From the IMG/VR virus record IMGVR_UViG_3300012953_000044, positions 1 through 51,842 of that record: a stretch of DNA of 51,842 nucleotides; one strand, written 5' to 3'. The first letter of the stretch is position 1; every line of letters starts with the position of its first letter. This document shows, piece after piece, positions 1 through 51,842 of the stretch. Source of the stretch: a virus (taxonomy: Duplodnaviria > Caudoviricetes). The notes under the pieces were generated by a model. That model searched no databases and was not told the origin of the DNA. It worked only from the letters and a program-made list of their open reading frames with translations. The position numbers and the translations under genes were made by a program.

Positions 1-2
1 CC

Positions 3-203
3 AGCGATTCCTGGTTAAGTAAAAATGTTAGACCTATGGTATTAATATTTTTAGTTATATGTACAATGGTATTAATTTTTATTGATGCCGGAGCTATTCA
101 TTTTGCAGTAGAAGATAAGTGGACTGATTTATTACAAATAGTATTAATTACTGTAATAGGAGCTTATTTTGGGGGACGCTCAGTTGAAAAGCTTAAAAAA
201 TGA
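3..203 (+). CDS. Holin, 3-TM (GTA-holin-like), 5'-truncated by window edge
   Basis: Own translation SDSWLSKNVRPMVLIFLVIC...TVIGAYFGGRSVEKLKK*; hydrophobic helices with the SWLxKNVRP and YFGGRSxEK motifs; TGA overlaps next ATG (ATGA at 200-203). Confidence 0.75.
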   Translation, partial: SDSWLSKNVRPMVLIFLVICTMVLIFIDAGAIHFAVEDKWTDLLQIVLITVIGAYFGGRSVEKLKK

Positions 204-754
204 TTACCCCTCAATATGGTTATAATATAAAATCATGGGTTATTGACAACTTAGATTTTATAAAAAAACAACCAGATAGTAAACCTAAAGGACATAAAGG
301 TGTAGTGTTTGGGTTGAAAGAACTGCAACTCCCTCATAACAAGCGTTTGTTAGAAGAAAACGGATTTCCTTATAATGACCTTAAAGCTATCGAAGAGGAG
401 CTTGTAAATTACTATAAAATTCCTGTAGGAAAATATGCTTATTTAGGTATTATGTTAATGTACGCAGAAGATGGTTATAAATGCGCATGGCATACTGATA
501 CTACGGATGATCAAAACATATACACCACAAGATTTAATGTTTTATTGAGCAAGCCTGAAAAAGGGGGTGAACCTATCATTAAAAAAGGAGAAGAAAAAAT
601 AACTATTCCGGTTCAAGAAAACGAACCCTGGTTATGTATTGCGGGTAAATACGAGCATTCTACCGTTAAAACAAAAGGATCTACACCGCGTATTTTATTG
701 TCATTTGGCTACGATATCTCTAAAGTTTTATTAGAAAATATAGGGGAAAGATAA
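200..754 (+). CDS. 2OG-Fe(II) oxygenase-like protein
   Basis: HxD (WHTD), distal His (EHST) and RxxLS (PRILLSFG) in the DSBH spacing; RFNVLLSKPEKGG strand. Confidence 0.7.
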   Translation: MITPQYGYNIKSWVIDNLDFIKKQPDSKPKGHKGVVFGLKELQLPHNKRLLEENGFPYNDLKAIEEELVNYYKIPVGKYAYLGIMLMYAEDGYKCAWHTDTTDDQNIYTTRFNVLLSKPEKGGEPIIKKGEEKITIPVQENEPWLCIAGKYEHSTVKTKGSTPRILLSFGYDISKVLLENIGER

Positions 755-780
755 TTAAAATACATTCAATTGTTTTTTCT

Positions 781-788
781 TATCTTTG
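781..788 (+). promoter_or_regulatory. Bacteroidota-type -7 promoter box TATCTTTG
   Basis: Matches TAnnTTTG in intergenic gap 37 nt upstream of ATG 825; same box recurs before other late genes. Confidence 0.6.
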
Positions 789-824
789 CATCAATATTAA
801 TCCAATAAATTAAAATTAGAAATT

Positions 825-1094
825 ATGGAAAAAAAGATCGAAGCAAAAGAGTTAGAAAAACTTCAGGCGTTAACTGGAGAGTTTAACAAGTACAAAACTC
901 AATTAGGAGACATTACACTTCAAAAACACATGATATGTTTAGAGGTGGATAAGCTTAAAGGTGAGTTTACAGTATTAGAAAAAGAGTTAGCTGAGAAATA
1001 CGGAAAAGATTCTGTTATAAACTTAGAGACTGGAGAGGTTAAGCCTAAAGAAGCTGAAGTAGTACCTGAAGAAGAATCTGTAGAGAAAAAATAA
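825..1094 (+). CDS. Hypothetical small coiled-coil protein
   Basis: 89-aa ORF with A-rich leader TTAGAAATTATG; heptad-like L/E/K pattern. Confidence 0.7.
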   Translation: MEKKIEAKELEKLQALTGEFNKYKTQLGDITLQKHMICLEVDKLKGEFTVLEKELAEKYGKDSVINLETGEVKPKEAEVVPEEESVEKK

Positions 1095-1098
1095 ATTA

Positions 1099-1635
1099 AT
1101 GGCAAAGATTGAGAACACCACAGTTTATCCGATAAAAACCCCTCCATCGAATGATGATTACTTTGTAATTACGGATGTAGAGGATAGTAACGCAACTAAA
1201 AATTGTAAAATTGGGGATATCTCAGGATCCATTAATATTTTTGAAACACAGGTCACTGTACCTTCTGCAAATATACTTTTAATAGCGACCAATATGTTTA
1301 CCTTAATCACAGGTGTGCCGGGTAAATATATTGTTCCTATTAGTATTCTTGCTAAACTAAACTACGGAACAGTAGCGTACGATTTTGGTGTAAGTGACAA
1401 TATATGGCTTACCACCTCTAATGCGGGAGCTAATGGATGTGCTGCTATTTTAGGGAGTACTTTAAATAATAGTGCTGATAACACTACAATAGGGACAGGT
1501 AAGGGCTTGGCAAATGGAGGTTTTGCTGCCGGTGAAAGTTTAGTTCTATGGGGAGTGGGAGGTTTTTCAAACCCAACACAAGGCGACGGTACTTTAACTT
1601 TAAGTATACAGTATAGATTAGTACAGATAATATAA
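1099..1635 (+). CDS. Putative virion fibre/appendage protein
   Basis: N-terminal MAKIENTTVYP...DDYFVITDVEDSNATKN shared with next gene; beta-rich C-terminal domain. Confidence 0.6.
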   Translation: MAKIENTTVYPIKTPPSNDDYFVITDVEDSNATKNCKIGDISGSINIFETQVTVPSANILLIATNMFTLITGVPGKYIVPISILAKLNYGTVAYDFGVSDNIWLTTSNAGANGCAAILGSTLNNSADNTTIGTGKGLANGGFAAGESLVLWGVGGFSNPTQGDGTLTLSIQYRLVQII

Positions 1636-1642
1636 AGAAGAT

Positions 1643-4600
1643 ATGGCTAAAATTGAAAACATTAAAGTATATCCTACCGTAACACCCTCGGCGGATGATT
1701 TACTAATAGCAACAGATGTTAGCGATAACAATAAGACGGTAACATTTACCGTTGGAAGTATAGGTGGTGGAGCTGGAATATTACAAGGATTGCAATCAGT
1801 TTTAGATGTAAATAATGTTGCTACAGGAAAAGATATTCTATTAACAGGAAATATTAATGCTTTCGGAGGATACATGAATGCTGATCAGTATCACATTAAT
1901 GGTTCTCCAGGGTTAGCAGGTCAAGTATTAACTTCAGGAGGTCCATCTGGAAGTGCAACCTGGTCCACTCCTTCAGGTGGTAGTAGTTGTTGTAATATAC
2001 AAAATACTTTAGCTGTTGGTGATACTACGCAGCTTTCTTTGATAATGAATGGAGCAGGGGAGCAGTTAAGTATAAGTGGAGGTACCAATTTTAATGTAGG
2101 GAGTGGCTCTGATATAAATATGACGGGAGGCTCCGATATGTATTTAGGAGCAGGATCATCATTGAATTTTAATGCCACAGCAACTTTACAAGATGGCACA
2201 GGGAGTGAAGGACTGGCAGGACAAATATTAACAGTAAACGCAGCAGGAACAGGATTAGAATGGACAACAGGGCTACCAGGAGGATCAACTCCTTCATGGC
2301 AACAAACATTACAAGTTGGTAATACAGCTAATAATATATCTGTAAATTTAACTACAGCGCCTTTAAATCTTGACGCTACATCTCCAATAAATTCAGCGGG
2401 GGTTAATAATTTTACAGGCAACACAACCTTTACTTACCAAGGATCTGCTGTTCCCGCTATAATAATGGAAGGAGCAATACAGGATTCTTTAGGTAATACA
2501 GGGGGTCCTAAACAAGTTTTAAGTCCCTCTTTAACAGACCCAGGGAAACTTGAATGGGTAAATCAATCAGGGAGTAATAATTTACAATCTACATTAGATA
2601 ATGGTAATTCAGCTATTCAAGACATTATATTACAAGGAAGTATTGATTTAACATATGGGCCTGGTAATGGAGAATTAATATTAGGAGGTAATGTGCAGAT
2701 TAATGCTAATTCTTCTACCGGAACAGTTGGTCAATTTTTAACCGCAACAGCTACAGGTGTAGAATGGACTACGTTTACTCCTGGAAATCCTAATTTACAA
2801 ACCGTATTAGACGCAGGAAATACAGCAGATCAAAACATCACATTAACAGGTGTGGGTAATAATATTACCTCAGACATAATGAGTCCTAACTCTATAAATG
2901 TTACTAATGGTACCGGAGGCACGAATCAAATTCTTCAATCTAATAACGGTGTTTTATCTTGGGTAGCTAATACAGCTACCGGGATGAATAACTGGTTGTT
3001 TGAAGGGGATACAGGAGCACAACAAGTAATAACAGATGGAGCTTTAGTTCAGTTTTTAGGAGATAATACAGCAATAAGTACTCAGTCTACCTCTTTAGAC
3101 GTATTAAATATTAGTCATGATCTTTTTGGTACTGCAGGAACATATGCATTTCCATCGTCAATAACCACTAATACAACTGGTCATATTACAAGTATAACAA
3201 CAGGGACAGCTCCTACTTCTTATACTTTGGGATCTCAGCCTTCCGGACCAAGTAATGTAGAATTAGATTTAACAGATAGTTTAGGAGGGGTAAGCACAGT
3301 AACTTTAGTTGCTGGAGCTAATGTAACTTTAGCGGATAACGGAAGTAATCAGATTACAATATCTGCGGCATCGGCTTCTGGAATGACTAACTTCTTTATA
3401 GTATCAGATTCTGGAACAGGATCTAAACAAAGTGTTACTGATGGAATTGATTATTTGTTTGAAGGAGGTACTTATTTAACTACTTTCCAAACAGGAGGTA
3501 CTCCAAATACCCTTACTATTAATCATGACGCTACTACAAGGACTGATACTACCTCTTCTTCCTCTCCAGCTTTTGGAGGTACGTTTACAGTTATAGATAC
3601 AATGACTTCAAATGCTACAGGTCATGTTACGGATGTAAACACTAAAACAATAACCTTACCAGCATCATCCGGAGTGACATCAATTTCAGTATCAGATGGG
3701 TTATATTCGGCTCCCAACCCAATAATAAATACAGGGAATATACAAGTAGATTATTTAACAACGGACAATGTAGTATTATCCGCAGCTGCGTGGGCTGGTA
3801 TGGCAATAGATGATTTGGATACAATGCTTATTAATGATGCTACAACTGATACTGTTAAATATATAAGTATAGCAGATCTAAAAGTTGTTTTTGCAGTAGG
3901 AACAGTAACTACATTTAGCGCTCAAATTAATGGTAATGCGCTTACAGAATCTGTTACTAATCCAACTACTACTCCAGACTTGGTTCTTGCATGGGCAGGA
4001 TCGGCTTCACAATATGTAAATGGAGCGGGGGATTTAATTAATATATCTACTCTTGCAAACACAACATATGATTTAAGTTCTGTTCAAAACGGAGCTGATG
4101 CTGATATAAAATTAATTGGGTCAGACGCTACAACAGATATAGTTAAAATTGAAGCGGGTAATAATATTACTATTACCGATACAGGGAGTAATATAAAAAT
4201 TGACGCTTCAGCCTCTTCAGGACTTACATCATTTACTTTAGATGGTAATACTGGCTCTCAACAGACAATAGACAATACTAACCCAAATATGACTGTTTTG
4301 GGAGGTACAAATCTTAACTCTGTAATGTCCGCTACTAATACAGTTACTGTAGATCATAACAATCAATCAAGAACCGATACTCCTACAACATTAACCCCAA
4401 GTGCAGGTAGTGTAATTCCTATTGTAACGGCAGTTACTTCGAGTGCTACGGGTCATGTTACAGGAACAGATGTAAAAACTATAACCTGGCCATTATCAGT
4501 AACTTCGGTAGGATTATCATATGTTACCACGGGAGGCTCTTCAGTTGCTGGTTCATCCGCATTTACAGTAAGTTCATCTCCAATTACAGGGTCGGGAACT

Positions 4601-7600
4601 ATTAGTTTAACCTCGACTGGAACCGGTGCTCAATATATTGATGGTGAAGGTAAGTTAAAGGATTTCCCTACCATCCCTACAGTACCAGCTTATACTTTAA
4701 GTACCTTACAAAACGGTGCAACCGTTGAGATAGATTTAAACGCAGATGGAACATCAGTATCACAAATTGATTTAGTAGGAGGAACAAATATTAATGTTAC
4801 TAAGAGCTTAACTAACACTATCACTATTGATATGGCCGGAACCATAGGGACGGTTACAAACGTAAGTTCTTCCCATGCGGGTACTGCATTTGCAGTAACA
4901 GTTACTAATCCTACCACAACGCCAGATATAGATATTACTATGGCGGGTAATGCCTCTCAATATATTAATGGGGCGGGTGATTTAGTTAATATATCTACCC
5001 TTCCTAACACCACATATGATTTAACAGTACCAACAGCAACTACCGATATTCGATTAGCAGGTAGTGACGGTACTAATGATGATGTTACTATAACAGGTGG
5101 TGCTAACGTAACTGTAACCAGAGTTAGTGCTACTGAATTAAGTATAGCTGCTGCTGCTGGAACAGGATTAAGTTCATTCACTTTAGATGGAGACAGTGGC
5201 GCTCAACAAACGGTAGACGCAGCTAATCCTGATATGAATATATTAGGAGGACTTGTAATTTCTTCAGTAGCCTCAGGCACAAACAACATTACATTAAATC
5301 ATGACAATGTTACACGAACTAATACTTTTGCAGGGACGGTTGCTCCAGGGTCTGGGGGAACAATAGATGTAATAACATCATTCACTTCAACGTCTCAAGG
5401 GCATATAGATGAAGTAGTAACAACTACTCTTGAGTTGCCAGCAGTTGGAGGAACAGTAACCAGTGTAGGTTTAGCAGCACCATCTGCATTTACAGTTACT
5501 AATTCTCCGGTAACAACTTCAGGAACATTAACATTGGCTGGAGCAGGAACGACTGCCCAATATATCGATGGAACAGGGGCTTTACAAACTTTCCCTCCTA
5601 TTGATAATACTACATATACATATGGTTCTGCACAGCAAGGTTCTAATGTAGAGTTAGATTTAACAAGTAGTGCAGGATTAGTTGATATAGTAACATTAGT
5701 AGCAGGGACAGGAATTACATTAACAGACAGTGGTACTTCTCAAGTAACTATTGCAGGAACTTTAGGAACAGTAACATCTGTAGGAGCAGCATATAGTAAT
5801 GCAGGAGGTACAGGAAGTGCGGGAGCTGCAGCATTTACAGTTGGAGTAACTAACCCAACTTCTACCCCAATTATTACATTAACAGGAGATGGATCGTCAG
5901 CACAGTATATCGATGGTACTGGATCTTTAGTAACCTTCCCTACTATAAATAATACTACTTATGATTTAACAACTGCTCCGACGGGAACAGCAATTAGACT
6001 CACAGGTACCGATGGTACTAATGATGATGTAACTTTAACAGGAGGGACAAATGTTACAATAACACGAACAAGCGCATCTGAGTTAACTATAGACGCTTCA
6101 GCAGGCACTGGTCTATCTTCATTCCAGTTTGTTGGTAATCAAGCGGGAAGTACTACAGAGACAGTAGATACTACAAACAACTTAATTGAGTTTAACGCTG
6201 GTGCGGTAATGGCAGTTCAGTCATCAAGTACTAACAAATTAACAATCGCACATGCTGGGGTTCCATCTAATCAGAATACACTTCCAGCTGTATCTCCTTC
6301 CCCAGGTACATCTGTTAGTTTAGTTACAGGTGTTACAGTATCTCCTTATGGTCACGTGACGGACGTAGATACTACACCGGTTAATTGGCCATCAGCATCA
6401 GGACAAGTAGATTCAGTAGGATATACTTATACTACCCCAGGTCCGCAAACAGCAGTTGCTGGAGATCCTGCATTTGTAGCTTCAGTAGGAGGAACAGCTA
6501 TAAATCCAATTTTAGATCTTGAAGCGCAAGGTAAAGGTGCAGCACAGTTTATAGATGGTAGTGGGATATTACAGGACTTCCCAGCTATACCAACGCAATG
6601 GTCAGGCTGGATTGCTGATGCAGATGTAAACACATCTCCTGCTTGGACTATCAATAATGCGACTACTCTTAAATTTGTCGGAGAGGTAACAACTGGGGGT
6701 GCAGGAATAGTAACTTCTACAATTCCAAATACTGAATTACAAATTGGATTAATAAATAATGGTGGAACACCAAGTGCCACTACATTCTACAATGGAGCTG
6801 GACAGTGGGCTACACCAACGGGTAATATTTATACTATAGGTGGTGGGAATATTAATACTGGTAATACTAATACCTTTATCAAACTTGAGGAAAATGGATT
6901 CCCTACCAGTAGTTCCAAAATAACAGGAACAGGGGGAACTACGGTATCTTACGATTATAATCTTAACACTTTTACTATTGATAGTTCTACAGGATCAGCT
7001 ACTAACTTTAAGGTACAAGGTAGTACAGGATCAACCGTTACCATAACACAGAATGACACCTTATCACTTTTAGCGGGAACTGGAATATCTACAGTATCAG
7101 CTTCAGGAACAGACTCAGTAACCATAGCTAACACAGGAGTTACGTCGCTTGTGGCTGGATCAGGAATAAGTTTAAGTGGAAGTACGGGTGCGGTAACTGT
7201 GACAGCTACAGCGTCTAAACAGTCGGGTATATTTTTAACAGAAAATTATAACTTCTGCGGTGCAGCATGGTCTGAGCGCTATACTAATGCGCCAAGCAGT
7301 TGGACAGGGATTACCGCACGTGCTCCAAGATTCTGGAACGCAAGACCAGATGCTGATTGTGTAAACGACACATCATTTTTGGCGGATGATTATTCTTGGT
7401 GGACTTCTACGCTACAATATCCTTCTAATCTCCAACTGGTAACTGGGCAGGAAGGGGGTATCAATTCGCCTATATGGGCTTGTCCTCATGTAACTGGCAC
7501 ATGGACAGCAGACGTACAAGCTTTTTCTATTACTTTTTCTGCTAATATTATTGGAAATACTTATGGAAATCTGGGTTTTATAGATGTACTCTTAGCAAAA

Positions 7601-7894
7601 GGAAAGCCTTGTGGAGACTCAACTGGTATAAATACAGAGTATGAGATAATGGGGAACTGTACCGTTCCGTATAACCCAGCAGCTCCAGGAAATGCCAACG
7701 GGAATCAAAGGGTGGCTTATTGTTGTGCATCTGACATTAGTAAATGGACTACAACGACGGTAAAAGCAGGTGAGGCATTGTATATATTTCTTCTATTTAG
7801 AACTTCCGGTGGTAGTATGGCAACTCTTGCTACAACCAGTCCAGGATCAAATGTTCTCCGATTTACTGGACAAGCCAGAGTACACTTAGCATAA
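1643..7894 (+). CDS. Long repeat-rich tail fibre / virion appendage protein (2083 aa)
   Basis: G/T/S-rich; repeated LQxxLDxGN, GH(V/I)T, QYI(D/N)GxG, TTYDL and VTLxxGxN(V/I)T modules; Cys/Trp-rich C-terminal head domain. Confidence 0.75.
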   Translation: MAKIENIKVYPTVTPSADDLLIATDVSDNNKTVTFTVGSIGGGAGILQGLQSVLDVNNVATGKDILLTGNINAFGGYMNADQYHINGSPGLAGQVLTSGGPSGSATWSTPSGGSSCCNIQNTLAVGDTTQLSLIMNGAGEQLSISGGTNFNVGSGSDINMTGGSDMYLGAGSSLNFNATATLQDGTGSEGLAGQILTVNAAGTGLEWTTGLPGGSTPSWQQTLQVGNTANNISVNLTTAPLNLDATSPINSAGVNNFTGNTTFTYQGSAVPAIIMEGAIQDSLGNTGGPKQVLSPSLTDPGKLEWVNQSGSNNLQSTLDNGNSAIQDIILQGSIDLTYGPGNGELILGGNVQINANSSTGTVGQFLTATATGVEWTTFTPGNPNLQTVLDAGNTADQNITLTGVGNNITSDIMSPNSINVTNGTGGTNQILQSNNGVLSWVANTATGMNNWLFEGDTGAQQVITDGALVQFLGDNTAISTQSTSLDVLNISHDLFGTAGTYAFPSSITTNTTGHITSITTGTAPTSYTLGSQPSGPSNVELDLTDSLGGVSTVTLVAGANVTLADNGSNQITISAASASGMTNFFIVSDSGTGSKQSVTDGIDYLFEGGTYLTTFQTGGTPNTLTINHDATTRTDTTSSSSPAFGGTFTVIDTMTSNATGHVTDVNTKTITLPASSGVTSISVSDGLYSAPNPIINTGNIQVDYLTTDNVVLSAAAWAGMAIDDLDTMLINDATTDTVKYISIADLKVVFAVGTVTTFSAQINGNALTESVTNPTTTPDLVLAWAGSASQYVNGAGDLINISTLANTTYDLSSVQNGADADIKLIGSDATTDIVKIEAGNNITITDTGSNIKIDASASSGLTSFTLDGNTGSQQTIDNTNPNMTVLGGTNLNSVMSATNTVTVDHNNQSRTDTPTTLTPSAGSVIPIVTAVTSSATGHVTGTDVKTITWPLSVTSVGLSYVTTGGSSVAGSSAFTVSSSPITGSGTISLTSTGTGAQYIDGEGKLKDFPTIPTVPAYTLSTLQNGATVEIDLNADGTSVSQIDLVGGTNINVTKSLTNTITIDMAGTIGTVTNVSSSHAGTAFAVTVTNPTTTPDIDITMAGNASQYINGAGDLVNISTLPNTTYDLTVPTATTDIRLAGSDGTNDDVTITGGANVTVTRVSATELSIAAAAGTGLSSFTLDGDSGAQQTVDAANPDMNILGGLVISSVASGTNNITLNHDNVTRTNTFAGTVAPGSGGTIDVITSFTSTSQGHIDEVVTTTLELPAVGGTVTSVGLAAPSAFTVTNSPVTTSGTLTLAGAGTTAQYIDGTGALQTFPPIDNTTYTYGSAQQGSNVELDLTSSAGLVDIVTLVAGTGITLTDSGTSQVTIAGTLGTVTSVGAAYSNAGGTGSAGAAAFTVGVTNPTSTPIITLTGDGSSAQYIDGTGSLVTFPTINNTTYDLTTAPTGTAIRLTGTDGTNDDVTLTGGTNVTITRTSASELTIDASAGTGLSSFQFVGNQAGSTTETVDTTNNLIEFNAGAVMAVQSSSTNKLTIAHAGVPSNQNTLPAVSPSPGTSVSLVTGVTVSPYGHVTDVDTTPVNWPSASGQVDSVGYTYTTPGPQTAVAGDPAFVASVGGTAINPILDLEAQGKGAAQFIDGSGILQDFPAIPTQWSGWIADADVNTSPAWTINNATTLKFVGEVTTGGAGIVTSTIPNTELQIGLINNGGTPSATTFYNGAGQWATPTGNIYTIGGGNINTGNTNTFIKLEENGFPTSSSKITGTGGTTVSYDYNLNTFTIDSSTGSATNFKVQGSTGSTVTITQNDTLSLLAGTGISTVSASGTDSVTIANTGVTSLVAGSGISLSGSTGAVTVTATASKQSGIFLTENYNFCGAAWSERYTNAPSSWTGITARAPRFWNARPDADCVNDTSFLADDYSWWTSTLQYPSNLQLVTGQEGGINSPIWACPHVTGTWTADVQAFSITFSANIIGNTYGNLGFIDVLLAKGKPCGDSTGINTEYEIMGNCTVPYNPAAPGNANGNQRVAYCCASDISKWTTTTVKAGEALYIFLLFRTSGGSMATLATTSPGSNVLRFTGQARVHLA

Positions 7895-7919
7895 AAAATT
7901 AAATTAAAAATAAAATGAA

Positions 7920-8138
7920 ATGGACATTAGAAAGATATCAATTGGCTCGGATTATAAGTCTGGAGCTATGCACTACATACAAGGGCAAGAAGTATTAGGA
8001 GGTAAGTATACTATACACCTTATTCAGTCTCAAGAAAACTCTTATCGTATTTGGGTACAAAAAGGGGATGAACTTTTTGTGTGGAAAGAGTTTTTAAATA
8101 CACTTCCAATTTCATTAGAATATAATATTAACTTTTAA
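7920..8138 (+). CDS. Hypothetical protein
   Basis: 72-aa ORF, translationally coupled (TAATG) to the GroES-like gene. Confidence 0.7.
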   Translation: MDIRKISIGSDYKSGAMHYIQGQEVLGGKYTIHLIQSQENSYRIWVQKGDELFVWKEFLNTLPISLEYNINF

Positions 8139-8701
8139 TGAAGTCACCATATTGTTTTATTGTTACACCAGTAGACGATAGAAGGTATGATAACATAAAA
8201 GAAATATCTGGAATTAAATTTATTACCAGTGTCTCTGAAGAAGATCATACCGCCTCTAACCGTTTTGCTATTGTTGTAGAGACTCCTATTCATTATAGCG
8301 GTCCTATTAAAAAAGGAGACACTTTATTAGTTCACCATAATGTGTTTAAGTTTTACAATGACATGAAGGGTCGTCAAAAAAGCGGAAGAAGCTATTTAAA
8401 AGATAATTTATTTTTAGTAGACAATGACCAATTTTTTATGTATAAACAAAATAATAAATGGCATGCGTGGGGTAAATATTGTTTTGTAAAACCTGTTTCT
8501 ATAAAAGAATCTTATATTTTTAAGCCAGGTGGTGAAGAGCCTTTATTTGGAGTAATGAAATATATAAATGAAGAACTACTTGATTTAGGAGTAAAAGAAG
8601 GGGATCAAGTTTCTTTTGTTCCAGAAAGTGAATACCCTTTTTTTATAGACGGAGAAAAGCTTTATAGAATGTTTACCAGTCATATAACTTTTATCGCATG
8701 A
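8138..8701 (+). CDS. GroES-like co-chaperonin with two tandem GroES-type domains
   Basis: Two units FIVTP...AIVVETP...IKKGDTLLV and CFVKP...GVMKY...VKEGDQVSF...IDGEKLYRM resembling GroES VKxGDxV and xDGExY motifs. Confidence 0.6.
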   Translation: MKSPYCFIVTPVDDRRYDNIKEISGIKFITSVSEEDHTASNRFAIVVETPIHYSGPIKKGDTLLVHHNVFKFYNDMKGRQKSGRSYLKDNLFLVDNDQFFMYKQNNKWHAWGKYCFVKPVSIKESYIFKPGGEEPLFGVMKYINEELLDLGVKEGDQVSFVPESEYPFFIDGEKLYRMFTSHITFIA

Positions 8702-9270
8702 TACATATAATAGATGACTTTATAGAACCTGAATTATTTAAGATAGCAACTAATTATCTTAATAAAGGAGAATTTATAAAACATACTGTGGGAGATAAAG
8801 ATTTTTACACTCAAGAATCTCCAGAATCGTTTAATAATTACGTTTTAACAAAGCTATCGTCAGTAGAGGGTAGACCTTTAGAAAATATATTAAGCTTCTT
8901 TAGAGTGTCTACAAATAGCTTAGATTGTAATTGGAGAATTCATTCTGATTTAAATATTAAAGGACAGAAGCCTGATAGGGCTATTGTTTTATATATGTCT
9001 CCACGAGAATTAGAAGAACTGCACGGAACAGCTTTTTGGGAGCATGAAGTGTATGGTAAAAGTTTACCTAAACATATAACAGATAAAGAATATGATCGTA
9101 TGATACGAGTAGATGCAGAAGAGTTGGATATGTGGAGGCTTTCATCTGTAGCTGGTTACGAACAAAATAGGATTGTATCTTATCCTGCAAGTTATTTTCA
9201 TAGTAAATACCCTAACAAGTCTTGGAAAGCGGGAAGGCAAGTTTTTGTAATGTTTTATAAATATAAATAA
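8698..9270 (+). CDS. 2OG-Fe(II) oxygenase (DUF6445-like)
   Basis: IIDDF start, IHSD, VLYMSP, GTAFW, NRIVSYPASYFHS, RQVFVMF motifs. Confidence 0.75.
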   Translation: MIHIIDDFIEPELFKIATNYLNKGEFIKHTVGDKDFYTQESPESFNNYVLTKLSSVEGRPLENILSFFRVSTNSLDCNWRIHSDLNIKGQKPDRAIVLYMSPRELEELHGTAFWEHEVYGKSLPKHITDKEYDRMIRVDAEELDMWRLSSVAGYEQNRIVSYPASYFHSKYPNKSWKAGRQVFVMFYKYK

Positions 9271-9273
9271 AAG

Positions 9274-9552
9274 ATGGATATAAGAGGTCTTAAGGAAAAT
9301 ATAATACTGGCAGCTGAGAAGGCTGTAAAACAATTAGTTAAGGTGGCTAAAGAGGATATTATCAAATACGATAAAGATGATGAGTTAGCCGCTGATAGAT
9401 TAAAAAACGCAGCAGCTACTAAAAAATTAGCCATATTTGATGCTTTTGAAATATTAAAAAGAATTGAAGAAGAGCGCGCAATGTTAGATGGTAATATTGC
9501 TGATAAAAAAACCAATACACTAAAAGGATTTGCAGAGTCAAGATCAAAATAA
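9274..9552 (+). CDS. Putative terminase small subunit
   Basis: Small helical protein immediately upstream of and overlapping terminase large subunit; function from position only. Confidence 0.45.
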   Translation: MDIRGLKENIILAAEKAVKQLVKVAKEDIIKYDKDDELAADRLKNAAATKKLAIFDAFEILKRIEEERAMLDGNIADKKTNTLKGFAESRSK

Positions 9553-11776
9553 ATTATATAGAGAAATAACAAGCTTGATTCCTAAATCAGTAGTCTCTAA
9601 TAAAAATAGGGGAAGAACGTGGTTATATGGGTATAATGAAAAATATGATATAGTGGTTATATCTAAGACAGGTCAAATTGAAACCGTTATTGAAATTAAT
9701 GGATTAAAAATTGCATTACCCAAACCTCCGAAAGATATAGATAAAAGGTCTCCAAAAAAAGAAGAGCAGTATTGGGAAGCAAAACCTATTTCTAAAGAAC
9801 TTAACCGTATTAAATCTATATTTCAATGGCATGAAACACCTGATGTTTTTAAGTCTCAATGGGTAGAGTATATTGAAAAAGAGTTTGATAGAAGAGATCA
9901 AGGATATTGGTTTATGAATAATGGCATGCCTACTTACATCACAGGAACTCATTATATGTATTTACAGTGGACTAAGATTGATGTAGGTAATCCTGATTTT
10001 AGAGAAGCTAATAGAATATTTTATATATTCTGGGAAGCTTGTAAAGCGGATAAAAGAAGTTTTGGAATGTGTTACTTAAAAATCAGACGTTCTGGATTTT
10101 CATTTATGAGTTCTTGTGAAGGAGTTAATAAAGCTACTATAACTAAAGATGCTCGTATTGGAATACTTTCTAAAACAGGAGCTGACGCTAAAAAAATGTT
10201 TACAGATAAAGTAGTTCCTATTTCTAATAACTACCCTTTCTTTTTTAAACCTATTCAAGATGGTATGGATAAACCTAAAACTGAATTAGCATACAGAGTT
10301 CCCGCCTCAAAGATTACAAAAAAGAATATGCATACGTTAGCGGATGAGGAGTTAGAAGGGTTAGATACTACTATTGACTGGAAGAATACTGGTGATAATA
10401 GTTATGATGGAGAAAAATTACAATTACTTTTACATGATGAAAGCGGTAAGTGGGAAAAACCAGATAACATATTGAATAACTGGCGAGTAACTAAAACATG
10501 TTTGCGTTTAGGTAGTAAGATAATTGGCAAATGTATGATGGGATCTACCTCTAATGCTTTAGATAAAGGAGGGTCAAATTTTAAATCTTTATATGAAGAT
10601 TCAATGCCTAATAAACGAAATGCAAACGGCCAAACTAAATCGGGATTATATTGTTTATTTGTTCCAATGGAGTGGAATTTTGAAGGATATATAGATAGAT
10701 ACGGAATGCCTGTTTTAAAAACACCAGCTAAAGCGATAATAGGTATTGACGGTGAAAACATAAAGGTAGGAGCGGTAGATTACTGGAAGAATGAAGTAGA
10801 CTCTTTAGCTCAAGATCCTGATGCTTTAAATGAATTTTATCGCCAGTTTCCACGTACCGAGTCTCACGCTTTTAGAGATGAGAGTAAACAATCTCTATTT
10901 AATTTAACTAAAATTTATCATCAGATAGATTATAATGATTCATTAATTATAGATCATCATTTAACACGAGGTTCTTTTAGTTGGGAAAATGGAATTAAAG
11001 ACACTAAAGTGATTTGGTCGCCCAATAGAAGTGGAAGATTTTTAGTAAGCTGGACTCCCGCTAAGCATTTGCAAAATAGAATGATTACAGAGAGAGGTCG
11101 TAAAAAACCAGGGAATGAACACTTAGGTTCATTTGGATGTGACTCTTATGATATTTCTGGGGTAGTGGTTGGTAAGGGATCTAATGGTGCTTTACACGGC
11201 TTAACTAAATTTAATATGGATGACGCTCCAAGTAATGAGTTTTTTTTAGAATATATAGCTCGTCCTCAAACTGCAGAGATATTTTTTGAAGAGGTGTTAA
11301 TGGCTTGTATATTTTATGGAATGCCTATTTTGTGTGAGAATAATAAACCGCGATTACTATATCATTTTAAAAACCGAGGGTACAGAGGGTATTGCATGAA
11401 TAGACCTGATAAAACTTACAATAAATTATCTAAAACTGAACGTGAATTAGGCGGTATTCCTAATACATCTGAGGATGTAAAACAGTCTCATGCGTCAGCA
11501 ATAGAATCGTATATTGAGAAACATGTAGGGATAGATTCTCAAGGTACTTATAGGGAGACGGATGACATGGGAACTATGTATTTTCAAAGAACTTTAGAGG
11601 ACTGGGCAAAGTTTGATATTAGTAATAGAACTAAGTTTGATGCAGCTATTAGTTCGGGATTAGCGATTATGGCTAATCAAAAGCACTTATACACACCATC
11701 TAAACAAAAATCAAAAATAAGTGTTAACTTTGCAAGATATAATAATAAGAGTACACTTAGTAAAATAATTACATGA
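9530..11776 (+). CDS. terL: Terminase large subunit
   Basis: Walker A variant KIRRSGFS, Walker B LLLHDESGK, motif III GST, nuclease FGCDSYD and KFDAAIS; TTG start. Confidence 0.9.
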   Translation: MQSQDQNKLYREITSLIPKSVVSNKNRGRTWLYGYNEKYDIVVISKTGQIETVIEINGLKIALPKPPKDIDKRSPKKEEQYWEAKPISKELNRIKSIFQWHETPDVFKSQWVEYIEKEFDRRDQGYWFMNNGMPTYITGTHYMYLQWTKIDVGNPDFREANRIFYIFWEACKADKRSFGMCYLKIRRSGFSFMSSCEGVNKATITKDARIGILSKTGADAKKMFTDKVVPISNNYPFFFKPIQDGMDKPKTELAYRVPASKITKKNMHTLADEELEGLDTTIDWKNTGDNSYDGEKLQLLLHDESGKWEKPDNILNNWRVTKTCLRLGSKIIGKCMMGSTSNALDKGGSNFKSLYEDSMPNKRNANGQTKSGLYCLFVPMEWNFEGYIDRYGMPVLKTPAKAIIGIDGENIKVGAVDYWKNEVDSLAQDPDALNEFYRQFPRTESHAFRDESKQSLFNLTKIYHQIDYNDSLIIDHHLTRGSFSWENGIKDTKVIWSPNRSGRFLVSWTPAKHLQNRMITERGRKKPGNEHLGSFGCDSYDISGVVVGKGSNGALHGLTKFNMDDAPSNEFFLEYIARPQTAEIFFEEVLMACIFYGMPILCENNKPRLLYHFKNRGYRGYCMNRPDKTYNKLSKTERELGGIPNTSEDVKQSHASAIESYIEKHVGIDSQGTYRETDDMGTMYFQRTLEDWAKFDISNRTKFDAAISSGLAIMANQKHLYTPSKQKSKISVNFARYNNKSTLSKIIT
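11725..11732 (+). promoter_or_regulatory. Candidate -7 promoter box TAACTTTG upstream of portal
   Basis: TAnnTTTG inside 3' end of terL, 41 nt before ATG 11773. Confidence 0.35.
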
Positions 11777-14208
11777 AAGCAGTAAAAATCGATATACAAT
11801 CTGCTGCCTTTCCTGATCAGTTTGTCTCTGACAAAAAGAAGGCTACTAAAGAGTTTGGATTACAAGTAGGTCAGGCTATACAATACGAATGGTTTCGTAA
11901 AGACGGAATGAACTGTAGGTTTTATAACCAATGGGCCGACTTTAACCGTTTACGTTTGTACGCCAGGGGAGAGCAGTCAGTAGCAAAATACAAAAATGAG
12001 TTAGCGGTAGATGGAGATTTATCGTATTTAAATTTAGACTGGACTCCAGTTCCTATTATACCAAAGTTTGTGGATATTGTGGTAAATGGAATGGCAGATA
12101 GAATGTTTAAAGTAAACTGTGTAGCGACAGATGCTATGTCTGCTGAAAAGAGAAGTCAATTCCAGCAAATGGTAGAGATCAATGTAGCTGCTCAAGATTT
12201 ATTTAAACAAGTAGAGAGAGATTTTAAAATGGAAGTTTTCCAGGTGGACCCAGAAACTCTTCCATCGAGTGATTCTGAGATGGAACTGTACATGCAGTTA
12301 AATTATAAACCAGGTATAGAAATTGCAAATGAAATTGCTATAGATACCATGTTGGAGGAAAACCATTATGTGGACGTAAGAAAGAGAGTAGATATGGACC
12401 TAACAACTTTAGGAATAGGAATGACTAAACATATGTTTCAACAGGGTGATGGAATTAGAGTTGATTATGTAGATCCAGCAAACGTTGTTTATAGCTATAC
12501 TGAAGACCCTTACTTTAAAGACTGTTTTTATTGGGGAGAATTAAAAACTGTACCTATTACAGAGGTTTTAAAAATAAACCCTGATCTCACACAGGAAGAT
12601 TTAGAGGAAATTTCAAAATACAGTCAAGCTTGGTATGATTACTATAATGTAGCGGCTATGTATGAGAACAGTATGTTTGCAAGAGACTCCTGTACTTTAT
12701 TATTTTTTAATTATAAAAGCACAAATAGTTTTGTATATAAAAAGAAACAACTTGCTGAGGGTACTTTTAAAACTGTAGAAAAGGATGATGAGTTTAATCC
12801 ACCAGAAGAAATGATGGAGGAAGGAAAATTCGAAAGAGTAGAAAAAAGAATTGATGTTTGGTATGATGGGGTAATGGTGATGGGAAGCAACTTATTGTTA
12901 AAGTGGGAGTTAATGGAAAACATGGTAAGACCAAACTCTGCTAATCAATATGCTATGCCTAACTATGTGGCTTGTGCTCCTCGAATGTATAAAGGAACAT
13001 TAGATTCATTAGTAAGAAGAATGATTCCTTTTGCTGATTTAATACAAATTACTCATCTTAAATTACAACAAGTGGTTTCTAAAGTTGTTCCAGATGGAGT
13101 ATTTATAGATGCTGATGGATTAAGTGAGGTTGATTTAGGAACAGGTAATGCTTATGACCCATCTGATGCGTTGCGTTTATATTTCCAAACAGGTAGTGTG
13201 GTAGGAAGAAGTTATACTCAAGATGGAGAATATAATAATGCTAAAGTTCCTATTACTCAATTAACATCTAATAGTGGAGGAAGTAAAATGCAAATGCTAA
13301 TTGGAAATTATAATCATTATTTAGGAATGATTAGACAAGTAACAGGGTTAAACGAAGCAAGAGACGCGTCTACTCCAGATCCAGATTCTTTGGTAGGAGT
13401 TCAAAAATTAGCTGCTTTAAATTCTAATGTAGCTACACGTCATATTTTAAATGCCAGTCTATATATAACCAGAACTATTGCTGAATGTTTATCTATTAGA
13501 ACAGCAGATATTTTAGAGTATGCAGATTTCAAAGAAGAGTTTGCTATGCAAATTGGAAAATATAACTTAGGTATTATAGAAGAAATTAAAAACCTTTATC
13601 TATATGACTTTGGTATTTATATTGAAATGTCTCCAGATGAAGAGGAAAAAGCTCAATTAGAAGCTAACATTCAAGCTGCTTTAAAAATGGGAGGTATTGA
13701 TTTAGAGGATGCTATTGATATTAGAACTATTAGTAATTTAAAGATGGCTAACCAGTTGCTAAAAGTTAAAAGAAAACAAAAAGAAGAAAAAACTAAACAG
13801 ACCGAAATGCAGAAGCAAGCTATGCAGGCTCAACAGCAACAAGCTCTGCAGCAGCAAGCAGCACAAGCTAAAATGCAACAAACTCAAGCAGAGTTACAAT
13901 CTAAGATTCAAATTAAACAAGCCGAGATCGCTTTTGAAATAGAAAAACAAACCAATGAAGCAGACCTTAAACGTAGATTAATGGATGTAGAATTTAGATA
14001 TAACATGCAGTTAAGAGGAATGGAACAATCACAGATTGATGCAAGAGAAACTCAAAAGGAAGATGCTAAAGCAGCTCGAATTAGTTTAGGAAATACTCAA
14101 CAATCTAAAATGATTACTCAGAGAAAAACAGGAGGTGCCCCTATTAACTTTGAGTCTAACGAAGATAGTTTAGATGGATTTGACTTAGCGGAATTTGAGC
14201 CTCGATAA
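11773..14208 (+). CDS. Portal protein
   Basis: Follows terL; 811 aa; PIIPKFVDIVVNG and QVTGLNEARD segments; Gln-rich C-terminal coiled coil like podoviral portal barrels. Confidence 0.85.
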   Translation: MKAVKIDIQSAAFPDQFVSDKKKATKEFGLQVGQAIQYEWFRKDGMNCRFYNQWADFNRLRLYARGEQSVAKYKNELAVDGDLSYLNLDWTPVPIIPKFVDIVVNGMADRMFKVNCVATDAMSAEKRSQFQQMVEINVAAQDLFKQVERDFKMEVFQVDPETLPSSDSEMELYMQLNYKPGIEIANEIAIDTMLEENHYVDVRKRVDMDLTTLGIGMTKHMFQQGDGIRVDYVDPANVVYSYTEDPYFKDCFYWGELKTVPITEVLKINPDLTQEDLEEISKYSQAWYDYYNVAAMYENSMFARDSCTLLFFNYKSTNSFVYKKKQLAEGTFKTVEKDDEFNPPEEMMEEGKFERVEKRIDVWYDGVMVMGSNLLLKWELMENMVRPNSANQYAMPNYVACAPRMYKGTLDSLVRRMIPFADLIQITHLKLQQVVSKVVPDGVFIDADGLSEVDLGTGNAYDPSDALRLYFQTGSVVGRSYTQDGEYNNAKVPITQLTSNSGGSKMQMLIGNYNHYLGMIRQVTGLNEARDASTPDPDSLVGVQKLAALNSNVATRHILNASLYITRTIAECLSIRTADILEYADFKEEFAMQIGKYNLGIIEEIKNLYLYDFGIYIEMSPDEEEKAQLEANIQAALKMGGIDLEDAIDIRTISNLKMANQLLKVKRKQKEEKTKQTEMQKQAMQAQQQQALQQQAAQAKMQQTQAELQSKIQIKQAEIAFEIEKQTNEADLKRRLMDVEFRYNMQLRGMEQSQIDARETQKEDAKAARISLGNTQQSKMITQRKTGGAPINFESNEDSLDGFDLAEFEPR

Positions 14209-14236
14209 ATGCTTAAAAAAACAATTAAAATAACAT

Positions 14237-14244
14237 TAACTTTG
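14237..14244 (+). promoter_or_regulatory. Bacteroidota-type -7 promoter box TAACTTTG
   Basis: TAnnTTTG in portal-scaffold gap, 22 nt before ATG 14266. Confidence 0.6.
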
Positions 14245-14265
14245 TAAAACTTAAATTAAATTAAA

Positions 14266-15429
14266 ATGGACGAAAATCAAACACCGAAAATAACGGTAAG
14301 GGAAGTTACCGGAGAAGAAAAATCTCGAGCACAAGTAGAGGAGGTATTACTAAAAAAGCATGAAGAAAAACATAATGTTGAAGAAAGTAAGACTGACGTG
14401 GAGAGAGTGGATACAAGCACTGAGAGTTCCACCCCCGAGAATAAACAAGAAGAAGTACAACAGAAAGATGAAACACAAGAAGCCTCATCAAGCTTAACTG
14501 ATGAAAACGTTCTTTCATATATTAAAGAAAGGTATAATAAAGACATATCTTCTGTGGATGATTTGTTTGCTCAAAGAGAGTTAAATGAAGACTTACCTGA
14601 AGATGTAGCTGCATACTTTCAATACAAAAAAGAAACGGGTCGTGGAATTGGTGATTTTGTAAAATTACAACAAGATTACGATTCTATGGATAATGATAGA
14701 TTGTTGTCTCAATATTATTCTCAAACCGAAGAAGGTTTAGATAGTGAGGATATTAAAGACTTAATGGATGAAAAGTTTGGATATGATTCAGATTTAGATG
14801 ATCCTAAAGAAATTAAGAAAATTGAGAGAGCAAAGAAAAAGGAACTTGTTAAAGCTAAGAAGTTTTTTACTGAACAAAAAGATAAATATAAAACTCCTCT
14901 TGAGTCAAGTGGGAGCGGATTATCTGACGAGGACAGAGAAAAATTTAATAGCTATAAAAGTTATATAGAAGAGTCGACCTCTGCTCAAGAGGCCCAGAAG
15001 AAAAGGTATGATTATTTTTTAGATAAGACCAATGAGGTCTTTAACGATGAATTCAAAGGTTTTGAGTTTAATGTCGGAGAAAAAAGTTTTACATTTAAAC
15101 CTGGAGATAACAAAGAGTTGAAGAGCAAACAATCTGACGTTAATAATTTCGTGAATAAATACATGGATGAAAAAACAGGATTGATTGCAGACCCAGCTGG
15201 TTATCATCGCGCTATGTCGGTGGCTATGAATTTAGATAAGTTTGCTGAATTCTTTTACAATCAAGGTGTTACCTCGGCTGTAGATGATGTAAGTAAGAAG
15301 TCTAAAAACATAAACATGGAAATGCGTAGAACTCCAACTAATCTAAGTAAAGATGGCTTAAAGATTAGAACGGTTGGAGACACAAGTAGTGGAAGAGGGC
15401 TCAAAATTAGAAGTATTAAAAAAAGTTAA
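14266..15429 (+). CDS. Capsid scaffolding/assembly protein
   Basis: Highly acidic helical protein between portal and major capsid gene; basic C-terminal GLKIR repeats. Confidence 0.7.
   Translation: MDENQTPKITVREVTGEEKSRAQVEEVLLKKHEEKHNVEESKTDVERVDTSTESSTPENKQEEVQQKDETQEASSSLTDENVLSYIKERYNKDISSVDDLFAQRELNEDLPEDVAAYFQYKKETGRGIGDFVKLQQDYDSMDNDRLLSQYYSQTEEGLDSEDIKDLMDEKFGYDSDLDDPKEIKKIERAKKKELVKAKKFFTEQKDKYKTPLESSGSGLSDEDREKFNSYKSYIEESTSAQEAQKKRYDYFLDKTNEVFNDEFKGFEFNVGEKSFTFKPGDNKELKSKQSDVNNFVNKYMDEKTGLIADPAGYHRAMSVAMNLDKFAEFFYNQGVTSAVDDVSKKSKNINMEMRRTPTNLSKDGLKIRTVGDTSSGRGLKIRSIKKS
14360..14497 (+). CDS. Nested +1-frame basic peptide (45 aa) with ArfA-like KKKYNRKMKHK motif
   Basis: Own translation MKKNIMLKKVRLTWREWIQALRVPPPRINKKKYNRKMKHKKPHQA*; alternative ATG at 14375; host frame uses atypical GC-ending codons here. 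Confidence 0.55.
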   Translation: MKKNIMLKKVRLTWREWIQALRVPPPRINKKKYNRKMKHKKPHQA

Positions 15430-15451
15430 AAATTAAAAAAATTTAGAAATT

Positions 15452-16873
15452 ATGGCAGTAAATGCAACACCAGGGTTTGACCTTCAGCCAAGTGCGGAAA
15501 GGGTAGCCCTACCAAGTAACTACATTACCAATTTCGATTTCTTGAATCAGTATCTTCCAGATACTTATGAGAAAGAATTTGAAAGATATGGTAATAGAAC
15601 AGTAGCTTCATTCTTAAGAATGGTAGGCGCTGAAATGCCTTCTAACTCAGACATGATAAAATGGGCTGAACAAGGAAGGTTACATACTAAGTATACTAAT
15701 GTAACATTAGCAGCAACAGGTGCTACTACAGGTACATTAACAGTAGCTGACACATTAAGTCCAGCAGGAAGTAATATAGCGGTAAGAATAGGTCAAACTA
15801 TTTTTATCTCTGATAACACTCCAGGGTCTACATTGAGTAATAAAGCAGTTGTAACTGGTGTGACTCAGAACACGATTGCTGTAGCATTCTATGAGGCTTT
15901 ATCTGTTGTTCCAGCAACTCCATCAACATTAACTGTAATGATTTACGGTTCGGAATTCGCTAAAGGAACTAACGGAATGGCTGATTCATTAGAAGCTAAC
16001 GATGTGTTCTTTGACAACAAACCAATTATCATTAAGGATACTTACGAGGTAAGTGGTTCTGACATGGCTCAAATTGGATGGGTTGAAATATCTACTGAAA
16101 ACGGTGGATCAGGATACTTATGGTACATGAAGTCTGAGCACGAAACAAGATTACGTTTCGAAGACTACTTAGAAACAGCAATGATTGAGGCAGTTCCGGC
16201 TGCTCCTAACTCAGGTGCAGAGGCAGCTTTATCTACTTCAGCAGGTGCGATAGGTACAATCAACGCAGGTTCTGAAGGAGTATTCTACGTAGTAGGTGAG
16301 AGAGGAAATGTTTGGGGTGGTGGTAATCCAACTACTCTTGCAGGATTCGATTCAGTTATTTCAAGATTAGACAAGCAAGGTGCTATTGAAGAAAATGTTC
16401 TTTTTGTTAATAGACAATTCTCTTTCGATATGGATGATATGTTAGCTGCTCAAAACTCTTATGGAGCGGGTGGTACTTCATATGGTTTATTTGATAATGA
16501 TGAAGATATGGCTCTTAACTTAGGGTTCACTGGATTCCGTAGAGGATATGACTTCTACAAGTCTGACTGGAAATACCTTAACGATGCTTCAATGAGAGGT
16601 GATATTGTAGGTGGTGCAATCAATGGACTTTTAGTTCCAGCTGGTTCTACATCTGTATATGACCAAATCTTAGGTAAAAATGCAAAGCGTCCATTCTTAC
16701 ACGTTCGATATAGAGCGTCTGAGACTGAAGACAGAAGATATAAAACTTGGATCACTGGTTCTGCTGGTGGAGCAAGAACATCTTCTTTAGATGCAATGCA
16801 GGTTAACTTCTTGAGTGAAAGAGCTTGTTGTACTTTAGGTGCAAACAACTTCTTCTTATTCCAAGATGCATAA
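15452..16873 (+). CDS. Major capsid protein
   Basis: 473 aa after scaffold; strong codon bias (TTC, TAC, AAC); followed by strong terminator; EFERYG...KWAEQGRLH and C-terminal LSERACCTLGANNF. Confidence 0.85.
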   Translation: MAVNATPGFDLQPSAERVALPSNYITNFDFLNQYLPDTYEKEFERYGNRTVASFLRMVGAEMPSNSDMIKWAEQGRLHTKYTNVTLAATGATTGTLTVADTLSPAGSNIAVRIGQTIFISDNTPGSTLSNKAVVTGVTQNTIAVAFYEALSVVPATPSTLTVMIYGSEFAKGTNGMADSLEANDVFFDNKPIIIKDTYEVSGSDMAQIGWVEISTENGGSGYLWYMKSEHETRLRFEDYLETAMIEAVPAAPNSGAEAALSTSAGAIGTINAGSEGVFYVVGERGNVWGGGNPTTLAGFDSVISRLDKQGAIEENVLFVNRQFSFDMDDMLAAQNSYGAGGTSYGLFDNDEDMALNLGFTGFRRGYDFYKSDWKYLNDASMRGDIVGGAINGLLVPAGSTSVYDQILGKNAKRPFLHVRYRASETEDRRYKTWITGSAGGARTSSLDAMQVNFLSERACCTLGANNFFLFQDA

Positions 16874-16887
16874 TCAGTAATATTCAA

Positions 16888-16918
16888 GGGGGAGGATTAA
16901 CCTCCTCCCCTTTTTTTT
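16888..16918 (+). terminator. Rho-independent terminator
   Basis: GGGGGAGG-ATTAA-CCTCCTCC stem-loop followed by CC and T8. Confidence 0.85.
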
Positions 16919-16941
16919 AACTTTAATTAAATTATAATAAA

Positions 16942-17778
16942 ATGAAAAAAACACAAAAATTCGTAGATAAATCCTACAAACTTACGAGAGGACGTGCGCC
17001 TTTAGCATACATGCTTTCTTCTCACCATACCAAAAGAACTAATCTTCTTTATTTTGATGAAGAGACTGGAACAAATAGACCTCTTCGATATTCAAGAAAC
17101 CAAAAATCTCCATTTGAAGATGAACAAGATGGAAATATTATAATGGAGCCAATTATTTTTGAAGATGGTTTATTATATGTTTCTAAACAAAATCAAGTTC
17201 TTCAGCATTTCTTAAATTTACATCCAGGTAACGGAAATATATTTATAGAAATTGATAATGCTAAAGATGCTCATCAAGAATTAGAAGTAGAGAACCTTGT
17301 TTTAGAGGCTCAACTTGTGGCTCGTGATTTATCAGTAGAAAAGTTAGTGACTATAAGTAGAGTTTTATTAGGATCAGATGTAGATAAAATGAGTACTGCG
17401 GAATTAAAACGAGATATATTAGTATTTGCTCGACAAAATCCTGTAGACTTTTTAGATATTTTAGATGATCCAGCTTTACAAGTTCAAGATGATGTAGTTC
17501 AGTTTTTCCAAAATGGATTATTAGTATTAAAAAACAAACAAAGAGATGTTTACTTTAGTCTCCCTAATAATAAAAAGAAGTTTTTAACTGTTCCATTCGG
17601 AGAAGAACCGTATGATATAGTAGCTTCATATATGCAAACTGATGACGGGGTAGAAACTTATAAACTCTTAAAAAGAAACTTGAAAGGAGAAGCTCCTCAG
17701 TTTGAAGTTGTTAATGAAATGCAGGAGGTTAAGATCGAAAATAAACCTAAAAAGAAAAAGAAGGCCTCTAAATCTTAA
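16942..17778 (+). CDS. Hypothetical protein downstream of major capsid gene
   Basis: 278-aa ORF with A-rich leader; basic C-terminal tail. Confidence 0.8.
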   Translation: MKKTQKFVDKSYKLTRGRAPLAYMLSSHHTKRTNLLYFDEETGTNRPLRYSRNQKSPFEDEQDGNIIMEPIIFEDGLLYVSKQNQVLQHFLNLHPGNGNIFIEIDNAKDAHQELEVENLVLEAQLVARDLSVEKLVTISRVLLGSDVDKMSTAELKRDILVFARQNPVDFLDILDDPALQVQDDVVQFFQNGLLVLKNKQRDVYFSLPNNKKKFLTVPFGEEPYDIVASYMQTDDGVETYKLLKRNLKGEAPQFEVVNEMQEVKIENKPKKKKKASKS

Positions 17779-17795
17779 GGAGGAGATACTTAAAG

Positions 17796-17822
17796 AAACA
17801 CCTTATTAAGGTGTTTTTTTTT
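17796..17822 (+). terminator. Rho-independent terminator
   Basis: AAACACCTT-ATT-AAGGTGTTT stem running into a T tract. Confidence 0.75.
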
Positions 17823-17825
17823 ATG

Positions 17826-17833
17826 TATCTTTG
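17826..17833 (+). promoter_or_regulatory. Bacteroidota-type -7 promoter box TATCTTTG
   Basis: TAnnTTTG directly after terminator, 34 nt before ATG 17867. Confidence 0.65.
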
Positions 17834-17866
17834 TACTTTATTAACCCATTAAAAACTTTTTATAAA

Positions 17867-18145
17867 ATGGAAAAATTCTTATCAATTCCAGTTACAGGAG
17901 CTGGAAACAATCTTTTAAGCGTCAGTGGAGTCCTGTCCGTCACAGCGGCCAGTGCAACTGCAACTGACACAGTAATAACTTATATAAATGGAAACACAGC
18001 AACCATTACTTCAGATGCTCAAGTAGCTTATGATGTAAAAACAGCAATTCAAGATGCTATGACAGCGGCGTTAGCAACTTCTTGGACTCGTGTTACTTAT
18101 GCGGTAGTGCCTCCAAAGGCGGTATCGGCAATAGCTATAGCGTAA
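17867..18145 (+). CDS. Small putative virion protein (92 aa)
   Basis: ATG 17867 (MEKFLSIPV) preferred over track TTG 17831, which lies in the promoter box; A/T/S-rich. Confidence 0.7.
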   Translation: MEKFLSIPVTGAGNNLLSVSGVLSVTAASATATDTVITYINGNTATITSDAQVAYDVKTAIQDAMTAALATSWTRVTYAVVPPKAVSAIAIA

Positions 18146-18930
18146 TGGGAAAGTTTATTAAAATACCATTACCGATAATGAACGCTACAGCGGACAATCC
18201 AGCAGCAGCAGTTAGTTCTACAACAACTGGTGCAGTAACCGGAAAATTAACAGACTCTGGTCAAACATTTACTTCTTCAGTAAGTGTAGGAGATATTGTT
18301 TTCCCAGGAGGATCCGCATCTACAGTCTATGCAACAGTGAGTGCTATAGATAGTGATACAGCGTTAACGCTTGGAGGAGATGCAGCCGCTATTGCATTGT
18401 TAGATAATAACACTCAAGCGTATAAAATTTTTACTGTTGCTAATGCTAAATCTTTAGTTTCTTCAGCAGGAGGATTTTCAACTAATGTAAAACCAGGTGA
18501 TATTGTTCTTAATTCAACAACTGGTATTGAGGGGAAAGTTACACAAGTAACTTCAGATACTCAATTGTTACTGGACACTATATTATTTAATGACAACGGT
18601 TCGGATAATGCTGTTGTTTTAAGTGCAGATGGTAATTTTGGACAATTAGTTAATATAAGCAATATAGGACAAACACTTGCTTTCCCAGGTGGTGCGTTTA
18701 CGATTGGATGTTCTATTGCGTATAAGTCTAAAAGCACTCCAATTGATGATATGGCAATAACTATATCAGAAGCTCAAGCAGATTATAACTGGTACAATGC
18801 GTTTACGGAATTAATCGTAGAAGTATTAGAGTCAGACTGGAAAAATGTGGTTAAAACTATGCCATATATTAAGTCTCCTGCTGGTTCTACTTCACCATTT
18901 CTTTATGCTACAAGTATAACTTTTGCATAA
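18145..18930 (+). CDS. Putative virion protein, paralogue of upstream gene with inserted beta domains
   Basis: ATG 18145 via TAATG coupling (MGKFIKIPL); two copies of LxxSxxxF..xVxxGDIV. Confidence 0.7.
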   Translation: MGKFIKIPLPIMNATADNPAAAVSSTTTGAVTGKLTDSGQTFTSSVSVGDIVFPGGSASTVYATVSAIDSDTALTLGGDAAAIALLDNNTQAYKIFTVANAKSLVSSAGGFSTNVKPGDIVLNSTTGIEGKVTQVTSDTQLLLDTILFNDNGSDNAVVLSADGNFGQLVNISNIGQTLAFPGGAFTIGCSIAYKSKSTPIDDMAITISEAQADYNWYNAFTELIVEVLESDWKNVVKTMPYIKSPAGSTSPFLYATSITFA

Positions 18931-18949
18931 TAAATAGTTAAATATTAAG

Positions 18950-18984
18950 AGAGGTCTACAAAAAAAGTGGACCTCTTTTTTTTT
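18950..18984 (+). terminator. Rho-independent terminator
   Basis: AGAGGTCTAC-A7-GTGGACCTCT stem (one G-U) followed by T tract. Confidence 0.8.
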
Positions 18985-18986
18985 CT

Positions 18987-18994
18987 TATCTTTG
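18987..18994 (+). promoter_or_regulatory. Bacteroidota-type -7 promoter box TATCTTTG
   Basis: TAnnTTTG directly after terminator, 19 nt before ATG 19013. Confidence 0.65.
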
Positions 18995-19012
18995 TGGAAA
19001 TGTTTATATACT

Positions 19013-19966
19013 ATGCCAGCATCAATTAATGAAGTTAGAAATACGGTTTTAGCAATAGCAAATAAAAATAACTACGGATATATTTCTCCGCAAGATTTTA
19101 ACCTATATGCTAAGCAAGCGCAGATGGATATGTTTGAAGATTATTTCTATCAATACAACCATTGGGTTAACAAAGAAAATAATAGAGTTTCAGGAACAGG
19201 GTATGCAGATATAGTTAAAGGGTTGGAAGAAGTTATAGATACTTTTTCTACAGAAGTTTTTTTAGCTCAAAATAATTCTAACACTTTTAATTTACCTAAT
19301 GATTATTATTTAATAAATAAGTTATATTATTATTCTACTCCTTTATTTACAGGAACTTCTACGGGTGTTAATATTAATCAATTGTTAGATTCGGTGGCTA
19401 CAGGATGGACTACTATTCCCGCCTCAGCACCAACACCACCGATTGGTAGTTTAGTAGTAAATACAACAACATTGCAAGAGGCTTATATAACAGGGGTGGT
19501 TAATACTACTACAGTTAATTTAAGTGCAAATATATTTACGGGTGTAGGAGAAAATTATGTTATTTATTCTAACACTAAAATTAGAGAGGTAGAAAGAGTT
19601 AATCAAAGTAAAATATTTTACTTAACAAACTCTATGTTAACCGCACCAAGTAAGATTTATCCAGCGTATGTTTTAAATGGTAATGTTATTACGGTTTATC
19701 CTTCTAATATTTTAAATGCGGGAGATATTAGGTCTCAATATATTAGATATCCATTAGATCCTAACTGGACTTGGCAAACATTAGTTGGAGGAGAACCTAT
19801 GTTTAATCAAACTAATGTAAATTTTCAAGAGTTTGAGTTGCCAGATTCCGACGAACCTACATTGGTAGCTAAAATTTGCCAATATATAGGTATTGAGATT
19901 AGAGAAGAAATGGTATACCAGTTTGGTGGAAATGAAGAGAATTTAGACACTCAAGAAACAAGTTAA
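19013..19966 (+). CDS. Putative head-tail adaptor / tail ring protein
   Basis: ATG 19013 (MPASINEVRNTVLAIANKNNYGYISPQDFN); YIRYP..PNW and FELP motifs resembling podoviral/crAss-like ring proteins; position. Confidence 0.6.
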   Translation: MPASINEVRNTVLAIANKNNYGYISPQDFNLYAKQAQMDMFEDYFYQYNHWVNKENNRVSGTGYADIVKGLEEVIDTFSTEVFLAQNNSNTFNLPNDYYLINKLYYYSTPLFTGTSTGVNINQLLDSVATGWTTIPASAPTPPIGSLVVNTTTLQEAYITGVVNTTTVNLSANIFTGVGENYVIYSNTKIREVERVNQSKIFYLTNSMLTAPSKIYPAYVLNGNVITVYPSNILNAGDIRSQYIRYPLDPNWTWQTLVGGEPMFNQTNVNFQEFELPDSDEPTLVAKICQYIGIEIREEMVYQFGGNEENLDTQETS

Positions 19967-19968
19967 TT

Positions 19969-20901
19969 ATGTCATATATTACTGCTTATCAATATTACGA
20001 AAACAATCAGACTCCTCCTGTAGGGAGTCCTTCAGATGCTAATTGGGGTTCTTATCAATATGTTTCTTTAGAAGATATTGTAAATAACTTTATGTTAATG
20101 TATCAAGGAAATAATGAGATTATAAATAATATAAATCGCTATCAAGTTTTATTTCACGCTAAAAGAGGGATACAAGAGTTGAACTACGATGCGATGAAAG
20201 AAATAAAAATATTAGAGTTAAAAATTTGTGATCAACTACGATTTGTATTACCTCAGGATTATGTAAATTGGGTGAGAATTTCTTTAATGCATAACGGAAT
20301 GTTGTTTCCAATGACAGAAAATATTCAGACTAATTGGAGTGGCGCTTATTTGCAAGATAATGACTGTCGTATTTTATTTGATATAGATGGGAATGTTTTA
20401 AAACCTCATGATTCTTTCTTTGATATAAAAAGATTAGAAGGAACTCAAAAAAATATGTATTTAGGAACTGGTCCTTATAACAATCAAATGGGTTGGAATA
20501 TAGATGGAAACTGGTATTTTGATTATAATATAGGCGGAGAGTTTGGGTTAAATACAGAAACAGCTAATAGCAATCCAACTTTTAGTATAAATAAAAAAGG
20601 TGGAGTTATTAATTTTAATTCAGGTATGGCTGGTAAATTTGCTGTATTAGAATATGTTTCAGATGGATTAGAAAATGGGGATGATTCACTGGTAAGTGTA
20701 AATAAATTATTTGAAGAATTTATATACGCATATATCAAGTTTTCTATTTTGAATGGAAGATTCGGGGTTCAAGAATATGTAGTTAATAGAGCAAGAAAAG
20801 ATAAATCTTCTTTATTGCGTAACGCAAAATTAAGATTAAGCAACATACACCCTGGTCGTCTCTTACAAAACCTAAGAGGCCAGGATAAATGGATAAAGTG
20901 A
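19969..20901 (+). CDS. Putative tail ring/structural protein
   Basis: LPQDYVNWVRIS and LEYVSDG motifs; lies between adaptor and muzzle genes. Confidence 0.6.
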   Translation: MSYITAYQYYENNQTPPVGSPSDANWGSYQYVSLEDIVNNFMLMYQGNNEIINNINRYQVLFHAKRGIQELNYDAMKEIKILELKICDQLRFVLPQDYVNWVRISLMHNGMLFPMTENIQTNWSGAYLQDNDCRILFDIDGNVLKPHDSFFDIKRLEGTQKNMYLGTGPYNNQMGWNIDGNWYFDYNIGGEFGLNTETANSNPTFSINKKGGVINFNSGMAGKFAVLEYVSDGLENGDDSLVSVNKLFEEFIYAYIKFSILNGRFGVQEYVVNRARKDKSSLLRNAKLRLSNIHPGRLLQNLRGQDKWIK

Positions 20902-20902
20902 T

Positions 20903-23900
20903 ATGGCAGATATTAGATCAAATTTTATAGCCGGAAGAATGAACAAAAGCGTTGATGAACGCTTGGTTCCTCAAGGAGAATATGTGGACGCAAATAACGT
21001 GCGATTAGGTTCTACAGAAACCACTGAGATTGGAGCGGTAGAAAATTCTAAAGGAAATACTCAATTAACTTTTTTAGCATACAAAGGTAATCCTTTGTCA
21101 GAGCCTGCTATTGCTACTGACCCACAAACTACTTTTGCTATAGGATCATTTGAAGATGGAATGGAAGAAACTATATATTGGTTTATTCATGATTCTAATG
21201 CAGGAGCAGCATCTCCTACAGGGAAGATAGATATGATTGTGTCTTTCAATACAAATACTAATACGGTTACTTACCATGTTATTTCTTTGTGGGATGGAGT
21301 GGCAGGTTCAGGAAAAACTACTTTAAATTTTAACCCTAAAAATTTAGTTACAGGAATTAATAAAATAGAAGATTTATTATATTTTACTGATGACTTAAAC
21401 CCTCCGCGATATATAAATGTAACCAGAAATTATGATGACCCATCTGCAGGAGGGCTTGATGGGATAGAAGAAGAAGATGTTAATGTGATTGTAAAACCCC
21501 CTGGGTTTGAAGATTCTGTGGGTGGCTCTAATCCATTACCAGTTCCCGTGGTAGTTTTAGAAAATTTTCCTGGAGATGAAAATTATATGGAAACACGGTT
21601 TCTTTGTTTTGCATATAGATATAGATATACTGATGGGGGTTATAGTGCCACTTCTTTATTTAGTCAACCAGCTTTTCAGCCAGGAGCCTTTAGGTTTAAT
21701 TTAGATAATTATACCAATGCAGGAATGGTAAACCGTTATAATGGGGCTACTGTTCAATTTTCTACAGGCTCTTCTCGTGTAGTTCAAGTAGATTTATTAT
21801 ATAAAGAAAGTACTTCTAACGTTATTTATGTAATAGAGAGATATAATAAAAAAGACTTAGGGTGGTCTGATGATTCTTTACAGAGTTTAACCTTTAGTAA
21901 TAGTAAAATATTTACAACATTAGGATCTGATGAGTTATTAAGGCAGTATGATAACGTACCTCGTATTGCTAAAGCTCAAACTATTCAAGGCAATAGATTG
22001 ATTTATGGAAATTATATAGACGGTTATGATATTGAAAATGCAAATGGTCAAAAAATTCCTATTTCCTTCCGTACTGACCATATTATACAAGAAATAGGAG
22101 GGGTAGGATTACCTACACCTGTTGCTACTAATGGTGATATTTATTCAATTGGTCAGCCAAATGGAGGGGGTATTAATAATTCTCTGATTACTTTTGATTT
22201 ATCAAGTTTAGACCTTCCTATTCCAGCAGGGCTAACCCTTACTTTTGAAGTTTCTGTACAATCAGCGCCATCGGGAGGTACAGCCATAAACCCTCAAGGT
22301 GTGGGGCCAGATATTGATCTTAATTTTCAAAACACATCTCCTTTTGCTTTAACTTGGCAGTTTATATGTCCCACATCTTACGCATCGGTAAATAACCTTT
22401 TAACCTCTACTGAGTTTCAACAAGCTATTGGTACCGATCTTACAAATAACTTTCAACCTTTATTACCTACAAACCTTTCTAATCAAGGGGGGACATTAAC
22501 TGATAAATTTAATAATGCTATTCAAGCTCCTCCCCTCACACCGTTAGAAATTATAAATACCTCTATCACAGGTGGTGGTTGTCCTACCCTGGGCAATCCT
22601 TCTACTGCTATTTGTAATCAGCAAGGTTTTGGTTATACGGTTGCCGGTAGTACTTTTTCTATTCAAGTTCCTGCTGCCCACTATTGTTATCAAGATATTG
22701 ATCCAACTACTGGGGCTATTATTAGTACATCTTCACAATTTGAGTTCTTTAATTTTGTAGATTTCAGTAGTACAGTCGGATATCTTTTAACAGCTGACAC
22801 TTATAGTTTGCATAGTAATAGAGATTACGAAACAGGTATTGTATATATGGATGATTATGGCAGAGCATCTACAGTTTTAGTATCTACCGATAACACAATA
22901 TATATTCCACCAATTGATTCGGTAGCTAAAAATACTATTGAAGTAACATTAAGTAATCTTCCACCTTATTGGGCTTCTAAATACAAGTTCGTAGTAAAAC
23001 CAAGTCAAGGTGAATATTTTACTATATATTCATCTTCTTATAGTGAAGATGCGAAAGACCCTTCAGTGTTTTGGTTTAGACTTGATGGTAACAATACTAA
23101 TTTAGTAAGTATTGGTCAGACTTTAATTGTGAAAAGTGATACTAATGGGCCGACGAGTAGTGTAGTAGAGTGTGTGGTATTAGATATTGTAGGTATGTCT
23201 ACTGACGATGATGCGTTAGCAGACGCCAATACGGCTGGTACTTATATGTGTATAAAACCAGGTGGATTTTCTACAGAAACGGCAGCTTCTAATGTGATTG
23301 ATCATGGGGGTAAAGATAATAGTTCAAGTAGTACGAGTTGTAATTTATCTCACAGTTATAGTTTAAATGAATCAAGTTCTACAGGCCCTGGTCAGACTCC
23401 TTATGATTTACCAGCAGGATCAAGTATTAGGGTAAAGATTGATAACTGGAGGGGAAGCAAAGGAAGCAATTGCACCTCAAAGCATTATCGTTTTGATGAT
23501 GATTTTACAGCAAGTCAAGATTATCCTAATTTTTATTTATGGTGGTTTGGAGATAATGCAGATTTTACTACAGGTAGTAGTAACGGAGTAGACTGTTTTC
23601 AATACTTAGACAGTGGGTTAGGCCCTTTTAGTTCTGCGAATGCCAAGACTTCAGCCTGCTTTCAAACCAAAATATATTGCTATACTGATGGTACATCTTT
23701 AAATTTTAGAAATAGATGTGGGATCCCAAGATGTAGTTCTTTTTGGGGAGATCAAAGACCAGGGCATGTAGGGACAAGAATTGAAGTTGTAAAAGGAGGT
23801 GGGATGATAGTATGGGAAACTGTACCAGGGGAGGCAGATCCAAATTTATTTTATGATGCATCTCAGATGTATGATATATATACGGATGGAGGAATAAGAT

Positions 23901-25756
23901 ATCATAAGTCAGGTGGCCATCCTAATGACGTAGATCAAAATGCGAGTTTAGATTTAAAAGCTACTTTAAATTTTGCTGACTGTTTTACTTTTGGAAATGG
24001 AGTAGAAAGTTTTAGAATAAAAGATATGGCTGGAACTAAAACCTTCCAATTAGGAGAAAGAGTTTTAGCGGTATCAAATCAGGAATTCAAAGAAGCAAAT
24101 CGATTTGCAGGATTAACATATAGTGGAGTATATAGTGGTGCCGCTAACTCTAATAACCTTAATGAATTTAATTTAGGGTTAGTAAATTACAAAGATTGTG
24201 AGACTTCTTTTGGGCCTATTCAATTGCTTCATTCACGTGAAACAGATATTTTAGTTTTACAAGAAGATAGAATATCCTATGTATTAGCGGGTAAAAACGT
24301 AATTACTGATTCAACAGGGGGAGGAGCAATAGCTTCTGTACCTGAAGTTTTAGGAACTCAGATAGCTCGTATTGAAGAGTATGGGATAAGTTTTAATCCT
24401 GAGAGTTTTGCAGCATGGGGAGCAGATATGTTTTGGACTGATGCTAAAAGAGGGTCAGTAATAAATATGAGGGGAACATCTCGTAATACAGACCAAATTC
24501 AAATAGTATCGCAGTATGGAATGCGATCATGGTTTAGAGATCAATTTGCCGCTCAATTACAAACACAAAAAATTGGAGGATTTGACCCATATATGAATGA
24601 GTATGTATTATCTTCTAACGATACATCTATTCCAGTTCCTACAGTAGGAACTCCATGTGGAACTACTTTAACTCAAACTAATGCTACTAATAACTTGTCT
24701 TACATTGTAAATGTAGGAGAGACGGTAGGTAATATAGATATTCCGTATGTAGTAGTAGACGGAAGTATTACAGTAACAGCAACATGGAATGGTGTTCCTG
24801 TAACGGTAGGACCTACTAATACTAACGGTACTCTTTCTGTTAATAAAACAGCGAATACACCAAATGAAATAGAAATATTAGTAGAACCAACAGCATCATT
24901 TGGTCAAAGTGCATCTTATGAAATAACAGTAGACTGCCCACCACAACAAACTTTAACTATTATACGTATTGTATTAACATCGCAAAGTAGCGATGGTCAA
25001 TTTATACACTTTGGATATAATTGGACCGATGGATCTACTATAAGCCCAACACAAAGTGATTTAGCTTCTATGGGGTTACTTACACCAACTGAATATATAT
25101 CTCAAACAGGAGTTCGGTCGGTAGGGATGTTCCCTTATGCAGGGGCTGATGTAACTATGAACACTACTAAGATAGGTTTTGATGACTTTGATTTTGATTC
25201 ATCTTCTGATAAATTCTTATGGCTATCTTCTAATACTTTATACGGACCTAATACAACAGATATAAATGCATTATTAAACAATTCATCATTAGCTAATGTA
25301 ACTCCTATTGTAAATCCTTCTACTGGAACTTATAAAGGAACCTTTACTACTACTGCCGCTAATTTGCCATTAACCAATCAATATTTATATATGGTTTGGG
25401 ATTTAAGAGAGGCAACAGGAAGTCTATTATGTTTCTCTGGATTTAATGAATCCGATGCATGTTGTGGGTGTAATCCAATCTGTAGCTATGCTTGGTTTAG
25501 TCCATCGAGAACTACTCAAACTCAAGCGTGTTTAGTAGATACTAATAGTCCAGGAGCTTTTCAAGGTTCGTGGCATGGGACAGGGCAAGTCCCGTTAATA
25601 GGAGAGGTTTGCTATACAGATCAGAACTGTAATGTATCATCAGTAGTATCTCCAGGATTCTATATTGTATCCCAATCCCAACCAGCTTCTCCACTTCCGA
25701 AAAGATGGATAGAAATAGGATCATATGGATCTGTAATAGCTTCAGGAACATGTTAA
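20903..25756 (+). CDS. Tail muzzle/stabilisation (nozzle-like) protein, N-terminal part with Cys-rich extension
   Basis: FIAGRMNKSVDERLVPQGEYVDANN start, GNRLIYGNY, GIVYMDDYGR, EYGISFNPESFA, GMRSWFRD motifs. Confidence 0.7.
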   Translation: MADIRSNFIAGRMNKSVDERLVPQGEYVDANNVRLGSTETTEIGAVENSKGNTQLTFLAYKGNPLSEPAIATDPQTTFAIGSFEDGMEETIYWFIHDSNAGAASPTGKIDMIVSFNTNTNTVTYHVISLWDGVAGSGKTTLNFNPKNLVTGINKIEDLLYFTDDLNPPRYINVTRNYDDPSAGGLDGIEEEDVNVIVKPPGFEDSVGGSNPLPVPVVVLENFPGDENYMETRFLCFAYRYRYTDGGYSATSLFSQPAFQPGAFRFNLDNYTNAGMVNRYNGATVQFSTGSSRVVQVDLLYKESTSNVIYVIERYNKKDLGWSDDSLQSLTFSNSKIFTTLGSDELLRQYDNVPRIAKAQTIQGNRLIYGNYIDGYDIENANGQKIPISFRTDHIIQEIGGVGLPTPVATNGDIYSIGQPNGGGINNSLITFDLSSLDLPIPAGLTLTFEVSVQSAPSGGTAINPQGVGPDIDLNFQNTSPFALTWQFICPTSYASVNNLLTSTEFQQAIGTDLTNNFQPLLPTNLSNQGGTLTDKFNNAIQAPPLTPLEIINTSITGGGCPTLGNPSTAICNQQGFGYTVAGSTFSIQVPAAHYCYQDIDPTTGAIISTSSQFEFFNFVDFSSTVGYLLTADTYSLHSNRDYETGIVYMDDYGRASTVLVSTDNTIYIPPIDSVAKNTIEVTLSNLPPYWASKYKFVVKPSQGEYFTIYSSSYSEDAKDPSVFWFRLDGNNTNLVSIGQTLIVKSDTNGPTSSVVECVVLDIVGMSTDDDALADANTAGTYMCIKPGGFSTETAASNVIDHGGKDNSSSSTSCNLSHSYSLNESSSTGPGQTPYDLPAGSSIRVKIDNWRGSKGSNCTSKHYRFDDDFTASQDYPNFYLWWFGDNADFTTGSSNGVDCFQYLDSGLGPFSSANAKTSACFQTKIYCYTDGTSLNFRNRCGIPRCSSFWGDQRPGHVGTRIEVVKGGGMIVWETVPGEADPNLFYDASQMYDIYTDGGIRYHKSGGHPNDVDQNASLDLKATLNFADCFTFGNGVESFRIKDMAGTKTFQLGERVLAVSNQEFKEANRFAGLTYSGVYSGAANSNNLNEFNLGLVNYKDCETSFGPIQLLHSRETDILVLQEDRISYVLAGKNVITDSTGGGAIASVPEVLGTQIARIEEYGISFNPESFAAWGADMFWTDAKRGSVINMRGTSRNTDQIQIVSQYGMRSWFRDQFAAQLQTQKIGGFDPYMNEYVLSSNDTSIPVPTVGTPCGTTLTQTNATNNLSYIVNVGETVGNIDIPYVVVDGSITVTATWNGVPVTVGPTNTNGTLSVNKTANTPNEIEILVEPTASFGQSASYEITVDCPPQQTLTIIRIVLTSQSSDGQFIHFGYNWTDGSTISPTQSDLASMGLLTPTEYISQTGVRSVGMFPYAGADVTMNTTKIGFDDFDFDSSSDKFLWLSSNTLYGPNTTDINALLNNSSLANVTPIVNPSTGTYKGTFTTTAANLPLTNQYLYMVWDLREATGSLLCFSGFNESDACCGCNPICSYAWFSPSRTTQTQACLVDTNSPGAFQGSWHGTGQVPLIGEVCYTDQNCNVSSVVSPGFYIVSQSQPASPLPKRWIEIGSYGSVIASGTC

Positions 25757-25769
25757 AAAATTAAATTAT

Positions 25770-26735
25770 ATGGCATTATTAGGACAATATTATTATGACG
25801 GAACGAGCTTTGGTTTAGCGACTCACTTGTACACTGATGCCTCGTTAACTACTGCGGCTCCAAACGGATGGTATTCTCAAGGAGGTATAGTAAGGCAAGT
25901 AGTCTCAGGAGGAGTGTTATTAGCTACCCAAACCTGTACGTCCTGTATTTACGCATGTGACTCTCAGGCTATAGACGCTACTCTATTTGGTCACTACACT
26001 CTCACAGTGGATGTGGGAACTTCAACTGGACCAGTATTGGCAGAGTTTTTTGTAGAAAGCCCTATGATGGCGGCTAAATGTACCTGGGAATATAATGGTG
26101 TTACAGCAAGTGAATACTCCTCACCAAACAAAGGATATTGTGAAGGTTTATTAGGGGATGAAAATATTGGAGGAATAGATAACTTAACAGGTTCAGGAAC
26201 AACTAATTATACTGGGACAAACTATGTGAATAGCGGAAATACTTTTGCTCCAGGAGGAGGTGTGATTACGTGGGGACCTTATGCTAATCAGGCGGCGGGC
26301 GGCGTAACTTTATATCCGGGGGGAAATTTCGGAACCAGTATTATGGTAATCCCTAAAAACACGATAGCAGTCACAACCATAACTTTTAAAATTGATATGC
26401 CAACCCCTCCTTATTCAAATGGTTGGAGTTTGAAAGTTAACTGTCCGGCTAATGCTTTAAGCCCAGTGCCATTAGCTAACTATTCTAATGTAGACTGTCC
26501 GACTGCATGTGCTTCTACACTACCTACCCCTTTAAGTTATTATATTGCGTCAGTTAACAGTATACCAAATCCTTTAGGAAATATAATTCCGGCGCTGTAT
26601 GATTGGCTTTATGTAGATTACATAGGATCTTCTGCTGCTGCAGACGGATATTATACATGGGTAGATTCAGCAACTTCAACTGTAAAATGCTTAAAAGTAA
26701 ATGATGGGGTAATAAATTCTATAACTAATTGTTAA
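25770..26735 (+). CDS. Cys-rich putative tail appendage protein
   Basis: Beta/Gly-rich; shares modules with the C-terminal extension of the upstream gene; ends in Cys. Confidence 0.6.
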   Translation: MALLGQYYYDGTSFGLATHLYTDASLTTAAPNGWYSQGGIVRQVVSGGVLLATQTCTSCIYACDSQAIDATLFGHYTLTVDVGTSTGPVLAEFFVESPMMAAKCTWEYNGVTASEYSSPNKGYCEGLLGDENIGGIDNLTGSGTTNYTGTNYVNSGNTFAPGGGVITWGPYANQAAGGVTLYPGGNFGTSIMVIPKNTIAVTTITFKIDMPTPPYSNGWSLKVNCPANALSPVPLANYSNVDCPTACASTLPTPLSYYIASVNSIPNPLGNIIPALYDWLYVDYIGSSAAADGYYTWVDSATSTVKCLKVNDGVINSITNC

Positions 26736-26746
26736 TATAAATACTT

Positions 26747-27526
26747 ATGTCTACTTACAAACCTAAAACATTATCATATAGCGAAGAAGCCAAAGGGTGG
26801 CCTTCTTTCTATTCTTATCTACCAGAACAAATGATAGGTATGAATAGTTATTTTTATAGCTTTAAAGGGGGAAACTTATTTAGACACAATACTAATGAAA
26901 CTCGAAATAACTATTATAACATACAGTATAATTCAGAGATTACAGGAGTATTTAATACTGAACCTCAAACTATTAAGCTCTTTAAGACTATGTCTTATGA
27001 GAGTGATGAGGCGTGGGCATGTACATCTTTATTAACAGAGTTAGGGACAGGCTCTATGTTGTCTACTTATTTCCAACAAAAAGAAAGAGAATGGTTTACA
27101 TTCTTGAGAGAAAATGAACCTACTATTAATTTTAGAGCGAGATCTGCTAATGGTATAGGAAATTGTGATACAGTAACTGGTATTGTAACCGCTAACGTAC
27201 TTACATTTAATGTAGATGTAGGAAGTATAATAACTGCAGGAGATTTTTTATGTCAAGCGCCAGCTGGTGTTCCTATTTATAGGGGTCAAGTAACAGATGT
27301 TGATAGAGTAAATAACACGGTTACTATCAATACTACTATTACTGATACTCAAGGAACTGCCGGATCTCCAGCGCTACCAACCACCTATACTTTGTTTTAT
27401 AAAAACGCACAAGCAGAATCACATGGGGCACGTGGATATTTTATGCAATTTACATTAGAAAACACATCAACTAATCCTGTTGAATTATTTTCTGTAGGTA
27501 GTAGCGTGATGAAAAGTTATCCATAG
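26747..27526 (+). CDS. Probable C-terminal portion of the muzzle/stabilisation protein encoded separately
   Basis: TLSYSEEAKGWPSFYSYLPE...SFKGGNLFRHN and RGYFM...VELFSV motifs typical of the end of such proteins. Confidence 0.6.
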   Translation: MSTYKPKTLSYSEEAKGWPSFYSYLPEQMIGMNSYFYSFKGGNLFRHNTNETRNNYYNIQYNSEITGVFNTEPQTIKLFKTMSYESDEAWACTSLLTELGTGSMLSTYFQQKEREWFTFLRENEPTINFRARSANGIGNCDTVTGIVTANVLTFNVDVGSIITAGDFLCQAPAGVPIYRGQVTDVDRVNNTVTINTTITDTQGTAGSPALPTTYTLFYKNAQAESHGARGYFMQFTLENTSTNPVELFSVGSSVMKSYP

Positions 27527-27534
27527 ATTTTTAC

Positions 27535-27542
27535 TATCTTTG
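27535..27542 (+). promoter_or_regulatory. Bacteroidota-type -7 promoter box TATCTTTG
   Basis: TAnnTTTG only 5 nt before ATG 27548 (would give a near-leaderless mRNA). Confidence 0.55.
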
Positions 27543-27547
27543 CATAA

Positions 27548-27958
27548 ATGAAATTAAATATAATACCACTGAGAGATAAAGACTATGAAGATATTCTCTG
27601 TGGATGGTGGAAAGATTGGAGATGGACACCTCCATCAAAAGACTTTTTACCTGAAGACGGGAAGGGAGGTTTTATAGTATATGATGGAGAGCATCCTATA
27701 TGTGCAGGGTTTATGTATGTAACTAACTCTAAAGCAGCATGGTGCGATTGGATTATATCTAATAGGCATTATAGAGATAAACAAAACAGAAGAGATGCTT
27801 TAGAATTATTAGTTAAAACTATTAGTGATGAGGCAGAAAAAAAGGGAATAAAATATATTTACGCATTAATAAAAAACAAACCATTGATTGACGTGTATAA
27901 GAAAAACAATTTTGTAGAAGGAAGCACATACACTCATGAGATGATAAAAACAATATAA
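27548..27958 (+). CDS. GNAT-like acetyltransferase-fold protein
   Basis: 136 aa; ICAGFMY strand, WIISNRHYR, AEKKGIKYIY...YKKNNF pattern like GNAT motifs A/B; position before ejection genes. Confidence 0.55.
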   Translation: MKLNIIPLRDKDYEDILCGWWKDWRWTPPSKDFLPEDGKGGFIVYDGEHPICAGFMYVTNSKAAWCDWIISNRHYRDKQNRRDALELLVKTISDEAEKKGIKYIYALIKNKPLIDVYKKNNFVEGSTYTHEMIKTI

Positions 27959-27959
27959 T

Positions 27960-28925
27960 ATGGCAGTAGCAACAGCAGCAGTAATAGGTATAGCCGCAAC
28001 AGGAGCCTCTACTTACATGAGTTTTTCCGCGGCAGCAAAAGAAAAAGAGGCTAAAGAAAAAGCAGACGCCGAAGCAAAGAAAGCATTAGCAGACGCAAGA
28101 GGAAGAGCGGAGAAAGATTTTTATGGAGGATTAGCTGTACCATTAGATGCTTATGAAGCGGAGTTTGAAAACAATTTAGCTGTCGCGCAGCAAAGCACAG
28201 AGGCTTTACAAGAGGGTGATGCCAGATCTTTAGCCGCAGGTGTAGGTAGAATAGGAGCGCAAGCTTCTGATACTTCGGAAAAGGCTCGTATAGGTATGGG
28301 TCAAGAAATATCAGACTTAAACGCAATGAAAGCTCAGTCTAAAGACGCTGTTAATCAACAGCTTATGCAGATGGATGTAGCGGCAGCACGAGATGCGGCG
28401 CAACGATCAAGAGAATCTGAAGCGGCTCGATCTGCACATATATCACAAGGGGTACAAGGTATAGGAGCTACTGTTAGTGCAATAGGATCGGCTGCTCCGT
28501 TGTTTGGTAAAAAGGCTCCTGCACCAACAACTCCAGGTGGAGGAGGTCCAAGTTTTAGTCAACAAGCATCACAAAGTCAATTGACAACTGGGGCAGGTGG
28601 ATTAATGGGAGGAAATCAAAGTGCTTTTGGATCCGGTGGAGGCCCAAGTTTAGGGGTTAACAATCCTTTTGAAGGGCTTGGAGGCTTTACTCCAAGTGCA
28701 TTATCTCCTAATTATTTCGGATCAGATAGAAGATTAAAAGAAAATATTAAGTTAATTGGACAGTCTCCAAGCGGTTTAAATATATATAGTTTTAAATATA
28801 AAAATGAAGAAGGTATTTATCAGGGTGTTATGTCAGATGAAATAGATCCAAATGCGGTAATTAGAGCAGGTGAATACGATATGGTAAACTATTCTATGAT
28901 TGACGTAGAATTTAAAAAATTATAA
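27960..28925 (+). CDS. Putative ejection/pilot protein with C-terminal peptidase S74 (intramolecular chaperone) domain
   Basis: Ala/Gly-rich amphipathic N-terminus; SDRRLKENI...IYSFKY...QGVMSDEI...VNYS from 28722. Confidence 0.7.
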   Translation: MAVATAAVIGIAATGASTYMSFSAAAKEKEAKEKADAEAKKALADARGRAEKDFYGGLAVPLDAYEAEFENNLAVAQQSTEALQEGDARSLAAGVGRIGAQASDTSEKARIGMGQEISDLNAMKAQSKDAVNQQLMQMDVAAARDAAQRSRESEAARSAHISQGVQGIGATVSAIGSAAPLFGKKAPAPTTPGGGGPSFSQQASQSQLTTGAGGLMGGNQSAFGSGGGPSLGVNNPFEGLGGFTPSALSPNYFGSDRRLKENIKLIGQSPSGLNIYSFKYKNEEGIYQGVMSDEIDPNAVIRAGEYDMVNYSMIDVEFKKL

Positions 28926-28926
28926 T

Positions 28927-30963
28927 ATGGCAATGGTAGATCCAACGAAGGCGAAAAGAAATATAGATTTCGAAACGTATGTCGAGCCTAAAGGAGAAAG
29001 AATAAATTGGTTTGAACAGGCTAAAACTATTAGCGATGCCTTTACTGATGTGGCAACAAGTCGTCAAAAAAGGAAAGACGCGATAGATGATAATACTAAA
29101 CAAACCATAGATGATTTAAATGCATTAGAGGCTTATGATAATCAAACGTTGATGAACATGACGATTGATGGAACTAACAATGCAGCCAACGTAATTTATG
29201 AAGCAGAGCAAGCTATGAAGCGAGGAGAACTTAGACCATCAGAGTTTGCAAAATTAAAACAAAACATTAGCGCGGGATTTACTCAGTTTGAAAAGAATGC
29301 GAAAGCATGGGAGGCAGACTTTAAAAGATATACACAAAGAATGCAAGGCGTTGATGGTGTTCAATCAAGTTCTTTAGAACAATACTTAGGGGAGAGAATG
29401 GAGTCTTTTGGTAATTTAAAGAACTTACAATTAGTTACTAATCCTGATACAGGTAATTTAGCCTTTGGAAGAATCGACCCTGAAACAGGTGAGCTTTTAA
29501 CTGGACCAGATGACTTGATTAGCATCAATAGAATGAGTGCTATATTAAAACAAGAGATTGATAAGGTTGATGTAAATACAAAAGTAAAAGATGTTGTTAC
29601 CTCGTTAGGGGAATATATTGCAGCAGGAAATGCTACTTCAATGGGTAAAGATGGTAGCGTAAGATCTATAGTTACTATAGAAGATTTCATGCAAACTGAA
29701 GACGCTGAAAAAACTATACTTGACAAAGCTAAAACAATTGCTTATAATTCATTTACAACAGGAAGTGTTTTGACAGATAATGGTATTAGCAATGTTCATG
29801 GAGAAAATTATAAGCCAGGTAGTCAAGAGGAGTTTGATCAATGGATAGCAGAGAATCCAGATAAAGACCCTATGGATAATCCAATTATTGTAATGGGTTA
29901 CAAGAAAAATGGAGTGATAGTAGAACCAGCTATTACTGAGCGTCAACAAACAGCCGCTGAAGAATACTTAGTTAGACAAATAAAAGGAGCTTTAGATTAT
30001 AAAGAAACACAGAAAGAATTCCCTCCACAAAGAAAAACTGAGACTGACTATAGAAGAGCGGATAAAAGAAATGAAGCGTTTAGTTATGTGGATCAGGCTC
30101 AAAAAATATCTACAGGTACTCAGCAAGAGTTTAATGAAGGGGTTACTACTTTATCCGAGTCATATAATAACTCTCCTAAAGGACAAAAGAATCCATTAGC
30201 TGAAAATCCAGTGGATAGAAATTCTGATCCAAACTTTATATTAATTACTTATGAAAGTGGAGAGGTGAAAAAAATTCCTCGTTATGAATTAGATAGCAAT
30301 GGAGATGCTGTGATTGATGAGAATGGAAAGAAAATACCAAGAGATCAACAACAACAAAATGCTGAGATCTTAGCTTATATGTCCCCAGTGGAAGGATCAA
30401 CTGACCAAATATATAAAGAGTACAATCGTAATAACCCAGATGGCCTAAAAGATTATGGAGGAAGCGAAGAGACAGTAGAGTACTTAGGTGTAGGAGATAA
30501 GGTGATAGAGGATACTGATTTAAGTAAAGAATTAGTAATGGTGGATGGGTCCCCAGTGGGAGTAGGAGATAGATTCTTAGAAATATCTCAACAAGATGTA
30601 GATGACGAAGAACAATTAGCTCAGTACTCAACGGTTGTAAACTCAGTATTAGGATCTCAAATTGGAGAGCTAACAAAAAACTTCCAGGTTGAACCTAACG
30701 ATATATTAACAAGACCAGATAATATAAATGAGATAAAAGTTACTATTGAAGAAACTCCATATACTATTAGATTTAACACTAATAAAGATTCAGCTAAACT
30801 ACAATCTGAATTACAAAGAATCATAAACGCGTACAAAGAAAAGGTTAGAAAGGGACGAAAGAAAAAAACTACTAAGAAGAAAAAGAAATTAGGTAAGATT
30901 GAATGGATGAAGGCTAATCCAGGTAAGACAAGCGCAGATTACTTAGCATATTTTAATAGTTAA
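28927..30963 (+). CDS. Putative internal virion (ejection) protein
   Basis: 678 aa, helical/charged, second of three size-ascending genes after the tail module; basic C-terminus. Confidence 0.55.
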   Translation: MAMVDPTKAKRNIDFETYVEPKGERINWFEQAKTISDAFTDVATSRQKRKDAIDDNTKQTIDDLNALEAYDNQTLMNMTIDGTNNAANVIYEAEQAMKRGELRPSEFAKLKQNISAGFTQFEKNAKAWEADFKRYTQRMQGVDGVQSSSLEQYLGERMESFGNLKNLQLVTNPDTGNLAFGRIDPETGELLTGPDDLISINRMSAILKQEIDKVDVNTKVKDVVTSLGEYIAAGNATSMGKDGSVRSIVTIEDFMQTEDAEKTILDKAKTIAYNSFTTGSVLTDNGISNVHGENYKPGSQEEFDQWIAENPDKDPMDNPIIVMGYKKNGVIVEPAITERQQTAAEEYLVRQIKGALDYKETQKEFPPQRKTETDYRRADKRNEAFSYVDQAQKISTGTQQEFNEGVTTLSESYNNSPKGQKNPLAENPVDRNSDPNFILITYESGEVKKIPRYELDSNGDAVIDENGKKIPRDQQQQNAEILAYMSPVEGSTDQIYKEYNRNNPDGLKDYGGSEETVEYLGVGDKVIEDTDLSKELVMVDGSPVGVGDRFLEISQQDVDDEEQLAQYSTVVNSVLGSQIGELTKNFQVEPNDILTRPDNINEIKVTIEETPYTIRFNTNKDSAKLQSELQRIINAYKEKVRKGRKKKTTKKKKKLGKIEWMKANPGKTSADYLAYFNS

Positions 30964-30965
30964 GA

Positions 30966-33900
30966 ATGGAAAAATTAGAAGAATTATATTCATTAATTCC
31001 TGAAGGGATGTACTCTTCACTCGAGGAGTTCCAATTAGATTTAGAACAAGAAGGATTAGAGTCTATATTTGAACTTATACCTGAGGGTATGTATACCGAT
31101 CTTGAAGAATTTACAAATGACTTTGTTGAGGTAAAAAAAAAAGACGAATCACAACCTACTGGGGAAGAGGAAGTTACGGAATCCGATATCGATATTCAAA
31201 CGGAAATTCCTGGCTTATCGGATGCTTCTCTTCCGGAAGATCCTAATATACCCCAAGACCCTTCTATAGAAGTAGATCAACCATCTCAATTTGCAAGTGA
31301 GTCTCCAGAAGGAGAAGAAGAGATTGTTACAGAACAAGTCCAGTATGACCCTATGGAAAGAGGGGTAGACGCTACCGTTACTTATGATGTAGATGCGACA
31401 CCATTTGAAAGATCCTTATCTTATATAACTGGTGACTTAATTGAAAGAGAAGAAGAAGAAGTGGTTTCTAAAATGAAATACCATTTTACTGATTATGGTT
31501 TTGAGTTTGAAGAAACCGGAATAGGTGACAAAATGATTGTTACAGCTGACAATGGAAAAGTATTAGAAGTAAATTTAGATCCAAACTTTGGATTAAGAAG
31601 TGAAGAAATATCCTTAGAACTTAAAGAATTTTTAGAAAAAAATAAAGTAGTTAATCCTGATATAGATTTATTAATGGAAGATTACGATGAAAGTCGTAAA
31701 AAGTATTTTTCTACCGAAGCTATGCAGGCAGATATAAAAGATATACACACTCAAGCGAGTACTCTCACTAAAAGATACAAACAATTTCTTTCTAATTCTA
31801 ACGATAATCAAGCACAAATAGATGCGTTAATGGAACTTCCGCAGTTAAGTGATGAGCAGGTTGTGTTATATAATGAATTAATAGATAATAAGAAAAATCT
31901 ATTACTAACTAAAAGTAATTTACAAAAAGAATTTAAAGAATTTAAAACATATGAATCTCAAATTAGTGCGGCTGTAGGGGATTATGTAGCTATGAAACAA
32001 GATATAGGTAATGAGTTTGGTACATTAGTAAAAGGAATGTATAATGCTTTTGCAACTCAAGCGGTACCTAAAATGGTAGCGTCAGCCTGGGGCTTGGGGG
32101 TGGATGGTTTTTACGCGATTGCTCAAGCAATTGATGAGGATTATGGAATGGATGAGGAAGAGAAAAAAGAAAGATATATAGAGGTAGCTAAAGATTTAGG
32201 ATATGAAGTGCCGGAGAATATAAATGAAGAAGGTGTTTTTGAATCTTGGTTTGATCAAATGATGAACACAACATTTGCGGGAGAAGCAGAAACTATAGTA
32301 GATATTTTTCCAGGAGAGATTAAAGAACAATTGATTGCTGAAAATTACGACCCCACTAAAGTTAAAAGAACCAATAGAAGCTTTGAAATATGGAAAGAAG
32401 ATGGGGGATTATTAGGCACTGGAGGTTACGAAGATGTTCCGGTTTACGCTAAAGATATAAGTAGAGGAGCGCGATTAAAACGTTTAGTGTTAGATAGAGA
32501 AGTTAAAGAAAACAAACAACCTCAAAAGGCGGCAATTAGATCAGCTTTAGAGTGGGCAGCAGCAGAAGGGGTGTCTGATGAAAAGGTAGAGGAGATGATG
32601 CAAAAGAGCTGGATATATGAAGGTATGTTCGGTTTAGCAGAATCAGGACCCGCTATCCTGTTAGGGTTATTAGGCCCAGGGAAACCAAAAGCTATAAAGA
32701 AAGGAGCGGGCCTATTAAAAAATACAGGTACTCGATTTAAGAATTATCTACAAAGCCCAGGAGCTATGGCTCAAACCATGGGGTTTAGTTTGTTACAAAC
32801 TGATCATTTAATGGAGGAGATGGCAAATGATCCTGATTTTAAAAATGTAACTGAGACCGAAAAGAAAGCTATAATTTTTCCTTTAGCCATCACTACAGCA
32901 GTATTAGAAAGATATGGTCTTAGAAACATAGCAAGAAATAAAACTATCACTACAGGATTAATGAATCAAGTAACTCGAATGTTACCTAAAGGAGCAACCC
33001 CTAAACTCTTTAAAGAAACTTTAGAGAAAGTAGTATCTAACAATGTAGCACGTGGTATTTATAGGGTGGGAGGAGCTGCATTAGCTGAAGCGGAAACAGG
33101 TGGTCTGCAGCAGGTAGCGGAGATAGGACTTAAAAACGTATGGAATAACATGTATGAAAAAGACATGTTTAACACCCCTGAAATGTGGTCTGAAGAGTTT
33201 GGGGATCAAGTAGTTAGAGCAGCTTTAGCTGAATCTGTAGGAGGATTTGTGTTAGGGTTACCGGGAGGATTAAGCGCAGCATTTAGTAAAGGGGAGATTG
33301 ATGGAGTTCCGGATGAGATGGTTCAGCTTTTTAATACTATCCGTACGGATGAGGTAACTACTGAAGCGTTTAGATCTCAGTTAGATATTAAGGTAGCGAA
33401 TAAAGAAATAACTAAAGAAGAAGCTGCGCAGCAATTAATGAATTTTGAAATTTTATCTGGAGCGGCTCAAACTATTGAAAAGGGAGCGGTATTAAACGAA
33501 GATCAAACTAAAAAAGCTTTAGGGTTAGTTTTCTTAAAACAAAAAATAGAAAACGAGATGGAGGGTATGGACCCTGATCTGGGAACTTATAAAGCAAAAC
33601 AAGAGACGGTGGCTAAGATAAAAGATAAGTTATCTAAGATAGGTACCGATAAAGAAGAGTCAGCTAATTTAAAAGAAGAAACAACTAAAACACAAGACGA
33701 TGCCATTCAAGAGCCAAGCACAGAGACGGTGGATGTACAAGTACAAGCCGAAGATGGCAGAACTATGGGAGATGGAGACACCGAGACGAATATTACCAGA
33801 GAGGGTCAACAAGAAGAACAAACCCCTGTTGGGCAGGAGACGCAGGAGGAAGTAACGATTGAAGAACGATCCGAACAAATAGGTAAATTAATTGAGCAAG

Positions 33901-36900
33901 AAAAAGAAGATTCTCAAACCGAACCTCAACCTATTCCTCGTGAACAATTAGAGGTGGTAGATGAGGTAATATCTATTAATAAAGCCCAACAAGAGGTAAC
34001 AGAAGAAAACCCTTTTAAACAAGGAGTAATAGAGAGAGTAGGTAAAGCAGCCAAAGCTTTAAAGAAAGTCATTCCTAATCTAAAAATTATTATGCATGAG
34101 AGTGCAACTGATTTTAATAAAGCATCAGGTAGAACAGGAAGAGGAGCGTTAGTAGATGGGGTGGTGCATATTAATTTAGAAAAAGCAACCAACTCTACAG
34201 TAGCTCATGAGGCTTTTCATATTGTCTTGCTTAGTAAGTTAGGTACAGATTCCGAAGCTCAAAGAGTTACTAAAAGAATGATGGAATCTATTGCTAAAGC
34301 ACTACCTAAGAATGATCCATTGTTAAAACAAATCAATGAGTTTACACAAGGGTATGAGGCGAATATTCAAAACGAAGAAAAGTTAGCAGAAATACTCGGT
34401 CAGCTATCTGCTAATTATAAAACATTATCAGCGCCGCAGAAGAGTGTTATTGGTAAATGGATTGATAGAATAATGAAAGGATTAGGAATAAATGTATCTG
34501 AGTTTACTCAGTCTGATCAAGATGTTATTGATTTACTTAACACATTAGCATCCAAAGTAACCGCAGGAGTTGAGGTTGAAGAAGGAGATATAAAAGTTAT
34601 AGAAGAGATTAGAGAAGAAACAGGAACGGAGCCTGTTGGTAATCCTACTAACATTAATAAACCTAAATCCAGAGACCAAAAAGAAATAAACTTTAAAAAG
34701 TCTTATGACATGTCTTTGGTTACTCCGGAAAACAAAATAGATTTGTTAGGATTGGTAGATGAGATTGTAGCTAAGAATCAAAAGGTATGGTTCTGGGTAG
34801 CGGACCAGTTAGGTAAAGGAGAATTTAACGGTATTGAAATGGATGCGGGTCCAAGCTATGCGTTAGATCCTACAAATTTAGCTGCTAATATTATATGGGC
34901 AAGTGGTATGAAGCCTAAAGCTATGGCTAACAATGTAGAAAAAGCCGACTATATATTTATTATTAGTGGTTCACCACAAGCCAGTAAACTATTTAACAAA
35001 AAAGTATTTGATGCTTTTGTAAATAAATTAGGAGACTATGCTGCATTTAAAAAATCAGCATTAGCTACTAATCCGGTAAAAGCCGTAAGAGATATATTAG
35101 AAAAGCATGATAGCTGGCCTTCTATCAGGAGAGATGGTAACGGTAGGAAAGGATTACTTAAAGCAATTGTTGCTCAAGAATCTACTCCTAATACTGAATT
35201 CCATAAGCTTGTTAAATCTAAAGATGGTTTTATAAACTTAGATGAATTAAGAGATGGGTTTTACAGAGATAATAACTTTGAGCAAAATGATGTAATGTTG
35301 GTGTTGAAACCAACTGAAGTTGGTGGAAAGTCAAAGCACTCAACTTATGAGACTGATATATTGGGAGAGGTAGTAGGTGTTCCTAATATTAAGTTGGATG
35401 CTTTTGAGATTATGCCTGAAAGTGTTAAAGCTAAATATGAAGGAAAAGAAATGGGTAGGGTGCTGAAAACCCAGGTGGTAGCTCCTTATGGAACAGGAGT
35501 TAAAAAAATTGCTAAACCTGCTAAGAAAAAACCTGCAATTCGTGAGCAGAAAGAATCTAAGCCTACCGTAGAAAAGTTAGCTAACTTTTATGCTATGGAT
35601 AATAAAGGTTTTATTAAGCCTGGGAATGTTTATGACTTAGATGCATTAAGACAATTTGCTTCTCGAGTAGGTTATAAAGTAAAAAGACATCGTGGTGATA
35701 GTGGTGCTACCACAATGTATTCTTTACGTGATGCTAATGATAGACAATTTGTTCCTGTAAAAGGAACTGCACGAACGCGTTTCCAAAAAATTATGGATAA
35801 GTTTGATAGTCCGATGGAGATTATTAAGTTAGCAAGACAAGCTGGTTTTGAGGATACAGAGATAAGTTACTTCTTGCGTAATGAAAAGAAATTAAAAGTT
35901 AAAGAAATAAAAGATCTTCTTAAAGTAGATGTAGATATGTTTGAATCCATGCCTGCTGTATTTGGAAATATCCCAGGTGGTATGGTGGTAGGACGTAAGT
36001 TATATGAAGCTACAATAAAAAAGTTTGAGTCTTTATTACAGAAAAATTCTAAACTTACAAAGGGTAAGCAACGAAATATATCAGATATTATTCAGGAGTC
36101 TATTGAATATATGATGGAGCAAACTCCATATAAGAATGCTACCGAAGGAGTTAAGTCTAAAACATTACCATCTACATTACAACAGCAGCTTCAAATAGAA
36201 ATGCAAGAAGCATTAGGAGGAAGTGCTGTTAAAGATATTAGCAAAACTATTTCCAATCTTAAAAAGATTGTAAGTGAAAAGAAAAGAGGAGCTCGAGAAA
36301 TAAGAGATGTAAAAAGACAATTACAAAGAGCTATTAGAGAAGTAATGCCTAAAGGAGTTTATACCTCTACAGAGGTGAGAAAACTTTTAAGAACTATTCA
36401 AGAGGCTGAACCTAAATGGTTGAAAGGAAATTTAAAAAATCTTGTTCAACAGATAGAAAAAATGGCAGCAGAAAAAAATGTAGATATTTTAAATAAAGCA
36501 ATTGATAAAATATTAAAGCAAAAGTTTGAAGCTGTAGTCTCAGGTATTAAGAAAGGAGTTAAGGTAGATAGTAAGACAGCTAAAATTATTAAAGCAATAG
36601 AGGATAAACTTTATAAGTCCGCTGAAATAAAAGACAATATTGAAAAAGAACAAACAGAGATCTTAGCTAAGATTAATGAGATAAATTTTAAAACTGTTTT
36701 AACGGAGGAGGACCAAACTAATTTATTGATTTTAAACACTGCTTTGGCTATTAATAATTCTAAGTTGATGGAAGATAATAACCCTCGTAAAGCAGATCAA
36801 TTAGCTGAAGTATATAATAATTTAAAAGCCCTCATCTTACAAGGAAGAAATAACTACAAAGAAGCGGCTGCCGAACGATCTAAAAGATATGCTGATAATA

Positions 36901-39437
36901 CGGCAAAGTTTTATCAAGCTTTAACAGGGAGTAAAAACGAGTTAGACTTTAAAGATCCTGATGTTATAGAAAAAATAAAAGAAAAGTTAAAAGCAGATAA
37001 AGATGAGAAGGGAAGTGAGAAAAAACAAGAGGAAAAGGGAGTCAAAAGAATTATAGCTCACTTTAACAATTTAGGAGAAAAAATAATGAGCACTCTAAGG
37101 AGTGCCACTTTAAATTTAGGAGAGCTTACTTCAACATTAGACAAACTTCCTGGCGATGTAATGGGTGAAGGTTTTATAAAAGACTTTATATATCGTAAAG
37201 TAAACCAGTCTACTCGGGTATATAAAGAAAGTATAATGGCTTTAGACCAGATGATGGCTGAAAAAACGGAAGAGTTTTTAGGTAAAGATTATAAATCTAA
37301 ACTAAAAGATTATAGAAAGTATTTAGATTTCACTCAAATAGAAGGAGGTAAGTTTATGAAAAACCCTAAAGAAGTTAAAGATGCTCAAGATAAATATGAT
37401 CAAGATCCTTCGGACACTAATGCTAAGGCCTTACAGAAAGCAGTTAACCGTAATATTCCTTTCTCCGGTCTTACTGCTATGGATTTAATGTATCTCTATT
37501 TTCAGTATAAACAAACAGATACACATGCAGGATTTCAAACTGCTTTAGGAGCTAACTCTGATGTCATTATGGAAGGATTGAGTAAGTACTTTGAAGATAA
37601 CTATCAAGATTTATTAGAGCTCGGAAACTGGCATGTTAATTCTTTGTTTCCATCTTTATATGAAAAGTATAATAAAGTATATAAAACTATATATAATACT
37701 GATTTACCTCAACGAGAAAATTATGCGGGTAGAACATTCAGGCAATTAGATACTAAAACAAAACTTAAAAAAATACAGGAACTAAATAGTCTTGCTTTAC
37801 TTAATGAGATTGGTACTTCTCAAATGAGCACCAATGTAATTGGTAACTCTACTAAGTTAACAGTCAAAAACAAACAGGCTATTATGCCGATAGATTTTTT
37901 TAGTGCTGTAGATTCTTACTTAAAAGACATGGAACATTTCTCTGCTTACGCAGAAAACATGAATGAAATATCTAAGGTTTATTTTAATGAGATTATTGCA
38001 GATGAAATTATAAATCAGTACGGAAAAGAAATGTACGAAACTATAAGAACTGCTTTAATTAACACAGCAACAAGAGGTTCTATGCAATCTGATGCTATGG
38101 TTGGGAAAGTAAATAGTTTTAATAACTTATTTGTTCTTCAAAAATTAGGGGCTGGATTATCTATATATCTTAAGCAGCTTACTTCATCGGTAGCATATGG
38201 AGATGCTATTGGTTTTAGAAACTGGTTGAAAACTGCTATGACGATGGGGCCAAAAGAATTTATAAAAACGTGGCAAGAAATATCTGAAGACTCAGTGTAT
38301 ATTAAGTATAGATATTGGGAAAATATAAACAAAACTATTGAGGCTTATGGAGAGAAAACTTTAGAAGGATATACTCCTGGAGATAAAGGAGATAAACTCA
38401 TGCGATTATTTATGTCTCCAATTAAAGCGGGTGATAAGCAAGCAATATTTATAGGAGGTATTCCAATGTATGTATTCTTAAAAAAGAAATTTATAAAACA
38501 AGGAATGAGTGAGGAAGCTGCTCAGAAGAAAGCCCTATTAATGTTTGAAGAACAAACTAAAGAAGTTCAGCAGTCATCGGACCGACAAGATAAAGATAAT
38601 ATTCAAAATCAAGGAGGTTATGTTCAGTTCTTTAATATGTTTATGTCTGCTCCTAAAGCATACTTCCGTAAATTATTTGGAGGGTATAGAGAACTACGTA
38701 GAAATATAAAAGACGGATCAGGGAAAGGAACTTCGTGGGATAATGCTCGGACTATTGCTCTTTATCAATTTGGATTACCGATGATATTCCAGTGGGCTAC
38801 ATCTGGTTTTCCGATTACGGACTGGGATGATGAAGACACTGAAGATTTAGGAAGATCTGCAATTCTAAGTGTGTTTAATTCTATTTTTATTGTAGGTCAA
38901 ATTGCGGAAATGGTAGCAGATAGATATCAAAAGAAACCATGGTGGAAAGATACTAATCAATTCCCTGTAATAGATTTAGCTACAGATGTGGCAGATAAAT
39001 TAGGTAGAGCTATTGAGGAAGAAGACTCATCAAAATCTTTACAACTATATAAAGAAGCTCTTTATGCTTTATTGCCGCTCACTGGTGGTGCTGGAGTTCC
39101 AATTAAATATGCTTCTATTCCAATGCCTACCTTAGATAGAATGGCTCAGAACCTCTACAAGATAGGTAGAAGCGGAGGGGATCCTAAAGAAGTATTTTTA
39201 AGGTTGTTTAATTATTCAGATTATATTATTGAAGGAGGTAAAAATAAAACTAAACCTAAAAAACGTAGGAAACTTACTAAAACTGAGATGAGAAAATATT
39301 TCCCAGAGTATATGGAAGCTATGGATGATTTTAATAACTCACCTCAAATGAAAGAGTTTAATCAAAAGAAGAAAGACTATAAGGCTCAAGAGAAAAAAAT
39401 AAGACAGGAGATGTTAGACGACATGTTTAAAAAATAA
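30966..39437 (+). CDS. Giant internal virion / large polyvalent protein with zincin-like metallopeptidase motif (2823 aa)
   Basis: VAHEAFH at 34200-34220 with downstream EEKLAE; Gly/Ala-rich helical region; C-terminal helical region typical of large ejection proteins. Confidence 0.7.
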   Translation: MEKLEELYSLIPEGMYSSLEEFQLDLEQEGLESIFELIPEGMYTDLEEFTNDFVEVKKKDESQPTGEEEVTESDIDIQTEIPGLSDASLPEDPNIPQDPSIEVDQPSQFASESPEGEEEIVTEQVQYDPMERGVDATVTYDVDATPFERSLSYITGDLIEREEEEVVSKMKYHFTDYGFEFEETGIGDKMIVTADNGKVLEVNLDPNFGLRSEEISLELKEFLEKNKVVNPDIDLLMEDYDESRKKYFSTEAMQADIKDIHTQASTLTKRYKQFLSNSNDNQAQIDALMELPQLSDEQVVLYNELIDNKKNLLLTKSNLQKEFKEFKTYESQISAAVGDYVAMKQDIGNEFGTLVKGMYNAFATQAVPKMVASAWGLGVDGFYAIAQAIDEDYGMDEEEKKERYIEVAKDLGYEVPENINEEGVFESWFDQMMNTTFAGEAETIVDIFPGEIKEQLIAENYDPTKVKRTNRSFEIWKEDGGLLGTGGYEDVPVYAKDISRGARLKRLVLDREVKENKQPQKAAIRSALEWAAAEGVSDEKVEEMMQKSWIYEGMFGLAESGPAILLGLLGPGKPKAIKKGAGLLKNTGTRFKNYLQSPGAMAQTMGFSLLQTDHLMEEMANDPDFKNVTETEKKAIIFPLAITTAVLERYGLRNIARNKTITTGLMNQVTRMLPKGATPKLFKETLEKVVSNNVARGIYRVGGAALAEAETGGLQQVAEIGLKNVWNNMYEKDMFNTPEMWSEEFGDQVVRAALAESVGGFVLGLPGGLSAAFSKGEIDGVPDEMVQLFNTIRTDEVTTEAFRSQLDIKVANKEITKEEAAQQLMNFEILSGAAQTIEKGAVLNEDQTKKALGLVFLKQKIENEMEGMDPDLGTYKAKQETVAKIKDKLSKIGTDKEESANLKEETTKTQDDAIQEPSTETVDVQVQAEDGRTMGDGDTETNITREGQQEEQTPVGQETQEEVTIEERSEQIGKLIEQEKEDSQTEPQPIPREQLEVVDEVISINKAQQEVTEENPFKQGVIERVGKAAKALKKVIPNLKIIMHESATDFNKASGRTGRGALVDGVVHINLEKATNSTVAHEAFHIVLLSKLGTDSEAQRVTKRMMESIAKALPKNDPLLKQINEFTQGYEANIQNEEKLAEILGQLSANYKTLSAPQKSVIGKWIDRIMKGLGINVSEFTQSDQDVIDLLNTLASKVTAGVEVEEGDIKVIEEIREETGTEPVGNPTNINKPKSRDQKEINFKKSYDMSLVTPENKIDLLGLVDEIVAKNQKVWFWVADQLGKGEFNGIEMDAGPSYALDPTNLAANIIWASGMKPKAMANNVEKADYIFIISGSPQASKLFNKKVFDAFVNKLGDYAAFKKSALATNPVKAVRDILEKHDSWPSIRRDGNGRKGLLKAIVAQESTPNTEFHKLVKSKDGFINLDELRDGFYRDNNFEQNDVMLVLKPTEVGGKSKHSTYETDILGEVVGVPNIKLDAFEIMPESVKAKYEGKEMGRVLKTQVVAPYGTGVKKIAKPAKKKPAIREQKESKPTVEKLANFYAMDNKGFIKPGNVYDLDALRQFASRVGYKVKRHRGDSGATTMYSLRDANDRQFVPVKGTARTRFQKIMDKFDSPMEIIKLARQAGFEDTEISYFLRNEKKLKVKEIKDLLKVDVDMFESMPAVFGNIPGGMVVGRKLYEATIKKFESLLQKNSKLTKGKQRNISDIIQESIEYMMEQTPYKNATEGVKSKTLPSTLQQQLQIEMQEALGGSAVKDISKTISNLKKIVSEKKRGAREIRDVKRQLQRAIREVMPKGVYTSTEVRKLLRTIQEAEPKWLKGNLKNLVQQIEKMAAEKNVDILNKAIDKILKQKFEAVVSGIKKGVKVDSKTAKIIKAIEDKLYKSAEIKDNIEKEQTEILAKINEINFKTVLTEEDQTNLLILNTALAINNSKLMEDNNPRKADQLAEVYNNLKALILQGRNNYKEAAAERSKRYADNTAKFYQALTGSKNELDFKDPDVIEKIKEKLKADKDEKGSEKKQEEKGVKRIIAHFNNLGEKIMSTLRSATLNLGELTSTLDKLPGDVMGEGFIKDFIYRKVNQSTRVYKESIMALDQMMAEKTEEFLGKDYKSKLKDYRKYLDFTQIEGGKFMKNPKEVKDAQDKYDQDPSDTNAKALQKAVNRNIPFSGLTAMDLMYLYFQYKQTDTHAGFQTALGANSDVIMEGLSKYFEDNYQDLLELGNWHVNSLFPSLYEKYNKVYKTIYNTDLPQRENYAGRTFRQLDTKTKLKKIQELNSLALLNEIGTSQMSTNVIGNSTKLTVKNKQAIMPIDFFSAVDSYLKDMEHFSAYAENMNEISKVYFNEIIADEIINQYGKEMYETIRTALINTATRGSMQSDAMVGKVNSFNNLFVLQKLGAGLSIYLKQLTSSVAYGDAIGFRNWLKTAMTMGPKEFIKTWQEISEDSVYIKYRYWENINKTIEAYGEKTLEGYTPGDKGDKLMRLFMSPIKAGDKQAIFIGGIPMYVFLKKKFIKQGMSEEAAQKKALLMFEEQTKEVQQSSDRQDKDNIQNQGGYVQFFNMFMSAPKAYFRKLFGGYRELRRNIKDGSGKGTSWDNARTIALYQFGLPMIFQWATSGFPITDWDDEDTEDLGRSAILSVFNSIFIVGQIAEMVADRYQKKPWWKDTNQFPVIDLATDVADKLGRAIEEEDSSKSLQLYKEALYALLPLTGGAGVPIKYASIPMPTLDRMAQNLYKIGRSGGDPKEVFLRLFNYSDYIIEGGKNKTKPKKRRKLTKTEMRKYFPEYMEAMDDFNNSPQMKEFNQKKKDYKAQEKKIRQEMLDDMFKK
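31133..31246 (+). other. Candidate programmed -1 frameshift / transcriptional slippage cassette
   Basis: A10 run (31133-31142), stem-loop 31163-31234, -1 frame open 34 codons to TAA 31244-31246. Confidence 0.45.
33700..33855 (+). CDS. Nested +1-frame basic peptide (51 aa), MPFKS-xxQRRWM type small phage protein
   Basis: Own translation MPFKSQAQRRWMYKYKPKMAELWEMETPRRILPERVNKKNKPLLGRRRRRK*; A-rich leader with A at -3; local GC rise in host frame. Confidence 0.65.
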   Translation: MPFKSQAQRRWMYKYKPKMAELWEMETPRRILPERVNKKNKPLLGRRRRRK

Positions 39438-39444
39438 AAAATAT

Positions 39445-39681
39445 ATGAAACATTTTAATGAAGACCTTTGTATGCGACACAGTTATAATCTTTTATTAGG
39501 AAAGAGAACGATTGAGGAGCTGATGAAAGAAACAGCAGAACTCTATCTTATGTTTAATCCTAAGAAAAAACCCGTCCCTATGGAGGATGACATCTATGAT
39601 ACCTTAATAGAATACTTCACTCATACAGAAGAGTATGAAAAATGTGCAGAGCTGGTAGAAGCTAAGAGTCTTGCTTCTTAA
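39445..39681 (+). CDS. Hypothetical protein with UVR-like (UvrB/C coiled-coil) motif
   Basis: C-terminal YFTHTEEYEKCAELV; last gene of + arm. Confidence 0.6.
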   Translation: MKHFNEDLCMRHSYNLLLGKRTIEELMKETAELYLMFNPKKKPVPMEDDIYDTLIEYFTHTEEYEKCAELVEAKSLAS

Positions 39682-39853
39682 TTTCTTTATCTATTTCATC
39701 TAAGAGTTGAGAGGCCGTGTAGATAGGGAGTGTATCATTATAGTTCTGATATATTTGAGTAAAGTTTTGTGCCTCCCTATCCCACGTCCATAAAGTATTT
39801 GCTTTAGTTTTAATGTTGTATTTCAGTACTGACTTAATTGTTTTATATTTCAT
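39662..39853 (-). CDS. Hypothetical protein
   Basis: 63-aa ORF, last gene of tightly packed - arm. Confidence 0.6.
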   Translation of the reverse strand: MKYKTIKSVLKYNIKTKANTLWTWDREAQNFTQIYQNYNDTLPIYTASQLLDEIDKEIKKQDS

Positions 39854-40226
39854 TTTCGAATTGTATATGATCTTCAGCTCGTCTATTTCTATTGTACTGA
39901 TCTACTAAAAAGTTTTTTTTATAATTCTTTCTTTCTGCATCTAACTTATAATACAAGAAAGCTTGGAAGCCATTTAAATGAGAGTCAGTTGGAAAGAAAT
40001 ATTTCCATCCTTTTGATTGTCCTTTAGCAATATAATAACAAAAAGCTACTCCTATTTTTCCACTACTCTTTTTAAAATTAATAACTGCAGTGTGATCAGA
40101 AGTTGGTATAACCTCTTCCACTAAAAATGATTCATTATTTACATTTCCCTCTCTGTTTTTATAAGAAAACCTTTTAGCAATAACTTTACTAAATTCATTT
40201 AATTCTTTAGCTATTTGTTTATTCAT
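39843..40226 (-). CDS. Hypothetical protein
   Basis: 127-aa ORF overlapping neighbours in operon. Confidence 0.7.
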   Translation of the reverse strand: MNKQIAKELNEFSKVIAKRFSYKNREGNVNNESFLVEEVIPTSDHTAVINFKKSSGKIGVAFCYYIAKGQSKGWKYFFPTDSHLNGFQAFLYYKLDAERKNYKKNFLVDQYNRNRRAEDHIQFENEI

Positions 40227-40470
40227 ATTTTCTTATATATATTGGTGTCTTTTCTCCTACATATGCCCCTACCGTATTATAATAGAAGTGTTCCACCGCA
40301 TCCTCTCGACTCATATTATCCTCTTCCATTAAACATTTAATACATAAGTCAGTATCATATACAGCTACTGGGTTAGACCCTTCGGTAATACCGACTAAAG
40401 CTGAGTCATACCCCGCTGCCAGAAGACATTCATTATCTTCTAACTCTTGCATTAATTCTTCATCTATCAT
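40219..40470 (-). CDS. Hypothetical protein
   Basis: 83 aa; GYDSALVG...VAVYD...YNTVGAYVGEKTP pattern I recall from small phage proteins. Confidence 0.7.
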   Translation of the reverse strand: MIDEELMQELEDNECLLAAGYDSALVGITEGSNPVAVYDTDLCIKCLMEEDNMSREDAVEHFYYNTVGAYVGEKTPIYIRKYE

Positions 40471-40808
40471 TTTCTTCTGTTATAAGTTGCTACTCTGTGG
40501 CAATTAGAACATCTAACCTCACACTTTGCTATTTCTTTTTGTATTGTCTCTAAACAGTATGCTCCTCGTGCCATATCTGAAATGCATAATATTTTTTCTC
40601 CCCGTACATGGTCAAAATCTAACACAACAGGATTTGTTTCTCCGCAATCTACACATCCTGTTAATTCTTTAACCGCATTTACATACTCTTTGTTTTTTTG
40701 TTTCTGACTTTTATTTCTTTTTTTAGTTCGCTTCTTTACCGTTGTTTTATTCGCCTCATAATGACGTTTACTTGCAGCTGCTTGATCTTTCTTATTTTTA
40801 TAAGCCAC
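40467..40808 (-). CDS. HNH endonuclease-like protein
   Basis: CVDCG...LDFDH...KCEVRCSNCHR zinc-binding HNH pattern with basic N-terminal helix. Confidence 0.8.
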   Translation of the reverse strand: MAYKNKKDQAAASKRHYEANKTTVKKRTKKRNKSQKQKNKEYVNAVKELTGCVDCGETNPVVLDFDHVRGEKILCISDMARGAYCLETIQKEIAKCEVRCSNCHRVATYNRRK

Positions 40809-40825
40809 GTTTTTATTTACATGCT

Positions 40826-41017
40826 TTACACTTCATCAGACATAGATTGAATCATATCTGCTAATACCTTAATAAGATCTTGAGCTTTTTCTTTGGCAGA
40901 GTCATAATCCCTATCCATCATGTCTTCATATATTTGGTCTCCGAAGTCATGAATACTATCACAGGTATGTTGAATGTGAGTTATAGTTTGGGTGTCTTCG
41001 GCTGCTACTCTTGACAT
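40826..41017 (-). CDS. Hypothetical protein
   Basis: 63-aa acidic helical ORF in operon context. Confidence 0.6.
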   Translation of the reverse strand: MSRVAAEDTQTITHIQHTCDSIHDFGDQIYEDMMDRDYDSAKEKAQDLIKVLADMIQSMSDEV

Positions 41018-41026
41018 TATTGTGGC

Positions 41027-41455
41027 TTATTGACCATTTTTTATAAGACTTTTTAATTGTTCCAACTGTTCTTGAACATTATTTAATGTCAAATTTAACA
41101 TTTTATTTTGTTCACGCAAATATTTGAGTTCTTTTTTTATGAACACAGGTTTTGGTTCATCATAATCTCCAGCTACGCCACTCCATAATGCTTCTATCTT
41201 ATCTGAATTTCTTCTCATTTGAGCATCTGACATTAACATATATTTAAAATTTTTTAAAGTTGTTAACACTGTTGCGTGATGTTTATTAAAGTGTCTTCCT
41301 ATTTCAGTGACTGTCATATATTCCTTACATCTAAGAATATTATAACAAATAGCCCGGGCATTCACCATTTCTCTCTTACTGCTTTTTAAGGTAAAATCAA
41401 CTTTGCAAACGTCTTCTGTTATTTGTTTTAGGTTTTTGACTTTGTGGTAATGCAT
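41027..41455 (-). CDS. DnaA C-terminal-like helix-turn-helix protein
   Basis: REMVNARAICYNIL...IGRHFNKHHATVL resembles DnaA domain IV (RQxAMYL...IGxxFxRDHTTV); C-terminal coiled coil. Confidence 0.7.
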   Translation of the reverse strand: MHYHKVKNLKQITEDVCKVDFTLKSSKREMVNARAICYNILRCKEYMTVTEIGRHFNKHHATVLTTLKNFKYMLMSDAQMRRNSDKIEALWSGVAGDYDEPKPVFIKKELKYLREQNKMLNLTLNNVQEQLEQLKSLIKNGQ

Positions 41456-41768
41456 TTAATTTTTTATTTAAGTTGAATAAGTCTAAGTAATTATCCATAG
41501 TGATAAGTTGAAGGTCTGATAATAGAAGATGAGGAGACTTGTCTCTTATCATTTCCACTGCAAATGTAACAGGAGTATTCGTATCATCGATTATTAATCC
41601 AGGAATAACTGTAGATACTAAGCTATTATCTGGTACTCGATCAACATTTTTTTCAATAAACTTAGCAATCTTAATTCCTGTTCTTATATCTAAATGTTGG
41701 AGCTGCTCAACGAAGTATTCATCTACATCATACCCGGCTTCCCTTATATATCTCTGTTTTACATCCAT
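41397..41768 (-). CDS. Hypothetical protein
   Basis: 123-aa ORF overlapping both neighbours. Confidence 0.6.
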   Translation of the reverse strand: MDVKQRYIREAGYDVDEYFVEQLQHLDIRTGIKIAKFIEKNVDRVPDNSLVSTVIPGLIIDDTNTPVTFAVEMIRDKSPHLLLSDLQLITMDNYLDLFNLNKKLNALPQSQKPKTNNRRRLQS

Positions 41769-41976
41769 GTTTTTCTAATTCTTTTAATCTATATTCTTGT
41801 AGTTTTGATAATTTCCCTTTAGGTTTTTTTATTTCCGAAAACAATACTTCACATCCTGGAGGTATAGCAAGGAGGTCGGGGATACCATTCTTATTAGTCT
41901 TGATTAGCTTAAGAACATAGTATCCTTCCGACTCCAATTGCTTAATCCTTTGGCTTTGTATTTGTTGTTCGGTCAT
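41728..41976 (-). CDS. VRR-NUC domain nuclease
   Basis: TEQQIQ...GIPDLL...FSEIKKPKGKLSKLQEYR PD-(D/E)xK motif. Confidence 0.85.
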   Translation of the reverse strand: MTEQQIQSQRIKQLESEGYYVLKLIKTNKNGIPDLLAIPPGCEVLFSEIKKPKGKLSKLQEYRLKELEKHGCKTEIYKGSRV

Positions 41977-42151
41977 ATTTATAATCTAAAAAAAATCCGA
42001 TGGCTACTATTATATTCATTCCTAAAGAAGATACTACTTCAATAGCATCGTGGAAATCATGTATTGATAAATGAATATGTCCCACTACCCAAAAAGGTAT
42101 TGCTAAATTCTGACTGATCCAAATCAGAGTGAATATAAAGAACCTCTTCAT
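41942..42151 (-). CDS. Small membrane protein
   Basis: Two hydrophobic segments flanking a His-rich loop. Confidence 0.55.
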   Translation of the reverse strand: MKRFFIFTLIWISQNLAIPFWVVGHIHLSIHDFHDAIEVVSSLGMNIIVAIGFFLDYKYDRTTNTKPKD

Positions 42152-42153
42152 CG

Positions 42154-43386
42154 CTACAAATTTACAAAATCTCTCTTGAAGTGTGTAAGGGTGTAATCCT
42201 TCTTTTTTACAACTGCTTTGTATATATCTTTTTCAATTCCATCTCTACTGAATATCCAATATATATTATTTTTTAATCTATCTTTAGTAGTCATCCTGTC
42301 TCGGCTTTGCCAATAGGAAGTTGCGCTAAAATCAATATTATAATATACTAAGCAGTCAGCTTCACGTAAAGATATTCCTTCTCTTCCACTTACGATTTGT
42401 AAAGCTATATCTTTCTTTGTTTTATTAAATTCATCTAAAGTAGTACATAAGCTGTCACCAAAGACTTCTTTAAGGGCGTTGAGCTCTTCTTTAAACTTAT
42501 AAAATATACCTATCTTTTTTGTTTTAAATTCTTTTTTTATAAACTCAGCCTTACTTGTATCTATTATCATAGAGTTTCCACTTTCAAACTTTATAGTACC
42601 ACTACATAGCTGATGTACTTTAGTCATTAGCTTAACTGCTGTGTCTGCTAAAATAACCTCGCTTTCTCCTTCTACTACTAAATCTTTTTTTAATTTACTA
42701 ATTAATGTAAGGGTAGATGGTTTGATGTCTACCTCTAAAATCGTTTCTTTAGTTTCTACCTTAAAGCCAGCATCCTTCTGACTGAAATTAATAGTATAAG
42801 GAGACATGTGTTCAATAATCCTTTTATGTCCTTTTGAATAGTCATTGATATACATTCCTCCTATTTTCTTTTTCACTACACTAATATAATCTTTAGCAAA
42901 CTGATAAAAGTTTTTGTATTTAGCAAAAGGATTGCGAGGAATAAAATGAACTTGATGGTACATCTGACAATATGATTCAGGTGTAGGAGTTCCGCTTAAT
43001 AAAATAATATAAGGATTACATCTAAAAACTAACCGTGCTACCCTTTTCGATCTTCCACTTGGTTTAGGAAACGCTCCCATTCCATGAGCCTCATCACATA
43101 TTACTACATCCCATCCTGTTTGTTTTACCTTGTGTAATGATTCGTAGTTAATCACAGTTAATTTAAACTGCGGTAATAGTAATTCATAGTCATTCTCAAT
43201 GCTTGATATAGCTTTCTTTTTAGTAATAAACAAAACTGTTTTAACGTCGAGCTTTTCACAAATCCCTAAACTGGTTAAGGTTTTCCCTGTTCTTACTTCC
43301 ATTGCTAAATATAAAAACCTATGTGGTTTTAATATTCCTACTCCTCTTGCTATAATATCTTTTTGGTAATCTCTAAAATCTATCAT
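42154..43386 (-). CDS. Superfamily 2 (SNF2/DEAH-like) helicase
   Basis: Q motif RDYQ, Walker A RTGKT, DEAH, SGTP, EGISL and QSRDR motifs. Confidence 0.9.
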   Translation of the reverse strand: MIDFRDYQKDIIARGVGILKPHRFLYLAMEVRTGKTLTSLGICEKLDVKTVLFITKKKAISSIENDYELLLPQFKLTVINYESLHKVKQTGWDVVICDEAHGMGAFPKPSGRSKRVARLVFRCNPYIILLSGTPTPESYCQMYHQVHFIPRNPFAKYKNFYQFAKDYISVVKKKIGGMYINDYSKGHKRIIEHMSPYTINFSQKDAGFKVETKETILEVDIKPSTLTLISKLKKDLVVEGESEVILADTAVKLMTKVHQLCSGTIKFESGNSMIIDTSKAEFIKKEFKTKKIGIFYKFKEELNALKEVFGDSLCTTLDEFNKTKKDIALQIVSGREGISLREADCLVYYNIDFSATSYWQSRDRMTTKDRLKNNIYWIFSRDGIEKDIYKAVVKKKDYTLTHFKRDFVNL

Positions 43387-45788
43387 AATTCTATTTTAGC
43401 TTGGACCACTGGTCTTTCCGTAAAGTTTATCCACTTACCTATGTTATCCCTCCCTTCAATAGGATCACAACCATATTTATAATGAGAGTAAGAGATCAAC
43501 CATTTTCCAAACCTAACTCTACTAACAGCCATCCGTGATTTAGGTGCGTAGTCAGGATATTCATTAGTAAAATCAATATATAAATCATTTATTTTAATTC
43601 TCTGGTCTTTAACTAATTTAGTATTTGGAGTTCCATCAATTACCCCACACCATTCTATAAACTCGTGAGAAGTTTCAGCCGAAAATTGTCTTGCTTTAAG
43701 ATTAACAAAGTCGCTTTTAATTAATCCTTTATCTAAATAAAGTTGTAGGTTTTTAATCATGTAGTTATCAAACTGACACCAATCATTATCATCCCACTCT
43801 CCAAACATTAATTTACCAAACTCTACCAGTGGTGTAAACTCTTTGGTATAAAATTGACTAAGTTCTAATTCCCATTTTCTTCTTTCAAAAGAAGATCCCT
43901 TCCCTTTAATAGCATAGTTAGTAGTGATTGCTACCTTTGGAGATTTACTAAATGGTATTTTAATTGCATCTTTATTTTTCTTTTCAAGAGTCAACCCTTC
44001 AGTTACTACGCTAAATAATCTCTCAAAGTCAAAATGTTTCTTTACATCATCAAAGCAAAGTATTTGTGTATCAGCAGAAACCAATTGATAAGCAAAAGAT
44101 TTCTCAAAATTAAATGACTTACCATCTATCACTACTAATTTTTTCATATGAGATATTCCATTCATAAACAAACCTTTACCTGTTCCTCCTTCAGGATTAT
44201 CTGATATGACCTCATCATTTAATATAGTGGCAGGACAATAGGATAAGTTTTTCCATCCATGTAATAAATATCCAATAGTAGATTCCATAGAAGTAGTTCT
44301 TTTTTCTGTACCTCCACTTATATTATTTACAAATGTTTTATAATCACAATCTGTAATTTCACATAAATCAAACACCCTATCTATCACATGGTCTTTCCAT
44401 ACATATCCTCCTAAATCTAAATAATCAATAGGAATAACTTCATCTTTAGTTATTTTAACTGCGCAATTTTTGTAATACAAATAAGCTGTATCTTTATCGT
44501 CTGCAATAAAGTATACATTAATAGAGGATAGTAAGGTTAGAAACTCTTCTCTAAAATATCTTACTTGGTCCGCAAAATAATTATATACTGATATATCATC
44601 TATATCTAACAAGTAGCTTAATACAAAATCTTTTATTTCTTTTTCTGAAGTATGATCAATAAGGTTGTTAGTTACCTTAACGAACACATAGTTCTTACTG
44701 CCCTCTGGATTAAATTTATAAAATCCATTATCCTCTAAAAACTTTTTAAAAGATATATGTACAATCTTGACTACACCCTTTTCAGACTTGCTCCAAAATT
44801 TTTGTTTATCTTGTTCTTCCTCTAACCTTCTAATTACATTGTCTAAAACACTTTCTTCTACATCTGATGCTTCTTCTATCTGAGATTTAATTTCTCCTTT
44901 AGATACGCCTTTACGAAGTTTAGACTTAACTTGGTTGACTCTTTCCTCATCCTCGTAATACTTCGTTCCAAAATTTTGAACTTGTTTATATGCGGAATGT
45001 ATAGTTCTTTTTATTTCACTTTGAGGAAAATCTCTACTTACAAAATTTCCCATTATATATTCAGCTAATGTTTTATTGACTCCAAAATCATTAAATGCTG
45101 AAGCTAAAACATATACATTATTATTTCTTTCTCCAGTGTTCAACCCATACTTTCTTTCCCACCACTTCATTAGTATTTCTACAATCTTATTTTCATCTGT
45201 GATTGGTATAGTTTGAATGTCTTTATGCTTTACAACTTCTTGGTATTCTTGCTCTACAATTTGATTAAATACACTGGACTGCTCATTAATATAAATTAAA
45301 GGATCATAAGATTCATAACAAACTCTGGATACATTTTTACATGTTATATCAAAATATGGAGAATCAAAATGATATTGTAAAGAATTAAAAAATTGTTTAT
45401 GAGTTTCAACATCAGCCGGTATCTTTACTAATACCTTTAAACCTAAACCGCTTGGAGAAATAAAACACGCAAATGTATATCTATCTTTTGTTATTAATTC
45501 TTTCTCTTGTAATAATAATTTGTCAGTTTCATATCCATCAAAATCCAAACATATTAATCCACTATGTTGGCTTAATGATGAATCATTTCTTTTTGTAAAT
45601 TTACCACTAAAACATACAGCTGGTAATGATTGTTTTAATTCGTTTCTTACTTCTTTGTCTTTCTCTGCCCTTATTGATCGTACTATGTCTTGTGACGCTC
45701 CTTCTCGAATCCTTTCTAATATCCGTGATACATCTCTATAAAAAGGTTGAGCAGTATCTTTAATATCTTTAAATATTGTTATTTCCAT
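43383..45788 (-). CDS. Primase-helicase (VirE N-terminal/BT4734-like primase, PriCT-like, P-loop helicase)
   Basis: LPAVCFSG...HSGLICLDFD...SPSGLGLK...RVCYESYDP; GERNN; Walker A GGTGKG, Walker B FDD, ITTN; ATG 45788 preferred over TTG 45812. Confidence 0.85.
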   Translation of the reverse strand: MEITIFKDIKDTAQPFYRDVSRILERIREGASQDIVRSIRAEKDKEVRNELKQSLPAVCFSGKFTKRNDSSLSQHSGLICLDFDGYETDKLLLQEKELITKDRYTFACFISPSGLGLKVLVKIPADVETHKQFFNSLQYHFDSPYFDITCKNVSRVCYESYDPLIYINEQSSVFNQIVEQEYQEVVKHKDIQTIPITDENKIVEILMKWWERKYGLNTGERNNNVYVLASAFNDFGVNKTLAEYIMGNFVSRDFPQSEIKRTIHSAYKQVQNFGTKYYEDEERVNQVKSKLRKGVSKGEIKSQIEEASDVEESVLDNVIRRLEEEQDKQKFWSKSEKGVVKIVHISFKKFLEDNGFYKFNPEGSKNYVFVKVTNNLIDHTSEKEIKDFVLSYLLDIDDISVYNYFADQVRYFREEFLTLLSSINVYFIADDKDTAYLYYKNCAVKITKDEVIPIDYLDLGGYVWKDHVIDRVFDLCEITDCDYKTFVNNISGGTEKRTTSMESTIGYLLHGWKNLSYCPATILNDEVISDNPEGGTGKGLFMNGISHMKKLVVIDGKSFNFEKSFAYQLVSADTQILCFDDVKKHFDFERLFSVVTEGLTLEKKNKDAIKIPFSKSPKVAITTNYAIKGKGSSFERRKWELELSQFYTKEFTPLVEFGKLMFGEWDDNDWCQFDNYMIKNLQLYLDKGLIKSDFVNLKARQFSAETSHEFIEWCGVIDGTPNTKLVKDQRIKINDLYIDFTNEYPDYAPKSRMAVSRVRFGKWLISYSHYKYGCDPIEGRDNIGKWINFTERPVVQAKIEL

Positions 45789-45799
45789 TTGATTTGTGT

Positions 45800-45990
45800 T
45801 GTTTTGTGTCAACTTTATGTTGACTTTATTTTTACTTTTTTTATCTTATTACTACTTATATATTTTATTTATAGTGTTAAAGTGTTAATAATAATATAAT
45901 AAAAGTAATATAAGTAAAAGTAATATAGTTTAATATATTATAAAGGTTGTTATAGATTGTAAAAAACAACACTTTAACACTAAATAAACC
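45800..45990. other. Candidate replication origin: AT-rich region with inverted repeats
   Basis: 15-bp perfect inverted repeat TAGTGTTAAAGTGTT (45872-45886) / AACACTTTAACACTA (45968-45982); GTCAAC-N5-GTTGAC at 45808-45824. Confidence 0.45.
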
Positions 45991-46025
45991 AAAAAGAAAG
46001 GGGAATAAACCCCTAACTTAATGGT

Positions 46026-46098
46026 AAAAAGAGGGAGCGTAATCGTTACAAAGTATAACTGCTGAATTATTAATTAATAAAAATTACAACCCTCTTTT
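46026..46098 (-). terminator. Extended hairpin / terminator-like element after SSB-like gene
   Basis: Minus strand AAAAGAGGG-TT-GTAAT ... ATTAC-GCT-CCCTCTTTTT with a long loop, ending in a U tract. Confidence 0.5.
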
Positions 46099-46103
46099 GT
46101 GGT

Positions 46104-46364
46104 TTAGAAAGGTAAGTCTTCTTCTTTTTCTGCGACTGCTTCTTTCTTTGGTTCAGGTTTGAATGTGTCTATCACTACATAGTGTGTTTTCCCATACTCA
46201 TCTTCACCATCTCTTTTGGCTGATACATTTAACTTAATGTATTTTTTACCATTGTACTCGAACATATGCTCTTGAGGTAAGTCACTAAGACATACGCTGC
46301 AAGAGATCATGTTCCCATCAAACTTGGAAACTCCGTTTCCGACATAGATTTTTTCTTCTGCCAT
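46104..46364 (-). CDS. Putative single-stranded DNA-binding protein
   Basis: Small beta-rich protein with acidic C-terminal EEDLPF tail; next to recombinase/exonuclease. Confidence 0.6.
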   Translation of the reverse strand: MAEEKIYVGNGVSKFDGNMISCSVCLSDLPQEHMFEYNGKKYIKLNVSAKRDGEDEYGKTHYVVIDTFKPEPKKEAVAEKEEDLPF

Positions 46365-46366
46365 AA

Positions 46367-46543
46367 TTAATAATTTTTATATATTATTTGTTCCAACTTA
46401 TTCATTGTTGCTTCCATGACTTGATCACGTTCAGCTTGTGAGGTATAGTTGGTTGGAACTTGCAACCATACCGCAGTTTCTTTCTTATTAAAGTACTTCT
46501 TTAATAATGTAATTTTCAATATCTTCTTCAGCATTTTTTCCAT
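46367..46543 (-). CDS. Hypothetical protein (58 aa), not in ORF track
   Basis: MEKMLKKILKITLLKKYFNKKETAVWLQVPTNYTSQAERDQVMEATMNKLEQIIYKNY* fills the gap between exonuclease and SSB; start uncertain. Confidence 0.5.
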   Translation of the reverse strand: MEKMLKKILKITLLKKYFNKKETAVWLQVPTNYTSQAERDQVMEATMNKLEQIIYKNY

Positions 46544-47225
46544 AAAATTTATTATATATTTCTACTGCTTGTTCTACTTTATTTTTACCATAATTTAAAA
46601 AGTCTTGTGAGGGATGATAAATACCTAACTCACATGTTAATTTATCTACTACATAAAAAACTAAAGGTCTCTCAAAAAATATTTGATATAAATACGCTTG
46701 ACTATCATAGTTATATTTTCTGGCACTATACTTAAAGTCTTTTATATTAGAGGTAGTTTTGAGATCTATTAAGCATTCAGGTGTAACTATATCTGCTTTA
46801 CCCTTCCACATTAAACCCATTACCTCCTGAGTAGCAGGAACTTCAAATTCATTATCATCATCATAAATAGCATCATAAAATTCTAAATTGTTTTTCATAA
46901 TATTTATGGCATTATCCATACTCTCTCGCTCCTTATGTAACATCATAATAGGTCTTCCGTATTCTGTAACCTCTTCTTTATATCTTTTAGTGTTTCTGCT
47001 TGATGCATCTATTGTTTTAAATTCATCGGATGATAGTTTTTCTGGCTCTAACATAGCAGTATGAAAATATCTACCCAATAACATAGCTTTAGTCGGATCT
47101 TTTTCTTCTCTAAAATTTTTTGGATCTTTTAATAATGTTATTATATCCGAATTAGATAGAAATCTTCTTCCGAACTCTCCGTAATAATGGTTGTCATCTT
47201 TTAACTTCTCTAATACATCCTCCAT
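46488..47225 (-). CDS. PD-(D/E)xK exonuclease (RecE/Exo VIII-like)
   Basis: LSNSDI, LGRYFHTAMLEP, KGKADIV...IDLKTT, YDSQAYLY motifs. Confidence 0.85.
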   Translation of the reverse strand: MEDVLEKLKDDNHYYGEFGRRFLSNSDIITLLKDPKNFREEKDPTKAMLLGRYFHTAMLEPEKLSSDEFKTIDASSRNTKRYKEEVTEYGRPIMMLHKERESMDNAINIMKNNLEFYDAIYDDDNEFEVPATQEVMGLMWKGKADIVTPECLIDLKTTSNIKDFKYSARKYNYDSQAYLYQIFFERPLVFYVVDKLTCELGIYHPSQDFLNYGKNKVEQAVEIYNKFYGKNAEEDIENYIIKEVL

Positions 47226-47833
47226 TACTTTATATGTTTAGAGATTTCTTTTTTTACTAATGCCTTTATTTTATATTTAACCTCTAAATTTTTAACTATC
47301 TTAGGTAGCCCTAATGATTTATTATCAGCAACATACTTTAATACCTTTTCCCAATTTTCATCTCCTACATTTAATTCTACCAATGTTTTAGTTTTAGGTA
47401 CAGGATTTTTACTTACTGCTTGAGCAGTAGGAGGAGTAGGAGCAGTATCTTCTCCTATCCATAAACTCAGTCCTAAACCATGCATAGCAATAGCTTTAGC
47501 AGTTGATCTTTGTATTGCAGTATTTACATCCATTGAGGTTACTTTTTCAATAGCAATAGAATTGTTTCTATAATCCATTACAGGTAGATAATCAATATGT
47601 TCCATCCCATTAATAGTAATTCCTACCTTAACATAAGCAGTTTTACCATCACTAAAAAAGTTAAGTCCAGTATGCTCTGATTCATACACAATTCTTTGAG
47701 CATCAGGATATTGTGTTTTAATCATACTCCAAGCTGTTGCCCAAGATAAGTAATCAAACTTACCTTTTTTATCTGTTTTACCTTGAATAGATATGGATGA
47801 TAATTCCTTAAAGATGTTCTTGTTCTTGTCCAT
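47225..47833 (-). CDS. Sak-like single-strand annealing protein (DUF1071)
   Basis: YLSWATAW, LPVMDYRN, VNTAIQRSTAKAIAMHGLGLSLW motifs. Confidence 0.85.
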   Translation of the reverse strand: MDKNKNIFKELSSISIQGKTDKKGKFDYLSWATAWSMIKTQYPDAQRIVYESEHTGLNFFSDGKTAYVKVGITINGMEHIDYLPVMDYRNNSIAIEKVTSMDVNTAIQRSTAKAIAMHGLGLSLWIGEDTAPTPPTAQAVSKNPVPKTKTLVELNVGDENWEKVLKYVADNKSLGLPKIVKNLEVKYKIKALVKKEISKHIK

Positions 47834-48227
47834 TTGTTATTTGATTTAATTGTTTTTGTTTACTTGAATATTTAATTAGCAATTCTTCTCTACTATTTTT
47901 TAGTTTCTGAATATGCTTATCGTTCTTTCGGGTGTTTACCTCTGTTCTTATTTTAAATTCTATAAGATCTAATTTTCTTTTGCAGTTAAGTAATGATAAT
48001 CTTAATGATCCCTCTTTCCATCCATATTTGTAAAATAAATTATATTCTTCTTCGTTACATTCTTGAAAGTAATCTCCATTTCTTCCACAATTTAATATTT
48101 CTATTTTCGATGGAAACTTTTGTAGTTTTACCCCATAATTAATAACGCTATACCCAAAAGGCAATAAAGAAGAGATAGCTTCATTATCTTTTATAGCTTG
48201 AGAATATAAATCTTCTAAACTATACAT
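47808..48227 (-). CDS. Hypothetical protein
   Basis: 139-aa ORF coupled to neighbours. Confidence 0.7.
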   Translation of the reverse strand: MYSLEDLYSQAIKDNEAISSLLPFGYSVINYGVKLQKFPSKIEILNCGRNGDYFQECNEEEYNLFYKYGWKEGSLRLSLLNCKRKLDLIEFKIRTEVNTRKNDKHIQKLKNSREELLIKYSSKQKQLNQITNGQEQEHL

Positions 48228-48513
48228 TCTGAAGTTTATCTACTACTTTCTGATAATCTTTATCTTTATCAATATGTTCTTTAGCTTTTTTATATCCGTG
48301 AATAATAGTTGAATGTGATATATCGTGACCATTCTCTTCCATAAATCTTTGAATGTAAGAAATTCTTATTGGTCTTTCCATACATAGATAGTAAAGCATT
48401 TGTCGTGCATCTACTATCTCTCTTCGTTTTGTTTTGGTGAACATCTGATCGAGTGTCAGATGAAATTGCTTAGCAATAGCTGATGCGTATGCATCAAAGA
48501 TGTCTTTTTTCAT
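48220..48513 (-). CDS. DnaA C-terminal-like helix-turn-helix protein
   Basis: KTKRREIVDARQMLYYLC...HSTIIHGYKK matches DnaA domain IV signature. Confidence 0.75.
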   Translation of the reverse strand: MKKDIFDAYASAIAKQFHLTLDQMFTKTKRREIVDARQMLYYLCMERPIRISYIQRFMEENGHDISHSTIIHGYKKAKEHIDKDKDYQKVVDKLQNV

Positions 48514-48540
48514 TATATTTTATTAAATTGAATTAGTTGG

Positions 48541-48572
48541 CTAAGATAATTCTTTTTCAATACTTAACCAAA
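48541..48572 (-). promoter_or_regulatory. Bacteroidota-type promoter TTTG-N20-TATCTTAG driving recombination/replication operon
   Basis: -33 TTTG and -7 box with one mismatch to TAnnTTTG, 28 nt upstream of ATG 48513. Confidence 0.6.
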
Positions 48573-48600
48573 TAATGTTTAAGTTTTTTTTATTTCTTTT

Positions 48601-48638
48601 TTCCCATTTGGGGAATTTACTTCCCATTTGGGGAATTT
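48601..48638. repeat. Tandem 18-bp repeat (period 20), each with palindrome TTCCC-N5-GGGAA
   Basis: TTCCCATTTGGGGAATTT at 48601 and 48621. Confidence 0.85.
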
Positions 48639-48895
48639 TCCTTTTTACATTGTACTCTATATAGTATAAGGTATCCAATTAGATCAAGCATTGTATCTTC
48701 AGTTTTATCGTTGAGTCCTACGGTCTTGATCCTACTTAGTTTATCATCTATACGAGCCAGTATTCCCTCTTTAGGGGAAAGTTTTGAGAATATTTTAGGA
48801 GGTTGGTTTGCTGTATCTCCGTATGCTTTATTCTTTTCAAGTAGTAGCATTATTACTTCTCTACCTACTTCTTTAATAAGTTCTTCTGTTTTCAT
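48617..48895 (-). CDS. Nucleotide-modification-associated / all-alpha NTP pyrophosphatase-like protein (DUF1599-like)
   Basis: EKNKAYGD...ARIDDKLSRI...EDTMLDLIGYLIL motif. Confidence 0.7.
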   Translation of the reverse strand: MKTEELIKEVGREVIMLLLEKNKAYGDTANQPPKIFSKLSPKEGILARIDDKLSRIKTVGLNDKTEDTMLDLIGYLILYRVQCKKENSPNGK

Positions 48896-49101
48896 TTGTT
48901 TTGTTTTTTTAATTTATTTTTATTAAATGATGCTTCTTGTCCTAATTTAGTTTCTAAATATAATCTACTGAGTTGTTCATCAAAATACTCTCTCATATAT
49001 TCATTATCTAATATAATGCGCCCTTGATCATCTTCGTGACAAAATACGGGTATTGTAATATGTGTTCTTATTTTCATCTTATTTATTTTTTTTAATACCA
49101 T
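48892..49101 (-). CDS. Hypothetical protein
   Basis: 69-aa ORF; true start may be internal MKIRTH. Confidence 0.55.
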   Translation of the reverse strand: MVLKKINKMKIRTHITIPVFCHEDDQGRIILDNEYMREYFDEQLSRLYLETKLGQEASFNKNKLKKQNK

Positions 49102-49375
49102 ATTTTTTTAAGTATTTAAGGTATTGGTTATTATTAAATTCTATTTGTTTATACTCTGGAGTTGATTCTTCTGTTTTACCACTATATTTAAAAAAGTCCT
49201 CCACTTCTTGAGTGTTACTTTTATATATTTCTTTCTCCATATTTTGTCTTTTTATCTCATCTATGAAGTATTCTTTAGGTGGTTTATCAGTCATCTGTTG
49301 TAAGAATTGTATATAATCTCTGTTAGGGCAATCCTTAGCTTTTTCCTTAAGTATCATATTATATATTTCTTTCAT
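49079..49375 (-). CDS. Hypothetical protein
   Basis: 98-aa ORF in early gene array. Confidence 0.6.
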   Translation of the reverse strand: MKEIYNMILKEKAKDCPNRDYIQFLQQMTDKPPKEYFIDEIKRQNMEKEIYKSNTQEVEDFFKYSGKTEESTPEYKQIEFNNNQYLKYLKKYGIKKNK

Positions 49376-49530
49376 TTCAGTTTACTTGTTAAGGTTTTGC
49401 GTTTAGATAACAATTGGTTTGTTTCTTCCTTATTGTCTCTTATTTTCTTTTTCTTTAATCTACCATCTATCTTTCTAATCTCTTCATAGATAGCCATTCT
49501 GATATTTGTTTTACCTTTTCTTTTGCTCAT
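49372..49530 (-). CDS. Small basic hypothetical protein (52 aa), not in ORF track
   Basis: MSKRKGKTNIRMAIYEEIRKIDGRLKKKKIRDNKEETNQLLSKRKTLTSKLK*; ATGA overlap with next gene. Confidence 0.6.
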   Translation of the reverse strand: MSKRKGKTNIRMAIYEEIRKIDGRLKKKKIRDNKEETNQLLSKRKTLTSKLK

Positions 49531-49562
49531 TTGTTTTTATTCTTTAAAGTTAATAATTTATT

Positions 49563-49826
49563 TTATAAGTGTCCACCAATTCCATCCTCTCCCATATACA
49601 TCCATTCACTCTCTTCATTTCTATCTGTCCAATCGTATGTCTCCATACCATTACCAAAATCTAAAGTTGCCTCATCTAAAGCAATTTGAATTTTATCATT
49701 CCATTTATCCTCATTATTGATTAGCCATTCATGTACTTCAGTTCCTTCATCAATTAAATCAGGTACTTCTACTTCTATTTCTGCGTATTTATGATACACA
49801 CTTCTTTGCATAATTTTTACTTTCAT
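49563..49826 (-). CDS. Acidic hypothetical protein
   Basis: 87 aa, D/E-rich, ends GGHL. Confidence 0.7.
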   Translation of the reverse strand: MKVKIMQRSVYHKYAEIEVEVPDLIDEGTEVHEWLINNEDKWNDKIQIALDEATLDFGNGMETYDWTDRNEESEWMYMGEDGIGGHL

Positions 49827-49831
49827 TTTAT

Positions 49832-50116
49832 TTAATTTTTATCATTATTACTAAATACGTTTATCGTATTGTTAATTAATTCTTCTATCTCATCATAAGT
49901 ACCATTATAATAGTCTTGAGCATTCTCGGTAAAATGTAGTCCAGCTAATCCATCCCAAGTATCTTTTCCTAATTTAAGTTCAGTTAGCTGAGTAGCAATC
50001 TCATCTACTAACTCCATAAACCTACTATTGTCTACATATATTTTCTTTTGGTATTTATTTGTCTGATAATCGTGGATATACTTTACCCATTTATCGTATG
50101 TTAGTTCTCTTTTCAT
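49832..50116 (-). CDS. Hypothetical protein
   Basis: 94-aa ORF in early gene array. Confidence 0.65.
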   Translation of the reverse strand: MKRELTYDKWVKYIHDYQTNKYQKKIYVDNSRFMELVDEIATQLTELKLGKDTWDGLAGLHFTENAQDYYNGTYDEIEELINNTINVFSNNDKN

Positions 50117-50120
50117 ATCT

Positions 50121-50258
50121 CTAAAATAAGGTTTTTAAAATAACTGCAAATAAACTAAGGAAAAACAAAGCACATAATCCAAAGCACATAGCTTCAAAAA
50201 GTGTTGATTTTATTCCTTGTTTTAATTTGTTCCAATCTGGTTGTTCGTATTCTTTCAT
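50121..50258 (-). CDS. Small membrane protein (45 aa), not in ORF track
   Basis: MKEYEQPDWNKLKQGINQHFLKLCALDYVLCFFLSLFAVILKTLF*; fills gap. Confidence 0.5.
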   Translation of the reverse strand: MKEYEQPDWNKLKQGIKSTLFEAMCFGLCALFFLSLFAVILKTLF

Positions 50259-50260
50259 AT

Positions 50261-50533
50261 CTATTTATTTTTATTTATTAATTCTATTGCGTACTTATTT
50301 AATTCTTTTTTGGATCGTTTACCTATTCTCTCTATAATATCTTCAAGTAGTTTCATATCATTCTCCTCTACTAATCCATAGTAACTCGCTTCTCCAACAA
50401 AACTCTCCATTATACTTTCATCTTCATATAAGATATAATCTTCTTTGTATTTCCTTTTAAAGTATAGGTTATAAAACTTACCTAATTGTTGGTACTGCAT
50501 TAAATTCCCTATTGTCTCTTGTTCGTATTTCAT
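50261..50533 (-). CDS. Hypothetical protein flanked by direct repeats
   Basis: 90-aa ORF; ends ELINKNK like the upstream ORF. Confidence 0.65.
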   Translation of the reverse strand: MKYEQETIGNLMQYQQLGKFYNLYFKRKYKEDYILYEDESIMESFVGEASYYGLVEENDMKLLEDIIERIGKRSKKELNKYAIELINKNK

Positions 50534-50534
50534 A

Positions 50535-50690
50535 CTATTTATTTTTATTTATTAATTCTCTATATTTTATAATGCTATTAAATTTTCTTTCTAATTCTGG
50601 ATATTTGCAGTAATCTGCAACCATTTTCAACCATTTTAACTCTTCATTATTTAATAAAAGTTCTTGTAATTTCCATTGTTTATCTTTCAT
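50535..50690 (-). CDS. Hypothetical protein (51 aa), not in ORF track
   Basis: MKDKQWKLQELLLNNEELKWLKMVADYCKYPELERKFNSIIKYRELINKNK*; leader TAAAATTAAATAGATATG. Confidence 0.55.
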   Translation of the reverse strand: MKDKQWKLQELLLNNEELKWLKMVADYCKYPELERKFNSIIKYRELINKNK

Positions 50691-50701
50691 ATCTATTTAA
50701 T

Positions 50702-50786
50702 TTTAATTGTGCGAGGAATGTCCCTCTACCACTAAAAGCCCACTATTTTCATAGTGAGCCGATAGTGTCCTACACACACAATTAAA
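50702..50786 (-). ncRNA. Candidate structured RNA (three-way junction with GAAA tetraloop)
   Basis: GC-richer intergenic island; three nested stems; G-U pairs and GNRA loop only on minus strand. Confidence 0.45.
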
Positions 50787-51035
50787 TCATAGCCAATACT
50801 CTTGACTGCACCATTTACTACAAAAGGTATTTTCTTCTTCTACTTCTTCATTGCAGTTATTACATAAGTATGGATTTATTTCTTCATTACATTCAGTACA
50901 ATACTCTTCATCCCATCCTCGTGGTACTTCTTTCCATTGGTACATCTCATCGCAATTATAACATTGCTCAAGATCCTGTGATTCTTCTAACTCAGGAAAC
51001 TCCATAAATTTTGCTTCTAATTCTTTTCTTGTCAT
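50787..51035 (-). CDS. Small Cys-rich zinc-finger protein
   Basis: CYNC, CTEC, CNNC, FCSKWC pairs. Confidence 0.7.
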   Translation of the reverse strand: MTRKELEAKFMEFPELEESQDLEQCYNCDEMYQWKEVPRGWDEEYCTECNEEINPYLCNNCNEEVEEENTFCSKWCSQEYWL

Positions 51036-51040
51036 ATGTT

Positions 51041-51223
51041 TTATTTTTTTATGTTTATCTCAAAATTATCATCTATATCTAAACCTAATACATTATTTAT
51101 TTCATCTTGTATTAAATCTTGTACTTCAAAATTATGCTCATCTTCAGATAATAATTTTAACTCTATTAATTTATCTATGCATCTTATTGCAATATCTCTT
51201 GTGTCATCATATGTTATCTTCAT
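51041..51223 (-). CDS. Hypothetical protein
   Basis: 60-aa acidic ORF with leader TAAAATTAAATAGATATG. Confidence 0.6.
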   Translation of the reverse strand: MKITYDDTRDIAIRCIDKLIELKLLSEDEHNFEVQDLIQDEINNVLGLDIDDNFEINIKK

Positions 51224-51225
51224 AT

Positions 51226-51405
51226 CTATTTAATTTTATAGTATTCAATTAGTAAAGAATCGTTCTTCACTTGATACTCGTTATACAATTTATTTATCTC
51301 ATAATCAATCTTACTTCTTTGATATAATTGTTCATCAGTAAGTTTGTTCATCATTCCACAGGAAGTCAGTAAACTCGCTGTTATTACTATTGCTATCTTT
51401 TTCAT
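51226..51405 (-). CDS. Small lipoprotein (59 aa), not in ORF track
   Basis: MKKIAIVITASLLTS-CGMMNKLTDEQ...: basic N-region, hydrophobic core, lipobox LTSC. Confidence 0.7.
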   Translation of the reverse strand: MKKIAIVITASLLTSCGMMNKLTDEQLYQRSKIDYEINKLYNEYQVKNDSLLIEYYKIK

Positions 51406-51407
51406 AT

Positions 51408-51842
51408 TTATAGGTTTTTAATTAATCTAAATTGGTAGTCATAGTCATCAACTAAAGAACAATAGAATTTATCTCCATTGTCATCAGTCTCGCAATACTC
51501 TTCTAAATCACTACCATACATTGCATCTAATTCCTTAATTTGTTCTTCATATTCTTCCTTTGTTAGCATTGTAACATCATTAACATTACATTGAATCATT
51601 ATTGCATATGCATCTTTGGTCTCCCATACTTGATAACTTCCTGAATTATCATCATAAGTGTCAAAATAGAATCCATCTCCATCAGCATCTCTTTTTATAG
51701 GTGTCCAATATTCAGTTGGCTTTTCATCAGAGTATCTGCAAACATCATCAGACACATCTCCTGCATTACTTAATACTCTTTGGTAAGCATATTTAAATGC
51801 TGATTTTTTATACTGAAACTGCTTGGTGTCTACTCCATTTTC
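51408..51842 (-). CDS. Acidic hypothetical protein, 5'-truncated by window edge
   Basis: Frame stays open upstream of track start 51755 to the window end (ENGVDTKQFQYKKSAFKYAYQRVL...). Confidence 0.65.
   Translation of the reverse strand, partial: ENGVDTKQFQYKKSAFKYAYQRVLSNAGDVSDDVCRYSDEKPTEYWTPIKRDADGDGFYFDTYDDNSGSYQVWETKDAYAIMIQCNVNDVTMLTKEEYEEQIKELDAMYGSDLEEYCETDDNGDKFYCSLVDDYDYQFRLIKNL

Follow-up and report, generated by a model that had tools for sequence, protein, structure and literature searches.

Does the +1 frame of a phage head gene hold a second gene, and does the product of that gene act on ribosomes in the manner of the rescue factor ArfA? The locus that raises this question is an open reading frame (ORF) at 14360–14497 (+ strand) of the window, the whole 51,842-nt stretch of viral DNA analysed here, and it encodes a basic peptide of 45 aa. 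It lies inside a 387-aa gene (14266–15429, +; phrog_16786, function unknown) placed between the gene for the portal protein (11773–14208, +) and that for a virion structural protein, likely the major capsid protein (15452–16873, +; phrog_13704). On the two grounds of this position and a mostly helical model, the enclosing gene likely encodes the scaffold. A relative in Flavobacterium phage elemo is annotated as a structural protein, the predicted fold has no match in the PDB at E ≤ 0.001, and its viral matches are uncharacterised proteins, one from Cellulophaga phage phi18:3 among them. Cultured relatives of the gene belong to Flavobacterium elemo phages and, more distantly, to Cellulophaga and Maribacter phages; because of these relatives and the marine sources of the DNA that best matches the window, we infer that the phage infects marine Bacteroidota. 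A search of the full window for tRNA and tmRNA genes found none. In the gap upstream of the enclosing gene lies a match (14237–14244, +) to a −7 promoter box that we take to be of the Bacteroidota type. Matches to this box occur at chance level across the genome (65 found, 68.7 expected), and some sit at or just before + strand gene starts (781, 14237, 17826, 18987 and 27535).

The ORF spans codons 32–77 of the enclosing gene, which form its acidic N-terminal linker, and has ATG codons at 14360, 14375 (an alternative start) and 14468. Its product contains 16 Lys/Arg and 1 Asp/Glu, arranged as a predicted helix (residues 14–20), a Pro-x-Pro linker and a basic tail ending in Tyr-x-Arg-Lys-x-Lys-His. 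Coordinates, strand, +1 frame, peptide sequence and second ATG were all recovered as a preliminary description of the locus had given them. That description had also taken atypical codons in the overlap as a sign of dual coding, an argument that proved weak: the overlap has a CAI of 0.61, the mean for the genome being 0.70 (sd 0.07), and codons 200–300 of the same gene, outside the overlap, have an equally low CAI. We dropped codon atypicality as evidence, the dip being only at about the 10th percentile. Base composition at the +1 start sites is A-rich and not discriminating. Judged from this single genome, the ORF is not beyond chance. When the enclosing gene was randomly recoded with synonymous codons 5000 times, 10% of the recodings gave a +1 ATG-initiated ORF of at least 45 aa within the first 120 codons, which favours a reading of the ORF as an untranslated shadow of Glu/Gln-rich text, and 0.7% reproduced the exact tail motif. 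A further Lys/Arg-rich +1 ORF, of 56 aa, lies deeper in the gene (14798–14968, +) and is probably a shadow.

We accept the ORF as a real overprinted gene because it is conserved among relatives and because selection acts on the +1 frame, both as read from sequence comparison. A protein search with the single 45-aa sequence found nothing; homologues surfaced with profiles. Among 80 loci selected by the enclosing protein, 17 keep the peptide, every time in the +1 frame, and in most of the 63 others the linker is shorter and +1 stops are scattered along it; these loci, like those counted below, are related and not phylogenetically independent. Approached from the peptide side, each of the best 80 profile matches overlaps a long ORF and is read in its +1 frame; for 79 this ORF is the same enclosing gene as in the window (31–90% identical), and the remaining one is cut at a contig end. 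Of the first 600 stretches matched by the peptide alignment, in a scan of 17 of 64 parts, 381 were confirmed, and we estimate that about 2400 viral stretches match the patterns of the peptide family.

Selection was assessed on 82 distinct 28-codon cores, in which identity is 72% in the +1 frame versus 50% in the enclosing frame and the third codon position of the enclosing frame is the least variable. Changes that alter the enclosing protein and leave the peptide silent number 317 against 128.6 expected (2.5-fold enriched), and the reverse class is depleted (84 versus 147.7). Most of these cores were found through the peptide motif, and the sequences are related; the test was therefore repeated on 12 distinct cores selected by the enclosing protein, in which 61 of 122 changes are +1-silent versus 29.7 expected. 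Linkers that lack the peptide are near neutral (30 of 99 changes +1-silent; Fisher p = 0.004 versus 61/122), a narrower two-class Fisher test on the same host-selected set gives p = 0.096, and the body of the enclosing gene has the opposite, ordinary substitution pattern. Dual coding of the scaffold linker, as first proposed for this locus, is thus supported, with the +1 ORF conserved in a subset of scaffold homologues and synonymous variation in the enclosing frame reduced; the comparison named beforehand as able to refute it did not do so. The cost to the enclosing protein is likely low, since shifting the reading of Lys-rich codons back by one base gives Glu/Gln/Thr-rich text that a floppy acidic linker would tolerate.

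The same data bear on two readings in which the ORF is not an independent gene. The shadow reading, together with its variant in which the ORF is the relic of a captured gene, gains something from one locus (L208) where the otherwise invariant Trp of the peptide is replaced by TAG. Against it, the invariant Pro and Arg of the peptide each use four codons while the residue in the enclosing protein changes, the third-position entropy of the enclosing frame is 0.36 in the overlap versus 0.49–1.08 elsewhere, and linkers without the peptide drift almost neutrally; we regard this reading as largely refuted and the least probable of those considered here. Alternatively, the +1 frame could be reached by programmed frameshifting, giving a fusion to the scaffold that needs no start of its own. 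The +1 frame does open within a translated gene, and 15 of 89 upstream stretches contain six or more consecutive A. A shared slippery site is nevertheless absent, with none of the 89 holding eight A or an RF2-like site, and 88 of 90 distinct loci retain an in-frame ATG, created from 10 different dipeptides of the enclosing protein (about 57 of 88 expected by recoding). This ATG most often lies 12 codons ahead of the Trp, as in the free-standing homologues described below; the two loci without it have GTG at the usual start (L147) or no start there (L190). A frameshift product is accordingly very improbable.

The end of the ORF coincides with a second feature. A hairpin of 6 bp at 14485–14504 (+) holds the stop codon of the peptide in its 8-nt loop and shows compensatory changes (19 cells versus 5.9 when shuffled), with pairing at 79% against at most 51% when the structure is slid; both figures refer to a structure chosen from the same sequences. 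It is perfect in 9 of 13 peptide carriers and in 9 of 25 non-carriers and therefore, being found in relatives without the peptide too, probably belongs to the enclosing gene, where it is possibly a control element of the scaffold mRNA. In three of four sequencing runs, contigs of more distant relatives stack on 14415–14500, the stretch that encodes the basic tail, a pattern consistent with constraint at the nucleotide level. Single-base gaps in the contigs of run X14 are scattered along the whole enclosing gene and look like errors.

The gene comes and goes among relatives. In a quick tree of 100 enclosing proteins, the deepest split has carriers on either side, mixed among non-carriers, a distribution that fits either an ancient overlap lost several times or exchange on several occasions; in this tree one locus labelled peptide-less carries the peptide (L209), and two enclosing genes are truncated or broken (L055, L077). 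No copy was found elsewhere in five near-complete relatives that lack the peptide in the linker, nor in five further non-carriers that include the cultured elemo phage, in a search that recovered the copy of the window itself at E 3.5e-21. By these comparisons the 45-aa gene is accessory and dispensable.

Homologues of the peptide also occur as genes of their own. Profile searches matched 69 called proteins of the family and 52 clusters at 50% identity. For one matched cluster 32 loci were taken (L162–L193), and 13 distinct contexts from L162–L189 hold free-standing genes packed among non-structural genes, with neighbours that include topoisomerase-like and exonuclease-like ORFs (labels read from the sequences). 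Two of these copies overlap the next ORF in part (L188, L189), and those of L190–L193 are located at the scaffold gene. The preliminary description had pointed to small free-standing phage ORFs with a related tail, and such ORFs thus exist in other phages. A single pattern run against 185,579 prokaryotic genomes returned eight loci, of which three are free-standing and five overprinted, the latter in MAGs, at the head modules of phages. One free-standing copy belongs to Flavobacterium aciduliphilum (L211:3016–3132, on a 247-kb contig); it sits in an apparent island, next to an ORF that we take to be sirtuin-like, and no terminator was found near it. Among 301 genomes of the class of this species (Bacteroidota), ArfA (PF03889) was found in none, and the peptide family is represented by the seed genome and one weak match only. 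A tblastn search with one free-standing member found no cultured phage that carries the family. A search of the open literature found no account of the peptide family, nor any of DUF7230 or of ArfA-like genes that are overprinted.

How closely, then, is this family related to ArfA? Membership in the strict sense is not supported. At the PF03889 cut-off of 25.5 bits no family member matches (0/13, 0/23 and 0/9), and a PF03889 search of the window genome gave no match. Profile comparison nonetheless points to ArfA. Four of the five PDB matches of the 55-row family profile are ArfA (E 1.4–2), with the peptide aligned to ArfA residues 29–48. An hhalign comparison of the family with the ArfA profile gave probability 84.5 and score 29.9; the highest score among 150 column shuffles was 16.1, and the reversed profile scored 12.6. 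The ArfA profile has 8 rows, and the alignment covers 22–23 columns of the tail only. Overprinted members alone gave probability 74. A chain of profiles leads from the overprinted to the free-standing subgroup (98.7), to DUF7230 (94.7) and to ArfA (95.4), all from small alignments, that of DUF7230 having 3 rows. Members score a median of 13.5 bits with the ArfA profile, whereas none of 117 Lys-rich +1 shadow decoys exceeds 6.7 and none of 165 shuffles exceeds 8.9. The ORF, the selection on the +1 frame, the free-standing homologues and this chain are, at the level of sequence, the solid parts of our account.

ArfA (E. coli YhdL; PDB 5MDV, 5H5U, 5U4I) and the peptide are both small and basic, with a short helix, a predicted one in the peptide, followed by an Asn-Lys-Lys…Tyr-x-Arg-Lys-x-Lys-His tail, and both are borne by phages. 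The predicted helix of the peptide is in register with ArfA residues 15–24 without gaps, although hhalign leaves the helical part unaligned. The Lys-His pair, kept in 52 of 55 family members, is described as the one motif common to ArfA and BrfA, where it contacts U534 of 16S rRNA (PMC6881298, PMC8012679). What precedes the tail is different. The KGKGS segment before the Tyr is missing, leaving a three-residue gap, and GKG occurs in 1 of 55 members, at a different position. In ArfA, Phe25 and the β-strand Gln27–Glu30 are reported to recruit RF2 (PMC8012679); counted back from the Asn, their counterparts in the peptide are Arg and Pro-Pro-Pro-Arg, and the predicted structure of the peptide has no strand where ArfA has the RF2-recruiting one. 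The peptide, unlike ArfA, is encoded inside another gene, and its likely hosts are Bacteroidota. The long C-terminal extension and non-stop regulation of ArfA were not seen for it. The stop codon follows 3–9 codons past the basic tail, in a hairpin loop that is not peptide-specific, and no + strand terminator was found in the region of the 45-aa gene. The Lys-His tail is thus kept while GKGS, Phe25 and the RF2 strand are lost; the earlier claim of ArfA likeness is supported for the relationship of the tail, and membership of the ArfA family is not supported. By this comparison the peptide probably works like ArfA at the ribosomal channel, though it is not an ArfA member.

Two further families help to place the peptide. 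DUF7230 (PF23876; phrog_6310) has the same short tail without GKGS, and 20 of 23 peptide members tested match it (best E 2e-5). Their scores nevertheless stay below the 27-bit cut-off (best 24.9 and 25.1), against 55–63 for true DUF7230 members, and the N-terminal halves differ, with a Leu-Thr-x-x-Glu-Trp helix in the peptide and Asn-Pro-Val in DUF7230. A protein of Pseudoalteromonas phage J2-1 scores above the cut-offs of both ArfA and DUF7230 and shares the short tail, again without KGKGS. The first ESM Atlas match of the peptide scores 0.93, in a cluster with DUF7230 on 11% of its members. BrfA of Bacillus subtilis (PDB 6SZS) likewise has the Lys-His motif and a basic tail for the mRNA channel, but the peptide has no sequence match to it in the PDB search, and BrfA possesses an RF2 β-strand with Phe31 and a terminator within its gene. 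Work on BrfA indicates that rescue factors may differ wholly in their N-terminal halves and be host-specific (PMC6881298). ArfA itself is described, in a survey of 15,259 genomes, as confined to the Gammaproteobacteria, part of the Betaproteobacteria and 10 species of Bacillus (PMC11633108).

We tentatively propose, with confidence a little short of even, that the 45-aa peptide, as a divergent relative of ArfA, is expressed late and rescues ribosomes in Bacteroidota hosts. Internal initiation on the late head mRNA would yield the peptide, whose basic Lys-His tail would dock in the mRNA channel left empty when host ribosomes stall; so bound, it would help a host release factor to free them. Translation, late timing and channel binding are inferred. 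Recruitment of the release factor is the least certain step and might use an interface unlike that of ArfA, perhaps the helix with the invariant Trp. A complex prediction of the peptide family with domains 2–4 of a Flavobacteriaceae RF2 scored 0.00, a result that gives no verdict either way. In a pelagiphage, ArfA is reported to be highly transcribed, both early and late (PMC12753301).

The peptide might also do no more than fill the empty mRNA channel, engaging no release factor. It would then obstruct tmRNA–SmpB or ArfB of the host, or protect idle ribosomes against nucleases. The loss of the RF2-binding strand and Phe25 from a family that conserves its channel tail favours such a plug, and a peptide equal to the SmpB tail is reported to inhibit tmRNA–SmpB binding (PMC8012679). 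The N-terminal helix, however, is as conserved as the tail, with its Trp kept in 82 of 82 cores, which suggests a second contact, and free-standing relatives that contain Pro-x-Val/Ile-x-Arg/Lys form a gradation towards DUF7230 and ArfA; we rate a pure plug as rather unlikely, though it is the main rival. Taken together with the rescue factor, however, it makes a peptide that acts on ribosomes quite probable. Basic tails are found in SmpB, ArfB and nucleic-acid binders too, and the likeness to ArfA could be convergent in a DNA or RNA binder that serves head assembly, in DNA condensation or as a partner of the scaffold. Such a role would suit the strongly basic composition of the peptide, the position of its gene in the head module and the presence of an unrelated basic peptide family in the same linker. 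It accords poorly with the free-standing homologues among non-structural genes, with close relatives that assemble without the peptide, and with shuffled and shadow decoys that fall short of its ArfA score, and we hold it to be unlikely.

The unrelated family was found within the window itself. A second overprinted +1-frame gene (33700–33855, +) encodes a 51-aa peptide of this MPFKS family inside a gene of 2823 aa (30966–39437). Its best 80 matches comprise 68 overprinted in +1, 7 free or unplaced and 5 not parsed; it has no match in Pfam or PHROG, and in the ESM Atlas it falls into hypothetical-protein clusters at 0.95. At two loci (L285, L287) the MPFKS peptide occupies the scaffold linker and the 45-aa-type peptide is absent there. 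At five others (L155, L204, L207, L208, L209) the two are encoded in tandem within a single scaffold gene, both in its +1 frame, an arrangement that resembles a hidden two-gene operon. Canonical ArfA is carried by phages as well. Roseobacter phage CRP-212 (MZ892988.1; L197:389–511) has an unannotated ORF of canonical ArfA type that scores 32.9 bits, over the Pfam cut-off, and overlaps the Glu-rich C terminus of gp38 in the +1 frame. ArfA-type ORFs over the cut-off and unannotated in the records also occur in Caulobacter phage Cr30 (L199) and Pseudomonas phage pf16 (L201). Because of the linker loci of both peptides and the gp38 case, acidic linkers seem to have served repeatedly as landing sites for genes of basic peptides.

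Nested out-of-frame genes are familiar in phages, as in Rz1 within Rz of lambda and B, E and K of phiX174, and are thought to have arisen in place. Like these, the 45-aa gene is complete, with its own start in another frame of a larger gene. Unlike them, it has free-standing homologues and comes and goes among close relatives, and its linker also hosts a second, unrelated peptide family. A broader possibility, which we put forward as speculative and somewhat doubtful, is that the +1 frame of acidic linkers in virion proteins serves marine Bacteroidota phages as a hidden, exchangeable cassette for genes of small basic peptides. One of its genes would be a descendant of ArfA and a new class of rescue factor for a phylum that lacks ArfA, and would maintain active host ribosomes in the late phase of infection, in which mRNA is cut; ArfA, DUF7230 and the peptide family would then form one large, mostly viral superfamily missed by gene callers.

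Annotation evidently misses a layer of phage genes, seen here in two overprinted genes of one genome, in the estimated number of viral stretches that match the family and in the unannotated ArfA of a cultured phage. The 45-aa gene is a clear case of a nested gene with free-standing homologues, and it bears on the origin of overlaps. If the peptide only plugs the channel, it would be a natural 40-residue inhibitor of bacterial rescue. If it rescues ribosomes, DUF7230 would gain a testable function, and release-factor-dependent rescue would extend to the Bacteroidota.

Follow-up and report, generated by a model that had tools for sequence, protein, structure and literature searches.

Conserved alternative reading frames in acidic linkers of late structural genes of a marine Bacteroidota podophage

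The gene Rz1 of phage lambda lies inside Rz, as an embedded gene in the +1 frame on a late transcript, and protein J of phiX174 and the internal proteins of T4 are small DNA-binding proteins found inside the capsid. A single gene can also give two products with a common N-terminus by slippage on a homopolymer of at least 9 bases, and productive transcriptional slippage of this type is described for Thermus dnaX and Shigella spa13 (PMC5009743) and for Citrobacter tssM (PMC4256274). Slippage of bacterial RNA polymerase is efficient on 9 A/T (PMC5009743), whereas ribosome sliding in E. coli is slight on A9 or A10 and becomes robust on A11 (PMC4363877), thresholds that derive from bacteria other than the hosts considered here. 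Frameshifted virion proteins are known in phages, for example in Listeria phage PSA (PMC5009743); the known cases are ribosomal, lie mostly near the 3′ end of the gene, and yield the longer product. Finally, MuF and polyvalent proteins are packaged in virions (PMC5512222); the parts searched of that paper mention neither frameshift nor Cellulophaga.

We analyzed IMGVR_UViG_3300012953_000044, a linear virus record of 51,842 bases (85% complete), called here the window over its whole length. The window belongs to a marine Bacteroidota podophage. Its nearest cultured relatives are Maribacter phage Panino, Elemovirus, Pervagoviridae, and Pachyviridae, all of them Bacteroidota podophages. The portal is 45%, 34%, and 28% identical to those of Elemovirus, Pervagoviridae, and Pachyviridae, respectively, and the gene order from portal to capsid is kept. 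The features under discussion are collected in Table 1. Host gene 1 is presumably the scaffold gene, judging from position and composition, and host gene 2, the giant gene, would encode an ejection protein because of its position, its size, and its HExxH motif. The positional homologue of the giant protein in phi18:3, gp123, is annotated as structural by MS/MS.

The initial annotation of the window proposed that the acidic linkers of head and ejection genes hold a second coding layer, with dual-coding signals at 14360, 31133, and 33700. All three are present there, in host linkers with 30–34% Asp/Glu, and the layer is conserved across relatives. The three were thought to give short Arg/Lys/aromatic-rich products. 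The nested genes A and B would indeed encode basic peptides; the signal at 31133 turns out to be a predicted frameshift extension of the giant N-terminus and not a separate gene, and the basicity is forced by the acidic host codons.

Table 1. Coordinates and properties of the features (window positions, except in the last row)
Feature	Position	Strand	Remarks
Terminase	9530-11776		
Portal	11773-14208		phrog_6547
Scaffold-position gene (host gene 1)	14266..15429	+	387 aa; acidic N-terminal linker; between portal and major capsid gene; phrog_16786 (unknown function)
Nested gene A	14360..14497	+	+1 frame; own ATG; 45 aa; net charge +15
Capsid-position virion protein	15452-16873		phrog_13704
Giant gene (host gene 2)	30966..39437	+	2823 aa; virion protein; HExxH motif at residue 1081
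Giant N-terminal domain	30966..31133	+	residues 1-56; two-repeat acidic helical; net charge -16; common to giant protein and predicted short product
A10 run	31133..31142	+	predicted slippage site
-1 frame tail	31143..31246	+	34 residues after three lysines; no ATG; stop TAA 31244-31246
Nested gene B	33700..33855	+	+1 frame; own ATG; starts MPFKS; 51 aa; net charge +14
A9-split records	L139:30119-30393, L141:7310-7632, L142, L143, L133:31590-31774		N-terminal domain annotated as separate small gene or missed

Like Rz1 within Rz, A and B are small genes wholly contained in larger ones, in the +1 frame and on a late transcript. Unlike Rz1, they would encode soluble-looking basic peptides and not lipoproteins, their hosts are the scaffold and ejection genes, and B occupies three sites in one phage family. 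Short, very basic, and encoded among late assembly genes, A and B also recall phiX174 J and the T4 internal proteins; this is a working analogy with a putative virion presence, and PDB sequence searches give no sequence relationship between them. With dnaX, spa13, and tssM, the giant gene shares the long homopolymer and, by prediction, two products with a common N-terminus, and the spa13 site follows codon 58 (PMC5009743) where that of the window follows codon 56. The differences are that the gene belongs to a phage virion, that the giant protein would come from the unslipped message, that the short product would carry a conserved new C-terminal domain, and that slippage is predicted here. As in the known virion-gene frameshifts, one gene would lead to two virion-related proteins through a change of frame, but the site lies at 2% of the gene and the predicted product has 93 aa. 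With its HExxH motif and late context, the giant protein resembles the MuF and polyvalent proteins (PMC5512222), and B stands at the N-terminus of MuF and polyvalent-type fusions; the giant protein itself, however, matches no curated family above cut-off (PHROG, Pfam, NCBIfam).

Other features of the late region are as follows. Downstream of the capsid gene and of the genes next to it are T8–T9 runs (16911, 17814, and 18976), with T9–T10 runs at similar places in relatives; the three runs of the window are likely intrinsic terminators inside the late operon. Lys/Arg-rich C-terminal tails, encoded in the genes' own frame, occur in a 678-aa gene (30852-30890) and a 278-aa gene (17745-17778). A Peptidase_S74-like chaperone stretch (28720-28925; E 2e-4, just below cut-off) closes the 321-aa virion gene, whose length varies from ~190 to 326 aa among relatives.

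Two null models, codon shuffling and synonymous recoding of the host (2000 replicates each), were compared with the real frames, using family profiles built without the window. An equally long frame arises after codon shuffling in 0.7% (A), 0.5% (B), and 0.6% (tail) of replicates and after synonymous recoding in 11%, 19%, and 0.1%, respectively; because of the latter values, frame length alone is weak evidence for A and B. The profile scores of the real frames are 74.8 (A), 82.9 (B), and 48.3 (tail) bits, and none of 2000 nulls reaches them in any of the six tests. Richness in Arg and Lys is not independent evidence, because shuffled acidic-linker codons give nearly equal K+R fractions (real vs. 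shuffled, 0.36 vs. 0.31 for A, 0.35 vs. 0.34 for B, and 0.15 vs. 0.17 for the tail). As a control, a set of 132 loci that had been retrieved with other genes was searched with 53 alternative-frame stop-free stretches of at least 30 codons from 14 structural genes. There, the alternative frame wins over the host frame 35:0 for B and 32:0 for the tail, with a tie (4:4) for A; the other 50 stretches have no alternative-frame wins except for two on the DNA of B and the tail (2:22 and 1:8). Only for A, B, and the tail, among the 53 stretches, does conservation equal or exceed that of the host frame. The initial annotation had allowed that codon-shuffled acidic linkers might give equally long, motif-like frames and that conservation across genomes might be lacking; on both counts the outcome did not refute the second layer. 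A +1 ORF at 14798-14968 (56 aa) was rejected as a further nested gene, its host frame winning 71:0. None of the three peptides is named by a PHROG, Pfam, or NCBIfam family, single-sequence protein searches with A and B gave no matches, and PDB sequence searches with the peptides gave chance-level matches only.

Nested genes A and B are each an ORF entirely within the host gene, in another frame and with its own start, and purifying selection acts on that frame; they are overprinted in this sense. Amino acid identity is 0.70 in the A frame vs. 0.48 in the host frame (76 sequences), and 0.62 vs. 0.46 for B (27 sequences). The third codon position of both nested frames is the most variable, and a scaffold core control shows the reverse. 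In A, a second ATG at 14375 would give a product of 40 aa, and the C-terminus carries an invariant K..Y.RK.KH motif. A weak match to DUF7230 (PF23876) is seen in two of eight A members, below threshold.

The best 80 loci from an A alignment search are all nested at +1 in scaffold genes, and in seven of them the same linker also holds B, upstream of A. Of 120 loci from an unranked motif scan, 90 are nested and 30 are not, and four of these 30 are clear stand-alone A genes (60–65 bits), the rest sharing mainly the C-terminal motif. A separate family of stand-alone small genes (L320, L324, L328, and others) has the C-terminal motif of A with a different N-terminal helix. Nine of 33 whole records have strong A matches, six of them in records chosen for A, and no stand-alone A copy occurs in the other 24. 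The initial annotation raised the test whether genomes without the nested copy carry the peptide as a separate gene: A and B are free-standing elsewhere, and these relatives without nested A have no such copy. Among the closest relatives, A was seen in three of 67 scaffolds, one of them diverged (these come from 80 capsid-gene loci, 13 without upstream DNA being left out). On a tree of 113 of the 198 scaffolds, A changes state seven times (shuffled mean 38) and B four times (mean 21). A is patchy in the clade of the window, and in the sister clade all 61 sampled members have A, B, or both, these 61 scaffolds having been found via A and B themselves. The median scaffold length rises from 367 with neither gene to 397 with A and 420 with both.

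The giant-gene set comprises 52 loci, 41 of which were scanned (11 being too short to reach the giant gene) and 38 of which have the gene, making 39 with the window. B is present in 36 of the 39, and the three misses end at 262–536 codons, before the earliest B position. Among the 33 whole records, 25 have B, and all six that were chosen for A are without it. Nested B matches 68 Elemovirus records; among the matches listed, only the giant structural gene is annotated. Of the best 80 IMG/VR loci for B, 43 have it nested at +1, although the overlap is probably due to chance in two of high GC; 29 have it as a stand-alone gene, and in eight it overlaps in other frames. Fifteen nested copies lie in the scaffold-position gene after the portal and not in the giant gene (14 with a scaffold match), and four copies come immediately after the stop codon of a very long ORF, which in one case matches the giant. 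B thus has three sites, one in the giant linker, one in the scaffold linker, and a free one, and moves among them. Streptomyces phage FlowerPower and phage 023Pt_psg01 have it as an annotated stand-alone gene; in C75C1 it is unannotated. The context of stand-alone B was followed at 27 loci (12 of 39 were left out as near-duplicates or giant-adjacent): 14 have head or tail genes at most two ORFs away (10 terminase or portal, four tail), and 13 have no assembly gene nearby.

Longer proteins matching the B profile (n = 37) mostly carry B at the N-terminus, two examples being a head protein of the Phage_Mu_F type and a polyvalent-type protein (P0007, P0021). B also forms the N-terminus of many unrelated proteins of 100–700 aa (P0002, P0003, P0017, P0033, P0037; L212, L219), which suggests a portable tag. 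In the predicted structure, two helices surround a proline and are followed by a disordered basic tail (pLDDT 79). The nearest named Atlas cluster is DUF3008 (PF11450; 0.85, 158 features), which misses the Pfam gathering threshold. DUF3008, DUF7230, and ArfA (PF03889) are, like A and B, small basic proteins, and these matches, all below curated or stated thresholds, serve as leads only. In the complete relative G015 (L463, L472), two B-like matches lie ~250 bases apart. The structural regions examined in phi38:1, phi13:2, and Panino did not contain B, and neither did the giant gene of Gundel. Given this, and the rarity of A in the closest scaffolds, neither A nor B is universally required. The view of the initial annotation that the peptides form one set does not hold as an obligate rule, since many close relatives lack A and a sister lineage has A with B absent and A10 mostly absent.

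On the + strand of the window, no A run other than A10 exceeds 8. Exactly ten A's are found in all 39 giant genes, after an N-terminal domain of 43–70 codons, and the giant frame is intact in every one. Over the 52 loci of the giant-gene set, A10 occurs 40 times and A9 three times; in a wider set of 52 distinct giant 5′ ends, there are 46 A10, three A11, one A9, and two without a run. The 46 A10 start in all three codon phases (32/11/3). After the run, the −1 frame is open for at least 31 codons in 31 of 31 cases vs. a background of 2.9%, and tail identity is 0.37 vs. 0.32 in the host frame, a small margin. Arg, Gly, Ser, Tyr, Phe, and Trp are abundant in the tail, which is nearly without acids. 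An mRNA with one additional A would be read on into the tail frame. The +1 frame after the run, corresponding to an A9 product, was rejected: it is often open but is conserved less than the host frame or the tail (identity 0.29; 1:8). The run and tail occur in cultured elemoF, phi38:1, Calle, and Gundel, the tail being unannotated in the last three, and G032, G036, and G037 have neither. The subfamily of the giant N-terminal domain, a candidate capsid-loading signal, differs widely among close relatives (L081–L131), while run and tail stay.

The tail of the window is predicted to form a three-stranded β-meander. In the model of L129, where the N-terminal domain and the tail form one ORF, a helical N-domain (pLDDT >90) precedes three β strands (58–75); an Atlas structure search with this ORF gave TM values of 0.50 or less. 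Against 1.84 billion proteins, the tail profile found 25 matches, all of 76–112 aa with the tail C-terminal. The ten of these fused proteins that were looked up are single-contig singletons, and the 25 are not counted as evidence of expression. Within this group, P0041 appears chimeric and P0058 is without the lysine junction.

In the GenBank records of four Pachyviridae (phi13:2, phi18:3, phi19:3, and phi46:3) and of Panino, the site reads A9, which splits the giant gene. The Cellulophaga phages were reportedly sequenced by 454, and A9 in all five records is probably a homopolymer sequencing error. A true A9 is less likely, as Gundel has A10 in frame and Panino was sequenced with Nanopore only (PMC11590407). 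An IMG/VR scan on this question returned the same four genomes only. Four DNA assemblies show no run-length variant, contigs being prone to drop rare variants; one of the sequencing runs (X1) may be that from which the window itself comes.

We propose that A, B, and the A10 tail constitute a conserved second coding layer in the acidic linkers of late structural genes, an explanation to which, as a whole, we assign a probability of about 0.55. It builds on the observed frames, which are conserved and, for A and B, under selection, on a run of constant length, and on the finding that B changes its site. Acidic linkers would be a natural site for such a layer, because a shift to +1 turns Glu/Asp codons into Lys/Arg codons and because the linker tolerates change. 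On sequence grounds, A and B are very probably expressed, and use of the tail appears nearly as probable. A and B would be made by internal initiation on the late mRNA, as suggested by their start context and by the absence of an enriched promoter motif. Adenine peaks at positions −11 to −13 of the nested starts, at 0.85–0.88 for B, compared with 0.71–0.86 at annotated starts and 0.36–0.40 at other +1 ATGs. Only two of 34 nested starts have a Shine–Dalgarno motif, and the B start of the window has an A-rich context without one. A search for an internal promoter before B found a Bacteroidota-type motif upstream in one of 30 cases vs. a background of 8.8%.

At A10, RNA polymerase would add one A, yielding a 93-aa protein that joins the giant N-terminal domain to a basic-aromatic β tail. 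We regard polymerase slippage as the probable route into the tail, with moderate confidence; it fits best because polymerase slips on 9 A/T, ribosomes slide little at A9–A10, and the length but not the phase of the run is conserved. Loading of the short product into the head would depend on the N-terminal domain that it has in common with the giant protein, and its amphipathic β tail may act at the membrane or on DNA during ejection. For A and B, our tentative reading is that they are small basic nucleic-acid-binding head-assembly factors, which might neutralize or tether DNA in packaging and be made in step with the scaffold and ejection proteins. The gene context, the fusions to head proteins, and the charge point to head assembly and DNA delivery. 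A and B may bind or condense DNA. More speculatively still, the A10 might be tuned in length, enough for polymerase slippage and just too short for ribosome sliding, to make a small ejection protein. A and B might be a mobile set of basic head-assembly microgenes that change place among the acidic linkers of scaffold and ejection genes, B might be a general capsid-loading or DNA-binding tag in unrelated phages, and the whole might be widespread in Bacteroidota podophages.

The tail could alternatively be reached by the ribosome, through a −1 frameshift on A_AAA_AAA or sliding on the lysine codons. Such a heptamer (X_XXY_YYZ) lies in the host frame within every A10, and precedents exist among phage virion genes such as that of PSA (PMC5009743). 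It is mainly because of G033 (L509), in which a homologous −1 tail stands behind A7 only, a ribosomal-type heptamer, that this route stays a rival, and the recoding route in the G033 lineage may differ. We nevertheless hold a ribosomal route to be unlikely, as total run length and not codon phase is conserved, E. coli ribosomes slide little at A10 (PMC4363877), and no conserved 3′ RNA structure follows the run (mean z 0.15, with two of 30 below −2, in single-sequence folding of 60 bases without pseudoknots). The run might also be a switch for phase variation at the DNA level, some genomes carrying A11 and making the short protein only. L129, with a natural A11, and the 25 fused proteins of the library would fit such a switch, which we nonetheless consider quite improbable: sporadic variants or read errors would look like the singletons examined, all 39 genes keep the giant frame intact, and a genome without the giant virion protein would be unlikely to propagate alone. 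Polymerase slippage remains our preferred route into the tail.

As for A and B, the initial annotation had suggested an action on ribosomes. The peptides would then act on host translation or RNA late in infection (ribosome-binding, ArfA-like) and not in the head. The K..Y.RK.KH motif at the end of A resembles the end of ArfA, and A gives sub-threshold matches to DUF7230 (E 0.009) and YhfG (E 0.015). An ArfA-domain gene of a pelagiphage is highly expressed (PMC12753301), and one B fusion, P0001 on a 591-base contig, is to IF3-C. When ArfA membership was examined, however, the profiles gave no match in the window, in Pfam (PF03889), or among PDB chains, the pelagiphage ArfA-domain protein scores −1.1 bits on the A profile, and the IF3-C fusion is a singleton that may be chimeric; a role in translation seems to us less probable than one in the head. 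It is far less probable still that acidic low-complexity linkers produce the frames as a by-product, or that these are unexpressed relics of captured genes. Charge inversion is automatic, long +1 frames arise in 11–19% of synonymous recodings, and A is patchy on the scaffold tree, all of which a by-product would explain. Selection on the alternative frame, profile scores beyond the reach of the nulls, stand-alone homologues in unrelated phages, and the conserved start context argue against it, and for A and B this reading is largely refuted. Head assembly and DNA delivery remain the reading that we tentatively prefer for A and B.

Each type of mechanism considered here is known; we found no published account of their combination, of a run of exactly ten A's, or of a B that changes its site. 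Searches of the open full-text literature on these phage families and on slippage, frameshifts, nested genes, DUF3008, and ArfA gave no description of the elements; subscription journals and supplements lie outside that scope, and the original Cellulophaga proteomics tables may bear on the matter. If slippage is true, the giant gene would be a case of conserved, selected transcriptional slippage in a phage virion gene, of which the literature searched holds no description. Annotations of cultured model phages miss the predicted products of the A10 tail and of nested B, and the five GenBank records in which the giant gene is apparently split at the run would probably be corrected. Pattern scans give an estimated ~3800 (B-type) and 2200–3000 (A-type) matching stretches in IMG/VR. 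With cultured Elemovirus and phi38:1, and with public phi38:1 infection proteomics (MassIVE MSV000098485, PXD066074; PMC13288928), the layer is directly testable. For overprinting, the rule would be that acidic disordered linkers yield basic +1-frame peptides for free.

Follow-up and report, generated by a model that had tools for sequence, protein, structure and literature searches.

A nested basic gene in the acidic linker of a giant phage structural protein and its predicted nucleic-acid-binding product

The nested frame and the giant gene around it

The window analysed here is the whole stretch of 51,842 nucleotides covering positions 1 to 51,842 of the IMG/VR virus record IMGVR_UViG_3300012953_000044. 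Its structural operon closes with a gene for a protein of 2823 residues, and a second frame, complete from start to stop, lies inside this uninterrupted longer ORF. The features of the locus are:

30966..39437, + strand: host gene (2823 aa), closing the structural operon
33686..33699, + strand: A-rich leader without a Shine-Dalgarno sequence; A at -13, -12, -11, -6 and -3; 61-nt region predicted to be unstructured
33699..33854, + strand: host-frame reading of the nested-ORF DNA, an acidic stretch, giant residues 912-963
33700..33855, + strand: 51-aa nested ORF, frame +1 relative to the giant gene, 156 bases
33927..34607, + strand: conserved host domain after the linker, with an HExxH motif at residue 1081; putatively zincin/MPTase-like

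Re-translation reproduced the sequence, frame, length, peptide and leader given for 33700..33855 in a preliminary description of this DNA. The ATG of the nested ORF sits under host residue D912. The two readings of the overlap are opposite in charge: the 51-aa peptide (6.5 kDa, pI 11.7) contains 18 K+R, and the host reading contains 15 D+E against 2 K+R. An AlphaFold2 model of the peptide (pLDDT 81) comprises two short helices, predicted at residues 6-15 and 17-26 around an invariant Pro17, and a loose, K/R-rich basic tail. In size and charge the product resembles the protamine/histone-like internal head proteins, which are small and strongly basic. The 51-aa sequence includes no cysteine and no hydrophobic run, and an embedded spanin or lysis gene was rejected because the peptide has no lipobox, transmembrane or hydrophobic segment.

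The signal within the window by itself is modest to weak, and it is the comparison with relatives that lifts the nested frame above chance. Synonymous recoding of the host gene left the nested frame open in 14% of trials, a figure that applies to the window copy only. The local excess of C/G-ending codons claimed in the preliminary description exists as a value (GC3 of 0.43 versus 0.24 gene-wide) but is not distinctive, another 53-codon stretch reaching 0.42.

The window carries genes for GroES, terminase, portal, a scaffold-position protein and capsid, in the gene order of the Elemovirus and Pervagoviridae (phi38:1) podoviruses. Its capsid protein is 47% identical to that of Elemovirus and 39% identical to that of Cellulophaga phage phi38:1, from which the phage would appear to be a flavobacterial podovirus. 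Residues 988-1214 of the giant are 38% identical to Elemovirus gp18, in which the HExxH motif is conserved. As in the window giant, gp18 carries the small gene, unannotated, across the Elemovirus records (68 listed); searches of phi38:1 and of Maribacter phage Panino for the nested gene returned no match. The giant is likely to be a polyvalent virion/ejection protein, a label based on its position, its homology to the annotated Elemovirus structural protein and its HExxH peptidase motif. It is late-operon and multidomain and has an HExxH motif, as do the phage polyvalent proteins with an MPTase domain (PMC5512222), but it differs from them in that Pfam and PHROG profiles gave no match to any part of it, LPD and MPTase included. 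The polyvalent-protein passages of the same source make no mention of a nested gene. Elsewhere in the window, a crAssvirus muzzle C-terminal domain is present at 26747-27526 (E 3e-11), and a 321-aa protein at 27960-28925 has a weak endosialidase-chaperone tail.

Conservation, selection and initiation of the nested frame

A peptide scan confirmed 485 of 600 candidate stretches. Among the 80 loci kept, 67 are nested in the +1 frame of an ORF of at least 300 codons, 1 is cut by a contig end, 7 stand alone and 5 are N-terminal in longer proteins. Since such a scan selects carriers, it was repeated with the 136-aa acetyltransferase-like gene located upstream. It gave 52 loci, and the nested frame is kept in all 35 that reach at least 900 codons into the giant; the other 17, which stop short of the giant or no more than 549 codons into it, are uninformative. 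As the 35 loci are related and partly the same contigs, they represent conservation in one clade and not 35 independent events. A search with the host domain retrieved only two loci, both with a nested copy. By synonymous chance, only about 6 of the 79 nested frames would be expected to be open.

Selection was examined frame by frame in 71 distinct gap-free 26-codon cores, 8 of the 79 copies being left out for indels or duplication. Entropy by host codon position is lowest at the third position (0.43) and highest at the first (0.81), the reverse of a normal gene, and in 2362 of 2485 pairs conservation is higher for the small protein than for the host protein. The ATG and the first two bases of Pro2 are invariant in all 79 copies, although two of these bases are host third positions, and the host codon at the nested ATG varies among D, N and Y. 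Substitutions were counted as isolated changes on a minimum spanning tree of the 71 cores; 282 clustered differences were set aside. Changes that leave the small protein intact and alter the host number 137 of 2140 possible (64 per 1000), those silent in the host and altering the small protein 30 of 3635 (8.3 per 1000), and those altering both 73 of 9766 (7.5 per 1000). Within this core, a change silent in the small frame is therefore about eight times as common as one silent in the host frame alone. These three rates indicate purifying selection on the small frame, with no visible extra cost for changes of host residues. The acidic "linker" of the host is thus the small gene's shadow, and little beyond the avoidance of stops constrains it. 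The preliminary description had proposed a real embedded gene shaping the host linker, and the homologues, the conserved +1 frame of related giants and the selection in each frame all support this proposal.

The initiation context of the small gene follows the lineage of the phage. Bacteroidota make no use of Shine-Dalgarno sequences and favour A at -13, -12, -6 and -3 (PMC6847099). The leader in the window is a poor example: with a matrix built from 30 of the window's own starts, the nested ATG ranks 181st of 605 out-of-frame ATGs and its leader scores below all 30 gene starts. Across homologues, AA occurs at -13,-12 in 51 of 60 distinct leaders, mainly from the giant-nested set and including two scaffold loci (9.3 expected from the in-gene background), and in 39 of 55 scaffold leaders (10.9 expected); A at -3 is found in only 39 of 79 copies. 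Eight further nested copies occur in giants of an unrelated podovirus lineage, whose capsid and portal families are different and whose polymerase is of the polA type, as seen in six records. These giants, one of which contains LPD23, share no clear similarity with the window giant outside the overlap and the flanking linker. Here six of the eight leaders, where 0.35 would be expected, contain GGAG or GAGG at -14..-5; in the two sets of Bacteroidota-type leaders the counts are 1 of 60 and 0 of 55, and 60 of 155 ordinary ORFs of this podovirus lineage have such a motif, against 0 of 91 in the Bacteroidota-type phages. The small gene has its own initiation signal across homologues, A-rich or Shine-Dalgarno by lineage; the leader tracks the ribosome of each lineage, as predicted for an independently translated gene. 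The motif TAnnTTTG is a Bacteroidota promoter; it shows no excess upstream of the nested gene (3 versus 13 expected). On these sequence data the nested ORF is very likely translated, and initiation would probably take place at an internal start on the structural-operon mRNA, yielding a basic helix-hairpin peptide.

Two explanations dispense with an independently translated gene. The frame could be imagined as a relic that is not translated, or as arising incidentally from an acidic motif selected in the host frame, because any E/Q/D-rich linker reads K/R-rich in the +1 frame, and both the recoding result and the weak leader score of the window copy agree with this. Such a reading is nevertheless highly improbable, since the polarity of selection is opposite to that predicted, host third positions are invariant, the leader becomes a Shine-Dalgarno sequence where the phage uses one, and linkers without the small gene contain frequent +1 stops. 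Entry through +1 frameshifting of the ribosome, which would truncate the giant and add a basic tail, would suit a same-strand +1 frame that ends in a stop and a module sometimes fused to longer proteins. However, the ATG is invariant, the module is N-terminal in nearly all fusions, and 46 of the 79 copies have an in-frame stop no more than four codons upstream, which in 7 copies immediately precedes the ATG. Upstream frameshift entry is excluded for those 46 copies, and as a general explanation frameshifting is scarcely credible.

Family breadth, architectures and origin

The preliminary description noted a resemblance to a widespread stand-alone small phage protein, and such relatives were recovered by profile, stand-alone copies among them. 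Single-sequence searches with the 51-aa peptide found no homologue, nor does the peptide itself match PHROG or Pfam. Searches for the small-gene family matched 213 clusters at 50% and, by profile, 3230 database proteins; four of the top cluster rows inspected, the repeated-domain matches P0005, P0006, P0037 and P0153, are chance repeats. Members occur in Streptomyces, Mycobacterium and Pseudomonas phages. Among 132 aligned close homologues, 98 match phrog_1375 (best E 4e-8), a family of unknown function that includes mycobacteriophage Patience gp10, Barnyard gp9 and Indlulamithi gp3. The core K-S-x-x-Q...P...W/F...L-P and the basic tail are common to this family and are shared also by its sister phrog_16759 (201phi2-1 gp383). 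The alignment of gp383 to the family profile has a probability of 95.6%; Patience gp10 matches phrog_1375 at E 1e-31 and scores only 12.9 bits on the family profile (best shuffle 9.2). Known members of both families are stand-alone or N-terminal fusions, whereas the window copy lies out of frame inside another gene. DUF3008 (PF11450) was a lead at 0.85 only and was discarded, as 0 of 132 members match the Pfam profile. A relationship to the Patience capsid accessory protein gp4 was likewise rejected, the Patience member being gp10 and a PDB match being absent. Searches of the PDB by Foldseek, VIA-align and sequence found no structural relative that would speak for DNA binding, and fold searches matched uncharacterised viral proteins only. 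A stand-alone member at L001:3001-3105 is unannotated in Phage C75C1, and several Gordonia phage matches coincide with no annotated feature. In a two-cysteine subtype (L146, L154, L168, L124, L138 and L225), found in giant-nested and scaffold-nested copies alike, C...W-x-C replaces the aromatic core.

The small gene occurs in several architectures. Four related phages have it stand-alone just after the giant, with no nested copy. In a sister clade gathered with the capsid protein of one carrier, in a scan covering 8 of 64 parts, the scaffold-position gene contains an intact +1-frame copy near codon 40-70 in 65 of the 80 loci listed; the remaining loci comprise 2 with premature stops, 1 in-frame fusion and 12 without a scaffold copy, one of which has the small gene in the giant. 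The premature stops (L145:1736 and L149:2902) replace a sense codon of relatives, an apparent decay. In the fusion (L164:2905-3948) the small gene is joined in frame to the scaffold body and the scaffold N-terminus ends in a stop; this is probably an indel, natural or due to assembly error. Like the split giant of L051, it is a single-contig indel and was not used as evidence.

Among 50 records searched, 43 matched, 42 of them with one copy; the seven blank records had been chosen for lacking a scaffold copy, and six are fragments. One 94%-complete record has no match to the small gene. On a quick capsid tree, absences are scattered beside close carriers, which suggests losses, and the small gene is dispensable in some lineages. 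Comparison of sequences also points to apparent allele swaps: L182 and L185 have capsids 98% identical and small proteins 41% identical, and the corresponding values for L191 and L217 are 93% and 38%. The peptide tree (48 columns) is mostly unresolved; it rejects the scaffold copies as one clade (p 0.008) and does not reject a single clade of all nested copies (p 0.41).

A pre-existing gene was very probably captured, and not born in place. In de novo overprinting the embedded frame is narrower in distribution than the host frame; here the small family spans phages of several phyla and stands alone, and by the phylogenetic criterion reviewed for overlapping genes (PMC8227390) the small frame is ancestral, its family extending far beyond that of any host gene. 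Read in the -1 frame, stand-alone copies already resemble the host linker, with 0-2 stops per 38 codons in GC-rich examples and 2-8 in most of the AT-rich ones. In two loci (L238 and L266) the -1 frame of the stand-alone copy continues into the next gene. Because the -1 frame of this K/R-rich gene is D/E/Q-rich and, in GC-rich genomes, seldom interrupted by stops, a tolerant linker could take up the gene cheaply through read-through or recombination. An intermediate state of overlap is seen at L251:3001, where the -1 frame of a stand-alone copy is open from 283 bases upstream to codon 31. Birth of the giant by fusion of two genes around the small one is not required, as a homologous giant (L142) has a linker of similar length without the gene.

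Possible function and relation to known embedded genes

Taken together, the data are best explained, with a probability of about 0.8, by a selected nested gene with its own start whose product is predicted to be a nucleic-acid-binding head peptide. A small gene in the +1 frame of the giant's acidic linker would be kept by selection on its own protein, and the peptide is predicted to bind nucleic acid and to ride into the phage head. The preliminary description had suggested a basic DNA/RNA-binding or core protein, and we infer the same from the following evidence. Stand-alone copies, which are also present in cultured phages, adjoin portal, terminase, protease, capsid/adaptor or GroES genes in 9 of about 30 stand-alone or fused loci scanned, most other neighbours being unnamed. 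Fusions place the module at the N-terminus of diverse proteins, some of them containing MuF, InPase or NUDIX, with the MuF match below cut-off. Patience gp10 is a listed virion protein detected by mass spectrometry, but its peptide entries are only 1/1 in particles, against 5/4 in early and 2/2 in late infected cells (PMC4324244). The sister module of the 201phi2-1 gp383 type opens two PHROG virion families and CBB_322, an 847-aa fusion and distant relative found in virions with 30 peptides (PMC5259590; CBB_322 was equated with the RefSeq gene by number). The 201phi2-1 gp383 protein is not flagged as a virion protein, whereas its neighbour is, and the RaK2 homologue of gp383 has no row in the text of PMC3622015. 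The specific notion that the product is a nucleic-acid binder acting late in association with the head, and that its module can also bring fused cargo into heads, is plausible but somewhat doubtful.

A real nested gene could also act elsewhere. Its product might be an accessory conflict factor acting in the host cell on ribosomes, RNA polymerase, RNA or a defence protein, which would accord with a dispensable gene subject to scattered losses, with very different alleles amid near-identical capsids (L182/L185, L191/L217) and with Patience gp10 peptides being more numerous in infected cells than in particles (PMC4324244). This is unlikely, although worth consideration: the same core occurs across phages of Bacteroidota, Actinobacteria and Proteobacteria, the gene is placed among head genes and not among early genes, and the sister module stands at the start of a protein of the virion. 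A role as assembly helper, with the product attaching to the acidic scaffold, portal or terminase while the prohead forms and being absent from the finished virion, is improbable. Nesting in the scaffold gene in 65 of the 80 sister-clade loci listed, a charge opposite to that of the scaffold, and stand-alone copies that follow portal or precede terminase speak for such a helper; yet capsid, portal and scaffold families differ among carriers, favouring a universal ligand, and the lone in-frame scaffold fusion (L164) looks like an indel. For the preferred reading, a head peptide that binds nucleic acid, a broader and tentative extension can be proposed: basic microgenes may form an exchangeable cassette that moves repeatedly into acidic scaffold and ejection linkers of unrelated lineages, re-tunes its leader to the ribosome of each host, exchanges alleles through recombination and provides a module that binds nucleic acid and loads into heads. 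If so, many "low-complexity linkers" of phages would be shadows of a hidden gene layer.

Nested phage genes are already known as a kind. Rz1 of lambda is embedded in Rz, and spanin genes occur in embedded, overlapped and separated architectures. As with the spanins, one family is found here both embedded and separate; spanin partners, however, work together and the host is always the partner, whereas in the present case host genes vary and seem to be mere carriers. Gene E of phiX174 lies inside D (PMC8227390), and two embedded ORFs in Patience genes 91 and 20 were detected by mass spectrometry and are poorly conserved (PMC4324244). Like these and Rz1, the nested gene is a complete same-strand out-of-frame gene with its own start. 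It differs from these examples in being, by the phylogenetic criterion, older and wider than its host, in not encoding a lysis protein and in occupying two unrelated host genes in at least two phage lineages, and from the Patience ORFs also in its conservation. No description of this family or of its nesting was found in the literature searched, in which subscription journals are thinly covered.

Gene callers discard fully nested frames, so that annotations miss the small gene, both in cultured Elemovirus records and in a complete podovirus record of GenBank; the host-frame shadow motif is matched by at least 596 database proteins. Overlaps are usually attributed to a new frame inside an old gene. 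Here the embedded gene is old and widespread, and at least two host genes appear to have acquired it and to have become, around it, a mere pass-through linker. The cultured Elemovirus carriers make the translation and function of a large uncharacterised family directly testable.

Other small frames lie close to the family. In Elemovirus gp18 of L225, the 5' end of the nested gene recurs over 10 codons at 23984-24016 behind the same leader, and a further basic +1 ORF, of 40 aa and preceded by an A-rich leader, lies at 23366-23488. In the scaffold gene of L216, a 27-aa lysine/serine-rich +1 ORF at about host codon 106 lies downstream of a family member, giving two hidden frames in one linker. 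The window itself contains a second nested +1 ORF at 14360-14497 (+ strand), which encodes a basic 45-aa product unrelated to the 51-aa peptide and is located within the acidic N-terminus of the scaffold-position gene. In 4 of 31 records a relative with 69-87% identity is nested in this same gene, and L182 and L185 have a second nested ORF related to it beside a member of the small-gene family.
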